This document shows positions 1-64,000 of a stretch of 64,000 nucleotides of DNA, in pieces (positions within the stretch are counted from its first letter, which is position 1; the number at the start of each line of letters is the position of its first letter). Below the pieces are notes generated by a model that had not been told where the DNA came from, did not search any database, and saw only the letters and a list, made by a program, of their open reading frames with translations. Origin of the DNA: an uncultured delta proteobacterium (GTDB lineage Bacteria; Desulfobacterota; Binatia; UBA9968); contig CAVSHR010000012.1 of NCBI GenBank assembly GCA_963727625.1, forward strand, positions 512,001 through 576,000, in the 5' to 3' direction. The position numbers were made by a program, and so were the translations under genes.

Positions 1-9
1 GGCGGCAGA

Positions 10-984
10 TTGTATTTGAATTACGAATTTGCCCGTCCGGTCACTTCGTCGCAGCAACACACCAACCAGCTCGATCCGGAGCTCTTCCCCCATGCTTATA
101 ATATTTTAGAGGATGCTCACACCGGCCGGCGCGACGGAATATTGAAGCGTGACAAATTCGACCCGCGGGTTTTTCACACCCAGACTTCGACGGAGTATTG
201 GCAAAAACGCGGCTGCCTGGCGCACACGGACGGCAAAGGCAACGACATCGACCTCCCGGAAAACCTGCGCCTGTACGTCATCGCCAGCGCCCAGCACAAT
301 AGCCCATTCGGCTCCGAGCCGGTGAAGGACAATAGTCAATTGCCAGTCAATCCACTGCCTGCCGGCGACGTCTTGCGCGCGCTCATAGTCGCGCTTGATC
401 AATGGGCGACACAAGGAATTCCACCACCGCCAAGCCAATTTCCACGCGTCAAAGACGGCACGCTGGTTCAGCCGAATCGAAGATACACCGGATTTCCAAA
501 TATCCCCTGCGTCCGCTTTGCAGCTCTGCACAACCGTCAACTCTTTCTCGACTACGGCCCTAAAATTTTGCGCGGCAAGGTGACGATTCATCCGCCTCAG
601 TCGATTGGCAACGGCACGTACAAGGTTCTCGTCCCCAAGGTCGACGCCGATGGAAACGACCTGGCTGGCATTCGCCTGCCCGCCGTGCAAGTTCCCGTTG
701 GTAGCTATACCGGCTGGAATTTGCGCCCGCACGGCTTGGCCGAGAACGAATTAGCGGGCCTGCTCGGTTCGTTCATTCCCTTCGCCAAAACCGAAGCCGC
801 ACGGAACAAGATCGGCGACCCACGCCGGTCAATCGAAGAACGCTTTAAGAACCGGAACGATTACGTGAAGCAAATCAGTCGCGCGGCGCGGCAACTCGTC
901 GAAAAACGCTATCTGCTGGCCGAAGACGCCGAACGGATGATCGCCGAGGCCGCGAAGAACCAGCCTGCCCGGGCAAAAAAATAG
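10..984 (+). CDS. Alpha/beta hydrolase domain protein (Abhydrolase_10-like), 5'-truncated by window edge
   Basis: Open frame from window start; motifs TSTEYWQ, LYVIASAQH, VPKVDADGNDLAGIRLP, YTGWN. Confidence 0.7.
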   Translation: MYLNYEFARPVTSSQQHTNQLDPELFPHAYNILEDAHTGRRDGILKRDKFDPRVFHTQTSTEYWQKRGCLAHTDGKGNDIDLPENLRLYVIASAQHNSPFGSEPVKDNSQLPVNPLPAGDVLRALIVALDQWATQGIPPPPSQFPRVKDGTLVQPNRRYTGFPNIPCVRFAALHNRQLFLDYGPKILRGKVTIHPPQSIGNGTYKVLVPKVDADGNDLAGIRLPAVQVPVGSYTGWNLRPHGLAENELAGLLGSFIPFAKTEAARNKIGDPRRSIEERFKNRNDYVKQISRAARQLVEKRYLLAEDAERMIAEAAKNQPARAKK

Positions 985-1095
985 TAGAGAACCGTTTTTG
1001 AATAGTACAAGAATGCAGGCTGATTCTTCGTCGCTCTGCTCCTTGGCATAATACTCAAGAGGGAAGGCTTGCTACTCGCGTCTCAAGCCTCTTGG

Positions 1096-2106
1096 CTATT
1101 TTTGTTCGTAGAGATTCTTGATGAATCCGCTCTTGTCAAGCTCGCGGACAAAGCTCGGGTCCATGAACTCCTCAGGCTTGTGACTTCGGATTTCCGGTCT
1201 CCGGCTTGCCACGTAATCGTAGGTGGCCTCCAGGCCGTGCATGATCGGATAGGGGACCGAAATAAAATCCGCCTTAAAAATCTCGTAAGAGCCTTCCAGA
1301 AGGTCCCGATCATTGGTTCGAAGATATTTGCTCAAGACTTTTAGGCTGAAATCTTTGTGAGTTTTGAAATACGCGATGCCTTCGATGTGGGATTTCAACA
1401 TCCGCATCACGGTATCGCGATCTTCGACGATGCTTTTTCGGCGGGTCACGACGGACATCGAGGGATAAACGACTTCTTTCCGAGCATTGAACAACACGTG
1501 GTATCCCAGACGCAGGGCCCGCGCATCGGTCGGATAGGAGAGGTCCGCGGCATCGACATTACCCGATGCGAGCGCCTGCAACCGCTCAGGCGGGCTGCCG
1601 ATGGAAAGCCAGGTCACGTCCCGGTCGGGGTTCAATCCATGTTTGCGCAGAATGTAGCGAAAGAGAAAATCCCCCAGAGAGCCCAGGCTTGAGGTCGCGA
1701 TTTTCTTTCCCTTGAGGTCTTCCGCCTTGGTGATATTTTTTTTCACCAACAATTTACTCTGGACACCGGGAACCGTATGGGCAATATTTGTTAAATCCGC
1801 CCCGCTGAGATCCGCCAACATCACCGTCGGAAGAGCCACGGGCGCCGCAAAGAGGCTGCCGCCCAATATTGCCGCCGACGTTTGACCCGAGCCTTTAAGC
1901 AAGATCAACTCGACATCGAGGCCGTTCTTCTCGTAGATTTTGGCGTCCTTCGCCAGCCACGGAATCCAATTCGAGGCGGAAAGTGACGTCACGCCCCAGC
2001 GGATTTGCTTCAGCGGCTTGTCTTGGGCCTGCGCCGGTGCTAGCCACCCGAGAACACTTATCGCAAAAATAAAGAAAGTGGTTTTCCGTGATAATTTGTC
2101 CTTCAC
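1096..2106 (-). CDS. ABC transporter substrate-binding protein, NMT1/THI5 (TauA-like)
   Basis: Signal peptide ending AQA-QD, GLDVELI, DLKGKKIA, LQALASGNVDA; GTG start at 2106 chosen over ORF-track start 2160. Confidence 0.8.
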   Translation of the reverse strand: MKDKLSRKTTFFIFAISVLGWLAPAQAQDKPLKQIRWGVTSLSASNWIPWLAKDAKIYEKNGLDVELILLKGSGQTSAAILGGSLFAAPVALPTVMLADLSGADLTNIAHTVPGVQSKLLVKKNITKAEDLKGKKIATSSLGSLGDFLFRYILRKHGLNPDRDVTWLSIGSPPERLQALASGNVDAADLSYPTDARALRLGYHVLFNARKEVVYPSMSVVTRRKSIVEDRDTVMRMLKSHIEGIAYFKTHKDFSLKVLSKYLRTNDRDLLEGSYEIFKADFISVPYPIMHGLEATYDYVASRRPEIRSHKPEEFMDPSFVRELDKSGFIKNLYEQK

Positions 2107-2143
2107 GCGTTTTCTCCTCTCAAGGATTCTTCGCTCGCGCTGG

Positions 2144-3136
2144 CTATCGCCGATTGCCAAGATTCTTGATAAAGCCGCTCGCCTCGATCTTCTTTAAATA
2201 GCTCATGTCATAAAAATCCTCAGGTTTGGCGGTCGCCGCCTTCGGCTGCTTTTCGGCCAGAAACTCCAGCACGGTTTGTACCGCCTTCGGGCTAGCGTAA
2301 GGCATCACCGGCATGAGAGCGACATAATACTCGTAGCCTTCTTCGGCGCGCGCTCGGTCTTTCATCCTGAGGAATTTCATAACACCCGCCAAGGTCTTTT
2401 CCTTTTCTGTCCTGAAGAAATGCAGCGAATCGATATAGCCCTTTAGAAAATTTTCCACCAGCCGAGTATGACTTCGAATATAGGGTCCCATGCCCGCGAT
2501 CGAGCTGCCCGAATATTCGATGTCGGTCTTTCTCAAGTCGGCGAGCTCGTTAAAACCGAGCTGCTTCGCGATAGCGCTATAAGGCGGAGCGAGAACCGTG
2601 GCCGCGACCGCGCCGCGGTGCAGCGAATTCAGCCGCCCCTGCTGGCTTTCCGCGACCGAAATAAAAATCACGTCCTTGTCCGGCGACAAACCGTTGCGGC
2701 GCAAGTACAGACGCAAGGCGCTGTCCGCGGACGCGCCCGGCCGGGTACCGGTGACGATTTTACCTTTCAAATCCTTAGCCGATTTTATCGTCGGAGCAGC
2801 AAAGACCGTGTAATCGAGCTTGTTCGACTGCACCGTGAGCATCACGATGTCGATGCCGCCCAGATGCGCGCCGATCGTAGCGGTGGAACCGGCGGACAGA
2901 AACTGCACGGAATTGGAGGTAACGGCCGCGATGGAATTCATTCCTCCGCCCATGTAGATCGGTTCGACATCGACGCCGTATTTAGCGAACAATCCATACT
3001 GAGCACCGACGGGAATAACGCTCGTGTTCACCGAGATCGCGCCCAGCGCAACGCGAACTTTTTCGCCATGCTGCGCCGCGGCGATCTGCGGCAATAGAAA
3101 TAAAACGAATGCGAATAAAAACTTAAAACGTATCAC
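2144..3136 (-). CDS. ABC transporter substrate-binding protein, NMT1/THI5 (TauA-like)
   Basis: Signal peptide, GLFAKYGVDVE, DLKGKIV; paralog of the downstream gene. Confidence 0.8.
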   Translation of the reverse strand: MIRFKFLFAFVLFLLPQIAAAQHGEKVRVALGAISVNTSVIPVGAQYGLFAKYGVDVEPIYMGGGMNSIAAVTSNSVQFLSAGSTATIGAHLGGIDIVMLTVQSNKLDYTVFAAPTIKSAKDLKGKIVTGTRPGASADSALRLYLRRNGLSPDKDVIFISVAESQQGRLNSLHRGAVAATVLAPPYSAIAKQLGFNELADLRKTDIEYSGSSIAGMGPYIRSHTRLVENFLKGYIDSLHFFRTEKEKTLAGVMKFLRMKDRARAEEGYEYYVALMPVMPYASPKAVQTVLEFLAEKQPKAATAKPEDFYDMSYLKKIEASGFIKNLGNRR

Positions 3137-3193
3137 AGTGATGCTTTCCTCTCTTTGTTTTTCTTGTGGTCGCCTGCCGGTTGGCGAGCACTG

Positions 3194-5140
3194 TTAATCC
3201 TCTTCGTATTGTTCCTTTAACTTCGCCACCACGGCCGGGTCCGCCAGCGTCGTCGTGTCGCCCAGCGCGCGGCTGTCGGCGATGTCGCGCAGCAAGCGGC
3301 GCATGATCTTTCCGCTGCGGGTCTTCGGCAGTTCCGCGGTAAAAAGTATTTCATCCGGCCGGGCAATCGGTCCGATTTTTTTCGCCACGTGGCCCTTCAA
3401 CTCGTCGACGAGCGCGTTGCTGCCTTCGATACCCGCCTTCAGCGATACAAAGGCGCAGATCGCCTGGCCTTTGATCTCGTGTTCTTTGCCTATCACTGCG
3501 GCTTCCGCGACGTTTTGGTGATCGACCAGGGCGCTCTCAACTTCCATCGTGCTGATTCGATGACCGGCCACGTTCATCACGTCGTCGACCCGGCCCAGGA
3601 GCCAAAAATATCCGTCTTTGTCCCGCTTGCAGCCGTCGCCAGCGAAATATTTTCCTGGAAAACGGCTCCAGTAAGTTTGCACGAACCGGTCCGGGTCGCC
3701 GTAAATCGTGCGCATCATCGCCGGCCAGGGTTTGGTAAGTACCAAGTATCCGCCACCGCCTTTGGGAACCGACTTTCCCTGCTCGTCGACGACGTCGGCT
3801 TCGATTCCTGGAAACGGCATGGTCGCCGATCCAGGCTTGAGCTTCGTTAAGCCGGGCAGCGGCGTGATCAGCGGATGACCGGTTTCGGTCTGCCACCAGG
3901 TGTCCAGCACAGGACAGCGTCCGCCGCCAATGTTTTTGTGGTACCACATCCAAGCCTCGGGATTGATCGGTTCACCGACAGTGCCCAGCAGCCGCAGGCT
4001 TTTTAAGTTATGCTTGCCGGGAAATTCCGCTCCCCAGCGCATGAACGTGCGGATCGCCGTGGGCGCGGTGTGAAAGATCGTCACGCCGTATTTTTCCACG
4101 ATGCGCCACAGCCGATCTTTGTCGGGCCAGTCCGGCGTGCCCTCGTACATCACCTGGGTGACGCCGTTGGCCATCGGGCCGTAGACAATATGCGTATGCC
4201 CGGTCACCCAGCCGATATCGGCGGCGCACCAGAAGACGTCGTCTTCTTTCATATCGAAGACCCACTTATTGACCAGGTGCACGCCGGTCAGATAGCCCCC
4301 CGTCGTGTGCACAATGCCTTTGGGTTTGCCGGTCGTGCCGCTCGTATAGAGGATAAAGAGCGTGTCCTCACTGTCCATTTTTTCCGGCTCGCACCATAAG
4401 GGCGCATCGGCCATCAGATCGTCCCACCAATGATCTCGATTCTCTTTCATTTGCGCGCCGGACTCCGCGCCGACGCGCTTGACCACGACGACATGTTCGA
4501 TGGACGGCGCATCGGTCAGCGCTTCATCGACGTTGGTTTTCAACGGCACCACGGCACCACGGCGGTAGCCGCCGTCCGCGGCCACCAGCACCTTCGCTTG
4601 CGCGTCGTTGATACGGTCGCGCAGCGATTCCGCGCTAAAGCCGCCGAAGACCACGCTGTGCGGCGCGCCGATGCGGTTACAGGCGTGCATGGCGATCACC
4701 AGTTCGGGCACCATGCCCATGTAGAGACAGACACGGTCGCCCCTTTTTATCCCGAGCTTTTTGAGCACATTGGCGAATTTATTGACCTCCCGCCAAACAT
4801 CGCGGTAGGTCAGCACGCGCTCGTCGCCCGGCTCGCCCTCCCAGATGATCGCCGCCTTGTTTTTACGTCCGCCATGAACATGGCGATCGAGACAGTTGTA
4901 TGACGCGTTGATTTTTCCGCCGATGAACCACTTCGCCCAAGGCGTATTCCATTCCAGAACTTTTTTCCACGGTTTGAACCAATACAGTTCTTTGGCGGCT
5001 CTGGCCCAAAATGCCTGCGGGTTTTTACGCGCCGTGTTGAAAATGCTCGCGCTTTTAACGTTGGCGTGTTTTTTGAATTCCTTGGGCGGCGGAAAATTTC
5101 TTTTCTCGTTTAGCAAAACCTCGATAGCCTTATCGGCCAT
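3194..5140 (-). CDS. acs: Acetyl-CoA synthetase (AMP-forming)
   Basis: [44 protein letters not shown]; GAGG SD before ATG at 5140. Confidence 0.97.
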
Positions 5141-5354
5141 AGCGCAGCCTCCTCGAAAAATAATCGGACCAATCAAAGAAAACGCCTCGGATTCTATTTG
5201 ACGCTCACGGGCTTGGCAAGAGCCTCGCGGTCATTGGCCCCGGATCTGGCGTTTGGAGACGTGAGTGCCGAGAGTCCAAACAGTTCGGGGTCGATTGACG
5301 ACAACCCATCGCCCGCGCTATGGGAGGAACTGATCCATCCACAAGGAGTTGCCA

Positions 5355-6095
5355 ATGGACAAGATCGCCGTGGTTACCGGGGGCGCAGGCGGCATCGGTC
5401 AAGCTGTCGCCGAAAGATTCTTCAAGGAAAAGTATGCCCTGGTGTTGCTAGACTTGAACGATGAAGCGGGTCAGACGATGGCGGCCAAATTGAGCAAGCG
5501 CGGCGCGGCAACAATGTTTCTACCGGCAAATCTCACTCAAGAAGCCGACGTCAAAGCCGTCTTCGAGAAAATCATCGCCGCTCAGGGTCGCGTGGACATC
5601 CTGGTCAACGTAGCCGGAGGAAGTCTGCACCGCCATCCTCTGGAAGATTTCCCCTTGGCGCACTGGCGCGAGGTCATCGACGCCAATCTCACTTCGACTT
5701 TTCTCTGCTGTCGCGCCGTAGCGGCACGCATGAAAAGTCAAAAACGCGGCGCAATCGTGAACATCTCTTCGGATATCGGCTTCAGCGGCGACGCCGGCCG
5801 GTCCGCCTACGCGGCCGCTAAAGCCGGCATACTCGGCTTAACCAGGACGCTCGCCCTCGAACTGGCCCCGTTCGGCGTGCGCGCCAACGCCGTAGCGCCG
5901 GGGCGTATCGCCACGCAGAGGGTGAGAGCGAATTATACCGACGCGGAATGGGAAGCCGCGGCCAAAAAAATTCCCCTCGGTCACGCCGGCACTCCGGAAG
6001 ACGTCGCGGAGGCCGTCACCTACCTCGCCGGCGATGCCAGCAGGCACATGACCGGACAGACGCTCCATGTAAACGGCGGCCGGATGATGAGCTAG
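5355..6095 (+). CDS. SDR family oxidoreductase (FabG-like)
   Basis: TGGAGGIG, YAAAK, NAVAPG, TGQTLHVNGG. Confidence 0.9.
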   Translation: MDKIAVVTGGAGGIGQAVAERFFKEKYALVLLDLNDEAGQTMAAKLSKRGAATMFLPANLTQEADVKAVFEKIIAAQGRVDILVNVAGGSLHRHPLEDFPLAHWREVIDANLTSTFLCCRAVAARMKSQKRGAIVNISSDIGFSGDAGRSAYAAAKAGILGLTRTLALELAPFGVRANAVAPGRIATQRVRANYTDAEWEAAAKKIPLGHAGTPEDVAEAVTYLAGDASRHMTGQTLHVNGGRMMS

Positions 6096-6227
6096 TTATC
6101 CGTCTTTTGAGAAATTAAATTCTTCGCTTCTGATATTGAGCTATCGTTCGCGGCAAAAAAAGACGGAAGCGTAGATGATCGCACTTCCGGTTTGGGATTC
6201 AACGAAATCTATTTTGACTGGCAAGTT

Positions 6228-7571
6228 CTATCGCGCCGCTTTGCGCGCCGCGATGACTTCGAGCATTTTCTCGTCGCTGGTGTATTTGAAATCCCAGGTT
6301 TTTCTAGCGCGCGCCTGTTCGTGCTCGGCGCTTTCCAGGAGCTCGATATCTTCCTTGGTCACGACCGACACGCCTTTTTTCTTAAGCCCGTCGATCAAGG
6401 CTTCGATTCTCGCTTCCATCTCGCCGCTCGAGAGGCCTTCTTTGGATGAAAGGTATCCGTTGACGACTTTCATGCCGCGCTCGGCGTCCTGCTTGGCCAC
6501 GCCGACCAGACCAACGCTGGCATTGCGCGACCAACCCGCGACAAAAATACTGTCGAGTGCTTTTTTGGTTTCCGGATCGTAAGACTGATACGCCGCAGGA
6601 TTCGGATCGCCGGGGAGTTTCTCCGGGTTGGTCACAAATGCGCCGCGCGAAAACGGCAAGCCGAGCGACGCATCGACCTGATCACCGATGGCGTAGATCA
6701 CGCAATCGACCTCGATCCGCCGCTTTTTTCCAGTGCCTTTGGCCACGGTCCGGCCGTCCCGCAGAACCATTTCGTTTTCTTCAGCTTCAAGTGCGGCCGC
6801 CCGGCCCTGCGCGTTGGCAATCACTTTTGTCGGTGAGCATAGGTAGCGGAAAGTCAGCCGGCGCCCTTCAGCAGGCTCGCCTTGTTTGACAAACTTTTGC
6901 TTAATTTCTTCCACGTTTTGCCCAACCGCCAAGAGTTGCGGCGCGATGCGGTCAATCTCTTGCTTCATGTCGGCGTTGTCGAGGTATTGCTCGATCACCT
7001 CGAATTCACTGTCGTCGTAGGCCTTTTCGAGCGGCCCGCGCCGTGCCACGACCACCACCTGGTCGATCTTTTTGTGATTTAGCAACCAATTGGCGATATC
7101 GACCATGACGTTGCCCATCCCGATGATGGCGACGCGCCGGCCAATTTCGAAATTACGCTCGCTGAAGGGTGGCAACGAATTAAAGTGATAAACGACGTCC
7201 TTCGCATGATAAACGCCGACGCAATCCTCGCCTTCGATGCCCAATTTTTTAGTCCCTTGGGCGCCGGCGGTGACAACGATCGCGCCGAATCCCATGTTTT
7301 TAAGCTCATCCAAATTCAGCGCTTTGTTCTGCCCGACGGTTACGTGGCCGAGGTAGAACACTTTCGGATCGGCGAGGATTTTCTTAAATTGTTTGCGCAA
7401 GCCAGTCTTCATCTTCTCTTTGTCGACGAATATTCCATATTCCGCCAAACCTCCCGGCTTGATGTCGCGGTTAAGCAAGACAACGCGATGTCCCGCCTCG
7501 GCCAGCTTGCGAGCACCATAAAGCCCTGCTGGACCAGCGCCGACAACCGCAACCAAATGTTGTTTCGACAT
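6228..7571 (-). CDS. FAD-dependent ferredoxin-NADP+ reductase (FprA/adrenodoxin reductase-like)
   Basis: GAGPAG, GGLAEYG, IIGMGNVMVD, ARRGP, FVAGW. Confidence 0.8.
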   Translation of the reverse strand: MSKQHLVAVVGAGPAGLYGARKLAEAGHRVVLLNRDIKPGGLAEYGIFVDKEKMKTGLRKQFKKILADPKVFYLGHVTVGQNKALNLDELKNMGFGAIVVTAGAQGTKKLGIEGEDCVGVYHAKDVVYHFNSLPPFSERNFEIGRRVAIIGMGNVMVDIANWLLNHKKIDQVVVVARRGPLEKAYDDSEFEVIEQYLDNADMKQEIDRIAPQLLAVGQNVEEIKQKFVKQGEPAEGRRLTFRYLCSPTKVIANAQGRAAALEAEENEMVLRDGRTVAKGTGKKRRIEVDCVIYAIGDQVDASLGLPFSRGAFVTNPEKLPGDPNPAAYQSYDPETKKALDSIFVAGWSRNASVGLVGVAKQDAERGMKVVNGYLSSKEGLSSGEMEARIEALIDGLKKKGVSVVTKEDIELLESAEHEQARARKTWDFKYTSDEKMLEVIAARKAAR

Positions 7572-7657
7572 TTTCCTAACCTCGATAATCGGATTAAAAT
7601 TCTCTCGCCGTTGAGAGGGTTCCAGTTGTAAACGGGCAGAAAAGGAAAAGCAGGGAT

Positions 7658-7927
7658 TTACTGAAGTTCCCTTTTACCTTCGTATTCCAATTCCGTGCCT
7701 CGGGAATCTTTGTGAGTAAAGGAAACCAACTCCCACGAGCCGTCTTCCAAAGGGCCCTTCAGGATGTAGGAATTCTCATCCCTTCCGAGCACGCGGAAAT
7801 AACATGCTTGCTCGCCATGCCAGCGATCGACGCATGCTTCCACTTCGATCGTTCGTGTTCCAAGGGTAAACCGGGTAGGAGTTTCTTGCCCCTTCGAGTC
7901 AGATTCAGATTCAACTTTAATTTTCAT
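7658..7927 (-). CDS. Small hypothetical protein
   Basis: 89-aa ORF with P.RF.LG, DRW.G, YFRV pattern; co-oriented with the reductase. Confidence 0.6.
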   Translation of the reverse strand: MKIKVESESDSKGQETPTRFTLGTRTIEVEACVDRWHGEQACYFRVLGRDENSYILKGPLEDGSWELVSFTHKDSRGTELEYEGKRELQ

Positions 7928-7998
7928 CGGTGACTCGCTTGTCCGGCGAAGCGAACAACGTAATATAACGTAAAATTCTCCAATTGAAAAGGAGCGCC

Positions 7999-8682
7999 AT
8001 GGACACCATCAGCCGCTTGAAACAGGATATGATCAGCGCCTGCCGGATCCTATCTCATCAGAAACTAGTCGAGGGCTTCGGCCATGTCAGCGCACGGATC
8101 CCGGAAAGCGAGCTTTTTTTAATAACGCCCAGAATCGGCCTCGCCCTGGTTGAGGAATCCAACCTTTTAACCATGAACCTTGAGGGCAAGGTGGTCGAGG
8201 GCGGCAATCCCGCGCCCTTCGAGGCCAGATTGCATATTGCCATCATGCGATCGAAGCCTCAGGTCAACGCGATCACCAGGATTCACGCCCGGATGGCGAA
8301 CATATTCTCCATCACCGACCGTAAGCTTGAGCCAGTGCACAATCACGGCAGCTTTTTTACCGGAGGGGTGCCGGTGTTTTCCACTCCAGATCTAATTTCG
8401 ACGGAGAAATTGGGACAGGAGGTGGCTGCGGCGCTGGGCGACAAGCCGGCCATCCTTTTGCGCGGCAACGGCCAAGTGACGGTGGGCAGAACCATTCCCG
8501 AAGCCGTGATGATGGCGATCTATTTGGAGGAAGCCGCCGAGGTATTGCACGGCGCGCTGCAGATCGGCACACCGGTGCCGCTGACCTTGGATGAATCGAA
8601 GCAACGCCAGCTTGAGGCGTTGCCCCCGATTGACATGGAACGGGCGTGGAATTTCTTCAAATCTAAGGTTGTCGAGCGCTAG
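7999..8682 (+). CDS. Class II aldolase/adducin family protein
   Basis: GFGHVSAR, E..LH..I, AILLRGNG; two usual Zn-ligand His appear substituted (TRIHA, RGNG). Confidence 0.85.
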   Translation: MDTISRLKQDMISACRILSHQKLVEGFGHVSARIPESELFLITPRIGLALVEESNLLTMNLEGKVVEGGNPAPFEARLHIAIMRSKPQVNAITRIHARMANIFSITDRKLEPVHNHGSFFTGGVPVFSTPDLISTEKLGQEVAAALGDKPAILLRGNGQVTVGRTIPEAVMMAIYLEEAAEVLHGALQIGTPVPLTLDESKQRQLEALPPIDMERAWNFFKSKVVER

Positions 8683-8740
8683 CTTGAAGCGATCGTCGCG
8701 CAGCTTGGTAAATTTTCAACAAGGCGCAAGTTTGATAAAA

Positions 8741-8775
8741 AGAGCGCGGCGCCCAGTCACGGAGCGCCGCGCTCT
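8741..8775 (-). terminator. Rho-independent terminator between convergent genes
   Basis: 12-bp stem agagcgcggcgc/gcgccgcgctct; adjacent A-run gives a U-tract on the minus strand. Confidence 0.7.
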
Positions 8776-8793
8776 CACAGGCTCGGAGGGTGC

Positions 8794-9507
8794 TTACTTC
8801 CCGGCCATTTCCAAGTTAACCTTGGCGTCTTGTTTAGCCTTAACAGTGACTTTCTGCGTGCTCTTGCCGAGCTTTTCATGCCACACTTCCACCGTGTAAG
8901 TTCCCGGCGGCACGTCCGTCAACTTGAAGCTGCCGGAACTATCGGTAACCGCAAAATAAGGATTCGGCGCGGCCACCAACCAGCCGTGCATCCAGCCATG
9001 CACGTCGCACTTGATCTCGACGGCTTCAGGCTTCTCGACCTTGACCTGGAGGCTCTTTTTGAACTTTGGTTGAGCATGGTTAAACGGGCTGTTGACCTTG
9101 CTGTAGGAATGGACATTGTGGAGAATTCCATCCGGGTTCAAGATTTCAACCGGCGTACCGGCCGTGAACGCCAGCACATGCGGATGATATTCGCAGCCCC
9201 TCTGGTCTAAGACGATTTTTTTGGAATCGATTTTTTTGCCCTTTTGAATATCCGTAATGGTGACAACGGCATTGACCAAATTGCCGCCATTGACCATCAA
9301 CGATTGATCCACCTTCGGGGTTTTGCCGCAAACATCCTTGTCTTTGCCGACGTCTAGTTTTTTCGGCGTGGGAGCGGTGCCTTTGAATTTTACCGTCCCA
9401 GAGATGCTTCCGCCGTCTTTTACCTCGCCGCCTTGATAAGCCGCCATACTACTGACCGGCAAAGCCAATAGCGCCGCTGACAAGAGAACTGAGCCCAACT
9501 TTCTCAT
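8794..9507 (-). CDS. Periplasmic cupredoxin-like protein with carboxypeptidase-regulatory-like domain
   Basis: Signal peptide; HNVH and CDVHGWM type-1-Cu-like ligands; VPPGTYTVEVWHE. Confidence 0.75.
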   Translation of the reverse strand: MRKLGSVLLSAALLALPVSSMAAYQGGEVKDGGSISGTVKFKGTAPTPKKLDVGKDKDVCGKTPKVDQSLMVNGGNLVNAVVTITDIQKGKKIDSKKIVLDQRGCEYHPHVLAFTAGTPVEILNPDGILHNVHSYSKVNSPFNHAQPKFKKSLQVKVEKPEAVEIKCDVHGWMHGWLVAAPNPYFAVTDSSGSFKLTDVPPGTYTVEVWHEKLGKSTQKVTVKAKQDAKVNLEMAGK

Positions 9508-9570
9508 ACTTTCCTCCTTCGGATTAAAGACTAACACTTATTTCGACGAATCTACACGCCCGTTTATTCA

Positions 9571-12270
9571 CTATTTCGTCGGCTGGGCCTTCGCTGTCAC
9601 TGCTGCCGCCGCGGGCGCGGAAACACCGCGGCCAATACTCATTAAATAATCCCGCAGCGCTTCGATTTGTAAATCTTCCTTGCCCCCGAGAATATCGTCA
9701 GGACCGCCGGGATAAAATGACGGCATTTTGGTCCCCGGTTGAACCTTTTGCGGGTCCTTCAACCACTTGATGATCCAGTTGGGATTGAGTCGCTGGCGCG
9801 CTAGGGTCAGATCCGGAGCCCAACCGTCCACGGATCCCTCCGGCTTTTTGTCACCTTGTTGATGACAACTGAAACAATTGAAATAATCTTTGGACACCAA
9901 TTGCCGCGCTGCCTCTAAATTCTCTCTTGGGACTTTTGAGTCGTCGAAATAGGTGTAAGGAATCTGGACTTTCGACAGCCCGGTGAAGAAATCAACCAAC
10001 TTGGCGTCCTCCTGATCGGAAAAACCAAACGTAGGCATGCGGAGCTTGAGCCACGGACGGATGGGGACAGGGGATTTGAGGAAGCTAAACAGCCAGGGGG
10101 GTTGGGCCTTCTCCCCTTCGCCGTTAAGTACCGGCGGCGCAAGGGTCGGGCGCTCTTGATAGTATTTTCGGATGAATCCTCCTTGGCCTTCGATTTCGTG
10201 GCAGCCGATACAGTTGTACTGGTGCATGAGTCGGCGTCCCTCGACGACTTGCATTGTCCGACTGCTATGGTCGGCCAAATAGCGCGACGGAATTTTTCTA
10301 TCGCGGAACCCAGCGAGAACAACACGCAAAGCCTTGATATCCGCGTCCGTCAAGTCGAATTGCGGCATCAACTGCTCGACACGCTCAGTCGCATAAGTTC
10401 GCGGAGTTTTTAGTTTGTTGTAAGTCCAATCATCCCAGGTTTCCGGGATATCGGTGTGGTTGCCGAAGAAAAGCTCTTCGAGTGATTTACCCCCAAAAGT
10501 CGTGAGTTCAACTCCGATGCGGGATTCCTTTTCCATTCCCGGAATATCGTGGCAACCGAAACAACCGTATTTACGGACGAGGGATTCACCGCGCGAAATA
10601 TTTTTAGTGTCTTGGAGCCGCCCTTCGAGATTGGCGATCGGCGCAGCTTTGGCTCCGAGGGTCGACAAATAAGCGGTGATAGCGAGAGCCTCCTGGTCCG
10701 TCAGTCGAAGACTAGGCATGCGGGTTTCGGCGTTATATCCTCGGGGATTCTTAATCCAGTTGTAAATCCACTGCGGACTCACCTTGGCGGCGATATTGTG
10801 GAGATTGGGAACTATATCCTTCCCTTGACCTAAGACCGTAGAAAATTCGCCATCGGCAAAACCGTGGCATCCCTTGCAACCGATAGTCTCTGTCAGTTCT
10901 TTGCCCTGCGCGATCAGACTCGTATCACCCTCACGAACGCCGGTGGGGGCGGGATGATCGGCGAGCCATTTTTCGCTCTCTTGTTTCGAATTCGACCAGA
11001 GATACGACGCGATGGCGACCGCTTCATCTTCTTTGAAAGCAAAATTCGGCATCCGCGTGCGTGGACGGAAAAGATGAGGATTTTCGATCCAACGGACCAT
11101 CCAATTGGGGTCAACCTTAGCGCTAATACGCCGCAGGCTAGGGCCGATTTTGGGAATGTCTTCGTATCCCTTGACGAGGTGACAACCGGTACAGCCAACC
11201 TGTTCGAACAAACGTTGCCCTTGCGCCATTAGCGGCGCATCCTTGAGTGGTTGCACGTCCAAGTGACAAGACACGCAGTTGCTCTGCACCTTGGCGCCGC
11301 GCAGAAGCGGCTCCTCCCAATACGGCACTTCACCGTGCGCCTGTTTGACACTGTTTACAGCCGGCCCTTGGCCCTCGTGACAAGAGGTACAGCCAAACTT
11401 ATCCGGCGCATGGGCATTATCGGCGAGCAAAACTTTCCGGTTCGGGTGAGTGCGAAAAGGCTGCGGTTCGTTCTCAAAGCCGGGCCGGTTAATGGCGAGG
11501 TGACAGGATTGACAACGGTCTACCCGCGCCACAGGCTCGTTGAAGTTGTTGCGGTCAAACTCGGGGAGCACTACCTGTTTAATGCTAGGAATCTTACTGA
11601 AGGAAAAAAGCTTGAACTCGCCGATTTTAACCGACGAGGTGGCATTTTCCATGACGCGGAGCCACTTGTCGCGTTCCGCCGTTATCTTTGTGAGTTGGGT
11701 TTCGAGATCTTTAACTCCGCTGTTGAGCTTCTCGATTTCGCCTTTGAGTTGATCGCGCTTTGTCCTCGCCTCTTCGAAGGGTTTATCTAATTTCTCCTTC
11801 TCTACATTGAGCTCATCGATCCTTGCCAAAGCCGGCTTCGGATTCCCCCCTGTCTGAACTGCGTAGTCGTGATCGTACCATGCCTCCTCGAGCTCACTCT
11901 TGAGATTTTTGATCTGCTGATCAATCTCGTTGAATCGAACTTTAGCACTCGTCTCGCTTCGAGTCAGGGCGTCAATCTTGTTTCTCAGCTCCCCTTTGGC
12001 GAGGCTACGCCGTGCCGCCTCGAGTTTCTTAACGAGATCTTGATACGCCGGATCGGCCTGAAGTTTCTTGTCTTCTTCGTCGTAGGCTGCCTGGGATTTC
12101 TGGTAATCAAGGTGATAGAATTGCGCTTGGTACTGTTTCCATGGACGCCGCGTAAAGTTGTCATCCCAATAAGCCCAAAGGGTAACAACCACGAGAATGG
12201 CGCTACCCAATACGAAAGCACTACCGTAGGATTTCTTCTCTTCGCGATCGTCTATTCCTCTAACCGCCAT
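9571..12270 (-). CDS. Membrane-anchored octaheme cytochrome c of Rieske/cytb complex
   Basis: 8 CxxCH (CQSCH, CTSCH, CVSCH, CTGCH, CKGCH, CFGCH, CIGCH, CFSCH), N-terminal TM helix and coiled coil. Confidence 0.9.
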   Translation of the reverse strand: MAVRGIDDREEKKSYGSAFVLGSAILVVVTLWAYWDDNFTRRPWKQYQAQFYHLDYQKSQAAYDEEDKKLQADPAYQDLVKKLEAARRSLAKGELRNKIDALTRSETSAKVRFNEIDQQIKNLKSELEEAWYDHDYAVQTGGNPKPALARIDELNVEKEKLDKPFEEARTKRDQLKGEIEKLNSGVKDLETQLTKITAERDKWLRVMENATSSVKIGEFKLFSFSKIPSIKQVVLPEFDRNNFNEPVARVDRCQSCHLAINRPGFENEPQPFRTHPNRKVLLADNAHAPDKFGCTSCHEGQGPAVNSVKQAHGEVPYWEEPLLRGAKVQSNCVSCHLDVQPLKDAPLMAQGQRLFEQVGCTGCHLVKGYEDIPKIGPSLRRISAKVDPNWMVRWIENPHLFRPRTRMPNFAFKEDEAVAIASYLWSNSKQESEKWLADHPAPTGVREGDTSLIAQGKELTETIGCKGCHGFADGEFSTVLGQGKDIVPNLHNIAAKVSPQWIYNWIKNPRGYNAETRMPSLRLTDQEALAITAYLSTLGAKAAPIANLEGRLQDTKNISRGESLVRKYGCFGCHDIPGMEKESRIGVELTTFGGKSLEELFFGNHTDIPETWDDWTYNKLKTPRTYATERVEQLMPQFDLTDADIKALRVVLAGFRDRKIPSRYLADHSSRTMQVVEGRRLMHQYNCIGCHEIEGQGGFIRKYYQERPTLAPPVLNGEGEKAQPPWLFSFLKSPVPIRPWLKLRMPTFGFSDQEDAKLVDFFTGLSKVQIPYTYFDDSKVPRENLEAARQLVSKDYFNCFSCHQQGDKKPEGSVDGWAPDLTLARQRLNPNWIIKWLKDPQKVQPGTKMPSFYPGGPDDILGGKEDLQIEALRDYLMSIGRGVSAPAAAAVTAKAQPTK

Positions 12271-12286
12271 CCGCGCCCTCTCAAAC

Positions 12287-12448
12287 TCATTTATTTTCCA
12301 GCGTCCGACCCAGCGAAAAGATCCCGAAGCCGATCAAGGTTAACACGATCTCCTCCGCCATCGACGCGTGTTGGATGATGCCGACGTAAACAGCGTAACC
12401 CACGTCCGCAATACCCAAAGCTTCAAAGAACTTAGCGACATAGAACAT
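12287..12448 (-). CDS. 53-aa two-helix membrane protein absent from ORF track
   Basis: MFYVAKFFEALGIADVGYAVYVGIIQHASMAEEIVLTLIGFGIFSLGRTLENK; ATG overlaps the subunit IV stop (TGATG) and the ORF fills the operon gap. Confidence 0.7.
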   Translation of the reverse strand: MFYVAKFFEALGIADVGYAVYVGIIQHASMAEEIVLTLIGFGIFSLGRTLENK

Positions 12449-13221
12449 CAGATGTTAATCCAAGGCGTCACCAAGATGTATTTCACATTGAAGGCAAGCC
12501 GCAGAAACATCTTACAGGGAAGAGCTAACATCGTGACAACCAGAAAGGCCGTGATACTGAAGCGTGCCATCCCCCATCTATCTAAAAATTCCCTCCCCTT
12601 GACGCGCAAGATCCAGAAATAGAAGGAGGTAATCGCAACCACGAAGTAGCCGAAGACAACAACTAACCCAAATACCGCAGACCAGAAGTAATCCCTGAAA
12701 CCGAGTAAGTACGGCAGATCTACGTTGGTAAGCGCAACCACTTTATGCGGATCCCATCGCTGCCACGGCCAAAAGAGATTCCAGCCCGGGCCGCGAAAAA
12801 ATGTTCCGATCAGGATCATCGAGACCCACAGGACATGGAAACCCAGAAAAAAAGTCAGAATCTCATACTTTCTGTCTTTGAAGCAGTAATACCCGTTGCC
12901 TTTAGGATTAATATCGATAAAAGGGATCACCATAAGTCCCACGATGATGAGGCTGGGCATAACTACACCCGCGTTCCACGGATCGAAATAAACCAGCATC
13001 TCTTGCAAGCCAAGAAAGTACCACGGCGCCTTTGACGGGTTCGGCGTGCGCGTAGGGTTTGCCGGGGACTCCAGAGGTGCGTCGATCAGTAACGCCCAGA
13101 GCGTGAGGACGACCAGAACAAACAGCGCACAGAGAAACTCATTGCGTGTTAGATGAGGCCAGGTATGGATTTTATCGTCGACCTGTAAAGGTTTCTTCTT
13201 TTCTTGAGTGACCTCAGCCAT
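12448..13221 (-). CDS. Cytochrome b6 subunit IV-like (C-terminal part of split cyt b)
   Basis: WPHL, PANPTRTPNPSKAPWYFLGLQE, PFID; several TM helices. Confidence 0.88.
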   Translation of the reverse strand: MAEVTQEKKKPLQVDDKIHTWPHLTRNEFLCALFVLVVLTLWALLIDAPLESPANPTRTPNPSKAPWYFLGLQEMLVYFDPWNAGVVMPSLIIVGLMVIPFIDINPKGNGYYCFKDRKYEILTFFLGFHVLWVSMILIGTFFRGPGWNLFWPWQRWDPHKVVALTNVDLPYLLGFRDYFWSAVFGLVVVFGYFVVAITSFYFWILRVKGREFLDRWGMARFSITAFLVVTMLALPCKMFLRLAFNVKYILVTPWINI

Positions 13222-13262
13222 CTTGATCCTCTTAACTCGTCAATCTTCGAATTGGTTTTTTT

Positions 13263-14033
13263 TTATAGAGAGGGACCGGAGAAGCCGTCTCTGCGGATGC
13301 GCCAGAAATGCACTGCCATGAGAATACTAGCGACCATGGGAATGAAAATACAATGGAGGATATAGAAACGCAGGAGTGTGTGCGGCCCAATTTCCCCTCC
13401 GCCAAACAGAAATGCCCTTGCATCGTAAATAGGATTAGCCCCGACAAACTCGGCGAACGGGCCCTCATTACCAAGCAAGGGAGTCGCCCGTGCCATGTTC
13501 GAGCCGACCGTTACTGCCCAAATGGAAAGCTGGTCCCAAGGCAACAGATAACCTGTAAAGCTCAATAGAAGCGTAAAAACCAGCAGAAGCACGCCGACGA
13601 TCCAGTTGAACTCGCGCGGCGGTTTATAAGAGCCGGTTAGAAAGACCCGGAACATATGCAGCCAGACGAAGACAATCATCGCATGGGCCGCCCAACGATG
13701 CATGTTGCGCATCAGCATGCCGAAAGGCATATCGAATTCGAGATATTTCATATCGGCGTATGCGTACTCCGCGACGGGGCGGTAGTAGAACATGAGATAG
13801 ATCCCGGTTATCACCGTCATCAGAAACATAAAGAACGTGAGCCCCCCCATGCACCAGGTAAATCGCATTCTGACAGCATGGCGCCTAACCTTAGCGGGAT
13901 GAAGGTGGAGAAAAACGTTGGACGTCACCATCATGACGCGGTTACGCGGTGTGTCCTCGTAGCCGTGGCGAAAGATCGCCTTCCAGACATGGCTTTCGAC
14001 AATATCGTTCTTGATCTTATCCAAAAGGTTCAT
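13263..14033 (-). CDS. Cytochrome b6-like (N-terminal part of split cyt b)
   Basis: WCMGG, RNMHRWAAH, WLHMFRVF, PREFNW, GYLLPWDQ, FYILH, VHFW. Confidence 0.93.
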   Translation of the reverse strand: MNLLDKIKNDIVESHVWKAIFRHGYEDTPRNRVMMVTSNVFLHLHPAKVRRHAVRMRFTWCMGGLTFFMFLMTVITGIYLMFYYRPVAEYAYADMKYLEFDMPFGMLMRNMHRWAAHAMIVFVWLHMFRVFLTGSYKPPREFNWIVGVLLLVFTLLLSFTGYLLPWDQLSIWAVTVGSNMARATPLLGNEGPFAEFVGANPIYDARAFLFGGGEIGPHTLLRFYILHCIFIPMVASILMAVHFWRIRRDGFSGPSL

Positions 14034-14044
14034 GATCTTATCCG

Positions 14045-14566
14045 TTAGACTTTTAGGATGCTCCCAGGATATTGCTCATCCGGCTCCGTTCCCGGAGCCA
14101 TTTTAAAAACTTTGCTCTTATCCACGACCAATTGGCCATCTTCGCCGATTTCAACTTCAAACCGGTCCATTGGCCTTGGCGCAGGGCCCTCAAAATTGAG
14201 TCCGCTTTTATAATAGCCGCTGCCGTGACAGGGACACTTAAATTTTTCCTCGGTGGCGAGCCAGCGCGGAGTGCAGCCCAGGTGAGTGCATTTCGCAAAA
14301 ATAGCGTAAATCCCCGCATTCTCCCGGATGATCCAGACTCGCTCGTCCTGCTTGTATTTTTCGCTGACTTCACCTATCGCGTAATCGGAAGGAACCCCGG
14401 CTTTAAAAGTCGAAGGAGGCTGGAACAACACGCGCGGAAAAGCCGAGCGGAGAAATCCCAAAAGGCTCAACCCGCCGAAGATGCCAAATCCGCCCCAACC
14501 CAACCGAGTAAAAAAATCTCTGCGCGACCAGATTCCGCGTTTTTCCTTCTTCTCCCGTTCAGCCAT
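14045..14566 (-). CDS. Rieske iron-sulfur subunit
   Basis: Tat motif SRRDFF, CTHLGC and CPCHGS, GPAPRPM. Confidence 0.95.
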   Translation of the reverse strand: MAEREKKEKRGIWSRRDFFTRLGWGGFGIFGGLSLLGFLRSAFPRVLFQPPSTFKAGVPSDYAIGEVSEKYKQDERVWIIRENAGIYAIFAKCTHLGCTPRWLATEEKFKCPCHGSGYYKSGLNFEGPAPRPMDRFEVEIGEDGQLVVDKSKVFKMAPGTEPDEQYPGSILKV

Positions 14567-14573
14567 ATCCGAC

Positions 14574-14921
14574 CTATCCTTTAATCCAGCTGATCATGGC
14601 GCCCCAAACTATAAAAATCACGCCGCCGAGCATTAAAACCAAACCGACGGGCCCAAAAATGAAAGATAGTCCCGCTCCTAAAACAAATATTAATACACCG
14701 GTCCCCAGCGGGTTGAACGGTGCCGTAGTTGATCCTGCCTTGCTCGTCTCCGCATCAGCTTTATGAATAAATTCCTCGCGGATAAGGGCGAACGCCAGCT
14801 CTTTGAGATCCTCGCGCCGCTCAGAGTCGACGCCTTGAATCAGCCGGCCAAGCTCTTGAGCTAACCTTTCGATCTCTTGTTCACGCGCTTCGGGCGCAAG
14901 ATTGGCAGGATCTGATGTCAC
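14574..14921 (-). CDS. Hypothetical membrane protein, first gene of the Rieske operon
   Basis: 115 aa, two C-terminal hydrophobic helices, stop 7 nt before Rieske start. Confidence 0.6.
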   Translation of the reverse strand: MTSDPANLAPEAREQEIERLAQELGRLIQGVDSERREDLKELAFALIREEFIHKADAETSKAGSTTAPFNPLGTGVLIFVLGAGLSFIFGPVGLVLMLGGVIFIVWGAMISWIKG

Positions 14922-14986
14922 CTGAGATTAGAGTTGTTGATTATTATAGAATTTTTTCTTTGTCAACCAATTGCCTAAAACTTCGC

Positions 14987-15469
14987 TTAGCGGCTCAACA
15001 AGACGACCGCGGTGACCGCAATCCCCTTCCCGGCTCCAGCCCATCCGAGTCTTTCCGTAGTCGTCGACTTGATGTTAATCCGGCTTTCAACGATCTTGCA
15101 CAGGCCCGCCACGCTCTTCCGCATGCGCTCGTAATGGGGCGACAACTTCGGCTGCTGCGCCACTACGGTAACATCGGCATTGACGAGTTGGAAACGCTTG
15201 CGGCGCATCCTCCCCAGCACGATAAGCAAAAGCTTGGCGCTGGCAATGTCTTTATAACGGCGGTCGCTGTCGGGAAAGTGCGAACCGATGTCACCGTCGC
15301 CCAGCGCGCCGAGAATCGCATTGATCAGCGCATGCAGCACCGCGTCGGCGTCGGAATGGCCGGCCAGGCCGCGATCATGCGGAACCTCCACGCCGGCTAA
15401 AATGAGTTTTCGCCCGCGGCGCAGGCGATGCACGTCGAATCCGTGTCCGATGCGAAACTCTTTGGCCAT
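14987..15469 (-). CDS. ispF: 2-C-methyl-D-erythritol 2,4-cyclodiphosphate synthase
   Basis: RIGHGFDVH, GHSDADAVLHA, GDIGSHFPD, INIKSTTTE. Confidence 0.96.
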   Translation of the reverse strand: MAKEFRIGHGFDVHRLRRGRKLILAGVEVPHDRGLAGHSDADAVLHALINAILGALGDGDIGSHFPDSDRRYKDIASAKLLLIVLGRMRRKRFQLVNADVTVVAQQPKLSPHYERMRKSVAGLCKIVESRINIKSTTTERLGWAGAGKGIAVTAVVLLSR

Positions 15470-15625
15470 GACCCGAAAACTTGTCCCCAGCTGTTTCCGC
15501 ATAATCACCCGAACCAACGCAACATTCAACTGCGCGGCAAAACGGGGATCGCAATGAAGCGACGGACTGCGGGCTTCTGGTGTTGATTGGCGCCCTGGGC
15601 TATAATTCCCAACAAGTCAAAACCC

Positions 15626-16372
15626 ATGCGATCGCGAATGTTTTTGCTCTTCTTGTTGCTATTTTTCGCGTTGCCTCTGTACATGGTCCTGTCCGGACAA
15701 GCACCGTTGAACCGCGACTTCCGCACGGCTGACCGCTCCAGCGCCGAAATCGCGCCACGCGCCGAGGCGACTCCGGAAGCCGTGGTGCAGGTGTATTACG
15801 CACGCGCGCTCAATTGGCGCGGCATCTTCGGCGTCCATACCTGGATCGCAACCAAACCCGAGAACACCGCCGCCTATACTGTTCATCAAGTGATCGGTTG
15901 GCGCCTGATTCGCGGCTTGCCCGCGGTGGTCTCGACACCGGGCACACCCGACGCTCGCTGGTTCGGCAATGAACCGACGCTGATCGCCGACTTACGAGGC
16001 AGCGAGGCTGAGCAGGCGATTCCGAAGATTCTTGACGCCGTGGCGAGCTATCCTTATCCCGACGAGTACAAAGTCTGGCCGGGCCCGAACAGCAATACGT
16101 TTATAGCTTATATCGGACGCCAAGTGCCCGAGCTGCGGATGGACCTCCCGGCAACGGCGATCGGCAAGGATTATCCGATCAACGGTTCGCTGGTCGATCG
16201 CACTCCGAGCGGCACCGGCTATCAAATCAACATGCTCGGCGTCTTGGGCGTGAGCGTGGCGCGAGAAGAGGGCTTTGAATTGAACTTACTTGGTTTAAAT
16301 TTCGGTGTCGATTTCTCTAAGCCTGCGCTTAAGTTGCCTTTTATCGGCCGAATCGGCATCGGCGAACGCTGA
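15626..16372 (+). CDS. DUF3750 domain protein
   Basis: WRGIFGVHTWIATK, WFGNEP, YPYPDEYKVWPGPNSNTF, AIGKDY. Confidence 0.8.
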   Translation: MRSRMFLLFLLLFFALPLYMVLSGQAPLNRDFRTADRSSAEIAPRAEATPEAVVQVYYARALNWRGIFGVHTWIATKPENTAAYTVHQVIGWRLIRGLPAVVSTPGTPDARWFGNEPTLIADLRGSEAEQAIPKILDAVASYPYPDEYKVWPGPNSNTFIAYIGRQVPELRMDLPATAIGKDYPINGSLVDRTPSGTGYQINMLGVLGVSVAREEGFELNLLGLNFGVDFSKPALKLPFIGRIGIGER

Positions 16373-16411
16373 ATATTATTCTTTTAGTGCTATCCCGCTC
16401 AGATTTTGCGA

Positions 16412-17695
16412 ATGGCGAAACGCCCATCTTCTGCGATCCTTTACCGGGCCTTGGTTTTTTTGGCGACCGCCTGGACGCTGACGTCCTGGCTTTTCCTCCT
16501 CGACAACAATCTTTTTTCCCATCGTGAAAGATTTCAGGAATCTGATTTTATCATGACTTTCTACGTCGCCGGTCATCTAGTGGCGCACGACCGGTCCACC
16601 GAGCTTTACCCCCAAGCCGACCTGCAATCGTTCGCAGGCACGCCGTTTGACAAGGCCGCTCACGCACTTTTGCCCCATCTTCCGAAAAACATCACCGGCG
16701 CGTATATGAACATCCCGCTCGTCGCCGCTTTTTTTGCACCGTTTAGCCATCTCGATCCTAACTTGGCGCTGTTTCTCTGGCAGGCGTTGTCCGTTCTGGC
16801 GTTGTGCCTGTGTAGTTTTATGTTGTCCCGGACCACCGGGACGAAAGCCAGCGAATTGTTTTTTTTGTCGTTTACGTACCTTCCGGTCTTTTTAACTTTG
16901 TGGGCCGGACAGCTCGGTCTAGTGTTCGGACTGTTGCCGTTATGTTTCGGCTATTTGCTTCTGCTCAAGCAAATGCCGTTAGCCGCCGGCCTGGTTTGGT
17001 CTTTGCTTATTTTGAAACCTCAGTATCTCCTTGTGGGTGCCTTTGTCGCGCTGGTGAGTGCCTTGCTCCAACATTACCGAATGCTGATCGGTCTAGTCTT
17101 AGGCATCGTCTCCCTCATGGCTCTGACGATTGCGATGTTTTCACTTCCGGTAACGTTTCAATGGCTCGCGAGCCACCGCGTAAGCGACGCCTATTTCTTT
17201 GCTGGACTGCAAGTCATCCCCGCCCATTTATTGACCGGGTTACCCGCCAATATTTTGGTTCTGCTTCCAGTTGATCAGCGCAGTAGCCTAAAGTTGCCAC
17301 TCTATTCGGGCGCCGCCGCGATGTGGCTTTTCGGCATTTGGTTCTGTTCCCTATTTAATAAACCTCGCTTGGAAGCTCCAACGCAAATCTCAATCACATT
17401 CGTGACTGGACTCATCCTCGCCTCCCTTACATCGCCGCACCTACTTTACTACGACCTATGCGTGCTTTTACCCGCGGGAACTCTTTTAATTGCAAAACAA
17501 GGACCCTTTGCGCGGCAAATAAGTTCTCGCTTCGTCGCGGTGAGCGGATGGATAATCGTCAGCGCGTTTTTGCCCATCTTGCTCGCGTTCACCGAACAAA
17601 AAATCCTACCGCTTATCCTGGAATTGAACTTGCTGGCGCTGTTCGTCGTGTTGCTATTGCAGTGGAATCAGATTCGAACGTCCGTGCGCGCGTAG
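16412..17695 (+). CDS. Glycosyltransferase family 87 (DUF2029) membrane protein
   Basis: DF..FY.AG, GQL, LKPQ, PHLLYYDL; multi-TM. Confidence 0.75.
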   Translation: MAKRPSSAILYRALVFLATAWTLTSWLFLLDNNLFSHRERFQESDFIMTFYVAGHLVAHDRSTELYPQADLQSFAGTPFDKAAHALLPHLPKNITGAYMNIPLVAAFFAPFSHLDPNLALFLWQALSVLALCLCSFMLSRTTGTKASELFFLSFTYLPVFLTLWAGQLGLVFGLLPLCFGYLLLLKQMPLAAGLVWSLLILKPQYLLVGAFVALVSALLQHYRMLIGLVLGIVSLMALTIAMFSLPVTFQWLASHRVSDAYFFAGLQVIPAHLLTGLPANILVLLPVDQRSSLKLPLYSGAAAMWLFGIWFCSLFNKPRLEAPTQISITFVTGLILASLTSPHLLYYDLCVLLPAGTLLIAKQGPFARQISSRFVAVSGWIIVSAFLPILLAFTEQKILPLILELNLLALFVVLLLQWNQIRTSVRA

Positions 17696-17758
17696 TGCGA
17701 TGAAAATCGCGTGTTCTCAGTCCGAGACGGGGGGTCTCCGGCTGGGCATATTGACGAA

Positions 17759-19213
17759 TTAATCAATTGAACCCCGGCCCGTCGGCCAAAGGCTAATAAC
17801 GGCGCCAGCGATGGCGATCGCCGCGGCAATCCAATAAGCGAAGCGGTAACCTTGCAAAAACGCCGCTAGAACCGGCGCGCCGGAGCCGGCGCCGAGTTCC
17901 TGTAGCGATGTTTTGCCGGTGGAGGTTAACAGGAAAAAACTGACGATACTGGTCGCCAGCGTCGCACCGATCGAATAGCCGAGGCTGCGCACGATCGACA
18001 AAACCGAAGAGCCAACGCCCAAGCGGTGGCGCGGCACCGAGCTCATCAGCAAGTTATTGTTCGGCGTCTGAAAAATTCCCATGCCGATGCCGAGCAACGC
18101 CAATCCAAAGATGATTTGGAACGCACTGGCGCCGGGCGCAAGAAAGCTCAGAAACAGCAACGCGATCCCGTTGACGCCGAGCCCGAGGGCGCAGAGGAAC
18201 TGCGGTGCGAAGCGTTCCGACAGCCAACCAGTGAGCGGCGCCAACAGCGCCATGGCGAAGGGCGTCGGCGCTACCAAGAACCCGGCGCGCAACGGGTCCA
18301 AGCCCATCGCGAGCTGCAGAAAAAACGGCATCAATAAATTACTGATGCTCATGATGATGAAGCTGAACCACCTGGCGATATTCCCGATCGTGAAAGCCGC
18401 GATGCGAAATATTTTCAAGTCGAGCAAAGGAAAATTTGCGCGCTTCTCCCATCGAATAAAAAAGCTGAGTGCTCCGGTGCCGGCTAACGCCATCACGCCG
18501 ACGACGGGGTCTAACCATCGGCCTTTCTGCGCCAGGGTCAAGGCGAACAAGAGCGCCGAGATGCCCACGGCGAATGTGGCCGCGCCGGTGAGATCGAACG
18601 GCTCTTTTTTATCCCCGGTGCCTTTGAAGCTCTCTTGCGGGAGAAGCATGCGTGCCGCGACAAAACCCGCTAGGGCGAGGAGTCCGGATAAATAAAAATT
18701 GGAGCGCCAGCCCAGAGAGTAAGTCAGCAGGCCGCCGAGCACGGGTCCTAACGTATATCCAAGAGCCGAAACCGTGCCACCGGCGATACCCATCGCCCGA
18801 CCGCGCTCCTCCATAGGAAACAATGCTGTGACCAAAGCGAAGTTATTGGCCATAATCAACGCGCTGCCCGCGGCTTGCAGGGCGCGAAAGCAAACGAGTT
18901 GGCCCGCGCTCTGCGAGTTGCCGGCTGCGAACGAGCTGATTGAATACAACGCAAAACCGGCGAGAAATAAGTTTCCCACGCCGAGCAGATCGGACAATCT
19001 GCCGCAAGGGAGATAAAGCGACGCCGTGATGAGGGCGTATGCCAGCGCGATCCAGCTCGCCAGCGTCAGGTCTGCGTTCAAGTCTTTGACAATCAGCGGC
19101 AACGCGATACTCAGCTGTCCCGAGTCGGCGGTGACAATCAACGTCGCTAGCGACGCGACCAGCAGAGACCACCAGCGGTTGCGCGGCGGAGAAGTCAGGT
19201 TCTGTGCGGCCAT
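17759..19213 (-). CDS. MFS transporter, DHA2 (14-TM) family
   Basis: GRLSDLLG, RALQAAG, ERGRAMG, GPVLGGLL, FQTPNN. Confidence 0.9.
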   Translation of the reverse strand: MAAQNLTSPPRNRWWSLLVASLATLIVTADSGQLSIALPLIVKDLNADLTLASWIALAYALITASLYLPCGRLSDLLGVGNLFLAGFALYSISSFAAGNSQSAGQLVCFRALQAAGSALIMANNFALVTALFPMEERGRAMGIAGGTVSALGYTLGPVLGGLLTYSLGWRSNFYLSGLLALAGFVAARMLLPQESFKGTGDKKEPFDLTGAATFAVGISALLFALTLAQKGRWLDPVVGVMALAGTGALSFFIRWEKRANFPLLDLKIFRIAAFTIGNIARWFSFIIMSISNLLMPFFLQLAMGLDPLRAGFLVAPTPFAMALLAPLTGWLSERFAPQFLCALGLGVNGIALLFLSFLAPGASAFQIIFGLALLGIGMGIFQTPNNNLLMSSVPRHRLGVGSSVLSIVRSLGYSIGATLATSIVSFFLLTSTGKTSLQELGAGSGAPVLAAFLQGYRFAYWIAAAIAIAGAVISLWPTGRGSID

Positions 19214-19268
19214 GGAGAATTTGGAAGAATAAGGAACGATGCGAGTCGAACCTAAAAGCCCGGCGCAA

Positions 19269-20063
19269 TTATCGAACCACCGGCCAATAGCGTCCCCGCC
19301 GCTTCATAACCGTGAGTGAAACTCCGTAAAGATCTTTCAACACCCCCGGCTTGAGCACTTTGCTCGTTGGTCCGGCATGCAGCACCTTGCCGTCCCGCAG
19401 CACCAGTGTATGGCCGAACAGCGGCAGGATCTCTTCGATATGGTGCGTGACGTAAATCAGCGCCGGAAGGTTTTTTTGCCGGCCGAGCCGGGCCAGCGAG
19501 GCAAGGAATTTTTCCCGCGCACCCGGATCCATGCCGGCGCAGGGCTCGTCGAGAATGATCAGATAGGGTTTCGTCATGCGCGCCCGCGCGATTAGAATTT
19601 TTTGCTGCTCGCCTTGTGACAGAGTGCCAAACTCTTGTTCGCTTAACTGCGCGCCGCCGAGTTCGCTCAAATAGCGCCGCGCGCAGGCGTAATCTCGACG
19701 ATTCGCCTGTCCCCAGAAACCACCCAGGTAACCGACCTGCGCAAACCTGCCCGACACCACCGTGTTGAGCGCTTTTTCTCGCGGCGGGATTTCGCTCGCT
19801 AAAGTCGCCGTCACCCAACCGATGCTTTTGCGCAGCTCAGGTAAGTAAGTCAGATCCTTTCCCTTGCGCAGAACCACCCCGCCGGCGTTCGGCCACAGAT
19901 AGCCGCACGCCAATTTCAAAAGCGTCGTCTTGCCCGAGCCGTTGGGACCGAGAATCGCCCAATGCTCGCCGCCTGCGACCGTCCAATCAATGGCATCGAG
20001 AATTTTTTTGCCGTCGGCGACGTAGGAAACGTCGCGCAGTTCGAGCGCAGCGGTTTTTTTCAT
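19269..20063 (-). CDS. ABC ATP-binding protein (ModF-like)
   Basis: GPNGSGKTT, LSQGEQQK, ILDEP, VTHH. Confidence 0.9.
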   Translation of the reverse strand: MKKTAALELRDVSYVADGKKILDAIDWTVAGGEHWAILGPNGSGKTTLLKLACGYLWPNAGGVVLRKGKDLTYLPELRKSIGWVTATLASEIPPREKALNTVVSGRFAQVGYLGGFWGQANRRDYACARRYLSELGGAQLSEQEFGTLSQGEQQKILIARARMTKPYLIILDEPCAGMDPGAREKFLASLARLGRQKNLPALIYVTHHIEEILPLFGHTLVLRDGKVLHAGPTSKVLKPGVLKDLYGVSLTVMKRRGRYWPVVR

Positions 20064-20197
20064 CGGTGAGTCTCTTGCCGATGAAAGTGAACGGAAACGA
20101 CGCGGTTTTCAACGGGGCGAGGAGCGATCAGGAAAAAAATGGCGCTCCAGTCCGAAGCCGCGCTCCAGCCGCCGAACGCGCCAGCGCCCCCCATCGA

Positions 20198-21463
20198 TCA
20201 CTGCGGCGCGACAGCAGCGCCGGCGCGGACCATCTCCACGACCGCGGCTCGGCGCAGGTCAACCACCGCCACTTCATCCGATCGCTCACAACCGACAAAG
20301 GCCAACTCGCCGTCAGGGCTGAATGAAATATGCGCCGGCGCGCCGCCGACGGCGAGACGTGCTCGTGTTTCGTGGGCGTGGGCGTCGATAATACCGACGC
20401 TTGCTTCGCCGGTGTGCGACACGACAATCCACTTGCCGTCCGGACTCGGGGCGAAAAAATGCGGATAAATGCCGACCGGGATGGTCCCGATAACGCGATG
20501 ATTCATGCAATCCCACACCGTCAGATCGTCGGACGCAAAATTAGCCACGTAACCGCAGCGCCCATCCGGGCTGAGCGCAGGCAAATGCGCGCCTTTGCCC
20601 GCCGGAATTCTCGCCACGACTTCGTGATCGCTGGTGTTGACGACCGTCACATCATCCGAAACAGAATTGGCCACGTAGGCGAAGCGGCTCTCCGGGTCGA
20701 ACGCGATGTGCCCAGGTCCCAATCCGACTTTGACTTCGCCGGTTACGGAATAATCCCGCCCATCGATCACGGTCACTGTATGCGAAGCGGAGTTGGGCTG
20801 GTAAGCCCAGCGACCGCCCGGAGAAACCGCGATGTCGTGCGGCGCCTTGCCGACCGGCACGGTCCCGCGAAGATCTCCGCCGCTGCCGATCACCGTCACG
20901 CTGCTACCCGGCCCGCTCGGCAGGTAAACGCAATCTCCATCCGGCGCTACACAAGGCAGCAATGGGCGCGAGCCCGTCGTTGCCGTCGTGATCACGGTAT
21001 CGCTCGTCGTGTCGATGATCGTGACATCGTTGGAGCCGCTGTTGGCGACGTACAGGCGTTCGCCGTCGTGCGACAATTCCAAATGCGACGGATCGTCGCC
21101 CGCGGCAATATGCTTGATTACCTTGCGCGATGCGCCGTCGATCACCGCGACACGATTGTCCGTCGTATTCGAGTAGACGCGCCCATCGCGATGACTCACG
21201 ACGGAATGAGCCCCGCGCAAACCCAACCGCGGCGTTGAACCGTCCGGATAAAGCACTAGAGCAAAAGAATCGTCGCCGCGTTCGAGCATCACCCGATAAC
21301 CGCGTTCAAGCATCGAGATATACTGGCGCACAGGAAGAGCGCCGACCCGCGCCCGGACAATGGCGTTTTGGCCGCGCAACGCAACATATTGTTCTTGCAG
21401 TCGAGCGACCTGTTGGTCAGGCGCGAGTGCGCCAAGATCGAGATGAACGGTTTGCGAAGACAT
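20198..21463 (-). CDS. YVTN/YncE beta-propeller protein with small N-terminal domain
   Basis: About eight YV.N..S..V.VID repeats with SPDG turns; no signal peptide. Confidence 0.85.
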   Translation of the reverse strand: MSSQTVHLDLGALAPDQQVARLQEQYVALRGQNAIVRARVGALPVRQYISMLERGYRVMLERGDDSFALVLYPDGSTPRLGLRGAHSVVSHRDGRVYSNTTDNRVAVIDGASRKVIKHIAAGDDPSHLELSHDGERLYVANSGSNDVTIIDTTSDTVITTATTGSRPLLPCVAPDGDCVYLPSGPGSSVTVIGSGGDLRGTVPVGKAPHDIAVSPGGRWAYQPNSASHTVTVIDGRDYSVTGEVKVGLGPGHIAFDPESRFAYVANSVSDDVTVVNTSDHEVVARIPAGKGAHLPALSPDGRCGYVANFASDDLTVWDCMNHRVIGTIPVGIYPHFFAPSPDGKWIVVSHTGEASVGIIDAHAHETRARLAVGGAPAHISFSPDGELAFVGCERSDEVAVVDLRRAAVVEMVRAGAAVAPQ

Positions 21464-21499
21464 GGGGGAGACCCGTTGGCGGACTGGAGCGATAAATTT

Positions 21500-21553
21500 T
21501 TGGAGTGTCGGAGCCTACCCATCCTCCCATGACTCCGGACTCCATCACTCCAA
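21500..21553. repeat. Family C periodic inverted repeat (GGAGT/ACTCC units), empty
   Basis: tggagtgtcggag ... gactccggactccatcactcca, about 8 nt after the amidohydrolase stop. Confidence 0.6.
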
Positions 21554-21561
21554 TTTTTTTC

Positions 21562-22560
21562 CTATTGCTTGAACCTCGTGAACACCTGCTCGGCGTTTTT
21601 GTGAAAGACTTTCGCCTTGTCCTCCGCCGTAAGCCACGGGATACTTTCAATGTTAGGCCGCACATCGTCGTACCATTTGCCGGTGCGCGGATCGGTCTTC
21701 GAGCCCGCCCCCGGCCGTTCCGTGCCGAAAAGACAACGTTCGGGGCCGCAGATGCGGAAGAGCAGCTTCAATGACTCGACGTTGTAGAGCGCGCTGTCGA
21801 AATAGAGCTGCTTCAGTCTTTGGTCGAAAGTCTCCGTGTCGTTGGGACCGCGCAGCTGGGAGCGCCAGCGGCCGACTTGATAGGGCACCGAGCCGCCGCC
21901 ATGCGAGATGATCAGCTTCAGCTTGGGAAAATCTTGAAACACTTTGGAGTCGACCAGGGACAGGATCGCAATGCTCTCTTCGGTGATGAAGTGGCCGTGG
22001 AACGACTCGCGCGGATTTTTGCAGCTCGCCCCGTGCACGAGGCCGGGTACGTCCATCTTCACCATCTTCTCGTAAAGAGGATACCAGTATTCGTTGCCCA
22101 TCGCCGGCGTTTGCCCGTCGCCCTCGCCGGGATCGGGGTTGATCATGATGCCGACGAAGCCTAGATCATTGATGCAGCGATCGATTTCTTCGAACGTGTT
22201 TGTCACCGGCACCCCGGCGTTCTGGGGCAGGCCGCCGATGGCGCGAAATTTCTTCGGTTCCATTTTGACCTGCAATGCCAACGCATCATTCACCGCCTGG
22301 CAGTACCAGTGCACGATCTTCTCCGGTTTCGCCGAATGCATCATCGTGTAAGGTCGCGGCGAGATAAACGCGAAATCCGTGCCAACCTCGTCCAAGACTT
22401 CGGAATGTTTATGGCCGTGCCACTTTGCCTCTTGAATATGCTTCTCCGTTACCACGCTGGTGCTGCGCGGGCGATGAAACCCGGCGCTGTTGATCAAACC
22501 GGCTTGAAAGGTCTGGAGCTGCTCGCCGGCAACGATATGGTTGTGAATGTCGATAATCAT
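21562..22560 (-). CDS. Amidohydrolase_2 family, LigJ/LigY-like
   Basis: MIIDIHNH, ISPRP, INPDP, LVHG, ISHGGG, LFGTERPG. Confidence 0.8.
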   Translation of the reverse strand: MIIDIHNHIVAGEQLQTFQAGLINSAGFHRPRSTSVVTEKHIQEAKWHGHKHSEVLDEVGTDFAFISPRPYTMMHSAKPEKIVHWYCQAVNDALALQVKMEPKKFRAIGGLPQNAGVPVTNTFEEIDRCINDLGFVGIMINPDPGEGDGQTPAMGNEYWYPLYEKMVKMDVPGLVHGASCKNPRESFHGHFITEESIAILSLVDSKVFQDFPKLKLIISHGGGSVPYQVGRWRSQLRGPNDTETFDQRLKQLYFDSALYNVESLKLLFRICGPERCLFGTERPGAGSKTDPRTGKWYDDVRPNIESIPWLTAEDKAKVFHKNAEQVFTRFKQ

Positions 22561-22633
22561 GACAAAGTCCTTTCCAACAAAATTGCATCTTACCTATCAG
22601 AGACCGGCGACCGGCGGCAAGACGGGATGAAAC

Positions 22634-22717
22634 CGGAGCTATGGAGTAATGGAGTACCGGAGGGATGGGTTCAGAAACACTTCCCAACACTCGATTACTC
22701 CAACGCTCCATCATTCC
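22634..22717. repeat. Family C periodic inverted repeat (8-nt GGAGTAAT-like units), empty
   Basis: cggagctatggagtaatggagtaccggagggatggg ... cccaacactcgattactccaacgctccatcattccg; overlaps the MFS 3' end. Confidence 0.7.
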
Positions 22718-24023
22718 GTTCCACTCTCCGTGGCGGCCGTAGCAACAAACTCAAAAACGCCGAGGTGATCAGCGCGCAACCGAACAGCGCAAAGGAAACT
22801 CCGTAGCCGCCGGTGGCGTCGAAGAGAAAGCCGAAAAACGGCGGCCCCATGGCAGCGAGCACCTGAGAAATCAGCAAACCCATGCCGCGAATTCTTCCGA
22901 GCGAGCGGCGCCCGAAGTAATTGGCCCATAAGAAATCGGGCAAGACCATATTGCCGCCGAGGCCGATGCCGTAGAGAAAAAATCCGATATAAAGGCAAGC
23001 GAGGTTGCTCGTGGAGATCGCCAGCGCCAGACCGATGCCTTGAATGACAAATCGCAGCATGGCCGCGATGCGGGCGTCCAGTCGCTCGACAAGAAATCCC
23101 CAGACAAGCGGCGAAGCCAACTGCATGGAGGCAATCACGCTCATCACGGTGGCGGCAATCACCGGCGAATGGCCGAGGTCCGTTACGTACGGATACACAT
23201 GCAGGTTGAGGCCGGTCACGCCAATGCTGGAAATGCCGAAGGTCACCACCAGTAGCCAAAAGGTTTTCGTGCGCACCGCCTCGGCGCGCGTCCAGACAGT
23301 GTTCGAAGCCTTAACCAAGTCCTCTTCCCAACTTTTTTTACTTGTTGGGATCGATTTATCTTGGATCGTCGGTTCAGCATCTCCATCCGGACGAAGCCCC
23401 ATATCCTCGGGGGTCCGCCGCACCACAAAAAGCGCCGGCAACACCAACAAGGCCGCCGTCAGAACGCCGAAGACCACCCAAGTTTGGCGCCAACCGAGGG
23501 TCAACAGAAGCCAGGCCGCGACCACCGGCATGCAGACCTTGGCGAAGCCCACGCCCATGCTCGTGAATGCCATTGCACGGCCGCGCCGGCGCACAAACCA
23601 CTGGGAAACGACCACGTTGACGACCATGGAGCCCATCAGCGCATCGCCGAAGGTCACCAACGTCAGACGAATGGCGGCGAATTGACCGAAGCTCTCCACA
23701 TGGCCGAGAATCAGATAGCCCAAGCCGACGATCACCGCGCCGAGCGCCATCAGCACGCGACCGCCGTGGCGGTCCACCAGCGTGCCGACCAGCGGCGCCA
23801 GACCGGCGCCGATCATGGCTTCGCCCGAGCGCAGCAAGGAAAACACGCCGCGGGAAATGCCCATCTCGGCGGTCAGGGGTTTGAGAAAAATACTGAGCGT
23901 GCTGGCGAGCGCGAACGAAGAAGCGACGTTGGCGAGAAAACCTACTCCGACGATATACCAACCGTAGAAAATACCCCGACTCTTCCGCTCCCGCTCCTCG
24001 CGCAACGCTCCTTTCACACCCAC
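22695..24023 (-). CDS. MFS transporter (OFA/MCT-like)
   Basis: FYGWYIV, GTLVDRHG, QWFVRRRGRAM, LGWR, NYFGRRSLGRIRG. Confidence 0.88.
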   Translation of the reverse strand: MGVKGALREERERKSRGIFYGWYIVGVGFLANVASSFALASTLSIFLKPLTAEMGISRGVFSLLRSGEAMIGAGLAPLVGTLVDRHGGRVLMALGAVIVGLGYLILGHVESFGQFAAIRLTLVTFGDALMGSMVVNVVVSQWFVRRRGRAMAFTSMGVGFAKVCMPVVAAWLLLTLGWRQTWVVFGVLTAALLVLPALFVVRRTPEDMGLRPDGDAEPTIQDKSIPTSKKSWEEDLVKASNTVWTRAEAVRTKTFWLLVVTFGISSIGVTGLNLHVYPYVTDLGHSPVIAATVMSVIASMQLASPLVWGFLVERLDARIAAMLRFVIQGIGLALAISTSNLACLYIGFFLYGIGLGGNMVLPDFLWANYFGRRSLGRIRGMGLLISQVLAAMGPPFFGFLFDATGGYGVSFALFGCALITSAFLSLLLRPPRRVERNDGALE

Positions 24024-24124
24024 GCTTTAGCAGGAAAACAGCGGCGCGCGCAATTCAAGCACAGCGATTGAAGATTTTTCTTGAAACCGTAAATGAGAGC
24101 AGTACGGCCGGATATTCCTAATCA

Positions 24125-24859
24125 TTAGCTCCTGTCCTTTTTACTTTCGATAAGCGCCTTGAGATTTTGAATCCGTTCGTCACCGCTTGGATGGCTTGAC
24201 AGAAACGGCAAGCGCAATCCTCGGTCGATTTTCAGAAATTTCTCTTGCAGCGTGATCGCCGCCCGCAGTTTGTAATGGTTGGCGCGCATGTAAGCGAGGC
24301 TGGCGGCGTCGGCTTCCCGCTCTTGCTCGCGGTTGTACGAGGAGTCGATCAGATTGACGCCGAGTCCGCTGACGAGCCCGGCCACCGGCACTCCCGCGGC
24401 GCTCAAGCCGACTCCGACCATGGTGCCGAGAGCATTGAGGGTGCTCATGCGCGTCTGTCCGGCATCCACGTGCCCCTTGGCCCAGTGCGCAGCCTCATGG
24501 CCGATCAACGCGGCGTACTCATCGACGTCGCCGCCGATCAATCGCACCATGCCGAGATTGATGCCAATCACTCTCTGCCCGTTGTTAATGATGCCGGCAA
24601 AAGCGTTGGGCCCTTCTCCGTCGACAATGTAAAGTTCGCTTTGCACCCCCGCGGACCGGTTGATGCGCAGGTGGGCGAGCATCATTTCCTGGATCGTTTG
24701 GGTCGAGACCGCCAGAGCGATTCGATGGTTTGGCGTGTGGAGTTCGAGCACAGGGCCCCGTTCCAGCACGACATCTTTGACGCGCCAGTAGTATTTTTGC
24801 CGCTGCATCGCGCATCCGGCGAAATTCACGGCGATGATCAATAAAATGAGCTTTTTCAT
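24125..24859 (-). CDS. M48 family metallopeptidase, probable lipoprotein
   Basis: FAGC lipobox, PNAFA, HEAAH, EREAD, FLSSHP...RI. Confidence 0.9.
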   Translation of the reverse strand: MKKLILLIIAVNFAGCAMQRQKYYWRVKDVVLERGPVLELHTPNHRIALAVSTQTIQEMMLAHLRINRSAGVQSELYIVDGEGPNAFAGIINNGQRVIGINLGMVRLIGGDVDEYAALIGHEAAHWAKGHVDAGQTRMSTLNALGTMVGVGLSAAGVPVAGLVSGLGVNLIDSSYNREQEREADAASLAYMRANHYKLRAAITLQEKFLKIDRGLRLPFLSSHPSGDERIQNLKALIESKKDRS

Positions 24860-24967
24860 TCCCGTTGCATCTAAGCGATTTTATCGCGCCCGCGAGCGGA
24901 CCCTAGCCGCGCGCGACGATTTGCGTTAGCTTCACTTGTGCGAGCATTCTTGCCGAAAGGATCTTAT

Positions 24968-25681
24968 ATGAAAGCTTTTCTGTCCATATTGGGCATTTTA
25001 CTTCTGGTCGGTTCGACGGCTCAAGCACAGCAAAACAATAATCGCCCGAGACCGTCCACGGTTACGGTAAGCGGCGATGCGACGATTTCGGCTGAGCCCG
25101 ATCAGGCGCAAATCGACATCGGCGTCGTCACTCAAGCCCGCAGCGCGCCGGAAGCGTCGAAGGAAAACGCCGAACGGCTGACCCGCGTATTGGCCGAGAT
25201 CAGAAAGCGTTTGGGCAAAGGCGACGAAGTCAAAACCAGCGGCTACTCTCTCACGCCTAACTATCGCTACCCCCAGGGCGGCAAACCCGAGATCGTCGGC
25301 TACACCGCCAGCAACACCGTACGCATCGAGACAACCAATTTGGACCTCGTCGGCCGCCTGATCGACAGCGCCATGCAAGCGGGCGCCAACAACGTTCATC
25401 GTCTGGTCTTTACGCTGAAGGACGAGCAAGCCGTCCAGCTCGAAGCGCTGCGCGCGGCTTCGGCCAAAGCGAAAGCCAAAGCTGAGGCTATCGCCGCAGC
25501 ACTCGGGCTAAAAATTGTCCGCATCGCGTCGGTTAATGAAGGCGAGCGGGTCGTTCGACCGATCTACCGCCAAGCGCTGGCGGCGCGCGCCGATGCAGCG
25601 CCAGCGCGGACTCCGGTAGAACCGGGAACGGTTGAAATCCGCTCGACGCTGTCGATGACCGTGGAGGTGAGTGAAAAGTAA
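24968..25681 (+). CDS. SIMPL domain (DUF541) protein
   Basis: Signal peptide, VTVSG...PDQA, GYTASNTV, AGANNV. Confidence 0.88.
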   Translation: MKAFLSILGILLLVGSTAQAQQNNNRPRPSTVTVSGDATISAEPDQAQIDIGVVTQARSAPEASKENAERLTRVLAEIRKRLGKGDEVKTSGYSLTPNYRYPQGGKPEIVGYTASNTVRIETTNLDLVGRLIDSAMQAGANNVHRLVFTLKDEQAVQLEALRAASAKAKAKAEAIAAALGLKIVRIASVNEGERVVRPIYRQALAARADAAPARTPVEPGTVEIRSTLSMTVEVSEK

Positions 25682-25740
25682 ACACGAAGCTTCTGTGGAT
25701 AAGTCCTATTTCGCGCTTCGCTAAACCCGGGGTCGCTCTT

Positions 25741-26082
25741 TGAGGCGGCATGCCGATTGGCCCGACGTTTCTCTTAATCACTTCCGCCAGCGTCCGATTG
25801 GCCCGCGTCGGCCAAACGGCCCTCAGCACGCTGACGGAATAGCTCGTGTCGGTCATGTTCGCCGCGCCTTCGGCGACGCGCTGGGCTTTCTCGAACAGGG
25901 CGCGGATTTTTTCCGCCGTGGCCCCGCAGAAGAACCAGCCGACCGATGATTTATTGGGAATGACATTGGGCTGATCGCCGCCGTTGGTGATCGCGCGATG
26001 ACTGCAATGGCTCGGCTCCAGATGCTCGCGCAGCTTGTCCCAACCGATGTCCATCAACACCACCGCGTCCAGCGCATCCTTA
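25741..26082 (-). pseudogene. Internal fragment of AbgB-like M20 amidohydrolase
   Basis: DALDAVVLMDIGWDKLREHL...ITNGGDQPNVIP...VAEGAANMT; no N- or C-terminus in the available space. Confidence 0.75.
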
Positions 26083-26097
26083 TTCTTTCAATGATTC

Positions 26098-26979
26098 TTA
26101 CCCCTCAAATTTCCCCGGATCTTTGTAATAGTGTTTGTAGTACCACTCGGCGATCTCCCAGCCCGTCGCGCGCCACACGCCGTCGTGCGAACACATGTAA
26201 TCGAGCGCCTTGTCGAGATACTTGATCCGAAACGGCATGCCGATCACGAAAGGATGAAGTGGCAAACATAATACCCGTCCGCCTGATTCACTGTCTTTGT
26301 AAAGCGTGTCGAAATGGTCGCGAACCATCCGATAGTATTGCTCCGGTGTGTGACCTTCGCGGATAAACACGCGGATGTCGTTGACGCCCAACTCATAAGG
26401 CACGACGATCATGCGGCCGCTTTTGACGCGCATCGGTGTCGGCTGCTCGTCATTGCCCCAGTCGCAGACATACTCAAATCCCTCTGCTGCTAAATGATCC
26501 GGCGTGTCGGCCGTTTCGCCCAGACCGGGCCCGAGCCAGCCCTTCGGCGCTTTGCCCGTCGCCGCGGTGATGATCTCTTTCACTTTGCGGATGATCGAGC
26601 GCTCTTCTTCGGGTTTGTAATCGAGCATCGAGACGCTGTTGGTCATGCCGTGGCCGAGCCACTCCCACTTGCGTTTGTTGCCGGCTTCGATGATCGGCGG
26701 GTGTTGCTCGCAGACTTCGGCGTTCAGCAGCACGCTGGCGCGGATATTGTATTTGTCCAGCACGTCCATGATCCGAAATACGCCCACGCGGGAGCCGTAA
26801 TCGCGGAGCGTGTAGCCGGGCACATCGGGCGTATGGTTGCTGCCCGAGCCGCGAACCGGCATGTCAAAGTGAAAATACTCGATATTCGGCGCCACCCAAA
26901 GCGCGATGCGGCCGTGATTCGGCCATTCGATTTTAGGCCGGCGAATTATCGGCGAATAATCGTAGCGGCGATTAATCAT
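26098..26979 (-). CDS. Polysaccharide deacetylase family (PuuE-like)
   Basis: WPNHGRIALW..PNIE, DYGSRVG..R, WLGHG, GWLGP, DEQP, LHPF; GGAG SD before ATG at 26979. Confidence 0.85.
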   Translation of the reverse strand: MINRRYDYSPIIRRPKIEWPNHGRIALWVAPNIEYFHFDMPVRGSGSNHTPDVPGYTLRDYGSRVGVFRIMDVLDKYNIRASVLLNAEVCEQHPPIIEAGNKRKWEWLGHGMTNSVSMLDYKPEEERSIIRKVKEIITAATGKAPKGWLGPGLGETADTPDHLAAEGFEYVCDWGNDEQPTPMRVKSGRMIVVPYELGVNDIRVFIREGHTPEQYYRMVRDHFDTLYKDSESGGRVLCLPLHPFVIGMPFRIKYLDKALDYMCSHDGVWRATGWEIAEWYYKHYYKDPGKFEG

Positions 26980-27131
26980 TGAATCGAGACTCCTGTCTAA
27001 TTGGTATCTGAACCCACAACTTATGCCAGCAGGCAAAACCGCGTCAAGCCGCCGCTCACATCGGATCGGTAAAAAAAAGGGGGGGAAGTTCCTTCCGCCC
27101 CTCACCGGTCGCATCCCTTGACGACGCCGTG

Positions 27132-27371
27132 TTACAAAAATTTTCCCACAAGAAATTGGTTGATCTCCTCGGAGCCTTTCAACGGCTTGCCGTCGACCAC
27201 CAGAACCGGAACGGTCTTCGTGCCCGTGAGCACGATGAGCTGTTGCTCGTATTCGGGATTTTCCCGAATATTTTTTTTGATGATTTTTTCTTCGCAATGA
27301 AGATTGGTCATGCAATTGAGCACGCTCTGGGAGAAACCGCATTCGTTGTAGAAGTAAAGTTCCATCGCCAT
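27132..27371 (-). CDS. Glutaredoxin-like protein, CGFS motif
   Basis: ECGFS, TVPVLVVDG; about 79 aa. Confidence 0.75.
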   Translation of the reverse strand: MAMELYFYNECGFSQSVLNCMTNLHCEEKIIKKNIRENPEYEQQLIVLTGTKTVPVLVVDGKPLKGSEEINQFLVGKFL

Positions 27372-27402
27372 TTTTGAATCCAACAGAATCGGAGAAAAGA
27401 TT

Positions 27403-27481
27403 TCTCCCGCCAAGTCGCTAAGTCAATGAAAAGATCTATGCTCTAAAGCTTTTATTCTTTCCTTAGCGTCTTTGCGGGAGA
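27403..27481. repeat. Family B periodic inverted repeat (9-nt CGCAAAG/CGCTAAG-based units), empty
   Basis: tctcccgccaagtcgctaag ... cttagcgtctttgcgggaga. Confidence 0.75.
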
Positions 27482-27500
27482 TATTTCTTGGCCTATTTCT

Positions 27501-27971
27501 TTACCCCTTGTTGACCTTCTGGCATTCGGCCAAGAGGTCCTTGGGGTTGCGTTCCCCCGCCGGAGTCACCGAGGCCGCGTAGCGCACTACGCCTTGCTTG
27601 TCGATGATGACCGTAGCACGGTCCGTGATCCCCTTATCCTCGATATACACGCCATACTTTTTTGCCACATCCCCCTTGGGGTGGAAATCCTGCAGCAGCG
27701 GAAACGATATGCCGCCCAGCGATTTCGCCCAATTGTCGTGGGAGAATCTGCTGTCCACACTCACACCCAAAACTTGGGTGTCACAGGCCTTGAACTCGTC
27801 CCTGAGGGCTTCGAGACCAGGCACTTCCTTGCTTCAAGTCGGCGTCCAATCCAGGGGATAGAACACCAACATGACGTTTTTTTGCCCCTTGAACTGGCCG
27901 AGGGAAAACTTGGTTCCCGCCAAATGGCTGGCCAGTTCGAAGTCCGGCGCTGTTTTACCGATCTCAATCAT
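27501..27971 (-). CDS. Peroxiredoxin (AhpE/AhpC-TSA) with in-frame TGA at the peroxidatic Cys, probable selenoprotein
   Basis: MIEIGKTAPDFEL...VFYPLDWTPT-TGA(27836-27834)-SKE...GVSVDS...RATVIIDKQG in one frame; AGAAGGAG SD. Confidence 0.85.
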
Positions 27972-28135
27972 GTTGTTCACTCCTTCTAAAAAAGTTGAGC
28001 GTCCGCAGGAACGCTCAACTTTAAGTATAAACGCTAAGACGCGATATTCAACTTTGCCGCGTGATGGACCGACGATTAATTTTAAGATTTTCTGATTATT
28101 GATTGAAAAAGCCGAGCCAGCGGCGCGCCCGTCGC

Positions 28136-28846
28136 TTACGGCAACTTGAATTCGGCCCGCAGCCGCTCCAATGAGGATAACCTCGCGAGCCGCTGCAGGA
28201 CGGTCGTGGTCGGCGGTAAAATGGGAAAGTCGCGGCGATCGACGCGGCTAATCGCCTCTGCCGCGTTTATCCATAGACTGTGGGTGACTTCTTCGGAGCG
28301 GCGCAGCGCCCTCTGCTTGGACGGTTGAGCAGCGATATAAAAGCGCGTATCGAAGCGCATCGAATAAATGTCGGGGGTCACCCAATGATCGAAATAAACC
28401 GCCCGCGTCAGGTCGCAAAAAAGATTTTCCGATTCTAAAAACGCGCTGAAATCGAGTTCCTTGCGCACGATAGCCTGGCGCTTATTCTCAATACGCTGTT
28501 TGGCGGCCTGATCGCTGACCGCGACTTCCTCTCCCGCTTCATTTACGCAGAGCAAAACGCCGACTTCTTCGAACAGCTCGCGCACCACCGCCACCCAATG
28601 GCCGAGCGCTTCGTTCGGTTCGCGGCGGTTGTCCAGAATGCCGCGTGCTTCCTCGCCGGAAAGGCCGCGGCAACGGCGCAACATGGAAGGCGAATAGTCG
28701 GACTCGTGCACCGTGCCACCGGGAAAGACATAAAAGCCGCCGAGAAAACGCATCTCCGGCGGCCGGCGCGTTAAGAGAAGCTCGAAACCGCCCCGCTCAT
28801 CCGGTCGCACGAGCACGACGGTGGAAGCGTAGCGGGGAATTACCAT
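28136..28846 (-). CDS. NUDIX hydrolase (NUDT19-like)
   Basis: VFPGG, VRELFEEVG, WVTP...RFDTRFY, PPT. Confidence 0.88.
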   Translation of the reverse strand: MVIPRYASTVVLVRPDERGGFELLLTRRPPEMRFLGGFYVFPGGTVHESDYSPSMLRRCRGLSGEEARGILDNRREPNEALGHWVAVVRELFEEVGVLLCVNEAGEEVAVSDQAAKQRIENKRQAIVRKELDFSAFLESENLFCDLTRAVYFDHWVTPDIYSMRFDTRFYIAAQPSKQRALRRSEEVTHSLWINAAEAISRVDRRDFPILPPTTTVLQRLARLSSLERLRAEFKLP

Positions 28847-28854
28847 CGGTAAAG

Positions 28855-29000
28855 AATTCCGAAATCCGAAACTCGAAACAAAGTTGAACTTAGAGAAATC
28901 TCAACCTGCGAAAACCCGTAAAACCAATTTCAGTTGAGTTAGTTTGGAAAATTAATTCGTTGGACATTTGAATTGGTTTCGAGTTTCGAAATTCGGATTT
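28855..29000. repeat. Family A periodic inverted repeat (7-nt AAATCCG-like units), empty
   Basis: aattccgaaatccgaaactcgaaac ... gtttcgagtttcgaaattcggattt around an AT-rich spacer. Confidence 0.8.
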
Positions 29001-29021
29001 TGAGTAACGGTTGCCTTCCTC

Positions 29022-30065
29022 CTACATTCTCCCTAACTCGCGCAACAGCTTCTCCCACTTCTCATTTTCCTTATCGTACTGGGTCGCGGACATTCCCGCC
29101 TCGGGATAGTAACGCTTGAAGTCCGGTTTATTGGTGGCGCTGTCGAGACCGAACTTGCCGAGGAATTTTTGTCCCTCAGGGCTTACAAGAAAGTCGGCGA
29201 ACAGCAAGGCCGCATACGGGTGCGGTCGATTGGCCGGCACGGCAACACCGCCCGCGTTGGTCGGCACGACGTCCATCGGCACCCACTTGATCGGCGCGCC
29301 TTTTGCGATCGACACGCGCGAATGGCTGAGAAACACCGTCGGCGACACGCCCACCTCGCCGGAGATCACCATATCGAGCAGCGCCCGACCCGACACCGAA
29401 TGCAAGCTGACCTGTTGCTCCTTGAGTTTCTTGACAAACTCAGCGCCTTTGCTGGCGAGCATGGCGGCGATCACGCGCTTGCCGGTGTCGGTCGTGGAGA
29501 AGCCGATCCTGTCCTTGAGCTCGGGTTTGAGCAGATCTTCGTAGCCCTTCGGCACCGCGCTTCCCTTCACCGAGTTTGTGTTGTACGCAAGCCCGATGTA
29601 GGACTCGCGGTCGGTCATCCAGTAGACCAAACCCTTGTCGGCTTTTTCCTTGGCTTCGTCCGGATAGTGGGCCGAATAGGGAGAATAGTACGGCGTCAGC
29701 AGTTTATATTCCTGCATCAGTTTCAGAGCCGGAAAAGTCGTTTCGATCGTGTCGACCAGAAAGCGCTTGGCCTGAGCTTCCTGCAAAACCCGCTGAATGA
29801 TTGCGTCGCTGTTGCCGCGGTAGACTTCGAGCTTGACGCCGGGGTACTTCGCCGCGAAAACCTTCGGTGCTTGCTTGTTAGGTCCGCCGGTTAGCGAGGT
29901 GTACCACATCAACATCCCTTCTTTCTTCGCTCCCTCATAAAGCATCTTTTCGCGGTCGGGTTTGTTGTACGCGGCCAGCTCGGCCATCGACATGGGTTTT
30001 TCTTGGGACCATACCGGGGATATCCAATTCAGCGCAACAGCCATCATCAATAGCAAAATGCTCAT
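29022..30065 (-). CDS. ABC substrate-binding protein (AfuA/Fe3+-like class)
   Basis: GAKKEG.L.WYTS, YNT, GAPIKW, AALLFADFLVSPEGQ. Confidence 0.8.
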   Translation of the reverse strand: MSILLLMMAVALNWISPVWSQEKPMSMAELAAYNKPDREKMLYEGAKKEGMLMWYTSLTGGPNKQAPKVFAAKYPGVKLEVYRGNSDAIIQRVLQEAQAKRFLVDTIETTFPALKLMQEYKLLTPYYSPYSAHYPDEAKEKADKGLVYWMTDRESYIGLAYNTNSVKGSAVPKGYEDLLKPELKDRIGFSTTDTGKRVIAAMLASKGAEFVKKLKEQQVSLHSVSGRALLDMVISGEVGVSPTVFLSHSRVSIAKGAPIKWVPMDVVPTNAGGVAVPANRPHPYAALLFADFLVSPEGQKFLGKFGLDSATNKPDFKRYYPEAGMSATQYDKENEKWEKLLRELGRM

Positions 30066-30251
30066 TGCTGTCTCTCCTTGCTTGGCAATAGAATATGAGA
30101 AATTTTTATCATTGTCGGAAGGAGTAAAACAACCGACGGTCCTGTTTGCAACAGAGGAACGCTTTCACCGGGCGGGATTGAGCGCGGTTATTTCCAATTT
30201 TAGTTATGCTTTTCCGTGACGATTCGAAGGGCGGCCCGGGTTGATCGCAAT

Positions 30252-31367
30252 CTATTCTTTGAAGCGAATAATATTATATGCGGCAATAGGACGGTGAAAA
30301 CCCTTGAGCGAAAGCTCGCCGGCCGCCTCGGCCTCGACCAATTCTTCGATGCTGCCGAGCAAACGCTGGGAGGCCAGAATTTCCCCCGGCTTTGCTTCGC
30401 CGCACAGGCGCGCCGCCAGGTTTGGCACACTGCCGATCGCGCCGTACTCCCAACGTCCCTCATAACCGATTGCGCCGATGGTGGCGTAACCTTGCGCGAT
30501 GCCGACGCCGAAGTCGAGGTCGTAACCGAGTTTGCGCCATTTCACGGTCAGTTCTTTCACTCGCTCACGCATTGCCAGAGTCATGCGGATCGCGCGCTCG
30601 GGTGAATTGGGCACCGGCACCGGGTCGTTAAAAAAGATCATCATGCCGTCGCCCGCGAAGTGTTCCAATGTTCCTTCGTACTCGAGAATCAGCGTTCCCA
30701 TCGCCGCATGGTATTCATGCAAGATATTCATGACCTCTTCGGGCTCGGCGGATTCCGCGAAAGCCGTGAAACCACGCAGATCCAGATAAACCACGGTGAG
30801 CTCACGGCGATGGGTCTTCAGCGGATCGTCGGCTTCGCCGCTCACGATCAGTTCGGCGAGTTGCGGCGCGAAAAAGCGTTTGAGACGCCCGAGCCGCTCG
30901 AGCTGGGCCAGCTGATCCCGGACGCGCTGCTCCAACATTTTGTTCCACTCAGCAAGCTCGGCGGATTGACTCTGAACCCGATCGTGCAGCTCTTTTATCC
31001 GGAGCAACGACCGCACGCGCGCGAGCAGCTCGGCTTGATTGATCGGCTTGGTGAGAAAATCATCTGCGCCGGCGTCGATACCCTTCACCCGTTCCTCCGC
31101 CGGGTCCAGGGCGGTCACCATGATCACCGGAAGCATCGCCGTGGCGGAACTGTCGCGGATCTTCCGGCAGACCTCGTAGCCGCTCATCTCCGGCATGACG
31201 ACGTCCAGGAGCACCAAATCAGGACTCTCAGCTCCCATCTGAGCCAATGCCTCGCGACCCGATGAAGCCGTCACGACGTGGTAGCCCTTGACCTCCAGCA
31301 GGTCTGCGAGCAGCTTTACGTTCCGGGGCGTGTCATCGACGACAAGAATCTTTGGAGGAGTATTCAT
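30252..31367 (-). CDS. Response regulator fused to class III adenylate/guanylate cyclase
   Basis: ILVVDD, LLDVVMP, FLTKP; DLRGFT, FAGDG, AIGSVPNLAARL. Confidence 0.92.
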   Translation of the reverse strand: MNTPPKILVVDDTPRNVKLLADLLEVKGYHVVTASSGREALAQMGAESPDLVLLDVVMPEMSGYEVCRKIRDSSATAMLPVIMVTALDPAEERVKGIDAGADDFLTKPINQAELLARVRSLLRIKELHDRVQSQSAELAEWNKMLEQRVRDQLAQLERLGRLKRFFAPQLAELIVSGEADDPLKTHRRELTVVYLDLRGFTAFAESAEPEEVMNILHEYHAAMGTLILEYEGTLEHFAGDGMMIFFNDPVPVPNSPERAIRMTLAMRERVKELTVKWRKLGYDLDFGVGIAQGYATIGAIGYEGRWEYGAIGSVPNLAARLCGEAKPGEILASQRLLGSIEELVEAEAAGELSLKGFHRPIAAYNIIRFKE

Positions 31368-31368
31368 T

Positions 31369-31954
31369 CGAACAAACTCGTAATCCGAATATCGAAATCC
31401 GAAACAAACCCTCTGAGGTCAAATCCGAAATTCGAAGCACGAAATCCGAAATAGACTGGAAATCCATTAACCGCGTGCTTCAAGCTAGTTTATTTAATTT
31501 ATTCACTCTTTCGCAGAATCGCACCAAATATACCGGTCAACTCCGTTGACTCTCCGACAAGATCAACGCGCAATTTCTCAAGGGCCAACTCACCACCGAT
31601 GTCGATCAACCGCAACCAATAGCGGCTTTCCTCGGCCTCTTTACGACATATTCTGATTCTCATAAGAAAATCTTTCTTGCTTAGCGATTCATTGGCCTCG
31701 ATATAGTTAGCTCCGACCGAACCAGACGCTCGCATTACCCGTTTTGTATCCTCAGTATTTGCCAACGCCTTTGGAATTGTTTTGACAAAAAGGCGAACGA
31801 TTTCCGCAAAATCGAAGGGTCGGTCTTCGAGATCGTATTGTCTGAACCCCAATTCGGCTTTCATGTCTGGTGTTTTGCATTATTGATCTCGGAGCCCGGA
31901 TTCTATTTGGTCATTTGAATTTGTTTCGAATTTCGGAATTCGTGCTTCGGATTT
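31369..31954. mobile_element. Family A inverted-repeat element carrying a four-helix-bundle gene
   Basis: Arms aaatccgaaattcgaagcacgaaatccgaaa (31421-31451, plus a second arm ~31375-31408) and gtttcgaatttcggaattcgtgcttcggattt (31923-31954). Confidence 0.65.
31499..31864 (-). CDS. Four helix bundle protein (23S rRNA IVP / TIGR02436-like)
   Basis: DLEDR..DFA, RASGSVGANYIEANESLSKKDF, KEAEESRYWL. Confidence 0.88.
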   Translation of the reverse strand: MKAELGFRQYDLEDRPFDFAEIVRLFVKTIPKALANTEDTKRVMRASGSVGANYIEANESLSKKDFLMRIRICRKEAEESRYWLRLIDIGGELALEKLRVDLVGESTELTGIFGAILRKSE

Positions 31955-32330
31955 ATCTCCTTGTGGCGAGTACTCTTTCAACTTCGCCGAGAAAATCCTT
32001 CAAGGTAATGGGCTTTGTCTGGTAGCCGTCGAAGCCCTCGGCGAGCATGGCTTGCCGGTTGTTCGTCATCGCCGATGCGGTAATAGCGACAATCGGGATG
32101 CTCTGCGTCTTGGGATCGGACTTGAGCTGCTTCATCGCCGTGATGCCGTCCATACCGGGAAGCTGGATGTCCATGAGGATCAGCGCCGGAGATTGGCTCC
32201 GCGCCAACTCAAGCCCGTCCTCCGCAGCTTCGCTCTCGATGGTCTTGTACCCCTTCACCTGCAGCACGTCGCGGCAGAGCTTGCGGTTCTTCTCGTTGTC
32301 CTCGATAATCAAAATTAGTTCGTTAGCCAT
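31953..32330 (-). CDS. Single-domain response regulator (DivK-like)
   Basis: IIEDNEKN, LMDIQLPGMDG, AITASAM, GYQTKPI. Confidence 0.92.
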   Translation of the reverse strand: MANELILIIEDNEKNRKLCRDVLQVKGYKTIESEAAEDGLELARSQSPALILMDIQLPGMDGITAMKQLKSDPKTQSIPIVAITASAMTNNRQAMLAEGFDGYQTKPITLKDFLGEVERVLATRR

Positions 32331-32348
32331 AGGACTTCCGATTTTTCC

Positions 32349-32791
32349 TCTCGCAAAGGCGCTAAGGCGCAAAGTTTTAGGAATCCTCGATTCCGTTCAC
32401 CGCGCGGGTTATACCTCGTTTCATCAACGCTTCACCAAAGTTTAGCGGAAATCCCAGCTTGTAACCGGTTAACCGCAGATATGTCAGAAGCTGTTTCTTG
32501 TGAGCTTGGCTGACTTGCTCAACAGATTTTAACTCTATGATAACCTTGTCTTCGACAACTAAATCAGCGCGAAACGCCTCTTCGAAAGTCATCTCCTTGT
32601 AATGGATCGAAATCGGAACTTGCCGTATCACCGAAAGCCCACGTTGTCCTAATTCGTAGGCCAGAATGACTTCATATACGCTTTCCAGCAACCTCGGCCC
32701 AAGCTCCCGATGTACCGCAACAGCCACATCGATAATAATTGTCCCAATTTCATTCTCTGTCATAACTTGGCGTCTTTGCGCCTTTGCGAGA
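32349..32791. mobile_element. Family B inverted-repeat element carrying a GxxExxY gene
   Basis: 26-nt arms tctcgcaaaggcgctaaggcgcaaag and cttggcgtctttgcgcctttgcgaga (23/26 complementary), each 2 nt from the gene ends. Confidence 0.7.
32377..32763 (-). CDS. GxxExxY family protein (PD-(D/E)XK-like)
   Basis: VHRELGPRLLESVYE, FRADLVVEDKVIIELKSVE, QLLTYLRL, LNFG; motif Gly replaced by Arg. Confidence 0.88.
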   Translation of the reverse strand: MTENEIGTIIIDVAVAVHRELGPRLLESVYEVILAYELGQRGLSVIRQVPISIHYKEMTFEEAFRADLVVEDKVIIELKSVEQVSQAHKKQLLTYLRLTGYKLGFPLNFGEALMKRGITRAVNGIEDS

Positions 32792-32799
32792 GAATATTC

Positions 32800-35700
32800 T
32801 TATCCGATCGGCAGAGTGAATGTGAACGTGCTGCCTTTGCCGACTTCGCTTTCCACCCAGATCTTGCCGCCGTGCAGTTCGACGAACCGTTTAGTCAATG
32901 CCAAGCCCAGCCCTGTGCCTTCGCGCTTTTGCGCGTAATTCGATCCGACTTGCCGAAATTCTTCGAAGATCGCTTCCTGGTCTTCCTTGGCGATGCCTAT
33001 TCCGGTATCCGTCACCGAAATAATCGCCGCGCTGTCCCCCACTCTCGCCTCGACTTTGACATCTCCTCCCTCCGGCGTGAACTTTACCGCGTTGGTCAAA
33101 AGGTTGACGAGGATTTGTTTGATCTTGCGCTCGTCGCCAGTGAAATCGCCGAGCCGATCGTCGATCACGCGATCGAGTTTGATCCCATGCCGGCTGGCCC
33201 GCTCACGGATGAGCAAGAGCGCGTTCTCGATCGTATCTGGCAGGTGAAACGTCGTGATCTCCAACTCCATCCGCCCCGCTTCGACCTTGGAAAGATCGAG
33301 GATGTCGTTGATAAGCGAGAGCAGATGGCGCCCGGAAGTTAGAATATCGTCGGTGTATTCGGCTTGTTTTTCGTTCAACTCGCCAAAGAGTTTTTCCTGC
33401 AAGACCTCGGAAAAACCGATGATGGCGTTGAGCGGCGTGCGCAGTTCGTGCGACATGTTGGCGAGAAATTCCGACTTGTGCTGGCTGGCGGCTGCGAGTT
33501 GCTTGCCCTTCTCTTCGATCTCGCGGAACAGCCGCGCGTTGTGGATCGCCAAGGCCGACTGCGTCGCGAAGGTTTGCATCAGGTTCACCACCTCTGGATC
33601 GAACTCTCCGACCTGGCGGCGCCACACCGTCAACCCGCCCATAATTTGCTGCTCGCGCAGGATCGGCACCGTCAAAAGCGAGCGGTATCCGAGGCGGTTC
33701 AGCAACGGTCTCAACCTCGAAGTCGAGCGCTCTTGCTGATCAAAAGTATCGGGGATCTGCACCGGCGCGCGAGTGATCGCCGCTTGCCCCGTGGCGCCCT
33801 CGCCGGCCCTTATCCGAGCTGCTCTAAGCGCCTCGACCGCTTCGCTTTCCATATTGTGGCTCGCCCGCAAATTGAACTCTTGCGCCGCTTCATCATATTC
33901 GTAAATAACCCCGCAATCGGTGCCCGACAGTTCGACCGCCCGCGCGACGATGGTTTCCAGCACCGTTTCAAGATCGAGCGTCGAACTCACCGCTTGGCCG
34001 ACCTCGCTCAGCGCTTTCATCTCCTCGACGGATTCGACCAACTCGCGCGTGCGTTCTTGCAATTCCTTGAACAGCCGCACATTTTCGATAGCGATCACAG
34101 CCTGGTCGGCGAAGGTTTTCAGAAGAGCGATCTGTTTTTCGCTGAATGGCTGAACCTCTCGGCGGTAGATCGTGACCGCTCCGATCAGCATGCTCTCTCG
34201 GAGCATGGGCACATGTAGGGTTGTACGCGCACCTCCAAGCTCTACCGCTGCAACCGTGCCGGGTTGACGCTCCTGATACGCTCTCTCGATTGATATGTCA
34301 GGGATATGAATCGGGCTTCGCTGATGTATGAGTTGTCCAAGCCCCGAACTCGGGCCGGGCCTAATTGGACCCTGCCTCAAGAATTCGTTATAGGCCGGAG
34401 TTGCCCCAACAAGGCCCACAGGTTTGAATTCCTCAGCTTCATATAGGAATAGGAGACCCAAATCCGCATTGCACAGCCGTGTGGCATTGATGAGGATCGT
34501 TTGAAAGACCGGCTCAAGGTTGGTGGGTGAACTACTGATCACGCGCAGGATCTCGCTGGTCGCTGTCTGCTGCTCCAGCGCCTCGGTGATTTGGCGATTG
34601 CGTTCTTCTAATTCTTTGAACAGCCGCACGTTTTCGATGGCGATCACGGCCTGTGATGCGAAGGTCTTGAGAAGTGCGATCTGTTTCTCGGTAAACGGCC
34701 GCACCTCCATCCGGCGAGTTCCAATCACGCCGATTGCGACACTCTCGCGGAGCAACGGGGTGGCAAGCAGGGTTCGATAACCCAACCGGGTTCCCCGGCT
34801 TTCCGGATAATCCGCCGCGACCTCTTGGAAGTCGCGAATGTGAATCGTTTCGCAATCGACAATCGCTCGCCCCTGGTGCGAGTTGCGATTGAGCGGCGTC
34901 TCCGTCCCAAGCGGGCTGCTCGGAGCCGATCCATGGTTGGCGACCTTCCGCAGGCGATCGCCTTCAACCCGCATAAAAATCGCCGCATCCGTCGCCTCAC
35001 AAACCCGCGCCGCGTTCTCGGCCACAGTGTCCAACACCGGCTGAATATCAGTCGGCGAGCTGGCAATGACGCCCAAGATTTCACTGGTCGCCGTCTGCTG
35101 CTCAAGCGACTCCTTCAACTCTTGGAACAACCGCACGTTCTCGATGGCGATAACCGCTTGGTCGGCGAAAGTCTTTAGAAGACTGATTTGCTTGTCAGTG
35201 AATGGATTGACCTCCCCGCGGCGGATGTGAATCACCCCGATTGGTACGCCTTCCCGCAGCAGTGGCGTGGCAAGCGCGGTACCCGCCCCAATTAGGCCGC
35301 GGATACTTGGGAATTCAGTCACGGCTGCAGCGACGTCCTGCACATGAACGGTCTGCCGCTCGATCACCGCTCGCCCGGTGATTGAGCCGTGGTCTACCAG
35401 GCGCTCTGAACCAATTGGCCGTGCCGGCAGTGAACCGCAGTTGGCGACAAGCCTGAGAGAGCTTCCGTCTAGACGCCAGACCAGCGCGTCTTCTGCTCCA
35501 CAAACTCGCAGCGCGTTTTTAGCCACAGTGTCGAGCACCGGCTGGATGTTTGTCGGTGAATTGGCAATGACACCCAAGATTTCGCTCATCGCCGTCTGCT
35601 GTTCCAAAGACTCTTTGAGTTCTTGAAACAGCCGCACGTTCTCGATCGCGATCACAGCTTGATCGGCGAAAGTTTCGAGCAGCTTGATTTGCGCCGGGGT

Positions 35701-38700
35701 AAACGGGCGCACCTCGGTGCGCCGTGAGATCAGGAGTCCAATTAGGTCCCCATGTAGGCGAAGAGGAACAGCCAAAAACACGCGCTTCGGCCCCGGAACT
35801 GCCAATGGGATATCGTTTTGCGTGCGAATATCTGGGATATGAAGCGTGCCATGCTCCCGGACCCAGCGAGCCGGTGGTGAATCAATAGTGATCTCGATAC
35901 CGGGTACGGGTACGGAGCCATAATGAGCCCGGGGGACCAAAGCGTCGCCCTCGCGTAACCGCAGCACCGTATCATCGATCCCACACACGCGCGCCGCGCT
36001 CTCGACGATAGCATCAAGCACCGGCTGCACGTCCGTCGGCGAGCGGCTGATGATGCCGAGCACCTCGGATGTCGCCGTCTGGTGCTCCAGCGCTTCCCTA
36101 AGATCTGCGTTACGCTCCTGAATTTCTTTGAACAGCCGGACGTTTTCAATGGCAATTACAGCCTGGGCCGCAAAGGTTTCGAGCAGTTTAATTTGTCGAT
36201 CAGAAAATGGACGAACCTCGGTTCGCCTGATGTTAATCAAGCCTATAGGTGTACCCTCTCTGAGCATCGGCGTGCTTAAGAATGTCCGTGCTCCCGAGGA
36301 CCCTGCCATATCAGGAAATTCACTCTTCACGGCTTCGACGATATCGTTCACTAGGATCGTTTTTCCGGTAAGAATTGCTCGGCCTGCAGGGTGTCCTAAG
36401 GTCGTGCGCACAAACTCGGGCGCTGGTGCAGGTCCGAAGGATGCCACCCGTCGATGGCCGTCTCCCTCGACCAGACGAATCTGCGCGTCCGTTGCCTCAC
36501 AAAGTCGGGCGGCATTCTCTGCGACGACATCCAACACCGGCTGAATATCAGTCGGCGAGCTGGCGATAACGCCTAAAATCTCGCTCGTCGCAGTCTGCTG
36601 CTCCAACGATTCCTTTAGCTCTTGGAACAGCCGCACGTTTTCGATCGCGATGACCGCCTGGTCAGCGAAGGTTTCAAGAAGTTTGATCTGCGCTGGGGTG
36701 AAGGGACGCACCTCAATGCGCCGTGCAACCAGGACTCCAATGAGTTCCCCATGTAGGCGAAGGGGAACGGACAAAAACACGCGTTTCGGCCCCGGAACTA
36801 AAAATGGGATATCGCTTTTCGTGCGAATATCAGGGATGTGAAGCGTGCCATGCTCCCGGACCCATCGGGCCGGTGGGGAATCAATAGTGATCTCGATACC
36901 GGGTACGGGTACGGAACCATAATGGGCCCGGGAGATCAAAGCGTTCCCCTCGCGTAACCGCAGCATCGTATCATCTATCCCACAAACCCGCGCGGCGCTC
37001 TCGACGATGGCGTCGAGCACCGGCTGCACGTCCGTCGGCGAACGGCTGATGATGCCGAGCACTTCAGATGTCGCGGTCTGATGCTCCAGGGCTTCGCGAA
37101 GTTCGGCGTTACGATCCCCAAGCTCACGGAACAAGCGCACGTTCTCGATGGCGATGACCGCTTGATCGGCGAAGGTCTTTAGAAGAGCTATCTGCTTCTC
37201 GGTGAAAGGCCGGACCTCCGTGCGGCGAATACCGATCGCGCCAATCGCCACACCTTCGCGCAGCAGCGGTGTGCCGAGCATGGTGTGAATACCTCGCTGC
37301 TTTGCGCGATCTTGTTCCTCTGGATATTCGCCGGGAAGCGCGACAATGTCGACAACATGAATCGTCTGGCCGTCGGCAACCGCTCGTCCGTTCAACGAGT
37401 CGCGCGAGAGAGGCGTTTCAAATCCAATCGGACTCCCCGGAACCGACCCGTAGGTGGCGACCTTTCGAAGGCGAGAACTGTCCACGATCATGAAGATATT
37501 GGCGTCATTCGCTCCACAAATTTGCGCCGCATTTCTAGCGACGGTGTCCAGGACCGGCTGAATATCCGTCGGCGAACTGGCGATGACGCCTAAAATCTCG
37601 CTCGTCGCTGTCTGCTGCTCCAACGACTCCTTGAGCTCGTTGAACAACCGTACGTTCTCGATGGCGATCACCGCTTGATCAGCGAAGGTTTTGAGGAGAT
37701 CTATCTGTTTCTCGGTGAATGGATTGACCACCGTACGACGCATAAAGATCACACCAATTGCCATCCCTTCGCGCTGCAGCGGCGCGGCAAGCACCGTTCG
37801 AATGCCGCCTCGTTCGGTGCTGGCTTGAGACTCGGGGAACTCGGTTGCGTTCAGAGCCATCAAATCGTCAATGTGAACGACCCGGCGATCAATCACGGCA
37901 CGCCCGACTACTGAACGACGGTCGATTGGCCGGGGTGAAACGTCAGGCTCGAATGGCCCGTAATGCGCACGCATGGCTAAGACGTCGCCTTCAATGAGTC
38001 GAATAACCGCATCATCCGCACCGCATACTCGCGCCGCGCTGGCTGCTACTTCGTCCAAGACCGGCTGAATATCCGTCGGCGAACTGGTGATGACGCGTAG
38101 AATCTCGCCCGTCGCGGTCTGTTGCTCTAAGGCCTCGGTCAAATCGCGGTTGCGTTCCTGCAATTCTTTGAACAGCCGCACGTTCTCGATGGCGATGACA
38201 GCCTGGTCGGCGAAGGTTTTCAGCAAGGCAATCTGCTTGTCGGAAAAGGGGCGGACCTCCAAGCGTCGGATCAAAATCGCGCCGATCGGCGCGCCCTCGC
38301 GCAGCAGCGGCGTCGCCAGGGTCGTGCGGTGACCCGTCTGTTGCTGGTAACCCTTGATTTCCGGATATTCGCCGTCAACTTCCGCGGCCAGATCGTGGAC
38401 GTGAATGGTTTGACGGTCGATCATCGCCCGAGCCGCGGGAGATTGGCGGTTCATAGGTATATGGCCCGCCGGTATTAGCGGTCCGTAGGATGCCGCCCGG
38501 TGCGCGAGATCGTTCTCAAGGCGAAAAATCTGCGCATCGAATGACTCGCACAGCCGCGCCGCGCTTTCCGCAACGGCGTCGAGCACCGGCTGCACATCGG
38601 TGGGTGAGCGGCTGATGATGCCGAGCACCTCGGCCGTCGCTGTCTGATGCTCCAGCGCCTCGCGCAACTCCGCGTTACGGTCACCGAGTTCTTTGAACAA

Positions 38701-39804
38701 GCGCACGTTTTCTATGGCGATAACGGCTTGATCGGCGAAGATCTTGACGAGCGCGATTTGCTTCTCCGAAAATGGACGCACTTCCTTGCGTCGGACAATG
38801 ATCACCCCGATCGGATCGCCTGCGCGCAATAAAGGCACGCCAAGCACACTTCGAATGCCTATGGTCACCGGTCCCAGGGAAAAATCCACTTCGGGCGCTT
38901 GCACGTCAGGAACATGGATAGTCTGGCGGTCGAGCACGACGCGGCCGGAAAGGTTGCGCCGATCCGCGATCGATTCCTCGCCGATACGCGCCGTCGGAAT
39001 CAGACCGGTCGAGGCCGCGCGTCTGATGATATTCCCGGTAACCCGGTGAATAGTCGCTTCGTCGGCATCACACAATCGCCTGGCATTTTCGACGACAGCA
39101 TCCAGCACCGGCTGAATATCCGTCGGCGAACTGGCGATGACGCTTAAAATCTCGCTCGTCGCCGTCTGTTGCTCCAATGATTCCTTCAGCTCGTTGAACA
39201 GCCGCACGTTCTCGATGGCGATGACCGCTTCGTCGGCAAAACTCTCGAGCAGTTTTATTTGTTTGTCTGTGAAAGGGCGGACTTCCGTGCGCCGGATGTT
39301 AATCACACCGAGAGGCACACCGTCGCACATAAGCGGCGTGGCAAGCGCGGTTCTAATGCCGGTAGCATTTTGGACAGTCCGGTATTCTGGAAACTCCGTT
39401 TCAATTTCTTCCGCGATGTCATGTATGTGAACCGTTTCCCGATCGATGACAGCTCGGCCCACCGGAGTCCCGCGAGTAATGCTCCGCATTCCAATGGCTG
39501 TCGTCGGCATTGACCCATATACCGCCATACGTTGCTGAACATCACCCTCAACGCGAAAAATCAGAGCATCGGCAGCATCACACAACCGAGCAGCATTTTC
39601 CGCAATCGTATCCATCACGGACTGAAGGTCGGTTGGCGTGCGTGCGATCACGCGCAGGATCTCACTCATTGCCGCGCGCTGCTCCTCACCGTCGCGAATT
39701 TCTTGCGCTTGCGCGGCGATGGTCTTCTTCAGCTTCGAGATCGAATTCGCCGGGGACGCCGCGCGCGGTTTTGATTTGGTGGTCTTTGAGATCTTCTTAG
39801 CCAT
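32800..39804 (-). CDS. Cytoplasmic histidine kinase with 12 tandem GAF domains
   Basis: Eleven [15 protein letters not shown] module ends plus [15 protein letters not shown], then [31 protein letters not shown]. Confidence 0.93.
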
Positions 39805-39842
39805 TCGGACACATAAGACTAAACCAGCTATATACAATGTAA

Positions 39843-40004
39843 AAATCCGAAATCCGAATATCGAAATCGGAAATAAAGCAGAGCCAAATAAACCTCAAAT
39901 CCAGAAAATCCAAAACGCTGCCTTCTAACCTTCCCGTTTGGAGCATCGTCGTCGCTTTGTTTTTCATCATTTTGAATTTGTTGCGGATTTCGAGTTTCGG
40001 ATTT
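39843..40004. repeat. Family A periodic inverted repeat, empty
   Basis: aaatccgaaatccgaatatcgaaatcggaaa ... ttgcggatttcgagtttcggattt. Confidence 0.8.
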
Positions 40005-40262
40005 GACTTCACTCAGGGTTCTAGAAAACCTTCCGGCGGAGCGGAATAAAGGTCGGATGTCACATTGGTCACACCCGGCACACTTTTTACTAGCCTTACG
40101 ACTTTGTCTTCCAAGCCACGATCGACTCTGCCCTTGACGTAAATGTGGCCACCTTCGGCGCGAACTTCGAGTGCCAATCCTCCTACGTTGGGCGCTGCAA
40201 ATAACATGGCATGGACCCGAGACCCAAGCGCGAAGTCATGGAAAGCCTGGTTGGACTCGGGA

Positions 40263-40887
40263 GTGAATAACCACCGCCTTAAAGGCGGTGGCATCGAATA
40301 ACGGACTGAAAGTCCTGGGTTCCGGCTACAAGCCGGCTTAAAGTTCCCGCCCCCAATGGGCGGCTGTAGACGGTCTTAACCGTCTACTTTGAAATCATCG
40401 TCACGATCATGATTCTGATTCGATATATATTCCGCGATCACCTCGTCGGTCACATTCCCGCTACTGCAGCAGAAGTATCCCCGTGCCCACAGATGCCGAC
40501 CCCAAAACTGCTTCTGCAAATGCGGAAATTCTCCCATCAACTTGTACGAACTCTTCCCCTTCAACCATTGGATCAACCGACTGATTGTCACTTGCGGCGG
40601 TATCGACACGAACAGATGCAGATGGTCCTTCGCCACATGTCCCTTCAGGATCGTTACTTCGTGTTGCCCGCAGATCTCACGGATTATGTCTCTTACTCGC
40701 GTCGCCACTTCCCCCGTCAACGCTGCCCGATGGTATTTGGTCGTCCATACCAGATGCAAATGTATCTCGAATACCGTGTGTGCTCCGCGTCGATACTCCT
40801 TCATCCGCACACACTACCACAGTGTCACAAAAACTTGCTAAAGCCGTCGCCTAAAGGCGAGGGCTTCAACCCTCCCAGAGTGGGACA
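40263..40887 (-). mobile_element. IS200/IS605 family element (tnpA only), 625 bp
   Basis: Subterminal hairpins aagccgtcgcctaaaggcgagggctt and ccaccgccttaaaggcggtgg; TCAC at both junctions on the minus strand. Confidence 0.9.
40376..40810 (-). CDS. tnpA: Y1 HUH transposase
   Basis: HLVWTTKY, DHLHL, LKGKSS, LWARGYF, EYISNQ. Confidence 0.95.
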   Translation of the reverse strand: MRMKEYRRGAHTVFEIHLHLVWTTKYHRAALTGEVATRVRDIIREICGQHEVTILKGHVAKDHLHLFVSIPPQVTISRLIQWLKGKSSYKLMGEFPHLQKQFWGRHLWARGYFCCSSGNVTDEVIAEYISNQNHDRDDDFKVDG

Positions 40888-41529
40888 GTGAGCTGATACT
40901 CTTCGAGCTTCGCGGCCTCCAGAATCAGATGTTTCGCCCCTTCTCGGCGCATCGTGCTCATATTGAGAATCAGATCATAACGACTAGGATCGCGCCAATC
41001 CGCGCCAAACATCGCCATAAGCCGGCGACTGCGGGCTTTATCGACCTCTTCTATATAGTGGCGCGCCGCGACGTCAGTCAGATTTTGTCGTGACCGGACT
41101 TGTCCAATGCGAAATTCGATTGGCGCAGTTAAAAGTACCTTCAGCACGTGGCCGATACCGGCCAAAAGCTCATGACCCACATGGCCGTGGTAAATCAACT
41201 TTCCGTCATGGGCCAGCTCGCACAGCGCGGCTTGGAGAGCTATCCGGTAGGGCCGCAGATCGAGCAGGAGACGCTCCCACCAGTGCGGGCCTTTTTCGAG
41301 GATCTCGTTGAGTTTTGCTTGGGGAATACCATAGCGACGGCTCGCTTCCACGAGCAACTCGCGCCCAACGCAACGATAACCGAGAGCTTGGGCCACAGTC
41401 CCGGCCAATTCCTGACCTTCGCCGGAAGCACCCTGATAGATTGTGATGATCGGCATGCCAGCTACTCTCCTAACCTCTAAAAGCTACCAACCTCCCCGCG
41501 TGAAAATCTGAAACAAACCCACAGATGCT

Positions 41530-41694
41530 AAATCCGAAATTCGAAGCACGAAATCCGAAACAAACTAAAATCAACTGAATCCTAAATTCAAATATCAAAA
41601 CTCGATCTGGTCGATAACGCTTGGCACATTCTAATTGTTTTGTATTTCATGTTTTGAAATTGTTTCGGATTTCGAAATTCGTGCTTCGAAATTT
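41530..41694. repeat. Family A periodic inverted repeat, empty
   Basis: aaatccgaaattcgaagcacgaaatccgaaac ... gtttcggatttcgaaattcgtgcttcgaaattt. Confidence 0.85.
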
Positions 41695-41719
41695 TCCCGA
41701 GTTGCTTACCTTTCACCCC

Positions 41720-43798
<2,079 letters not shown>

Positions 43799-43987
43799 AG
43801 AAAAAGACCGGGATGAGAAAAAGCCGCGGGCGCACGAAAGCAAGGAAGAGGTGCAATTGTGGCGTTATGAGAGGCGCGCTCGGGGGTTGAGTTTCTTTTA
43901 CGCCAGTCGGTTGCCGGGCGTCAAGGAATGGTTTCGGAGGTTGTGAGGCGTCAAAGGTTAGGGGTTAGGCAAGCCGGAAAACATCAC

Positions 43988-44075
43988 TCGCGCAAAGAGT
44001 GCTAAGGACGTTAAGGAAACACGATTTACAGGTACGGTGGCTGCTCCTTTGCGACCTTCGCCTACTTCGGGCGCG
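43988..44075. repeat. Degenerate family B inverted repeat, empty
   Basis: tcgcgcaaagagtgctaaggacgttaagg ... cctttgcgaccttcgcctacttcgggcgcgg. Confidence 0.55.
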
Positions 44076-44103
44076 GACATTTATATCTGGAGAGGTTGAT
44101 TCC

Positions 44104-44406
44104 CCCGCAAAGGCGCAAAGACGCCAAGTTAACAAAGCCCACGGAACAAAGAACTTATTTCATTAGACTCGGAGTCGAGTCTGATGAGCTCTGCAGATCG
44201 GCAGTGGCGCTTCCGATAATCATGATAAAAGGAACCGATGGTTCAGCGGTCCCGTTCACTCCCTGCGCGCCCAAAACATTCTTTTTTTCTCTGGGGGCCG
44301 CGGCAAACCAGGAAAACTACTCTGCTCTGGTCGGTTTACCCAAGCGCTCATTGGGTCGATCTGCTCGACACCGATACCCTACTTTGCACCTTGGCGACTT
44401 TGCGGG
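44104..44406. repeat. Family B arm pair enclosing an ATPase gene fragment
   Basis: cccgcaaaggcgcaaagacgccaag ... ctttgcaccttggcgactttgcggg. Confidence 0.7.
44238..44381 (+). pseudogene. N-terminal fragment of AAA_14/DUF4143-type ATPase
   Basis: SFFLWGPRQTRKTTLL (degenerate Walker A), WVDLL; similarity ends at the family B arm. Confidence 0.65.
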
Positions 44407-44508
44407 AGAAAATCCGAATCCTAGAGAAAAAATTCTCGTGCAAAGATGCAGGGTATATGGACCGCGAGGTTTGACTGCTCCGGACAGATGGACTAACCTT
44501 AGTCCACT

Positions 44509-44748
44509 ATGACTAAGGTGAATATCCATCAGGCGAAGACACAATTTTCCCGGCTGGTCGACCTGGCCGCGAGCGGAGAGGAAATTGTTATCGCAAAATC
44601 TGGTAAACCCGTGGCTCGGTTAGTCCCCTACAAGCAGAAAGGCGCAGTGCGCCGGCCGGGAAGCCTGCGCGGCAAGATTCGGATCAAGAGAAATTTCGAC
44701 GAAACACTTCCGAAAGAGCTGTTGGCTTCGTTCGAAGGAAAGTCGTAA
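44509..44748 (+). CDS. vapB: Phd/YefM family antitoxin
   Basis: VNIHQAKTQFSRLVD...GEEIVIAKSGKPVARLVP. Confidence 0.9.
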   Translation: MTKVNIHQAKTQFSRLVDLAASGEEIVIAKSGKPVARLVPYKQKGAVRRPGSLRGKIRIKRNFDETLPKELLASFEGKS

Positions 44749-44751
44749 GCG

Positions 44752-45147
44752 GTGCGCGTGCTGCTCGACACTCACGTCCTCCTCTGGTGGTTCTCCGACG
44801 ACCGCAAGCTTGCGAAGGACGCGCGGGCTATCATTGCCAATCCCGACAACGACGTGCTCGTGAGCGCGGCGTCGGCTTGGGAAATATCGATCAAAGCGGC
44901 GCTAGGTCGGCTCGAAATTGAATTGGATGACCTGGAAGATGCAATCTTAAAAAACGGTTTTCGGCCGCTACCGATCGGGTTGCGCCATGCCGTAACTGCC
45001 GGTCGTCTGCCCAATATACACCGTGATCCCTTCGATCGGATGCTCGTTGCTCAGGCCAGTATCGAGGAACTGCGAGTGGTTTCTCACGACCGGGTGTTCG
45101 AGCGTTACGGACTCAAGGATGGGGGATTGCCACCGATCATAGTGTGA
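44752..45147 (+). CDS. vapC: PIN-domain toxin
   Basis: LLDTHVLLW, SAASAWEISIK, HRDPFDRMLVAQA. Confidence 0.92.
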   Translation: MRVLLDTHVLLWWFSDDRKLAKDARAIIANPDNDVLVSAASAWEISIKAALGRLEIELDDLEDAILKNGFRPLPIGLRHAVTAGRLPNIHRDPFDRMLVAQASIEELRVVSHDRVFERYGLKDGGLPPIIV

Positions 45148-45159
45148 ATCGTACCGAAA

Positions 45160-45240
45160 CTTTGCGCCTTGGCGTCTTCGCGGCAGAATATTCTTTTCCC
45201 GGATTCAGATGATCTCCCGCCAGGGCGCAAAGACGCCAAG
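45160..45240. repeat. Two family B arms back to back
   Basis: ctttgcgccttggcgtcttcgcggcagaatattct then cccgccagggcgcaaagacgccaag. Confidence 0.7.
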
Positions 45241-45424
45241 GTAGGAATTAACCCAAAACCGACAATAAAAACGGAAGTCCATCATCCTGAATGAATCAAT
45301 GCGTGAGCAGTTCAAAACTTCACTGATTGTGAGCAACTCGATGGACCGGAGAATTGTTAAAATACCAATGGTAAAGTTCCATGCAATTGCCAAATTATTG
45401 TCGGTTTAGGGTTAACGATTTCTT

Positions 45425-46537
45425 TTAGTGATGTGCGGCCTGTTCGTCCAAAGACAGATTGACGTAATGGTGTGACTTCGAGACCGCGCCGATGCCTTTG
45501 ACGATTGTCTGCCAGTGCTCGCCCTCATCCTCGCTGTAAAAAACATCGCCGTCGGTGGTGCCGGCGAAAATCGCATAACCGCCATTCCACACATCCATCG
45601 CCATGCCTTCGATGTTGGCGCGGATGTGTTCCGGTAGTCCCCCGGTCAAAATATCCCAACTCTTGCCGCCGTCGCGGCTGCGCGCGATGCGCGCGTCGGC
45701 GGTGTGGAGCTTTCGCCACGTGCCTGGACCGGTCTTGGCGCCGGCGACGTAAAGCAAATTCGGATCGCCGGGATGAACGAAGAACGGATCGACGTAGCCG
45801 ATACGGAAATCGCGCGGCGTCATGCTCTGCCAAGTTGCGCCGCCGTCGCTGCTGACGCAGAATCCCGCCGGCGTTTCCGGCCCGCAGTTGGTCGTCGGCG
45901 CGGTGCCGTAAAGCTTGCTCGGATCGTTGGTGGGAATTAATACGCGGTGGGCGTCGGGGTTGATGCTATCGATGGTCGTCCAGGATTTGCCGCCGTCGGT
46001 GCTGCGCAAAAAACCGCCGACTTCGACGGCGACGTGAATGATGTTTGGATCTTTCGGATGGAAAGTGATGCTCTTCGCGTGCGCCTGATGCGGCGGGCCG
46101 GGGAAGGTCCATTTTTCCACCCCCGGCACCTGGCGCAACCCCGGCAACTCGGTCCAACTCTTGCCGAGATCGTCGCTGTAAAACAAGTGCGCCGGCTGGG
46201 TGCCGGCGTAGACGCGCGGCTTGCCGTTTACAACTTGAGTGGCCAGCGAATAAATCTCCTTGTCGCCGATGCCGTTATCGCGCCGCTCCCAGGTCTTGCC
46301 GAGATCCGAACTGGCGTAAATCTCACAACTATAGGTTCCGCCGAACAACGTCTTGGTCGTGGGCTCGAAGATAATCGAGCTGAAATGTTTTCCCGGGACC
46401 ATGGTTCCCTGGCCCTCCCAGGAGCCGTTGCGTTTTTGAAATGCGAAGATGCCGCCGACGGTACCGACGAGCAATTTATCTTTTGCAGTCTCGCCCTGAG
46501 TGAGCGACTGCCCTCCGGGGGACAAACATATAAACAT
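45425..46537 (-). CDS. BNR/Asp-box beta-propeller protein
   Basis: Repeated S.DGG..W / S.DLG..W Asp-boxes. Confidence 0.85.
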   Translation of the reverse strand: MFICLSPGGQSLTQGETAKDKLLVGTVGGIFAFQKRNGSWEGQGTMVPGKHFSSIIFEPTTKTLFGGTYSCEIYASSDLGKTWERRDNGIGDKEIYSLATQVVNGKPRVYAGTQPAHLFYSDDLGKSWTELPGLRQVPGVEKWTFPGPPHQAHAKSITFHPKDPNIIHVAVEVGGFLRSTDGGKSWTTIDSINPDAHRVLIPTNDPSKLYGTAPTTNCGPETPAGFCVSSDGGATWQSMTPRDFRIGYVDPFFVHPGDPNLLYVAGAKTGPGTWRKLHTADARIARSRDGGKSWDILTGGLPEHIRANIEGMAMDVWNGGYAIFAGTTDGDVFYSEDEGEHWQTIVKGIGAVSKSHHYVNLSLDEQAAHH

Positions 46538-46786
46538 GGCCTCGCCTCCTTTCCTGGTTAAAAACGCCCGTGTTTCTTTGATGAAGTCCTTCGATACTGC
46601 GCTGGAGGATTACTCTACTTAACCATTGACTGGCTCGTCAAGATGGTCGCGGGTGACTCTGATTTTGTCGACCCGCCGGCGGTGAGCCTGGGGGGGACGT
46701 TCGTTGTTGCGGGAACCTTTCTCGCCGGGCTCCGTCTAATCCAGCCAAGTGTGCATCATACGCGGTAACGGAGCGTAATCCCGGCG

Positions 46787-47683
46787 ATGTCAAAGCTCGC
46801 TTCACATAGTTTCTTACAGCCTTTTCCCCAAGATCCGCGCTACTACCAGATCGCCGTCCTATCCTCGCTGGTGATCTTCAGCGTCGGCTGGCTCGGCTTC
46901 GACGCGAATGGTTGGCAAATCTTTATTCTGTTGATTTCGGCGCTGCTCGCCCAATTTGCCTGCACCGCGCTGACGGGCGCAAAAAAGTTCGATCCCAAGA
47001 GTCCGCTGATTTCCGGTCTTTCGCTTTGCTTGTTGCTGCGGGCCAACCATCCCTTGCTGCTGATGATAACGGCCATCGTGACCATCGGCAGTAAATTCAT
47101 TTTCCAGTGCAACGGCAAGCATCTTTTCAATCCGACCAATTTCGGCATCGTCGTCATGCTCGCCCTCGGCGCCGACGTTTGGGTTTCTCCGGGGCAATGG
47201 GGCAGTAAATTTTATTTTGCTTTCCTCCTGGCCTGCCTGGGCGGCATGGTGATCCATCGCGCCCTGCGCAGCGACGTGAGCTATGCCTTTCTGTTTTTTT
47301 TCAGCGCGATCTTGTTCGGCAGAGCCTGGTGGCTCGGCGATCCCTGGACGATTCCGCTCAAACAGCTGCAAAGCGGCGCCCTGCTTCTCTTCACGTTTTT
47401 TATGATTTCCGACCCCAAAACCACGCCCGATTCGCGCGCCGGGAGAATTCTGTTCGCCTCGCTCGTCGCCGCCGGCGCCGCCTACGTGCAGTTCGGCCTG
47501 TTCCACACCAACGGCCTGCTCTGGTCGCTGGCGCTTTGTTCGCTGGCAACGCCGCTGCTCGACTTCTTTCTGCCCGGAACAAAATATCGGTGGAGTGTGT
47601 CTGAGCCATCGTTGACGGCAAAAGGAGATGCTCATGAAGAAGATCGTTTTATCGCTCACCCTGCTGTTCGCCCTGTCGGTTAA
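46787..47683 (+). CDS. NqrB/RnfD-like membrane protein (stand-alone)
   Basis: DPRYYQI, SKF...GKHLFNPTNFG, FFMISDPKTTP. Confidence 0.75.
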   Translation: MSKLASHSFLQPFPQDPRYYQIAVLSSLVIFSVGWLGFDANGWQIFILLISALLAQFACTALTGAKKFDPKSPLISGLSLCLLLRANHPLLLMITAIVTIGSKFIFQCNGKHLFNPTNFGIVVMLALGADVWVSPGQWGSKFYFAFLLACLGGMVIHRALRSDVSYAFLFFFSAILFGRAWWLGDPWTIPLKQLQSGALLLFTFFMISDPKTTPDSRAGRILFASLVAAGAAYVQFGLFHTNGLLWSLALCSLATPLLDFFLPGTKYRWSVSEPSLTAKGDAHEEDRFIAHPAVRPVG

Positions 47684-49010
47684 AGCGCAACCGGCGTTTA
47701 GCTTCTGCGGCTTTTACGTCGCCAAGGCCGACACCAAGATTTTTAACAAGGCGTCGCAAGTCGTGCTCGTGCGCCAGGACGACAAAACTGTGATTACGAT
47801 GGTCAACGATTTCAAGGGTGACCCGAAGGAATTCGCCGTCGTCATTCCGGTGCCGACGCTTGTCGAACGAGCGCAGATCCACGTCGGCGAAAAGAAGGTA
47901 ATCGATCATCTCGACGCCTACACCTCGCCGCGTCTAGTGGAGTATTTCGACGGCAGTCCTTGCGAGCTGCGGGTCTTGCGCGAGCAGATGAAGCTGGGCG
48001 CGGCGATGCCGTCGTCCAAAGCGGCGGATCGCGCTCGAGCCGACGCTCTCGGCGTCACCGTTCAAGCGCAATATACCGTCGGCGAATACGACATCGTCAT
48101 TCTCTCCGCCAAACAGGGCCGAGGTCTGGAAACCTGGCTCAAGGAGAACGGTTATCGTCTCCCCAAGGGCGCGTCGGAAGTGCTCGGCAGTTACATCAAA
48201 CAAAAGATGCACTTCTTCATCGCCAAGGTGAATTTGAAAGAACAGTCGCGCCTCGGCTTCCATTCGCTGCGACCCATCCAGGTCGCTTATGAATCGCCCA
48301 AGTTCATGTTGCCGCTGCGCCTGGGCACGCTCAACGCCGACGGCTACCAGGAGCTTTTCATTTATACGCTAACCCGAAGAGGACGCGTCGAGCCGACCAA
48401 CTATCGCGCGATCAAATTGCCGACGGGGATGGGTTTGCCGATCTACATCAAGACGCGCTTCAAAGATTTTTATCGCGACATGTTCGAGCAGCAGGTCGAG
48501 CGCGCCGACATGCGCGCGGTCTTCACCGAATACGCCTGGGACATGAACTGGTGCGATCCCTGCGCGGCCGAACCGCTCTCTCATGAAGAACTTCGCGGCC
48601 TTGGCGTCTTCTGGCTCAACGAAACGCGGCCGGAAGCCGTACCGGGTCGCGGGCGCCGTCCCATCCTGCCTCCGGCGGGCGCTGCCCGCGACGTCTTTGT
48701 CACGCGCCTGCACGTGCGCTACGACGCGCAGCATTTCCCTGAAGATTTGATTCTCCAGGAGACCGCGGATCGAAATAATTTTCAGGCCCGCTACGTCTTG
48801 CGCCATCCGTGGAAAGGCGCGGATTCGGCTTGCCCGGCGACGGAGGAATACCGCCGCCAGGTTTTACGGCGCCAGGAAAACGAAGCGCGCCAGCTCGCCA
48901 ATCTGACCGGCTGGGAAATCGATCAAATCCGCGCCGAGATGAAACTGAGCGGGCGGAACCCGGCCGACCACGGCAAAAGCGCTTGGTGGAAAAAATTATG
49001 GAACCGGTAG
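47634..49010 (+). CDS. DUF2330 domain exported protein
   Basis: Signal peptide then FCGFYV, VGEYDI, WL..NGY, MLPLRLG, WCDPC, TRLH.RY, FQARY. Confidence 0.8.
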   Translation: MKKIVLSLTLLFALSVKAQPAFSFCGFYVAKADTKIFNKASQVVLVRQDDKTVITMVNDFKGDPKEFAVVIPVPTLVERAQIHVGEKKVIDHLDAYTSPRLVEYFDGSPCELRVLREQMKLGAAMPSSKAADRARADALGVTVQAQYTVGEYDIVILSAKQGRGLETWLKENGYRLPKGASEVLGSYIKQKMHFFIAKVNLKEQSRLGFHSLRPIQVAYESPKFMLPLRLGTLNADGYQELFIYTLTRRGRVEPTNYRAIKLPTGMGLPIYIKTRFKDFYRDMFEQQVERADMRAVFTEYAWDMNWCDPCAAEPLSHEELRGLGVFWLNETRPEAVPGRGRRPILPPAGAARDVFVTRLHVRYDAQHFPEDLILQETADRNNFQARYVLRHPWKGADSACPATEEYRRQVLRRQENEARQLANLTGWEIDQIRAEMKLSGRNPADHGKSAWWKKLWNR

Positions 49011-49043
49011 CTTTGGCTTGAAACAAGTGGTGGGAGGAGAAAT

Positions 49044-49081
49044 ACGTCGAGGCCCGGCCTTACTATGCCGAGCCTCGACGT
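49044..49081. terminator. Hairpin between convergent genes
   Basis: acgtcgaggc ... gcctcgacgt with internal cggc/gccg stem. Confidence 0.55.
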
Positions 49082-49128
49082 CTTGGGTCAACTATTTGCT
49101 TTAATCGCTTCGGGTTATTTTAAAAGTC

Positions 49129-49803
49129 TCAAAGCGGTTCGAGATACAAACCGATGGCACGGATCACAATCTGATCGATGATATTGCCAAAGGTTACTCC
49201 GATATTGAGACGCACAGGCCCGTTGAGCGGATCTACAGCCGTTGCTGCGGGCGTGCTGTCCACACAGACGGCGATTGTGCTCGTCTGATCTGTGGGATCG
49301 GTCAAGACGGGGGTGGCGATCCCTGGAGCCGTCAACTGCGATAGGTTGATGGAGCTAATGAAAGTCCCTATGGCCGACGACTGGTAACAAACATTGACCT
49401 TGGCAATTTTGTAACCGGGGGGCACCTGAAGCCCCATCTCTAAGCCCTTGTCGGCAATGGGTACGAGCGCGGTCGTCTGAATGAGCAAGCCGCTCGCTCC
49501 CGCCAGCGGTGCGGTCGCCTGCGACGCAGTCACTAGATCCGCGGGATCTGCCATCAGTCCAAGATGGTTGATCCATAGAAGGTTAGCCTGCGGCGCGAGC
49601 TGGTCGATTTGCGATTGTAATTCACCGACAGTCGTATTTAATTGGTTAATTTGGCTCTGCAACGATGCCAGCGGATTTCCGGGCCCATCTGGTAAACCGG
49701 ACTTACCCCGTTTCTTGGCCAGCGCGGTGTCGACGCTGGCGCTGGAAAGCAACAGCCCCCCAACCAAGGCCGCTGCATAGAAGCCTCTCAGCACTTTATT
49801 CAT
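49129..49803 (-). CDS. Hypothetical exported protein with short coiled coil
   Basis: Signal peptide, LQSQINQL/LQSQIDQL repeat, beta-rich C-terminus. Confidence 0.65.
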   Translation of the reverse strand: MNKVLRGFYAAALVGGLLLSSASVDTALAKKRGKSGLPDGPGNPLASLQSQINQLNTTVGELQSQIDQLAPQANLLWINHLGLMADPADLVTASQATAPLAGASGLLIQTTALVPIADKGLEMGLQVPPGYKIAKVNVCYQSSAIGTFISSINLSQLTAPGIATPVLTDPTDQTSTIAVCVDSTPAATAVDPLNGPVRLNIGVTFGNIIDQIVIRAIGLYLEPL

Positions 49804-50228
49804 TTGTTATCCCCCCTATGTTTTTTATTTTTGTCACCCGACTCGGCGTGATGCCGAACCGACAACATCCACGTCTTTACGCAAAGGATATACCGATCGG
49901 CACGAGGTTAACGACCGCTTCAAGTGCCTTAGCACATCACGCTATAGAATGGTCTTAATAAGCAAAGAAACGTAATTTTGGGACTGTGGCTTGATGCGGA
50001 ATGAGCGCTTTACCGGTCTCGGCCTAACCCATGAAACGGCCATGGATGGCCAATGGGATCGACCATCGATACATTTTTGTCCGTTCCGCGGTTGATGAGA
50101 CAATTGGGACCGGCTAATTTTGAACGTCTCATCGGGCCAGCGTCCTCGACAGACGATTGACAATCTTCTTGCGAAAGAAATCGGCAGCCTCGCTCAAGCG
50201 TCTTGAGACAAGCATCACGCGTGAAAGC

Positions 50229-50747
50229 TCACGAGGCCTTCCTCGTGACGTTGGATTGCGGCCCGCGACCGATCAGCATGCCCCTGACAAAAAGCTGCAA
50301 ACGTTCCCGTTCGCTTTCCTGCCACCGAAGAAACTCCACGCCGGCACTGCCGCGGCTCAGGTTGCGCACAACGGCGGCGTCGACAGTCACCGGCGGCAAG
50401 TCAGCCGAGATTTTCAGATCGATCTGTAAAACCGTGCCGAGTCCGAGATCGGCATCGGTTTTGAATCTGCAGCCGCCCATCGAAACGTTGAGCAGCAAGC
50501 CTTCGCCGGCAACATCCTGACCATGGAATGAAACCGGGAATTGCACTTCCATACGGTCATAGTCGCGCCGGTCTTCCTCGACTCTGGTGTAGCGTACGCC
50601 CCATTGAAAATCGCGGAAGCGTTCGCCGCAGAGTTGGCATTTGAAAGGATAAACATAGAACAGACTAAAAAGCATTTCGGGCAAGCCCGCTCTCGGCACG
50701 CGCCGGATGAAATCCCGCACGCAGTTGGGACATTTGATGTCGGCCAT
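50229..50747 (-). CDS. PilZ domain protein with N-terminal Zn-ribbon-like motif
   Basis: CPNC...CQLC; RRDYDR and NVSMGG PilZ motifs. Confidence 0.85.
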   Translation of the reverse strand: MADIKCPNCVRDFIRRVPRAGLPEMLFSLFYVYPFKCQLCGERFRDFQWGVRYTRVEEDRRDYDRMEVQFPVSFHGQDVAGEGLLLNVSMGGCRFKTDADLGLGTVLQIDLKISADLPPVTVDAAVVRNLSRGSAGVEFLRWQESERERLQLFVRGMLIGRGPQSNVTRKAS

Positions 50748-50755
50748 CGAATCTC

Positions 50756-50869
50756 TTACCTCAGTTCGTCTTGCGGCTTGATCCGCGTGCTCATGAACGC
50801 CGCCATTTCCGGCACCGACTCGACGATATGGCCGTCGCAATCGACGACCGAATAATTATCGTACGACAT
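50756..50869 (-). pseudogene. 5' remnant of an amidohydrolase_2 gene
   Basis: GGAGG SD, MSYDNYSVVDCDGHIVE..., stop after 37 codons. Confidence 0.6.
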
Positions 50870-51120
50870 AATTCCCTCCGTCTTCGCTCTTCACGCATAA
50901 AAGTCCGGCCATCTTAAAACGGACATGGTGCCGGCGGCAAGAGCTGGTCCCATAGTGGGCTGGTTCATTTTCGCTAAACGTTCTCGGTTTGATCAGGATG
51001 ACAAACTGGCAAGCTATCATTTCGAGCTCTTCGGGGACGCTCAGGGTTGACTCCGCGAGGAATCTTTCTTCTTGCGCAAGATCGCCTTGGAACCGAACTG
51101 AACAACTACCGGGTGCGTTG

Positions 51121-51681
51121 CTAGTCTTTGAACCGCTCGACCCATCTGGCGAAAGCGTCGAGGAACCTCTTGACATGCTGGCGGGTGTTTTCGTCGGTCA
51201 ACTTCGCCGACCCATCGAACAGCGGCGCCGCCGAGGGAATCTTGATCTCCGGTTGGGACATCACATAGGTGTCGGTAAAGACAAAGGACTGGCGCAGCGC
51301 GTGTTGCGCGCGAATCGTGCCGCCGAGACCCGGCGAGCAGCCCATCAGCGCCGCCGGCCTGCGGTTGAGCACGCACTTGCCGCTCGGCCGCGATGCCCAG
51401 TCGATGGCGTTTTTCAAAACCCCTGGCACGCCGTAATTATATTCCGGCGTGACGATCAACATGGCGTCAGCGCCGCCGATGAAGGCTTTCATATCCGCCA
51501 CCGGCGTCGGATCGCCTTTCTGAAAAACATCGTCGTTGTACGGCGGGATTTCGCCCAACCGAGTGTAAATCGCAATCTCCATCCCCGCCGGCGCCAGCTC
51601 CACCGCCGCCCGCAACAAGCCCTTGTTGAGCGAACCTTCTCTCAAACTGCCCGCAATCGCCGCAACTCGAATCGCCATCAA
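51121..51681 (-). CDS. NADPH-dependent FMN reductase (ChrR/SsuE family)
   Basis: GSLREGSLN, TPEYNYGVPGVLKNAIDW. Confidence 0.92.
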   Translation of the reverse strand: MMAIRVAAIAGSLREGSLNKGLLRAAVELAPAGMEIAIYTRLGEIPPYNDDVFQKGDPTPVADMKAFIGGADAMLIVTPEYNYGVPGVLKNAIDWASRPSGKCVLNRRPAALMGCSPGLGGTIRAQHALRQSFVFTDTYVMSQPEIKIPSAAPLFDGSAKLTDENTRQHVKRFLDAFARWVERFKD

Positions 51682-51760
51682 ACCTCCAATAAAAAATGTT
51701 AGTTGAGATTTTATAAGGTGCGGATGGCGGCGACGTCAAGCAGGGTCGAAAATGATTCGT

Positions 51761-52149
51761 AAGAAAGTTCAAGGCTTCAAGGTTCAAGGTCGGATCTTAG
51801 GCCAGTAGACCCGTGGGATGGGTTGAGCGCCCCGGTGCCCATTTTCTCCCATCCACCGTTACAACGATGAGTATCGTCGCAAAGCGCCACCTCCCGTCGT
51901 AGGCGGCGAGCGCACCCTATGACTCATTCCTGAAACGGCAGGCGAATCGGGCAAGATTTCTCGCGGAAGCCACGGCGAGCATCGCAATTAGGCTCACAAT
52001 AATGAAGTATTGCGCCCGTAGCCCGTAACAAAGCGAGGGATCTCGAACGACCCGACGCGCACCACTGGGATTTTTCCGGTTGAACCTTTGAACTCTTGAA
52101 CCTTGAACGAATCAAAGTCTTAGACCAATGGAACGATTTGAACTTTCTT
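51761..52149. repeat. Family D periodic inverted repeat (GTTCAAG/CTTGAAC units) with internal REP-like relic
   Basis: aagaaagttcaaggcttcaaggttcaagg ... ttgaacctttgaactcttgaaccttgaac ... ttgaactttctt (12-bp perfect outer IR). Confidence 0.7.
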
Positions 52150-52150
52150 C

Positions 52151-52639
52151 CTAATTGAGATACCCGCTGCCGCCGCCTTCGGCTTCTGCCAGCGCGAGAT
52201 TGTGCCGCACTGCATCGAGATGCGGATGAATTTCCAGCGCGCGGCGAAAACAGACCGCCGCTTCGCGGGTTTCGTTTAACGTCATATGGCAAAGCCCCTG
52301 GCCCGACGCCGCGCCGAAGTGATTGAGATTGCGCGCCAGCGTTTGCCGGCAGTCGGCGATCGAGCCGCGAAAGTCCCGGCGCAGGTAACGCACGGTCGCG
52401 CGCTTGTTCCAGCCTTCGGCGAACTCCGGTTGCCCCTCGATCACGCGGGTAAAAAACTCTTCCGACTCTTCGAGCCGGCGATTCTGCAGCGCCTCGACCC
52501 CGGCGCGAAACAACCGATCGGTCTCAGGATCCCCCGAACGGTACCAGCCGCTCCAGAGAATCGCCTCCGCCGTCGCGGCAAGCTCGGGATCGTCGCCTTT
52601 CAATGCTTCAAGCGCTTCTTTCTCGTTGGTAGGATACAT
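52151..52639 (-). CDS. TPR repeat protein
   Basis: PEFAEGWNKRATVRY, HFGAASGQG, ALEIHP. Confidence 0.85.
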   Translation of the reverse strand: MYPTNEKEALEALKGDDPELAATAEAILWSGWYRSGDPETDRLFRAGVEALQNRRLEESEEFFTRVIEGQPEFAEGWNKRATVRYLRRDFRGSIADCRQTLARNLNHFGAASGQGLCHMTLNETREAAVCFRRALEIHPHLDAVRHNLALAEAEGGGSGYLN

Positions 52640-52653
52640 TTGTTGATGAAACC

Positions 52654-52798
52654 CGTTCCAAGTTCAACGTTTAAAGTTCAAGGTCCGGTCCAAGAAACGC
52701 GCCTGTGAGCTCCCTCGGCTTACCCAACCGTACTCCTTAGTTTCAAAGCTTGGACCCAAACCGTCTGGCTTTAAACGTTGGACCTGGAACCTTGAACG
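52654..52798. repeat. Family D periodic inverted repeat, empty
   Basis: cgttccaagttcaacgtttaaagttcaagg ... ctttaaacgttggacctggaaccttgaacg. Confidence 0.7.
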
Positions 52799-52800
52799 AT

Positions 52801-53481
52801 TCATGCATTTTTTCTAATCCACCCTGCCGCCTTTTCGACCAGCGCGTCGAGGGCTTCCTCATCCGAGCGCTTGGCGCTCTTCAACATATGAAACGAATGA
52901 TCGCCGCCTTCGACGACGAATAACTCGGCGCGCTTGCCTACTTTAGCGCACAGCGGCTTGAGCAGTTTGAGCTCCGCGAGCGCGTCGCGCGAGCCTTGCA
53001 GAAAGAGCACGGGAATCTGGACGTCGATTAAATGCTGGCCGCGCTCCGCAGCCGGCCTTCCCGCCGCATGCAAAGGAAACCCGAAGAAAATCAAGCCGCG
53101 CACGCCGTCGAGGGGTTGTTTCGCCGCCGCCAGCGAAGTCATGCGCCCGCCCATCGATTTCCCACCGGCGAACAGCGGCAAATCGCCCGCGACTTTTTTC
53201 GCGGCGGCAACCGCAGCGCGCACGGTGTCGGTAAGCACGGCTTCCGTGTCCGGCCGCTTCGTGCGTTTTTCCATATAGGGAAACTGATAGCGCAGTGTGG
53301 CGACACCGCGCTCCCCAAGTTTCACTGCCGCGTCCTCCATAAATCTGTGGCGCATCCCCGCGCCCGCGCCGTGCGCCAGCAGGAGCATCGCGCGCGCCTC
53401 GACGGGGTTTATCAATAGCCCCGAAACCACACCGGCCTTTTCATTGACCGCGAACTGAACATCCTTGGCGACTTTGCTCAT
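52801..53481 (-). CDS. Alpha/beta hydrolase (KANL3/Tex30-like)
   Basis: AHGAGAG, GGKSMGGR, GFPLH, QGSRD, GDHSF. Confidence 0.88.
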   Translation of the reverse strand: MSKVAKDVQFAVNEKAGVVSGLLINPVEARAMLLLAHGAGAGMRHRFMEDAAVKLGERGVATLRYQFPYMEKRTKRPDTEAVLTDTVRAAVAAAKKVAGDLPLFAGGKSMGGRMTSLAAAKQPLDGVRGLIFFGFPLHAAGRPAAERGQHLIDVQIPVLFLQGSRDALAELKLLKPLCAKVGKRAELFVVEGGDHSFHMLKSAKRSDEEALDALVEKAAGWIRKNA

Positions 53482-53866
53482 CCTGTAATTTCGTCCAATC
53501 AGTAAATTACGTTGCCGACCGTTCTCTCTGTCCGATAGCAGATTATCGACCTATCCACCACTGCCAAAAGCAGGATTTCCGCGTTGAGCGAAACCGAAAG
53601 AATCGGCCACACTCGCATGAGTGGAAGTTACCTTGATCCTGCTTTACGGTCCTCGCCTCGTCGTCTTACGAACCAGCCGCGCGAAGAATTCAATTTTCAT
53701 CGAAAGTTTTCACAACCGTTGAGAGAACGGATTCCATCGGCACGCCCGACCTTGCGATGGCGAGGCAACGGTAAGTGCGCGCCTTTATTTCTTCACCCTT
53801 GACGCTTCTACGGTAGAAATCCCGATGCGGTGGGGATTCACAAGGGCTTGATTCCGGCGGCCGAGG

Positions 53867-55180
53867 TCATCTCATCAGGCTCGGCAGATACTGCGCGAGC
53901 ATTGGAAACAGCATCAAGAGCGCGAGCAAAGTGGCGTCGCACACCAGAAAAGGAAAGGCCGCCGAGGCGACCTGAAAGAGCGTCGTTCCTTGGGGGGCGA
54001 CGCCCAACATAATGTAGAGCAGTAATCCAAAGGGCGGCGTGGTTTGGCTCATCTCCAGGCACAGGAGCACTAACAGCCCGAACCAGACCGGGTCGATTTT
54101 CATGACTCCGATCAGCGGCATTAAAATCGGCACGGAAATCAGGATCATCGAGACCGGGTCCATGAACATGCCGAGCAGCAGCAGCACCGCGAACATGCAC
54201 AGCAGCATCACCGTGACCGACAAGTCGAAGGACTTCAACCAGTTGAGCAATCCGACGCTGGCGCCCGAATAGGCCACCAGCTGGCTGAACACGCTGGACG
54301 AGATGATGATGAAGAACACCATTCCGGCGACCTTCACCGTAGACTCCAAGGACACCCAGATGGCGTTCCAGGTCAGCAGCCGGAATGCGGCAGCCAAAAT
54401 GAGAACGCCCAGGACGCCGAAGGCGGCCGCCTCCGACGGCGTCGCAATCCCCAGGATGATGAAGCCTACGACCAAGAACACCACGACGCTCATGGGCAGG
54501 ACGTTGACGCAGACGGAATGGAACTTTTCGCGCCGAGTCGCGCGCTTGACCTCGTAACCGGGGGCGCCGCTCGGATCGAGGAACAACTGGAGCGCGATCA
54601 TGCCGCAATAGAGAAACGCCAGCAGGAAGCCAGGAATGACGCCGCTGACGAGCAGCCGCCCAACGTCTATGCTGGCGACACTCGCCAGGAGTACGGCGAG
54701 GTTCGATGGCGGAATGATCATGGCTAGGCCGCCGGTGCCCAGAATCGGGCCGAGCGACATGCGCCAATTGTAACCGCGCCGGCGCATCTCCGGTACCATC
54801 AGCGACCCGAGCATCGCCGTATTCGCCATGCTCGAACCGGTCATCGTCGAGAAGGTGGCGCCGCCCGCGACAGTGAGAAAACAGAGCCGGCCCGGAAGCC
54901 GGCCGAACAGTTTGTCGAGCGCGTCAAAAACGCGGACGGCGAGACCCGAATGGAAGAACAGCGCTCCCATTAGGATAAACAGCGGGATGGGAACCAACTG
55001 AAAAGTGGTGATCAGGGCGGTGGAGTTGTCCACCACCTGGGTCAGCCCGCGCTCGCCGCCGATGAATACCAGCGTCGCAATGATGTTCGTCACCATGAAC
55101 GCGATGGCGACAGGAATGCCCAACACCATTGCGCCGACGATCAGACCGAGAAGTAGCGCTCCGGCAACGTACCATTCCAT
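53867..55180 (-). CDS. dctM: TRAP transporter large permease
   Basis: IPLFILMG, GSSMA, IIPPS, ATPSEAAA, TPPFG. Confidence 0.92.
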   Translation of the reverse strand: MEWYVAGALLLGLIVGAMVLGIPVAIAFMVTNIIATLVFIGGERGLTQVVDNSTALITTFQLVPIPLFILMGALFFHSGLAVRVFDALDKLFGRLPGRLCFLTVAGGATFSTMTGSSMANTAMLGSLMVPEMRRRGYNWRMSLGPILGTGGLAMIIPPSNLAVLLASVASIDVGRLLVSGVIPGFLLAFLYCGMIALQLFLDPSGAPGYEVKRATRREKFHSVCVNVLPMSVVVFLVVGFIILGIATPSEAAAFGVLGVLILAAAFRLLTWNAIWVSLESTVKVAGMVFFIIISSSVFSQLVAYSGASVGLLNWLKSFDLSVTVMLLCMFAVLLLLGMFMDPVSMILISVPILMPLIGVMKIDPVWFGLLVLLCLEMSQTTPPFGLLLYIMLGVAPQGTTLFQVASAAFPFLVCDATLLALLMLFPMLAQYLPSLMR

Positions 55181-55183
55181 GGA

Positions 55184-55696
55184 TCACACGCTCTCCTGAA
55201 CCTCAGTGCGGTCGACGTACAGGGTGTCGATGCCCACCAGGTAACGGCCGAACTCGATGGCGACGAGCAGAAAAGCCGGCGCCATCGGCGCATAATTGAT
55301 CCACAAAGGAACGTCGACCGAGCGCTCCTCAAAGCCGCCGGAGCGGATTGCGTCGAGGGTCAGACCTAAACCGATATAGGCGAAAATCAGGCACGTGGCG
55401 ATGCACACGATGTAAACGAATTTCTCGACCAACCAACGAACCCGTCCGCGCAGGTGCGAAATCAGGGCGTCGACGCAGACATGGGCTTTTCTGCGGGTCA
55501 GAAACGGCGCGGCGAAAAGCGTAAAATACAGCAGAATGTATTCGACCACCGCGCTGGTGAACGCCGGCGGCTGCAACCCGACCGCGCGGACGCCGACGTC
55601 GACGACGATGAGAACAAAGGCAAGACCGATCATGGCGCCGGCGACAACCGCCAGCGCCATGACCAGAAAATTGTATGCGGATGCGACGGCCTTCAA
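55184..55696 (-). CDS. dctQ: TRAP transporter small permease
   Basis: 4 TM helices, DV..R, EY, H..VD; between dctP and dctM. Confidence 0.88.
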   Translation of the reverse strand: MKAVASAYNFLVMALAVVAGAMIGLAFVLIVVDVGVRAVGLQPPAFTSAVVEYILLYFTLFAAPFLTRRKAHVCVDALISHLRGRVRWLVEKFVYIVCIATCLIFAYIGLGLTLDAIRSGGFEERSVDVPLWINYAPMAPAFLLVAIEFGRYLVGIDTLYVDRTEVQESV

Positions 55697-55735
55697 TGCG
55701 CGAGGTCCGGTTGGAAGCGAACGATCCCGCGCGAG

Positions 55736-56734
55736 CTATTCCTTGTACATCTTGGCGCGAAGAACCGCGACTTCATCTTTGCTGAGCAGCGAGGCGACGC
55801 GTTTCCACATCGCTTCATAGGCGATATTGAGATACTTCTTCGCTCCCTCCGGCGGCATCTCGAAAATTTGGACGCCCTGTTTCGCGAGCGCGTCGGCGTC
55901 CGCCTTGGCAGCCTTGAGCGTGAAGTCGATGGACTCTTTTTCATATTCCGCGCCCACCTTGAGCAAGATCTCCTGCGCCGGCTTCGGCAGCGCTTTCCAC
56001 CTGTCGAGGTTGATCAGCACCACATTGGCGAGGTGATAGAACGGCGGGTCGACGCGATACTTCACCAATTTGCCGAGACCCTGCGAGGCGAGACCGACGG
56101 TGGGCCAGCCGAATCCCTCGACGACGCCGCGTTCCAGCGCGGTATAAACTTCGGCGGCATTGACGATCTGTACGGGCGTCGCGTGCAGGGCGAGGACGAG
56201 TGGCCGGTACGCTCCCGTGGTGCGGATCTTTTCGCCGGTGAGATCGATCACGCCGTCCTTCAACTTGGGCTTCTTAACCACGTAAAGATGGAACTGTGCC
56301 GAGGTTTCGCCAATGGCGATAATTTTGGCGTTGAGCTTTTTCTCCCAGTTTGGCTCCAGAAGATCGAAGGCCCCGTTGGCGCGATATTCGGCCGGGGTGA
56401 GATTGGTTGCGATTAGCGTCGTGCCCTGGGGAATAATCCCGGCGTGGTAGGCCGTCGGCGTGTGCAGCAAATCGATTGCGCCGCGTTGCACCGCCGGAGC
56501 TGCGCGGTCCGGCGGGTTGACTTCCGGGCCGCCTAAAAAATCGACCCGCACGACTCCTTTGCCCGCGGCATTGAGCTTGGCAACGAAAATCTCTTGAAAA
56601 CTCTTCGCCAAGTCGTGATTTTTCGGCAACGCCGTCTGCGTCTTCAGCACCGCTTCTTCCGCAGACGCGACGGCGCCAAACCCGCACAGAACACCGATGC
56701 TGATTACCAGCTTGAATATTTTTGTGATACGCAT
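55736..56734 (-). CDS. dctP: TRAP transporter substrate-binding protein
   Basis: Signal peptide, GGPE, G.KIR, EVYTALERGVVEG. Confidence 0.9.
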   Translation of the reverse strand: MRITKIFKLVISIGVLCGFGAVASAEEAVLKTQTALPKNHDLAKSFQEIFVAKLNAAGKGVVRVDFLGGPEVNPPDRAAPAVQRGAIDLLHTPTAYHAGIIPQGTTLIATNLTPAEYRANGAFDLLEPNWEKKLNAKIIAIGETSAQFHLYVVKKPKLKDGVIDLTGEKIRTTGAYRPLVLALHATPVQIVNAAEVYTALERGVVEGFGWPTVGLASQGLGKLVKYRVDPPFYHLANVVLINLDRWKALPKPAQEILLKVGAEYEKESIDFTLKAAKADADALAKQGVQIFEMPPEGAKKYLNIAYEAMWKRVASLLSKDEVAVLRAKMYKE

Positions 56735-56890
56735 GAGACCCTCCTGGCAAAAGCGATCACGAAATCGCTTTTCAACCCCGGCTTAAAGAACCCCATCTTA
56801 TCTTCCCGTCTCCCGCTTCCTCCTCTGCTTATCGAATTCGGAATAGCCATCACCGAGCCCATCTTTTCATTCTCGATCACCTACCCCGGA

Positions 56891-56919
56891 CTTGTAGGCA
56901 CGCGGCGGGCTACAGTCAA
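56891..56919 (-). promoter_or_regulatory. Putative sigma70-type promoter upstream of dctPQM
   Basis: TTGACT-N17-TACAAG on the minus strand. Confidence 0.4.
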
Positions 56920-57685
56920 GCCAAATCCGCGCGCTACCGGGGGCGCTTCGCACCGAGAAATTTCTCAAAAAGGATTCGAACTACGGACGGCGCGGGCAAG
57001 GTACGTAAACCCCGCGATCGATGCGTGGCTCGATGTTTATAATGAGGCCTGACGGCAAGGAGAGGATCGAAGAACCTTCGTGGCAGGGATATAAAGACAA
57101 ACGACAGAAACCCGAGTTTCCGCCGACCTAAGAATCCAATCGAAGAGCAAATTTCACTTGAGTGAAACCACAAAGCCTTTCGCAATTTCGCCGAGCGGAA
57201 ATTTGCGGCGCTGTCTCAGAATGTCGATTAGAGGTGCTGGTTGCCCGGAAACGTCACACAACTGCCGTGTCGATTGGCTCATCGAAGTTAACAGCGGAAA
57301 GCCCTAACATTTCTCCGGACTCTCTTGGTCTTCGCCATGAAGCGAAAAACTGCAAGGCCCGCCAGCGGTGCGACAACTAAAAGCAACAATGGAATGGTGA
57401 CGGTTTCCAGCATGATGATCATGTCTAAATGCAACATCGGTACCAACCAAAAATCTATGCAATTCAGCTAGTTATAACAATCACCGCCGCGCCGGGCATG
57501 GCAAGATATGCGAACTCTGACGGATTTGACAATATTTCCGCGGCCGAAATATTCCTTCAAATGAAGCCGCTACGTATCACAAGAGACGCGAGCCAACATA
57601 CTCTCAAAGGAAATTGGAAACCGAAATCTTTCCAATTCGCGGTGCGACATTGTCGTCGCTGTTTTTGCCCGATCCGCGGCTGGCT

Positions 57686-58621
57686 TTAAGTAATTACATA
57701 GCGACGGGAACCCCAATCCAACCACTTTCGGCTCCTCGGGCCAAAAAGAAGAGCCCCCGACATCCCCACTAGATCAATCAGTCTGAGCGCAGGAAATATC
57801 GGCAGCGCCAGTAACATCTGCCAGCGGAAAAGGCCATACTCCTTATATCCTGCACGAAGGCGCTTCCAATCCAGGTTGATTGCGTCTGCGTATAATCGCG
57901 GCGCCGCAAAAATACCCATCGTTAGCTTCCTCGTTTCCTTTAGACCGGCATCCACCCAGCAGACAGCAACGGCGTCGTAGCCCCGTCGCAATCGTTCGCG
58001 CAACGTGGGCGGTAAACCATGAATCACGACGGCCTCTGGCGCCATTATGACGGGCGTCCGAGTCCGGCAGAGCTTTTGAGCATGCAGGTAACACGCGCAA
58101 CGCAGCGGACCTTCAGGCACCGGAAGCCGAATCAACAATTCGCGAAGAAAGGCTGCGTTGTTAAACGCGTAGCAACCAAGGGAACGCACCGATCGAGGCA
58201 AAAGAAAGCCAAAATCCATAATCGAAAGAATCGAAGAAAAAAAGCCCCGCGGATATCTGGAAAAACCGCCGCTCGCTTCTGCACATCCCTTTCGTATCGG
58301 CTCGGTTAGTTTTTCAAGCCAACCCGCGAGCGGAATACAGTCACCATCCAGATAGGCGACAATCTGCCCCCGTGCTTCCCTAGCGGCAAGCATCTTTGCT
58401 TGATCGTAACCCAAGCCATGGGCGTCAAGGCAACGTACAAAGGGAAAATCCGTGTCTATCATTTGTCCTATTTTGGGGTCTCCGCTGGCCTCAACCAAGA
58501 GTATTTCGATCTCTCGCTCGGGACGGCAATATGCGGCAGCCGCAAGGATCGCCGTTCTTAATTCTTGCAGACTCGATCCTTCGAGGTAGTTGAAGGTTTC
58601 GATAACGATGGTGATATTCAT
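57686..58621 (-). CDS. Glycosyltransferase family 2
   Basis: ARGQIVAYLDGDC; overlaps the upstream GT2 stop. Confidence 0.75.
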   Translation of the reverse strand: MNITIVIETFNYLEGSSLQELRTAILAAAAYCRPEREIEILLVEASGDPKIGQMIDTDFPFVRCLDAHGLGYDQAKMLAAREARGQIVAYLDGDCIPLAGWLEKLTEPIRKGCAEASGGFSRYPRGFFSSILSIMDFGFLLPRSVRSLGCYAFNNAAFLRELLIRLPVPEGPLRCACYLHAQKLCRTRTPVIMAPEAVVIHGLPPTLRERLRRGYDAVAVCWVDAGLKETRKLTMGIFAAPRLYADAINLDWKRLRAGYKEYGLFRWQMLLALPIFPALRLIDLVGMSGALLFGPRSRKWLDWGSRRYVIT

Positions 58622-59586
58622 GTCGAAGCCCCGTCAGATTGAGCGACCCGAGCGAATTTTCTTCTCTTCCAAAAACGATAAAACTTTCGAACCAGCGGAA
58701 GATAAGAGAGCGCCCAACGCGACAAATTTTTCCAACCCCAGGGACAATAACCAAACCCAATGCGAAAATATCTTCGCGCTTCTTGGTATTTTCCCAAACG
58801 CAGCAGGACTTTTCCTTGATCCGAATAATACTTGTTATAGTGAGGGAGGAGGCTCGCTTGTTTCTCCGGGCAACCGGCCCACAGCTGCCACAAGTGCCCC
58901 AGCAGCACCAACCAGTTTCTGTTCTTGAATTCGTCTTTAGCCTGGGATGGCAAGATCCGATATTGAACGAGGCTTTGCGACATGAAATGAAATTTATACT
59001 CTTGGGCAAGGCGTCCGAACAACTCGAAATCTTCGTGATAGTGGCCTTTAAATGATGGACTGAATCCGCCCGCGCTCAAGAAAATATCCCGTTTCAGCAA
59101 CACGGTTGACGGATAGGGAAAAGGCAACTTGTTGAAGACCAGGGTGTTGATCGATGATTTGTTCTTACTTGTGCGTCGCTCGATCTGCGTTTTTAGAATT
59201 TGCTTTGCAATCACGTTTCCATTTGCGTCGATGGCGTCCATGTCCGAGTAAACAAACGGGCACGCGCGATACCCGCCCGCCTCGCGCAATTGGAGAGCCA
59301 GTTTATCCGGATGCCAAACATCATCTGAATCCAAAAAAGCGATCCACTCCCCGCTTGCGTGGTTCACCCCTGTGGTTCTGGCCATTCCGGCGCCATGATT
59401 TTTTTGGCGATGGTAGGTGATCGGACCGCAAAAACCCCGTACGATTTTTTCCGTACCGTCTGTGGAACCATCGTCGACGACGATGATTTCGATATCACGA
59501 TAGGATTGGTCTAGTGCGCTCTGGATCGCCTGGCAAATAAAATTTTCACTGTTGTAAGCTGGAATAATGACGCTGACGGTGGGCAT
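58618..59586 (-). CDS. Glycosyltransferase family 2
   Basis: VSVIIPAYN, VVDDGSTDGT, AFLDSDD, EDFEL. Confidence 0.92.
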   Translation of the reverse strand: MPTVSVIIPAYNSENFICQAIQSALDQSYRDIEIIVVDDGSTDGTEKIVRGFCGPITYHRQKNHGAGMARTTGVNHASGEWIAFLDSDDVWHPDKLALQLREAGGYRACPFVYSDMDAIDANGNVIAKQILKTQIERRTSKNKSSINTLVFNKLPFPYPSTVLLKRDIFLSAGGFSPSFKGHYHEDFELFGRLAQEYKFHFMSQSLVQYRILPSQAKDEFKNRNWLVLLGHLWQLWAGCPEKQASLLPHYNKYYSDQGKVLLRLGKYQEARRYFRIGFGYCPWGWKNLSRWALSYLPLVRKFYRFWKRRKFARVAQSDGAST

Positions 59587-59743
59587 GCTTTACATCTCGT
59601 GCCTAAGCTATTTGTCCGGCTTCTACCATCAAGTACATCGAAAAACGTGCTTACCCAACCCTCCTTGAAAGCGCCGCGAACATGCGCGCTGGAGGCGAAA
59701 CGTTGGGCTCGCGGCGTAACATTTAGACTCCCGTACTCGGGTC

Positions 59744-60580
59744 TTATATCGGTTGCCGGCGGATGAAATCGTTGACGGTGTCGATGAACCGCATGGTTTC
59801 CGGCTTGTCGGACGACGGGACCATACGGTGTTCGGCCAAATCATCGAACGTGTGGACCTCGATCTCACCGCCGCGTTTGCGGTAGGACGCGATGAAACGT
59901 TCCTGCATTTCCAGCGGATGGTTTTGGTCGTTCGCCTTCAACAACATGAGAAGCGGTGATAGCTCGACCGACTCACCCTTGTCGAGGATGGTCTGCGGGC
60001 TGCCCTCGGCCATGGCCGCTTCCGTGCCCCAGTAATCGTTATGGGCCTTGATATGCTCCTGGTTGTTGATCTCTTGCGCGTAGCGGAAGCGATAGAGCGG
60101 ACAGATCACCGGCCAGCCGGCGATCACGTATGCCAAACTGGCATTGATCTTCGGATGGCTGGGCAGCGGCAACGCGGCATAAGCCGCGTGGCGCGGGCGA
60201 AGCGCGCTCAGCACGACTTGGTGGCCACCGCTGGAGTTGCCGAAGGCTCCCACATGGGTTGTGCCGTTCACCTCGCCGGCATGAGCTTTGAGCCAGCGGG
60301 TCGCGAGATTCACGTCGCAGATCGAAGCCGGATAACCCACTTCCGGCGGCTGGCGAAATTCCACCGCGGCAACTAAAATGCCCCGGGCGGCCAATTCCCG
60401 ATCGATGCCGGCGTTATTCAACCGGTCGCCGTTATGCCACGCGCCGCCATGCACGTCGATGATGCTCGGGAACGGTCCGGTGCCTTTGGGCTGGTAAATT
60501 CTAAGCAGCCACGGCTTGCCGTTGATGCTCTGATATTCGATGTCCCGTTCCTCGACTTCGTATCTAGGTTTATTTTCCAT
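59744..60580 (-). CDS. Alpha/beta hydrolase (HSL-like esterase)
   Basis: HGGAW oxyanion motif, GNSSGG nucleophile elbow. Confidence 0.85.
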   Translation of the reverse strand: MENKPRYEVEERDIEYQSINGKPWLLRIYQPKGTGPFPSIIDVHGGAWHNGDRLNNAGIDRELAARGILVAAVEFRQPPEVGYPASICDVNLATRWLKAHAGEVNGTTHVGAFGNSSGGHQVVLSALRPRHAAYAALPLPSHPKINASLAYVIAGWPVICPLYRFRYAQEINNQEHIKAHNDYWGTEAAMAEGSPQTILDKGESVELSPLLMLLKANDQNHPLEMQERFIASYRKRGGEIEVHTFDDLAEHRMVPSSDKPETMRFIDTVNDFIRRQPI

Positions 60581-60742
60581 GGCGGCAATCTACCGCCGCA
60601 ACAGGACGCTATGCAAGTCCGTCCCCCACTGCTGAGGAACACTCCTGTCGGAGTAGTCGATCCACGATCCAAAAAACAACGTTGAATTGAGTCCTGGCAT
60701 GCAATAGTTTCGAGCCATCCGGACTACAGGAGGGCACAGGTT

Positions 60743-61732
60743 ATGGAACCGCGAGGAATCGTTTTCACGCCCCAACGCGAGCAGGCGGTCAAGCAGCATC
60801 CTTTCACCGATAAAAAGCGCGCCGCCGAGACCAAGGCCAAGCGCCATCCTCAGACCCGCCGCTTTATGTTCATGCGCGCCGATCATAGCGAACGGGATTT
60901 ACACGACGGTCCGGTGAACCCCGAGCGCATGGACACTGAGAACTGGGAGGGTGCCACCCATTATATTAAGCAAACCGCGCTGCAGATGGGAGCCGACCTC
61001 GTTGGCGTTGCGCCCGTGGATCAATTTGATTTTGTCCGCGGCAGTCAACCTCCGGCCGGCCATACGCGCGCCGTCGCCTTCGCGATCCACATGGACTTCA
61101 ATGAGATGAAGCGGCTCGGGCCGCTGGCGCAGATGGAGGTTCATCGAGTCTATTATCAGTTGTCGGACGTCTCGGTCCGGCTGGCGCAATTCATCCGCTC
61201 CTTCGGCTATCACGCCGTGGGTTATTCCAACGAGGAAACCGCGCTGTTTATTCCACTGGCGTGGAAGGCGGGACTGGGCGAACTCGGCCGCCACGGTTCG
61301 CTGATCACCAAGAAATACGGCCCGAGCGTTCGGCTCGGCGTGGTGACGACCGAGATGCCGCTGATCGCGGAAAGCGCTCCGGCCAACTACGGCTTTGACG
61401 ATCTGTGCCTGCGCTGCAACGCCTGCACGAATTTCTGCCCCGGCGACGCCATCGTGCCACGCAAGCAAGAGGTTTTCGGCACGGTTCGCTGGCACGTCGA
61501 TACGCCGGCGTGCCGGCCCTTCTTCGAAGATTACGAGGGCTGCAAGGTTTGTCTCACCGTCTGCCCCGTCAATGCCCAGACGGAATCCGGCCCGCTTTAC
61601 AAACCATTGATGAAAGGCCTCATGCGCCGTAAGACCAGTGTTAGGGAATTGATCGATGAGTGGCGCGCCGAGGGCGTTAAGGAAGCAGAGGCATTCGGCG
61701 AAGGCTGGCGACAGGACAACGACGGCGACTAA
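60743..61732 (+). CDS. Reductive dehalogenase/QueG-like 2x[4Fe-4S] protein
   Basis: GADLVG, AGLGELGRHG.LIT..YGP.VRL, CLRCNACTNFCP, C-x9-CKVCLTVCP. Confidence 0.75.
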   Translation: MEPRGIVFTPQREQAVKQHPFTDKKRAAETKAKRHPQTRRFMFMRADHSERDLHDGPVNPERMDTENWEGATHYIKQTALQMGADLVGVAPVDQFDFVRGSQPPAGHTRAVAFAIHMDFNEMKRLGPLAQMEVHRVYYQLSDVSVRLAQFIRSFGYHAVGYSNEETALFIPLAWKAGLGELGRHGSLITKKYGPSVRLGVVTTEMPLIAESAPANYGFDDLCLRCNACTNFCPGDAIVPRKQEVFGTVRWHVDTPACRPFFEDYEGCKVCLTVCPVNAQTESGPLYKPLMKGLMRRKTSVRELIDEWRAEGVKEAEAFGEGWRQDNDGD

Positions 61733-61778
61733 AAAACCCTCTAGCGCGACCGGAAGACGATGGGGTTGATCCGTTCAA

Positions 61779-62747
61779 ATGAATTTTGCAATTCTTCGCC
61801 GGCCCCGAACTCAAGCCCTTCTCGACGGCACCGTAAAGCCGGCCGGGCTCTCCGCCCGATGGCTGGCCGTGTCCGACCCGCTGGGCTGGGCGCTGCCGCC
61901 GCACGAGAAACACCGGGATCTCGCCTCGGGCGAGTTGGACGGCGGCGAGATGAGCATCTCATCGTTTGTCCAGGCGAAATCTCGAGGCGCGCCGCTGGTG
62001 GCGTTGCCGATCTTTTTGAAACGCGGCCTGGTGCAGCGGAGTCTTGCTTGTCCCGTAGGCTCCCCGCTGACTTCCCCCGATCAACTGGTTGGCAAAAGAG
62101 TGGGATTGGTGAGTTACACTTCCAGCATGGCAGTATGGATGCGCGGGATTTTAAGCGACGGCTATGGATTCGATTGCTCGAGCGTCCAGTGGTTTACCGT
62201 CAGCGGCTCGTCCGATGCTGCCCAGTCTCTGAATATCCCGGATGAATTTTCGGAGGAAGGGATACAGGCCTGGGAGGAATTGGACGGTTATCCTCACGCA
62301 CTGGACCGCCGGGAGACCTTCCTCCTCTCGCTGCTGAACCAAGGGGCGCTGGACGCTGTCGTTTCTTTCCAGGCCAGGATCGACTGCGAGCGGATGAGGC
62401 CGCTGTTGCATGAGGACAGCCTGTGGTCCCATCCGCTAAATTCACAAATTTACCCGATCAATCACCTCTTCGTGGTCAAAACAGACGTCGTCCACAAGTC
62501 CCCGGCCATCACTGCGTCATTGTTGTCCACCTTTAGGGAAGCGCGCGGATTGTGGAAGAATTATCAGTCGCTGGGCGAGCGGCAGGGATTCGAGAGAGAA
62601 ACGGCGAAGTTGGGTTATGATCCCTTCGCGTATCGTTTGGGCGAAGTGGAGAAGACAACCTTGGAAACGTTCGTCGGTTATCTGGAGAGAGAGAAATTGA
62701 TTTCCCGCAAGCCCGGATTAAACGAACTTTTTTACGACGGGTTTTGA
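61779..62747 (+). CDS. 4,5-dihydroxyphthalate decarboxylase-like (SBP-fold) protein
   Basis: RTQALLDGTVKP, EMSISS, ALPIF..R, L.GKRVG, YPINH. Confidence 0.7.
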   Translation: MNFAILRRPRTQALLDGTVKPAGLSARWLAVSDPLGWALPPHEKHRDLASGELDGGEMSISSFVQAKSRGAPLVALPIFLKRGLVQRSLACPVGSPLTSPDQLVGKRVGLVSYTSSMAVWMRGILSDGYGFDCSSVQWFTVSGSSDAAQSLNIPDEFSEEGIQAWEELDGYPHALDRRETFLLSLLNQGALDAVVSFQARIDCERMRPLLHEDSLWSHPLNSQIYPINHLFVVKTDVVHKSPAITASLLSTFREARGLWKNYQSLGERQGFERETAKLGYDPFAYRLGEVEKTTLETFVGYLEREKLISRKPGLNELFYDGF

Positions 62748-63107
62748 TGTGAGTTGTCATATCGCGGCCTTAGCCAGGTGGCAGCAGGCGTAAGGCAACG
62801 CCGGGCTTTAGACGTTTTTTCCATACGAATCTAAGTTCAGGATTAATATGCGTGTTATGCCGGAGGACGGAAGCCCCGAATCGGGAAAGTCTTTGCCTCT
62901 GGCCACCGCCTGCCAAAGCGTGACCCCAATCCTCCGACCCTGGTGAAGCCCAAGACAATTCACAATTGAGTTTTCCAAACGTCCAACGAAATGGCGCTTG
63001 ATGCCGCATAGAGGCGTTGAGAACGAATGCCCGCGGTGCCTCGCCGAATCCAAGGATACGGCTAATTACTGGGCCTAGGACGAAAAGTCATGATTGGAAA
63101 ATCCACT

Positions 63108-63878
63108 ATGCGGACGCGGCTTTGCCCAAACTGTGCCAACAGTGTCCAAGAAGAGGCCGCAAATTGTCCTTATTGCAAGGCCGACCTCTCATCGGGGCCT
63201 GCTCCTCAGTGGCTAAACCGTGACGAACTATCGTCGGAACCCCGACCAGGCTCGAATCATGATAAGAGATCCTCTATCCCTTCAAAGTTTATCTGGCCGG
63301 CCGCCATGGTTATTGTGGCTTTGACCGCCTTTTTTGCCGGCGGATACATGCAACGCGGCGAGCTATCGCTCGCAACCCAGAAGCACTTAAAAGAGATTCA
63401 AGCCAAAGATCAGATGATTCAAAGCCAGGAAGCCCAGCTTGCCCAGACCAAGCAACAATTGAACGAGAGATCCACCCAGCTCGCAGAAATGAAGACTAAA
63501 TTTGAGGAAGGCCGGAAAGAACTTGCGGCGGCACAACAGCGGTTAAGCGCCGCCACCCGCAAAGTCAATCGTCTGCCTTCGACCCGCTCCGTAGCGGTCG
63601 CCAGATCCGCATCACGGGCGCCCTACGCGAACGCCTCTTACTCTGCGCCGGCCACGGCAAGACGCTCAGCCAACCCGGGAGTCTACGAGACGACTCAAAC
63701 GACGTCGGTCTATGAAGGTCCGTCATCGTCTTCGCGCGTCATCACGCAAATCGGCAGAGGAACCAGGATCAACGTCGTAAGTTCCGCCGGCGCTTGGCTG
63801 GAAGTGCGGTCGAAGCACGGCAACCCTCCGGGATACGTGCCGTCCGGCGATGCGCGGCAGATCCGCCAAGTAAACTGA
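63108..63878 (+). CDS. Zn-ribbon / TM / coiled-coil / SH3b domain protein
   Basis: CPNC..CPYC, single TM helix, Q-rich coiled coil, C-terminal GPS..I..G..WLEV..GYV. Confidence 0.7.
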   Translation: MRTRLCPNCANSVQEEAANCPYCKADLSSGPAPQWLNRDELSSEPRPGSNHDKRSSIPSKFIWPAAMVIVALTAFFAGGYMQRGELSLATQKHLKEIQAKDQMIQSQEAQLAQTKQQLNERSTQLAEMKTKFEEGRKELAAAQQRLSAATRKVNRLPSTRSVAVARSASRAPYANASYSAPATARRSANPGVYETTQTTSVYEGPSSSSRVITQIGRGTRINVVSSAGAWLEVRSKHGNPPGYVPSGDARQIRQVN

Positions 63879-64000
63879 AAAACCCCGCCACCGACTGCAA
63901 TTCAATCCTGCTGTTGATCATCGGCAAGTCCGCCGAAACTCGGAATTCACGCGACCATTAATTGGCGCCCACGAGGTTCCACTTTCGGAAATCTTGAATC

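Follow-up and report, generated by a model that had tools for sequence, protein, structure and literature searches.

Described systems close to the elements reported here include the intervening sequences (IVSs) of 23S rRNA genes and certain intergenic heptamer repeats. As described in the accessible part of one source, the Coxiella 23S IVS carries a PF05635-family gene with tandem GACAGAT heptamers upstream, and is excised by RNase III (PMC4990558). The available portions of two sources report that these heptamers adjoin the ORF in two to three copies, the number varying between strains, and regard 23S rRNA IVSs as selfish and horizontally spread (PMC4990558; PMC11270868). For Xanthomonas, the accessible text of a third paper describes intergenic GGGAATC heptamers, of which 70-75 pairs converge to give inverted repeats; most of these lie between co-oriented ORFs, nearer the upstream one, and they vary in length and sequence by species (PMC4692102). 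The repeats are treated there as G-quadruplex-forming simple repeats, and in the searched text of that paper the terms '23S' and 'hypothetical protein' do not occur and no link to a cargo gene is made (PMC4692102).

The elements in the window analysed here (the whole 64-kb stretch of DNA, from an uncultured delta proteobacterium) consist of two inverted arms that enclose either a short loop, in empty copies, or one small gene. Each arm comprises ~3-5 copies of a family-specific unit of 7-9 nt together with short non-periodic end segments, and the gene-carrying copies hold a member of one of two families, the PF05635 four-helix-bundle 'IVS protein' or the PF13366 'GxxExxY' PD-(D/E)XK nuclease. 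The 23S rRNA IVSs with an S23p/IVP ORF (Coxiella, Leptospira and others) similarly have an inverted-repeat stem enclosing a PF05635 ORF or a loop. Classical IVSs sit in a helix of 23S or 16S rRNA, from which RNase III removes them with no ligation of the ends. Unlike these IVSs, however, the cassettes described here lie between protein genes, use many arm families per genome, are far more often empty than filled, and have GxxExxY as a second cargo family. None of 199 cargo loci matches an rrn operon, and the 23S gene of this genome contains no periodic inverted repeat. Because no examined cargo locus lies in an rRNA gene, the link to IVSs rests on shared cargo and anatomy. The heptamers of Xanthomonas (GGGAATC), Nostoc and Anabaena (GGGGA(C/T)T) and Calothrix (STRR) are likewise tandem repeats over-represented in intergenic regions, whereas the units here have many sequences, for the most part show no tendency to form G-quadruplexes and are linked to two gene families.

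A repeat search of the window yielded 63 inverted pairs, and the arms of eight elements (41530/41650, 32348/32764, 31421/31924, 28855/28973, 44100/44381, 39850/39977, 52655/52769 and 22635/22689) are among the 25 longest. An earlier note on this DNA had listed about 13 periodic inverted-repeat elements, and all 13 were recovered, each no more than a few bases from its stated place (Table 1). Their units are AAATCCG in family A (7 nt), CGCNAAGN in family B (8 nt, rather than the 9 nt proposed before), GGAGTnnT in family C (8 nt) and GTTCAAG[G] in family D (7-8 nt). The family B terminal inverted repeat (TIR) is ~40 nt long and has the form TCGGA..TCTCCCGC(NAAGNCGC)n. Non-periodic end sequences are common to family members over dozens of loci and species, and individual arms, as read from the window elements, are not self-palindromic. 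Every family had been expected to pair empty with gene-carrying copies. This holds for family A, where empty copies have 30-57 nt in common with the gene-carrying copy at each end and nothing of the gene, but the window contains no gene-carrying copy of C or D. That of family C lies outside the window and has an IVP gene with an in-frame TGA (C4:953928), and that of the 7-8-nt D type was found only in another species.

Table 1. Periodic inverted-repeat elements and cargo genes in the window, with predicted RNA folds of the eight short elements folded
Feature	Positions	Strand	Setting and structure	Predicted fold
C, empty hairpin	21500..21556		Between beta-propeller gene 20198-21463(-) and amidohydrolase gene 21562-22560(-)	Span 21496-21560; -25.2 kcal/mol, z -4.91, 0/200 shuffles as good
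C, empty hairpin	22635..22709		Between amidohydrolase gene and MFS gene 22695-24023(-); 21-nt arms, 86%; 3' end overlaps stop region of MFS gene	Span 22630-22715; z -5.02
B, empty	27400..27484		8-nt units; junction J3	Span 27395-27482; z -5.55
A, empty	28855..29000		Between SBP gene 29022-30065(-) and NUDIX gene 28136-28846(-); 28-nt arms, 86%; right-hand 36 nt 89% identical to filled A	Span 28853-29002; z -4.34
A with cargo	31369..31954		Inverted pairs; arms 31386-31452 and 31920-31954	
Cargo of filled A: '23S rRNA intervening sequence protein' gene, four-helix-bundle, 121 aa	31499-31864	-	PF05635, E 4.7e-10; TIGR02436, E 1.3e-14 (profile search)	
B with cargo	32348..32792		29-nt arms, 90%; arms abut cargo start and stop codons, 0 nt either side	
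Cargo of filled B: GxxExxY PD-(D/E)XK nuclease-fold gene, 128 aa	32377-32763	-	PF13366, E 2.8e-39; TIGR04256, E 2.7e-39 (profile search)	
A, empty	39843..40006		Between BON gene 40013-40294(-) and 2345-aa histidine kinase gene; 28-nt arms, 82%	Span 39850-39999 (arms trimmed to 150 nt); weak, z -0.11
A, empty	41490..41693		Left 57 nt 89% identical to filled A	Span 41537-41686; z -2.78
B, degenerate hairpin	43988..44070		Divergent intergenic region	Span 43985-44075; weak, z -1.35
B, 251-nt loop	44100..44410		30-nt arms, 80%	
B, orphan arms	45157..45242		3'-type arm 45157-45182, then 5'-type arm 45213-45242	
D, loop ~290 nt	51768..52108		GTTCAAG[G] units, by reading	
D, empty	52655..52790		Between TPR gene 52151-52639(-) and hydrolase gene 52801-53481(-); 22-nt arms, 91%	Span 52652-52793; -57.3 kcal/mol, z -4.54

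The orphan B arms had previously been taken for one hairpin. They are two orphan or tandem ends, in the order found at the joint of tandem elements, for which tandem B arrays at junction J6 in two congeners (G007 and G018) serve as the comparison. Neither the ORF 44096-44512 at the B element with the 251-nt loop, in a profile search, nor the loop ORF 51924-52292 of the longer D element matches any family. The Phd/PIN pair at 44509-45147 is a neighbour rather than cargo. Rfam covariance models gave no match in the window at the gathering score.

The whole genome contains at least 50 short elements in about 10 unit families, where four families had been supposed. Tract pairs number 61 at spacings of 5-1500 nt versus seven at a control distance of 5005-6500 nt, and a second detection method recovered 44 elements versus four in its control. 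Placement between co-oriented genes, close to the upstream stop codon, had been described for the window and prevails in the genome: 40 of the 50 short elements lie between co-oriented genes, four between convergent and four between divergent genes, and two inside genes. This corresponds to 40 of the 48 that are classifiable for flanking orientation, an excess with p 5.8e-4 relative to the share of intergenic bases and 0.037 relative to the share of intergenic regions. Median distances are 6 nt from the upstream stop to the 5' arm and 17.5 nt from the 3' arm to the next start. The elements occupy spacers that are mostly operon junctions and nearly fill them. Stems containing G+C just past stop codons could represent ordinary intrinsic terminators or attenuators, as the earlier note had allowed. 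However, none of 40 elements carries a U-tract (at least seven T within 12 nt past the 3' arm on the sense strand), and because of this the elements are not considered terminators. Moreover, their loops are tens to hundreds of nucleotides long with stems of 20-40 nt, they reside inside co-directional strings a short distance before the next start, and some enclose whole genes. A role in termination or attenuation is therefore, in our judgement, very improbable.

When eight short window elements were folded as RNA (200 shuffles each), six yielded z values of -2.8 to -5.6 with none of the 200 shuffles as good, and two folded weakly (Table 1). The mean predicted stem energy of the short elements is ~-36 kcal/mol. 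That the arms pair, as had been proposed, is physically predicted, but neither G:U bias nor covariation indicates that pairing has been selected: sense and antisense fold stability are balanced at 20:20 with no G:U strand bias, and no covariation between arms occurs at variable unit positions. Given these two null results we see no sign of selection for pairing, and on sequence grounds the arms look like inverted arrays of the family motif more than structure-selected stems.

Such strong predicted stems, directly after stop codons within co-directional gene strings, might instead be host-selected RNA elements that serve as operon-internal mRNA stabilisers, processing sites or insulators in the manner of REP/BIME, and that are kept for tuning their neighbours. 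The periodic arms would then arise by in-place replication slippage and the small genes would be passengers. In contrast to this expectation, slippage in place does not give non-periodic ends common to dozens of loci and species, and selection on RNA structure is expected to leave the G:U asymmetry and covariation that are absent. Comparison of orthologous junctions bears on the same question. Its outcome, after a test proposed in the earlier note, is that junctions in sister species are empty, filled, absent or replaced by another family, and nested or in tandem. Junction J3 spans 158 nt with its B element here versus 30-40 nt in all four congeners compared (G006, G018, G004 and G014), and the filled-A junction measures 126-210 nt without the cargo gene in eight of 10 congener loci. 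At J4, J5 and J6, A, B, GTGAGGG-type, CACGAAGG-type or ATTTTGG-type arms are present in 6-12 congener loci, either empty or with cargo, and nested or in tandem. The presence of some hairpin at J4-J6 in most congeners, though its arm family differs, could mean that the junction 'needs' one. However, J3 has no element at all in the four relatives, copy number differs >100-fold among congeners, and cargo and arms co-diverge. Host selection for an RNA function is consequently an unlikely account of these elements. The relatives compared are species-level, with ~70-85% DNA identity, so that the states at any single junction fit gain as well as loss. Neither J3 nor any of 18 B elements shows an evident direct repeat that might represent a target-site duplication, although the relatives are too distant to provide exact empty sites, and no mobility event or responsible enzyme was identified at the junctions compared or at these 18 elements.

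The B-arm pattern produces between 2 and 533 hits per genome in 31 congeners (control 0-3). Seven congeners with 56-379 B-arm hits have no B-clade GxxExxY gene. Abundance therefore does not depend on a resident master, contrary to the autonomous/non-autonomous pairing first suggested, and the same seven genomes speak against a requirement for the cargo in cis or in trans for abundance.

These features resemble those of Correia/nemis, ERIC, RUP and similar MITEs, whose transcripts form part of mRNAs and fold there. Such MITEs are short (under ~500 bp), non-coding, multi-copy, intergenic and TIR-bounded, include empty copies as deletion derivatives of a longer copy, and exhibit burst-like copy-number differences between relatives, nesting and tandem arrays. 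Correia hairpins are processed by RNase III. Our elements are similarly short and bounded by TIRs (spans 49-261 nt, median 85.5), but their TIRs are arrays of 7-9-nt units and they have no DDE or other transposase partner. The absence of any transposase inside the elements agrees with the earlier note, and a ~120-aa PF05635 or PF13366 protein is all that is encoded by longer copies sharing these ends, rather than the transposase of the autonomous element that moves a MITE. We consider it probable that the elements are MITE-like or IVS-like selfish cassettes living in transcribed spacers.

An enzyme might also be supplied from elsewhere if these were REP-type elements moved by Y1 (RAYT or IS200-like) transposases on ssDNA hairpins. 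Y1 enzymes act on DNA hairpins, an IS200-family gene (40376-40810) sits between two A elements, and the REP-associated tyrosine transposase model finds 35 matches in the genome, four of them above cut-off. However, where RAYT-like genes can be placed, the inverted repeats around them are non-periodic and their own (GTCAGGCCTGAGTATTGA at a distance of 1010 nt, for example, or GGGGACGCGAACCTT types) rather than periodic arms. For the window gene, NF033573 (IS200) scores 152.8 bits, whereas the REP transposase model reaches just 30.6 bits, below its cut-off of 80; the gene belongs to an IS present in several copies that are 95-98% identical. REP/BIME elements with RAYT are intergenic, often within operons, hairpin-forming and of high copy, as are the elements here, and they act in mRNA stability. 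Yet a REP is one short imperfect palindrome, and the same REPs border a RAYT gene, whereas here two separated arrays, neither of them a palindrome, pair across a loop or gene. The same anatomy also surrounds PF05635 genes in many phyla (3.3-kb loci), and we regard movement by Y1 transposases as improbable.

Integron cassettes are promoterless, small, co-oriented ORFs with attC sites, imperfect inverted repeats of constant design and variable sequence. The cassettes here also have small, promoterless ORFs that point the same way as the genes around them (as both neighbours in 41 of 48 loci, opposite to both in one) and are bounded by imperfect inverted repeats of varying sequence. Unlike integron cassettes, they have repeats on both sides of the ORF, are without an integrase or attI array, and occur dispersed among host genes that are conserved and syntenic. 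Avd, the accessory protein of diversity-generating retroelements (DGRs), is a pentamer that we take to belong to the same four-helix-bundle family as the PF05635 IVS protein. Unlike Avd genes, the cassettes have no reverse transcriptase or template/variable repeat pair beside them, and the seven RVT_1 matches of the genome lie elsewhere. PF05635 is named in the accessible part of a DGR review (PMC10053308).

Both cargo genes had been classified correctly from the sequence, the four-helix-bundle gene matching PF05635/TIGR02436 and the GxxExxY gene PF13366/TIGR04256. To our knowledge these are large families, annotated in thousands of genomes, whose function is not known. Solved IVP homologues have five chains per entry, and one of them (2gsc) is from Xanthomonas campestris. 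The family B cargo has the core fold and the D...(D/E)xK motif of PD-(D/E)XK proteins, with D67, E77 and K79 invariant in 37 aligned sequences and an AF2 model of pLDDT 94.3. Its nearest matches in a fold search, Cas4 and Hjc, have E values of only 1.4e-3 to 1.8e-3, and no match reaches E <=0.001.

The association of cargo with periodic inverted repeats extends well beyond this genus. Scoring a gene as flanked at a periodic inverted-repeat score (IR score) of at least 12, we found 22 of 30 GxxExxY loci and 27 of 30 IVP loci flanked at the genus level, and 25 of 32 IVP ORFs at the phylum level. In a set spanning >15 phyla, archaeal and CPR MAGs among them, 56 of 79 IVS-protein genes are flanked versus 2/237 shuffles, and 45 of these 56 have a 7-nt period. 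GxxExxY genes in the phylum are flanked in 16 of 27 cases versus 1/81 shuffles, and their arms share the core CAC(A/G)GA(G/A). The arm unit tracks the protein clade of the cargo; judged by these comparisons, arms and cargo are inherited together and diverge together. The same design around PF05635 genes in many phyla suggests a type of selfish DNA cassette that is widespread and has been little described.

If the cassettes are selfish, they may spread by copy-and-paste or gene conversion through a factor that recognises the unit arrays, for which the cargo proteins are obvious candidates. They would persist since a spacer can take an insert without harm: by analogy with IVSs, the insert would be co-transcribed and its arms would pair into a stem of ~20-35 bp. 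RNase III would probably cut this stem, as it is known to do in 23S rRNA IVSs with the same gene family, and cutting there would leave the flanking cistrons intact. More speculatively, and with the odds in our view against it, PF05635 pentamers and GxxExxY nucleases might be sequence-specific readers of their own flanking arrays, with one subunit per 7-8-nt unit and co-evolution of lineage and array. They would then form a transposase-less mobile or addictive cassette system over bacteria and some archaea. Its products would comprise rRNA IVSs and the empty hairpins described here, as well as the STRR heptamers of cyanobacteria and the GGGAATC repeats of Xanthomonas.

If true, a rule that places the gene between two inverted arrays, built of a 7-8-nt unit specific to the lineage, would provide a concrete candidate ligand for the PF05635 and GxxExxY proteins, and would join rRNA IVSs, intergenic heptamer repeats and species-variable hairpins at the same junctions. 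It would also account for a good share of the fast-changing operon spacer DNA in this genus. Hundreds of spacers per genome would then be parasitic rather than regulatory, which bears on their annotation and on the reading of operons.

Sequence reading combined with an inverted-repeat search confirmed that periodic inverted-repeat elements are present as described in the earlier note, as evident by the fact that all 13 places it named carry inverted arm pairs of short tandem units. The units fall into four families, A to D, and that of family B, previously given as 9 nt, is read here as 8 nt. Most elements are 'empty', enclosing only a short loop, and two are 'filled', each with a small cargo gene. 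The source genome (G000) is represented by a 6.6-Mb assembly of 15 contigs, with the window at C12:512001-576000, and the minus strand carries most genes between 20 and 54 kb of the window.

Features of the window and related features elsewhere (C numbers are contigs of G000 unless noted)
Feature	Position	Strand	Description
Family A unit			AAATCCG-like, 7 nt
Family B unit			CGCNAAGN, 8 nt
Family C unit			GGAGTnnT, 8 nt
Family D unit			GTTCAAG(G), 7-8 nt
A element, filled	31369-31954		encloses 121-aa PF05635/TIGR02436 gene
B element, filled	32348-32792		encloses 128-aa PF13366/TIGR04256 gene; arms touch its start and stop codons
Histidine kinase gene	32800-39837	-	2345 aa, 12 GAF domains
Y1 transposase gene	40376-40810	-	IS200/IS605 family, NF033573 152.8 bits; between two A elements
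Copies of ~630 nt around the Y1 gene	C2:229456-230075; C4:851114-851650		98% and 95% identity
Short element	43985-44075		weak fold, z -1.35
Long loops	44130-44380; 51790-52075		ORFs without Pfam or NCBIfam match
Phd/YefM antitoxin and PIN-domain toxin genes	44509-45147	+	
Non-periodic inverted repeat	45248-45415		TTAACCCAAAACCGACAATAA; 21-nt arms, 95% complementary, spacing 126 nt
Ends of the TTAACCCAAAACCGACAATAA repeat	C4:1088459-1089982; C7:12424-12583		1.5 kb and 160 nt apart
RAYT-like ORFs (examples)	C8:235729-241887; C4:223281-224290		~315 aa
Co-directional gene string	C11:198000-236500	+	four cassettes: IVP genes at 202320, 208367, 215395; GxxExxY gene at 233018
GGGCATA unit arrays	C11:202184-204099		both orientations
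Palindromes	C2:815938-817577; C7:206841-207877		near-perfect, 0.7-1.6 kb, one at contig end
IVP cluster in congener G018	C13:1773837-1796930		at least 8 PF05635 matches in 23 kb, some fragmentary

Six of eight short window elements gave RNA fold z scores of -2.8 to -5.6, with none of 200 dinucleotide shuffles folding as well; a seventh folded weakly, and the eighth entered this test in shortened form. Neither Rfam at its gathering score nor ARAGORN (tRNA genes) returned a match in the window. [quoted passage not shown] A candidate extra element at 58205 was rejected because it has no partner arm. The Phd/YefM-PIN pair was likewise rejected as B-element cargo, since a gap of only 51-67 nt separates it from the kinase gene in two relatives, G007 and G003 (junction J9); in G000 about 600 nt of B elements now lie between pair and kinase gene. 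The large histidine kinase gene of the window has many partial paralogues in G000 and its relatives. The non-periodic inverted repeat probably represents a classical MITE and its IS.

The elements turn over rapidly, as judged from ten loci in nine congeners that share the gene string, with about 70-85% DNA identity within genes. Junction J3 spans 158 nt with a B element in G000 and 30-40 nt in all four relatives that cover it. At J5, the A element with its IVP gene recurs in G018 and G004, and eight other loci have 126-210 nt carrying B arms and/or arms of the GTGAGGG/GTAAGGG type, some of them nested. The most variable junction is J6, where the B element with its GxxExxY gene is also found in G006, G007, G012, G014 and G018, the last four having one to three additional empty B copies in tandem. 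In G008 and G003 the junction holds another GxxExxY paralogue, flanked by CACGGAGG or CACGAAGG arms; G011 has an ATTTTGG-type hairpin, and G004 has 148 nt and no gene.

Empty and filled forms share their ends: similarity between the empty A copies and the filled one covers 30-57 nt at either end and nothing of the gene. No target-site duplications were recognised at J3 or at 18 B elements, in comparisons with relatives that are only about 70-85% identical. The ends of B elements in G000 and congeners seem to differ, the first unit being more often GCAAAG in the 5' arm and GCCAAG in the complement of the 3' arm; if this difference is real, the two ends would be distinguishable.

Arms and cargo diverge together. 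Throughout the genus, flanking inverted repeats scoring at least 12 accompany 22 of 30 GxxExxY loci and 27 of 30 IVP loci (21/28 and 26/29 without the unpublished genome G005, whose loci L025, L046 and L070 are included here and on which alone no claim rests). Among the GxxExxY misses, two are at contig ends and two are masked by an over-long ORF call, with arms visible there on reading. On the protein trees, clades correspond to arm units: all seven proteins at least 70% identical to the window GxxExxY are flanked by CGCAAAG arms, the CACGAAG, CACAGAG and CACGAAA arm types each form their own GxxExxY clade, and the IVP tree has AGGC-, AGGAGTA/GTGAGGG- and GTTCAA-type clades.

The note's interpretation, that each family is an autonomous and non-autonomous pair, stands only in part. 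Occurrences of the pattern GCAAAGRCGCNAAG range from 2 to 533 per genome in 31 congeners (reversed control 0-3). The B-clade gene (at least 69% identity) is carried by 10 of the 31; all 11 genomes with fewer than 15 B hits lack it, but so do seven with 56-379 B hits, which disfavors a simple master-and-slave scheme.

In G000, flanking periodic inverted repeats score at least 13 at seven of the 13 cargo genes, are weak (10-11) at four and absent at two, and the unit varies by copy (AGGCAAT, GTTCAAnnn, GGGCATA, ATTTTGG, GGAGTGAT, AAATCCG, CGCAAAGG, CACGGAG). A census of tract pairs found 61 within 1.5 kb, compared with 7 when a spacing of 5.0-6.5 kb served as control, and one that began with inverted repeats found 44 versus 4 in the control. 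Their union comprises 50 short elements, which lie mainly between co-oriented genes (40, with 4 convergent, 4 divergent and 2 inside genes; p = 5.8e-4 given that co-oriented spacers make up 60.5% of intergenic bases, and p = 0.037 given that they make up 71% of intergenic regions). Short elements nearly fill their spacers: the median gap is 6 nt between upstream stop and 5' arm, and 17.5 nt between 3' arm and next start, although these distances are approximate because genes were called with a custom ORF scorer. A U-tract follows the stem in none of 40 elements.

Cargo is also co-oriented with its surroundings, agreeing with both neighbors in 41 of the 48 loci that have two callable neighbors and opposing both in one; the set holds 60 loci, 12 of them at contig edges, and the loci are not independent because orthologous junctions recur. 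On C11, four cassettes sit in one long co-directional gene string. In the G018 region listed in the table, IVP cassettes or what remains of them are densely clustered. The long palindromes on C2 and C7 resemble fold-backs produced in assembly more than biological features.

Three tests addressed selection on arm pairing. Sense and antisense fold energies, compared for G:U strand asymmetry, split 20:20 (means -36.3 and -36.5 kcal/mol) and named no strand. At variable unit positions, complementary pairs between the two arms of one element were about as frequent as under permutation among elements in family B (82/228 versus a mean of 88), in GTTCAA-9 (62/180 versus 65; 0.494 versus 0.531 with best register) and in GGAGT-8 (42/99 versus 46; 0.576 versus 0.568), in small samples of 38, 20 and 11 pairs; two other families, with only 4 and 2 pairs, were too small for a judgement. 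Arm complementarity in register exceeded that one unit out (0.90 versus 0.77 for 48 cargo cassettes, 0.88 versus 0.80 for 17 empties), but the in-register alignment is the best one picked, so part of the gap is selection bias, which the cargo set alone clearly exceeds. In these small samples, the empties thus behave like a degenerate family motif repeated in inverted arrays, comparable to transposon ends to which a protein binds, and not like stems kept by compensatory change.

The IVP profile matches the structures 2gsc (Xanthomonas campestris XCC0516) and 2rld, each with five chains. No solved structure related by sequence to the GxxExxY protein was found. Its predicted model is confident (pLDDT 94.3), D67, E77 and K79 do not vary among 37 sequences, and Foldseek gave weak likeness only, with nothing at E <=0.001; the top hits are all PD-(D/E)XK nucleases, first Cas4 SSO0001 and the Holliday-junction resolvase Hjc.

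The design is taxonomically widespread. Within the phylum, PF05635 occurs in 86 of 151 sampled genomes, and such arms accompany 25 of 32 of its ORFs in the phylum, at G+C contents of 33 to 69%; PF13366 occurs in 45 of the 151, with arms at 16 of 27 loci (control 1/81) that read as three copies of a CAC(A/G)GA(G/A)-like core at 8-10 nt spacing. A profile of 21 phylum IVP proteins yielded 80 named loci in Acidobacteriota, Bacteroidota, Pseudomonadota, Planctomycetota, Nitrospirota, Chloroflexota, Bacillota, Desulfobacterota, Elusimicrobiota, Ignavibacteriota, Chlorobiota, three CPR lineages, Bipolaricaulota and one Methanobacteriota MAG. Inverted repeats score at least 12 at 56 of the 79 loci with both flanks (shuffled flanks 2/237); the arm period is 7 nt in 45 of these 56, and the units themselves have different sequences at nearly all loci. 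In 66 of 75 cassettes, G outnumbers C in the arm upstream of the gene. At the archaeal locus (L123, JAYEII010000117.1), the PF05635 gene has an arm of 14 nt with 7-nt periodicity (score 14); this could mean that the cassettes extend into archaea or that the contig was binned wrongly.

None of 199 cargo loci matched an rrn operon, and the 23S gene of G000 (a 3005-nt match to a 2925-position model) has no periodic inverted repeat that would mark an intervening sequence (IVS). In Coxiella, heptamers lie beside the IVS ORF, and 23S IVSs with the same gene as the window IVP cargo are cut by RNase III (PMC4990558). By analogy, the arms of the cassettes would pair and RNase III would then cut the stem. 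The cassettes are probably selfish, occupying sites where an insert does no harm and being transcribed together with the operon, and their unit arrays are putative recognition sites that the cargo proteins may read.

Movement of the cassettes by a Y1 transposase is less likely, because the Y1 gene of the window belongs to an ordinary multi-copy IS200 and the RAYT-like genes of G000 have other flanks. This IS200 looks active. The model of REP-associated tyrosine transposases has 35 matches in G000, four above cut-off. Several of the 35 ORFs are flanked by 18-nt inverted repeats, GTCAGGCCTGAGTATTGA, spaced 1010 nt apart; this is a separate abundant Y1 element family.

Related repeats have been noted before. 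Xanthomonas intergenic GGGAATC heptamer pairs and Nostoc heptamers are treated as G-quadruplex repeats in a paper whose searched text does not mention the 23S protein (PMC4692102), and PF05635 ORFs are placed within CPR rRNA inserts in another (PMC11270868). No literature linking the PF05635 or PF13366 families to flanking unit arrays outside rRNA was found, in a search that left subscription journals, supplements and the notes of NCBIfam/TIGRFAM curators outside its range. The window offers a local view of a general cassette design of the MITE/IVS kind, apparently undescribed.
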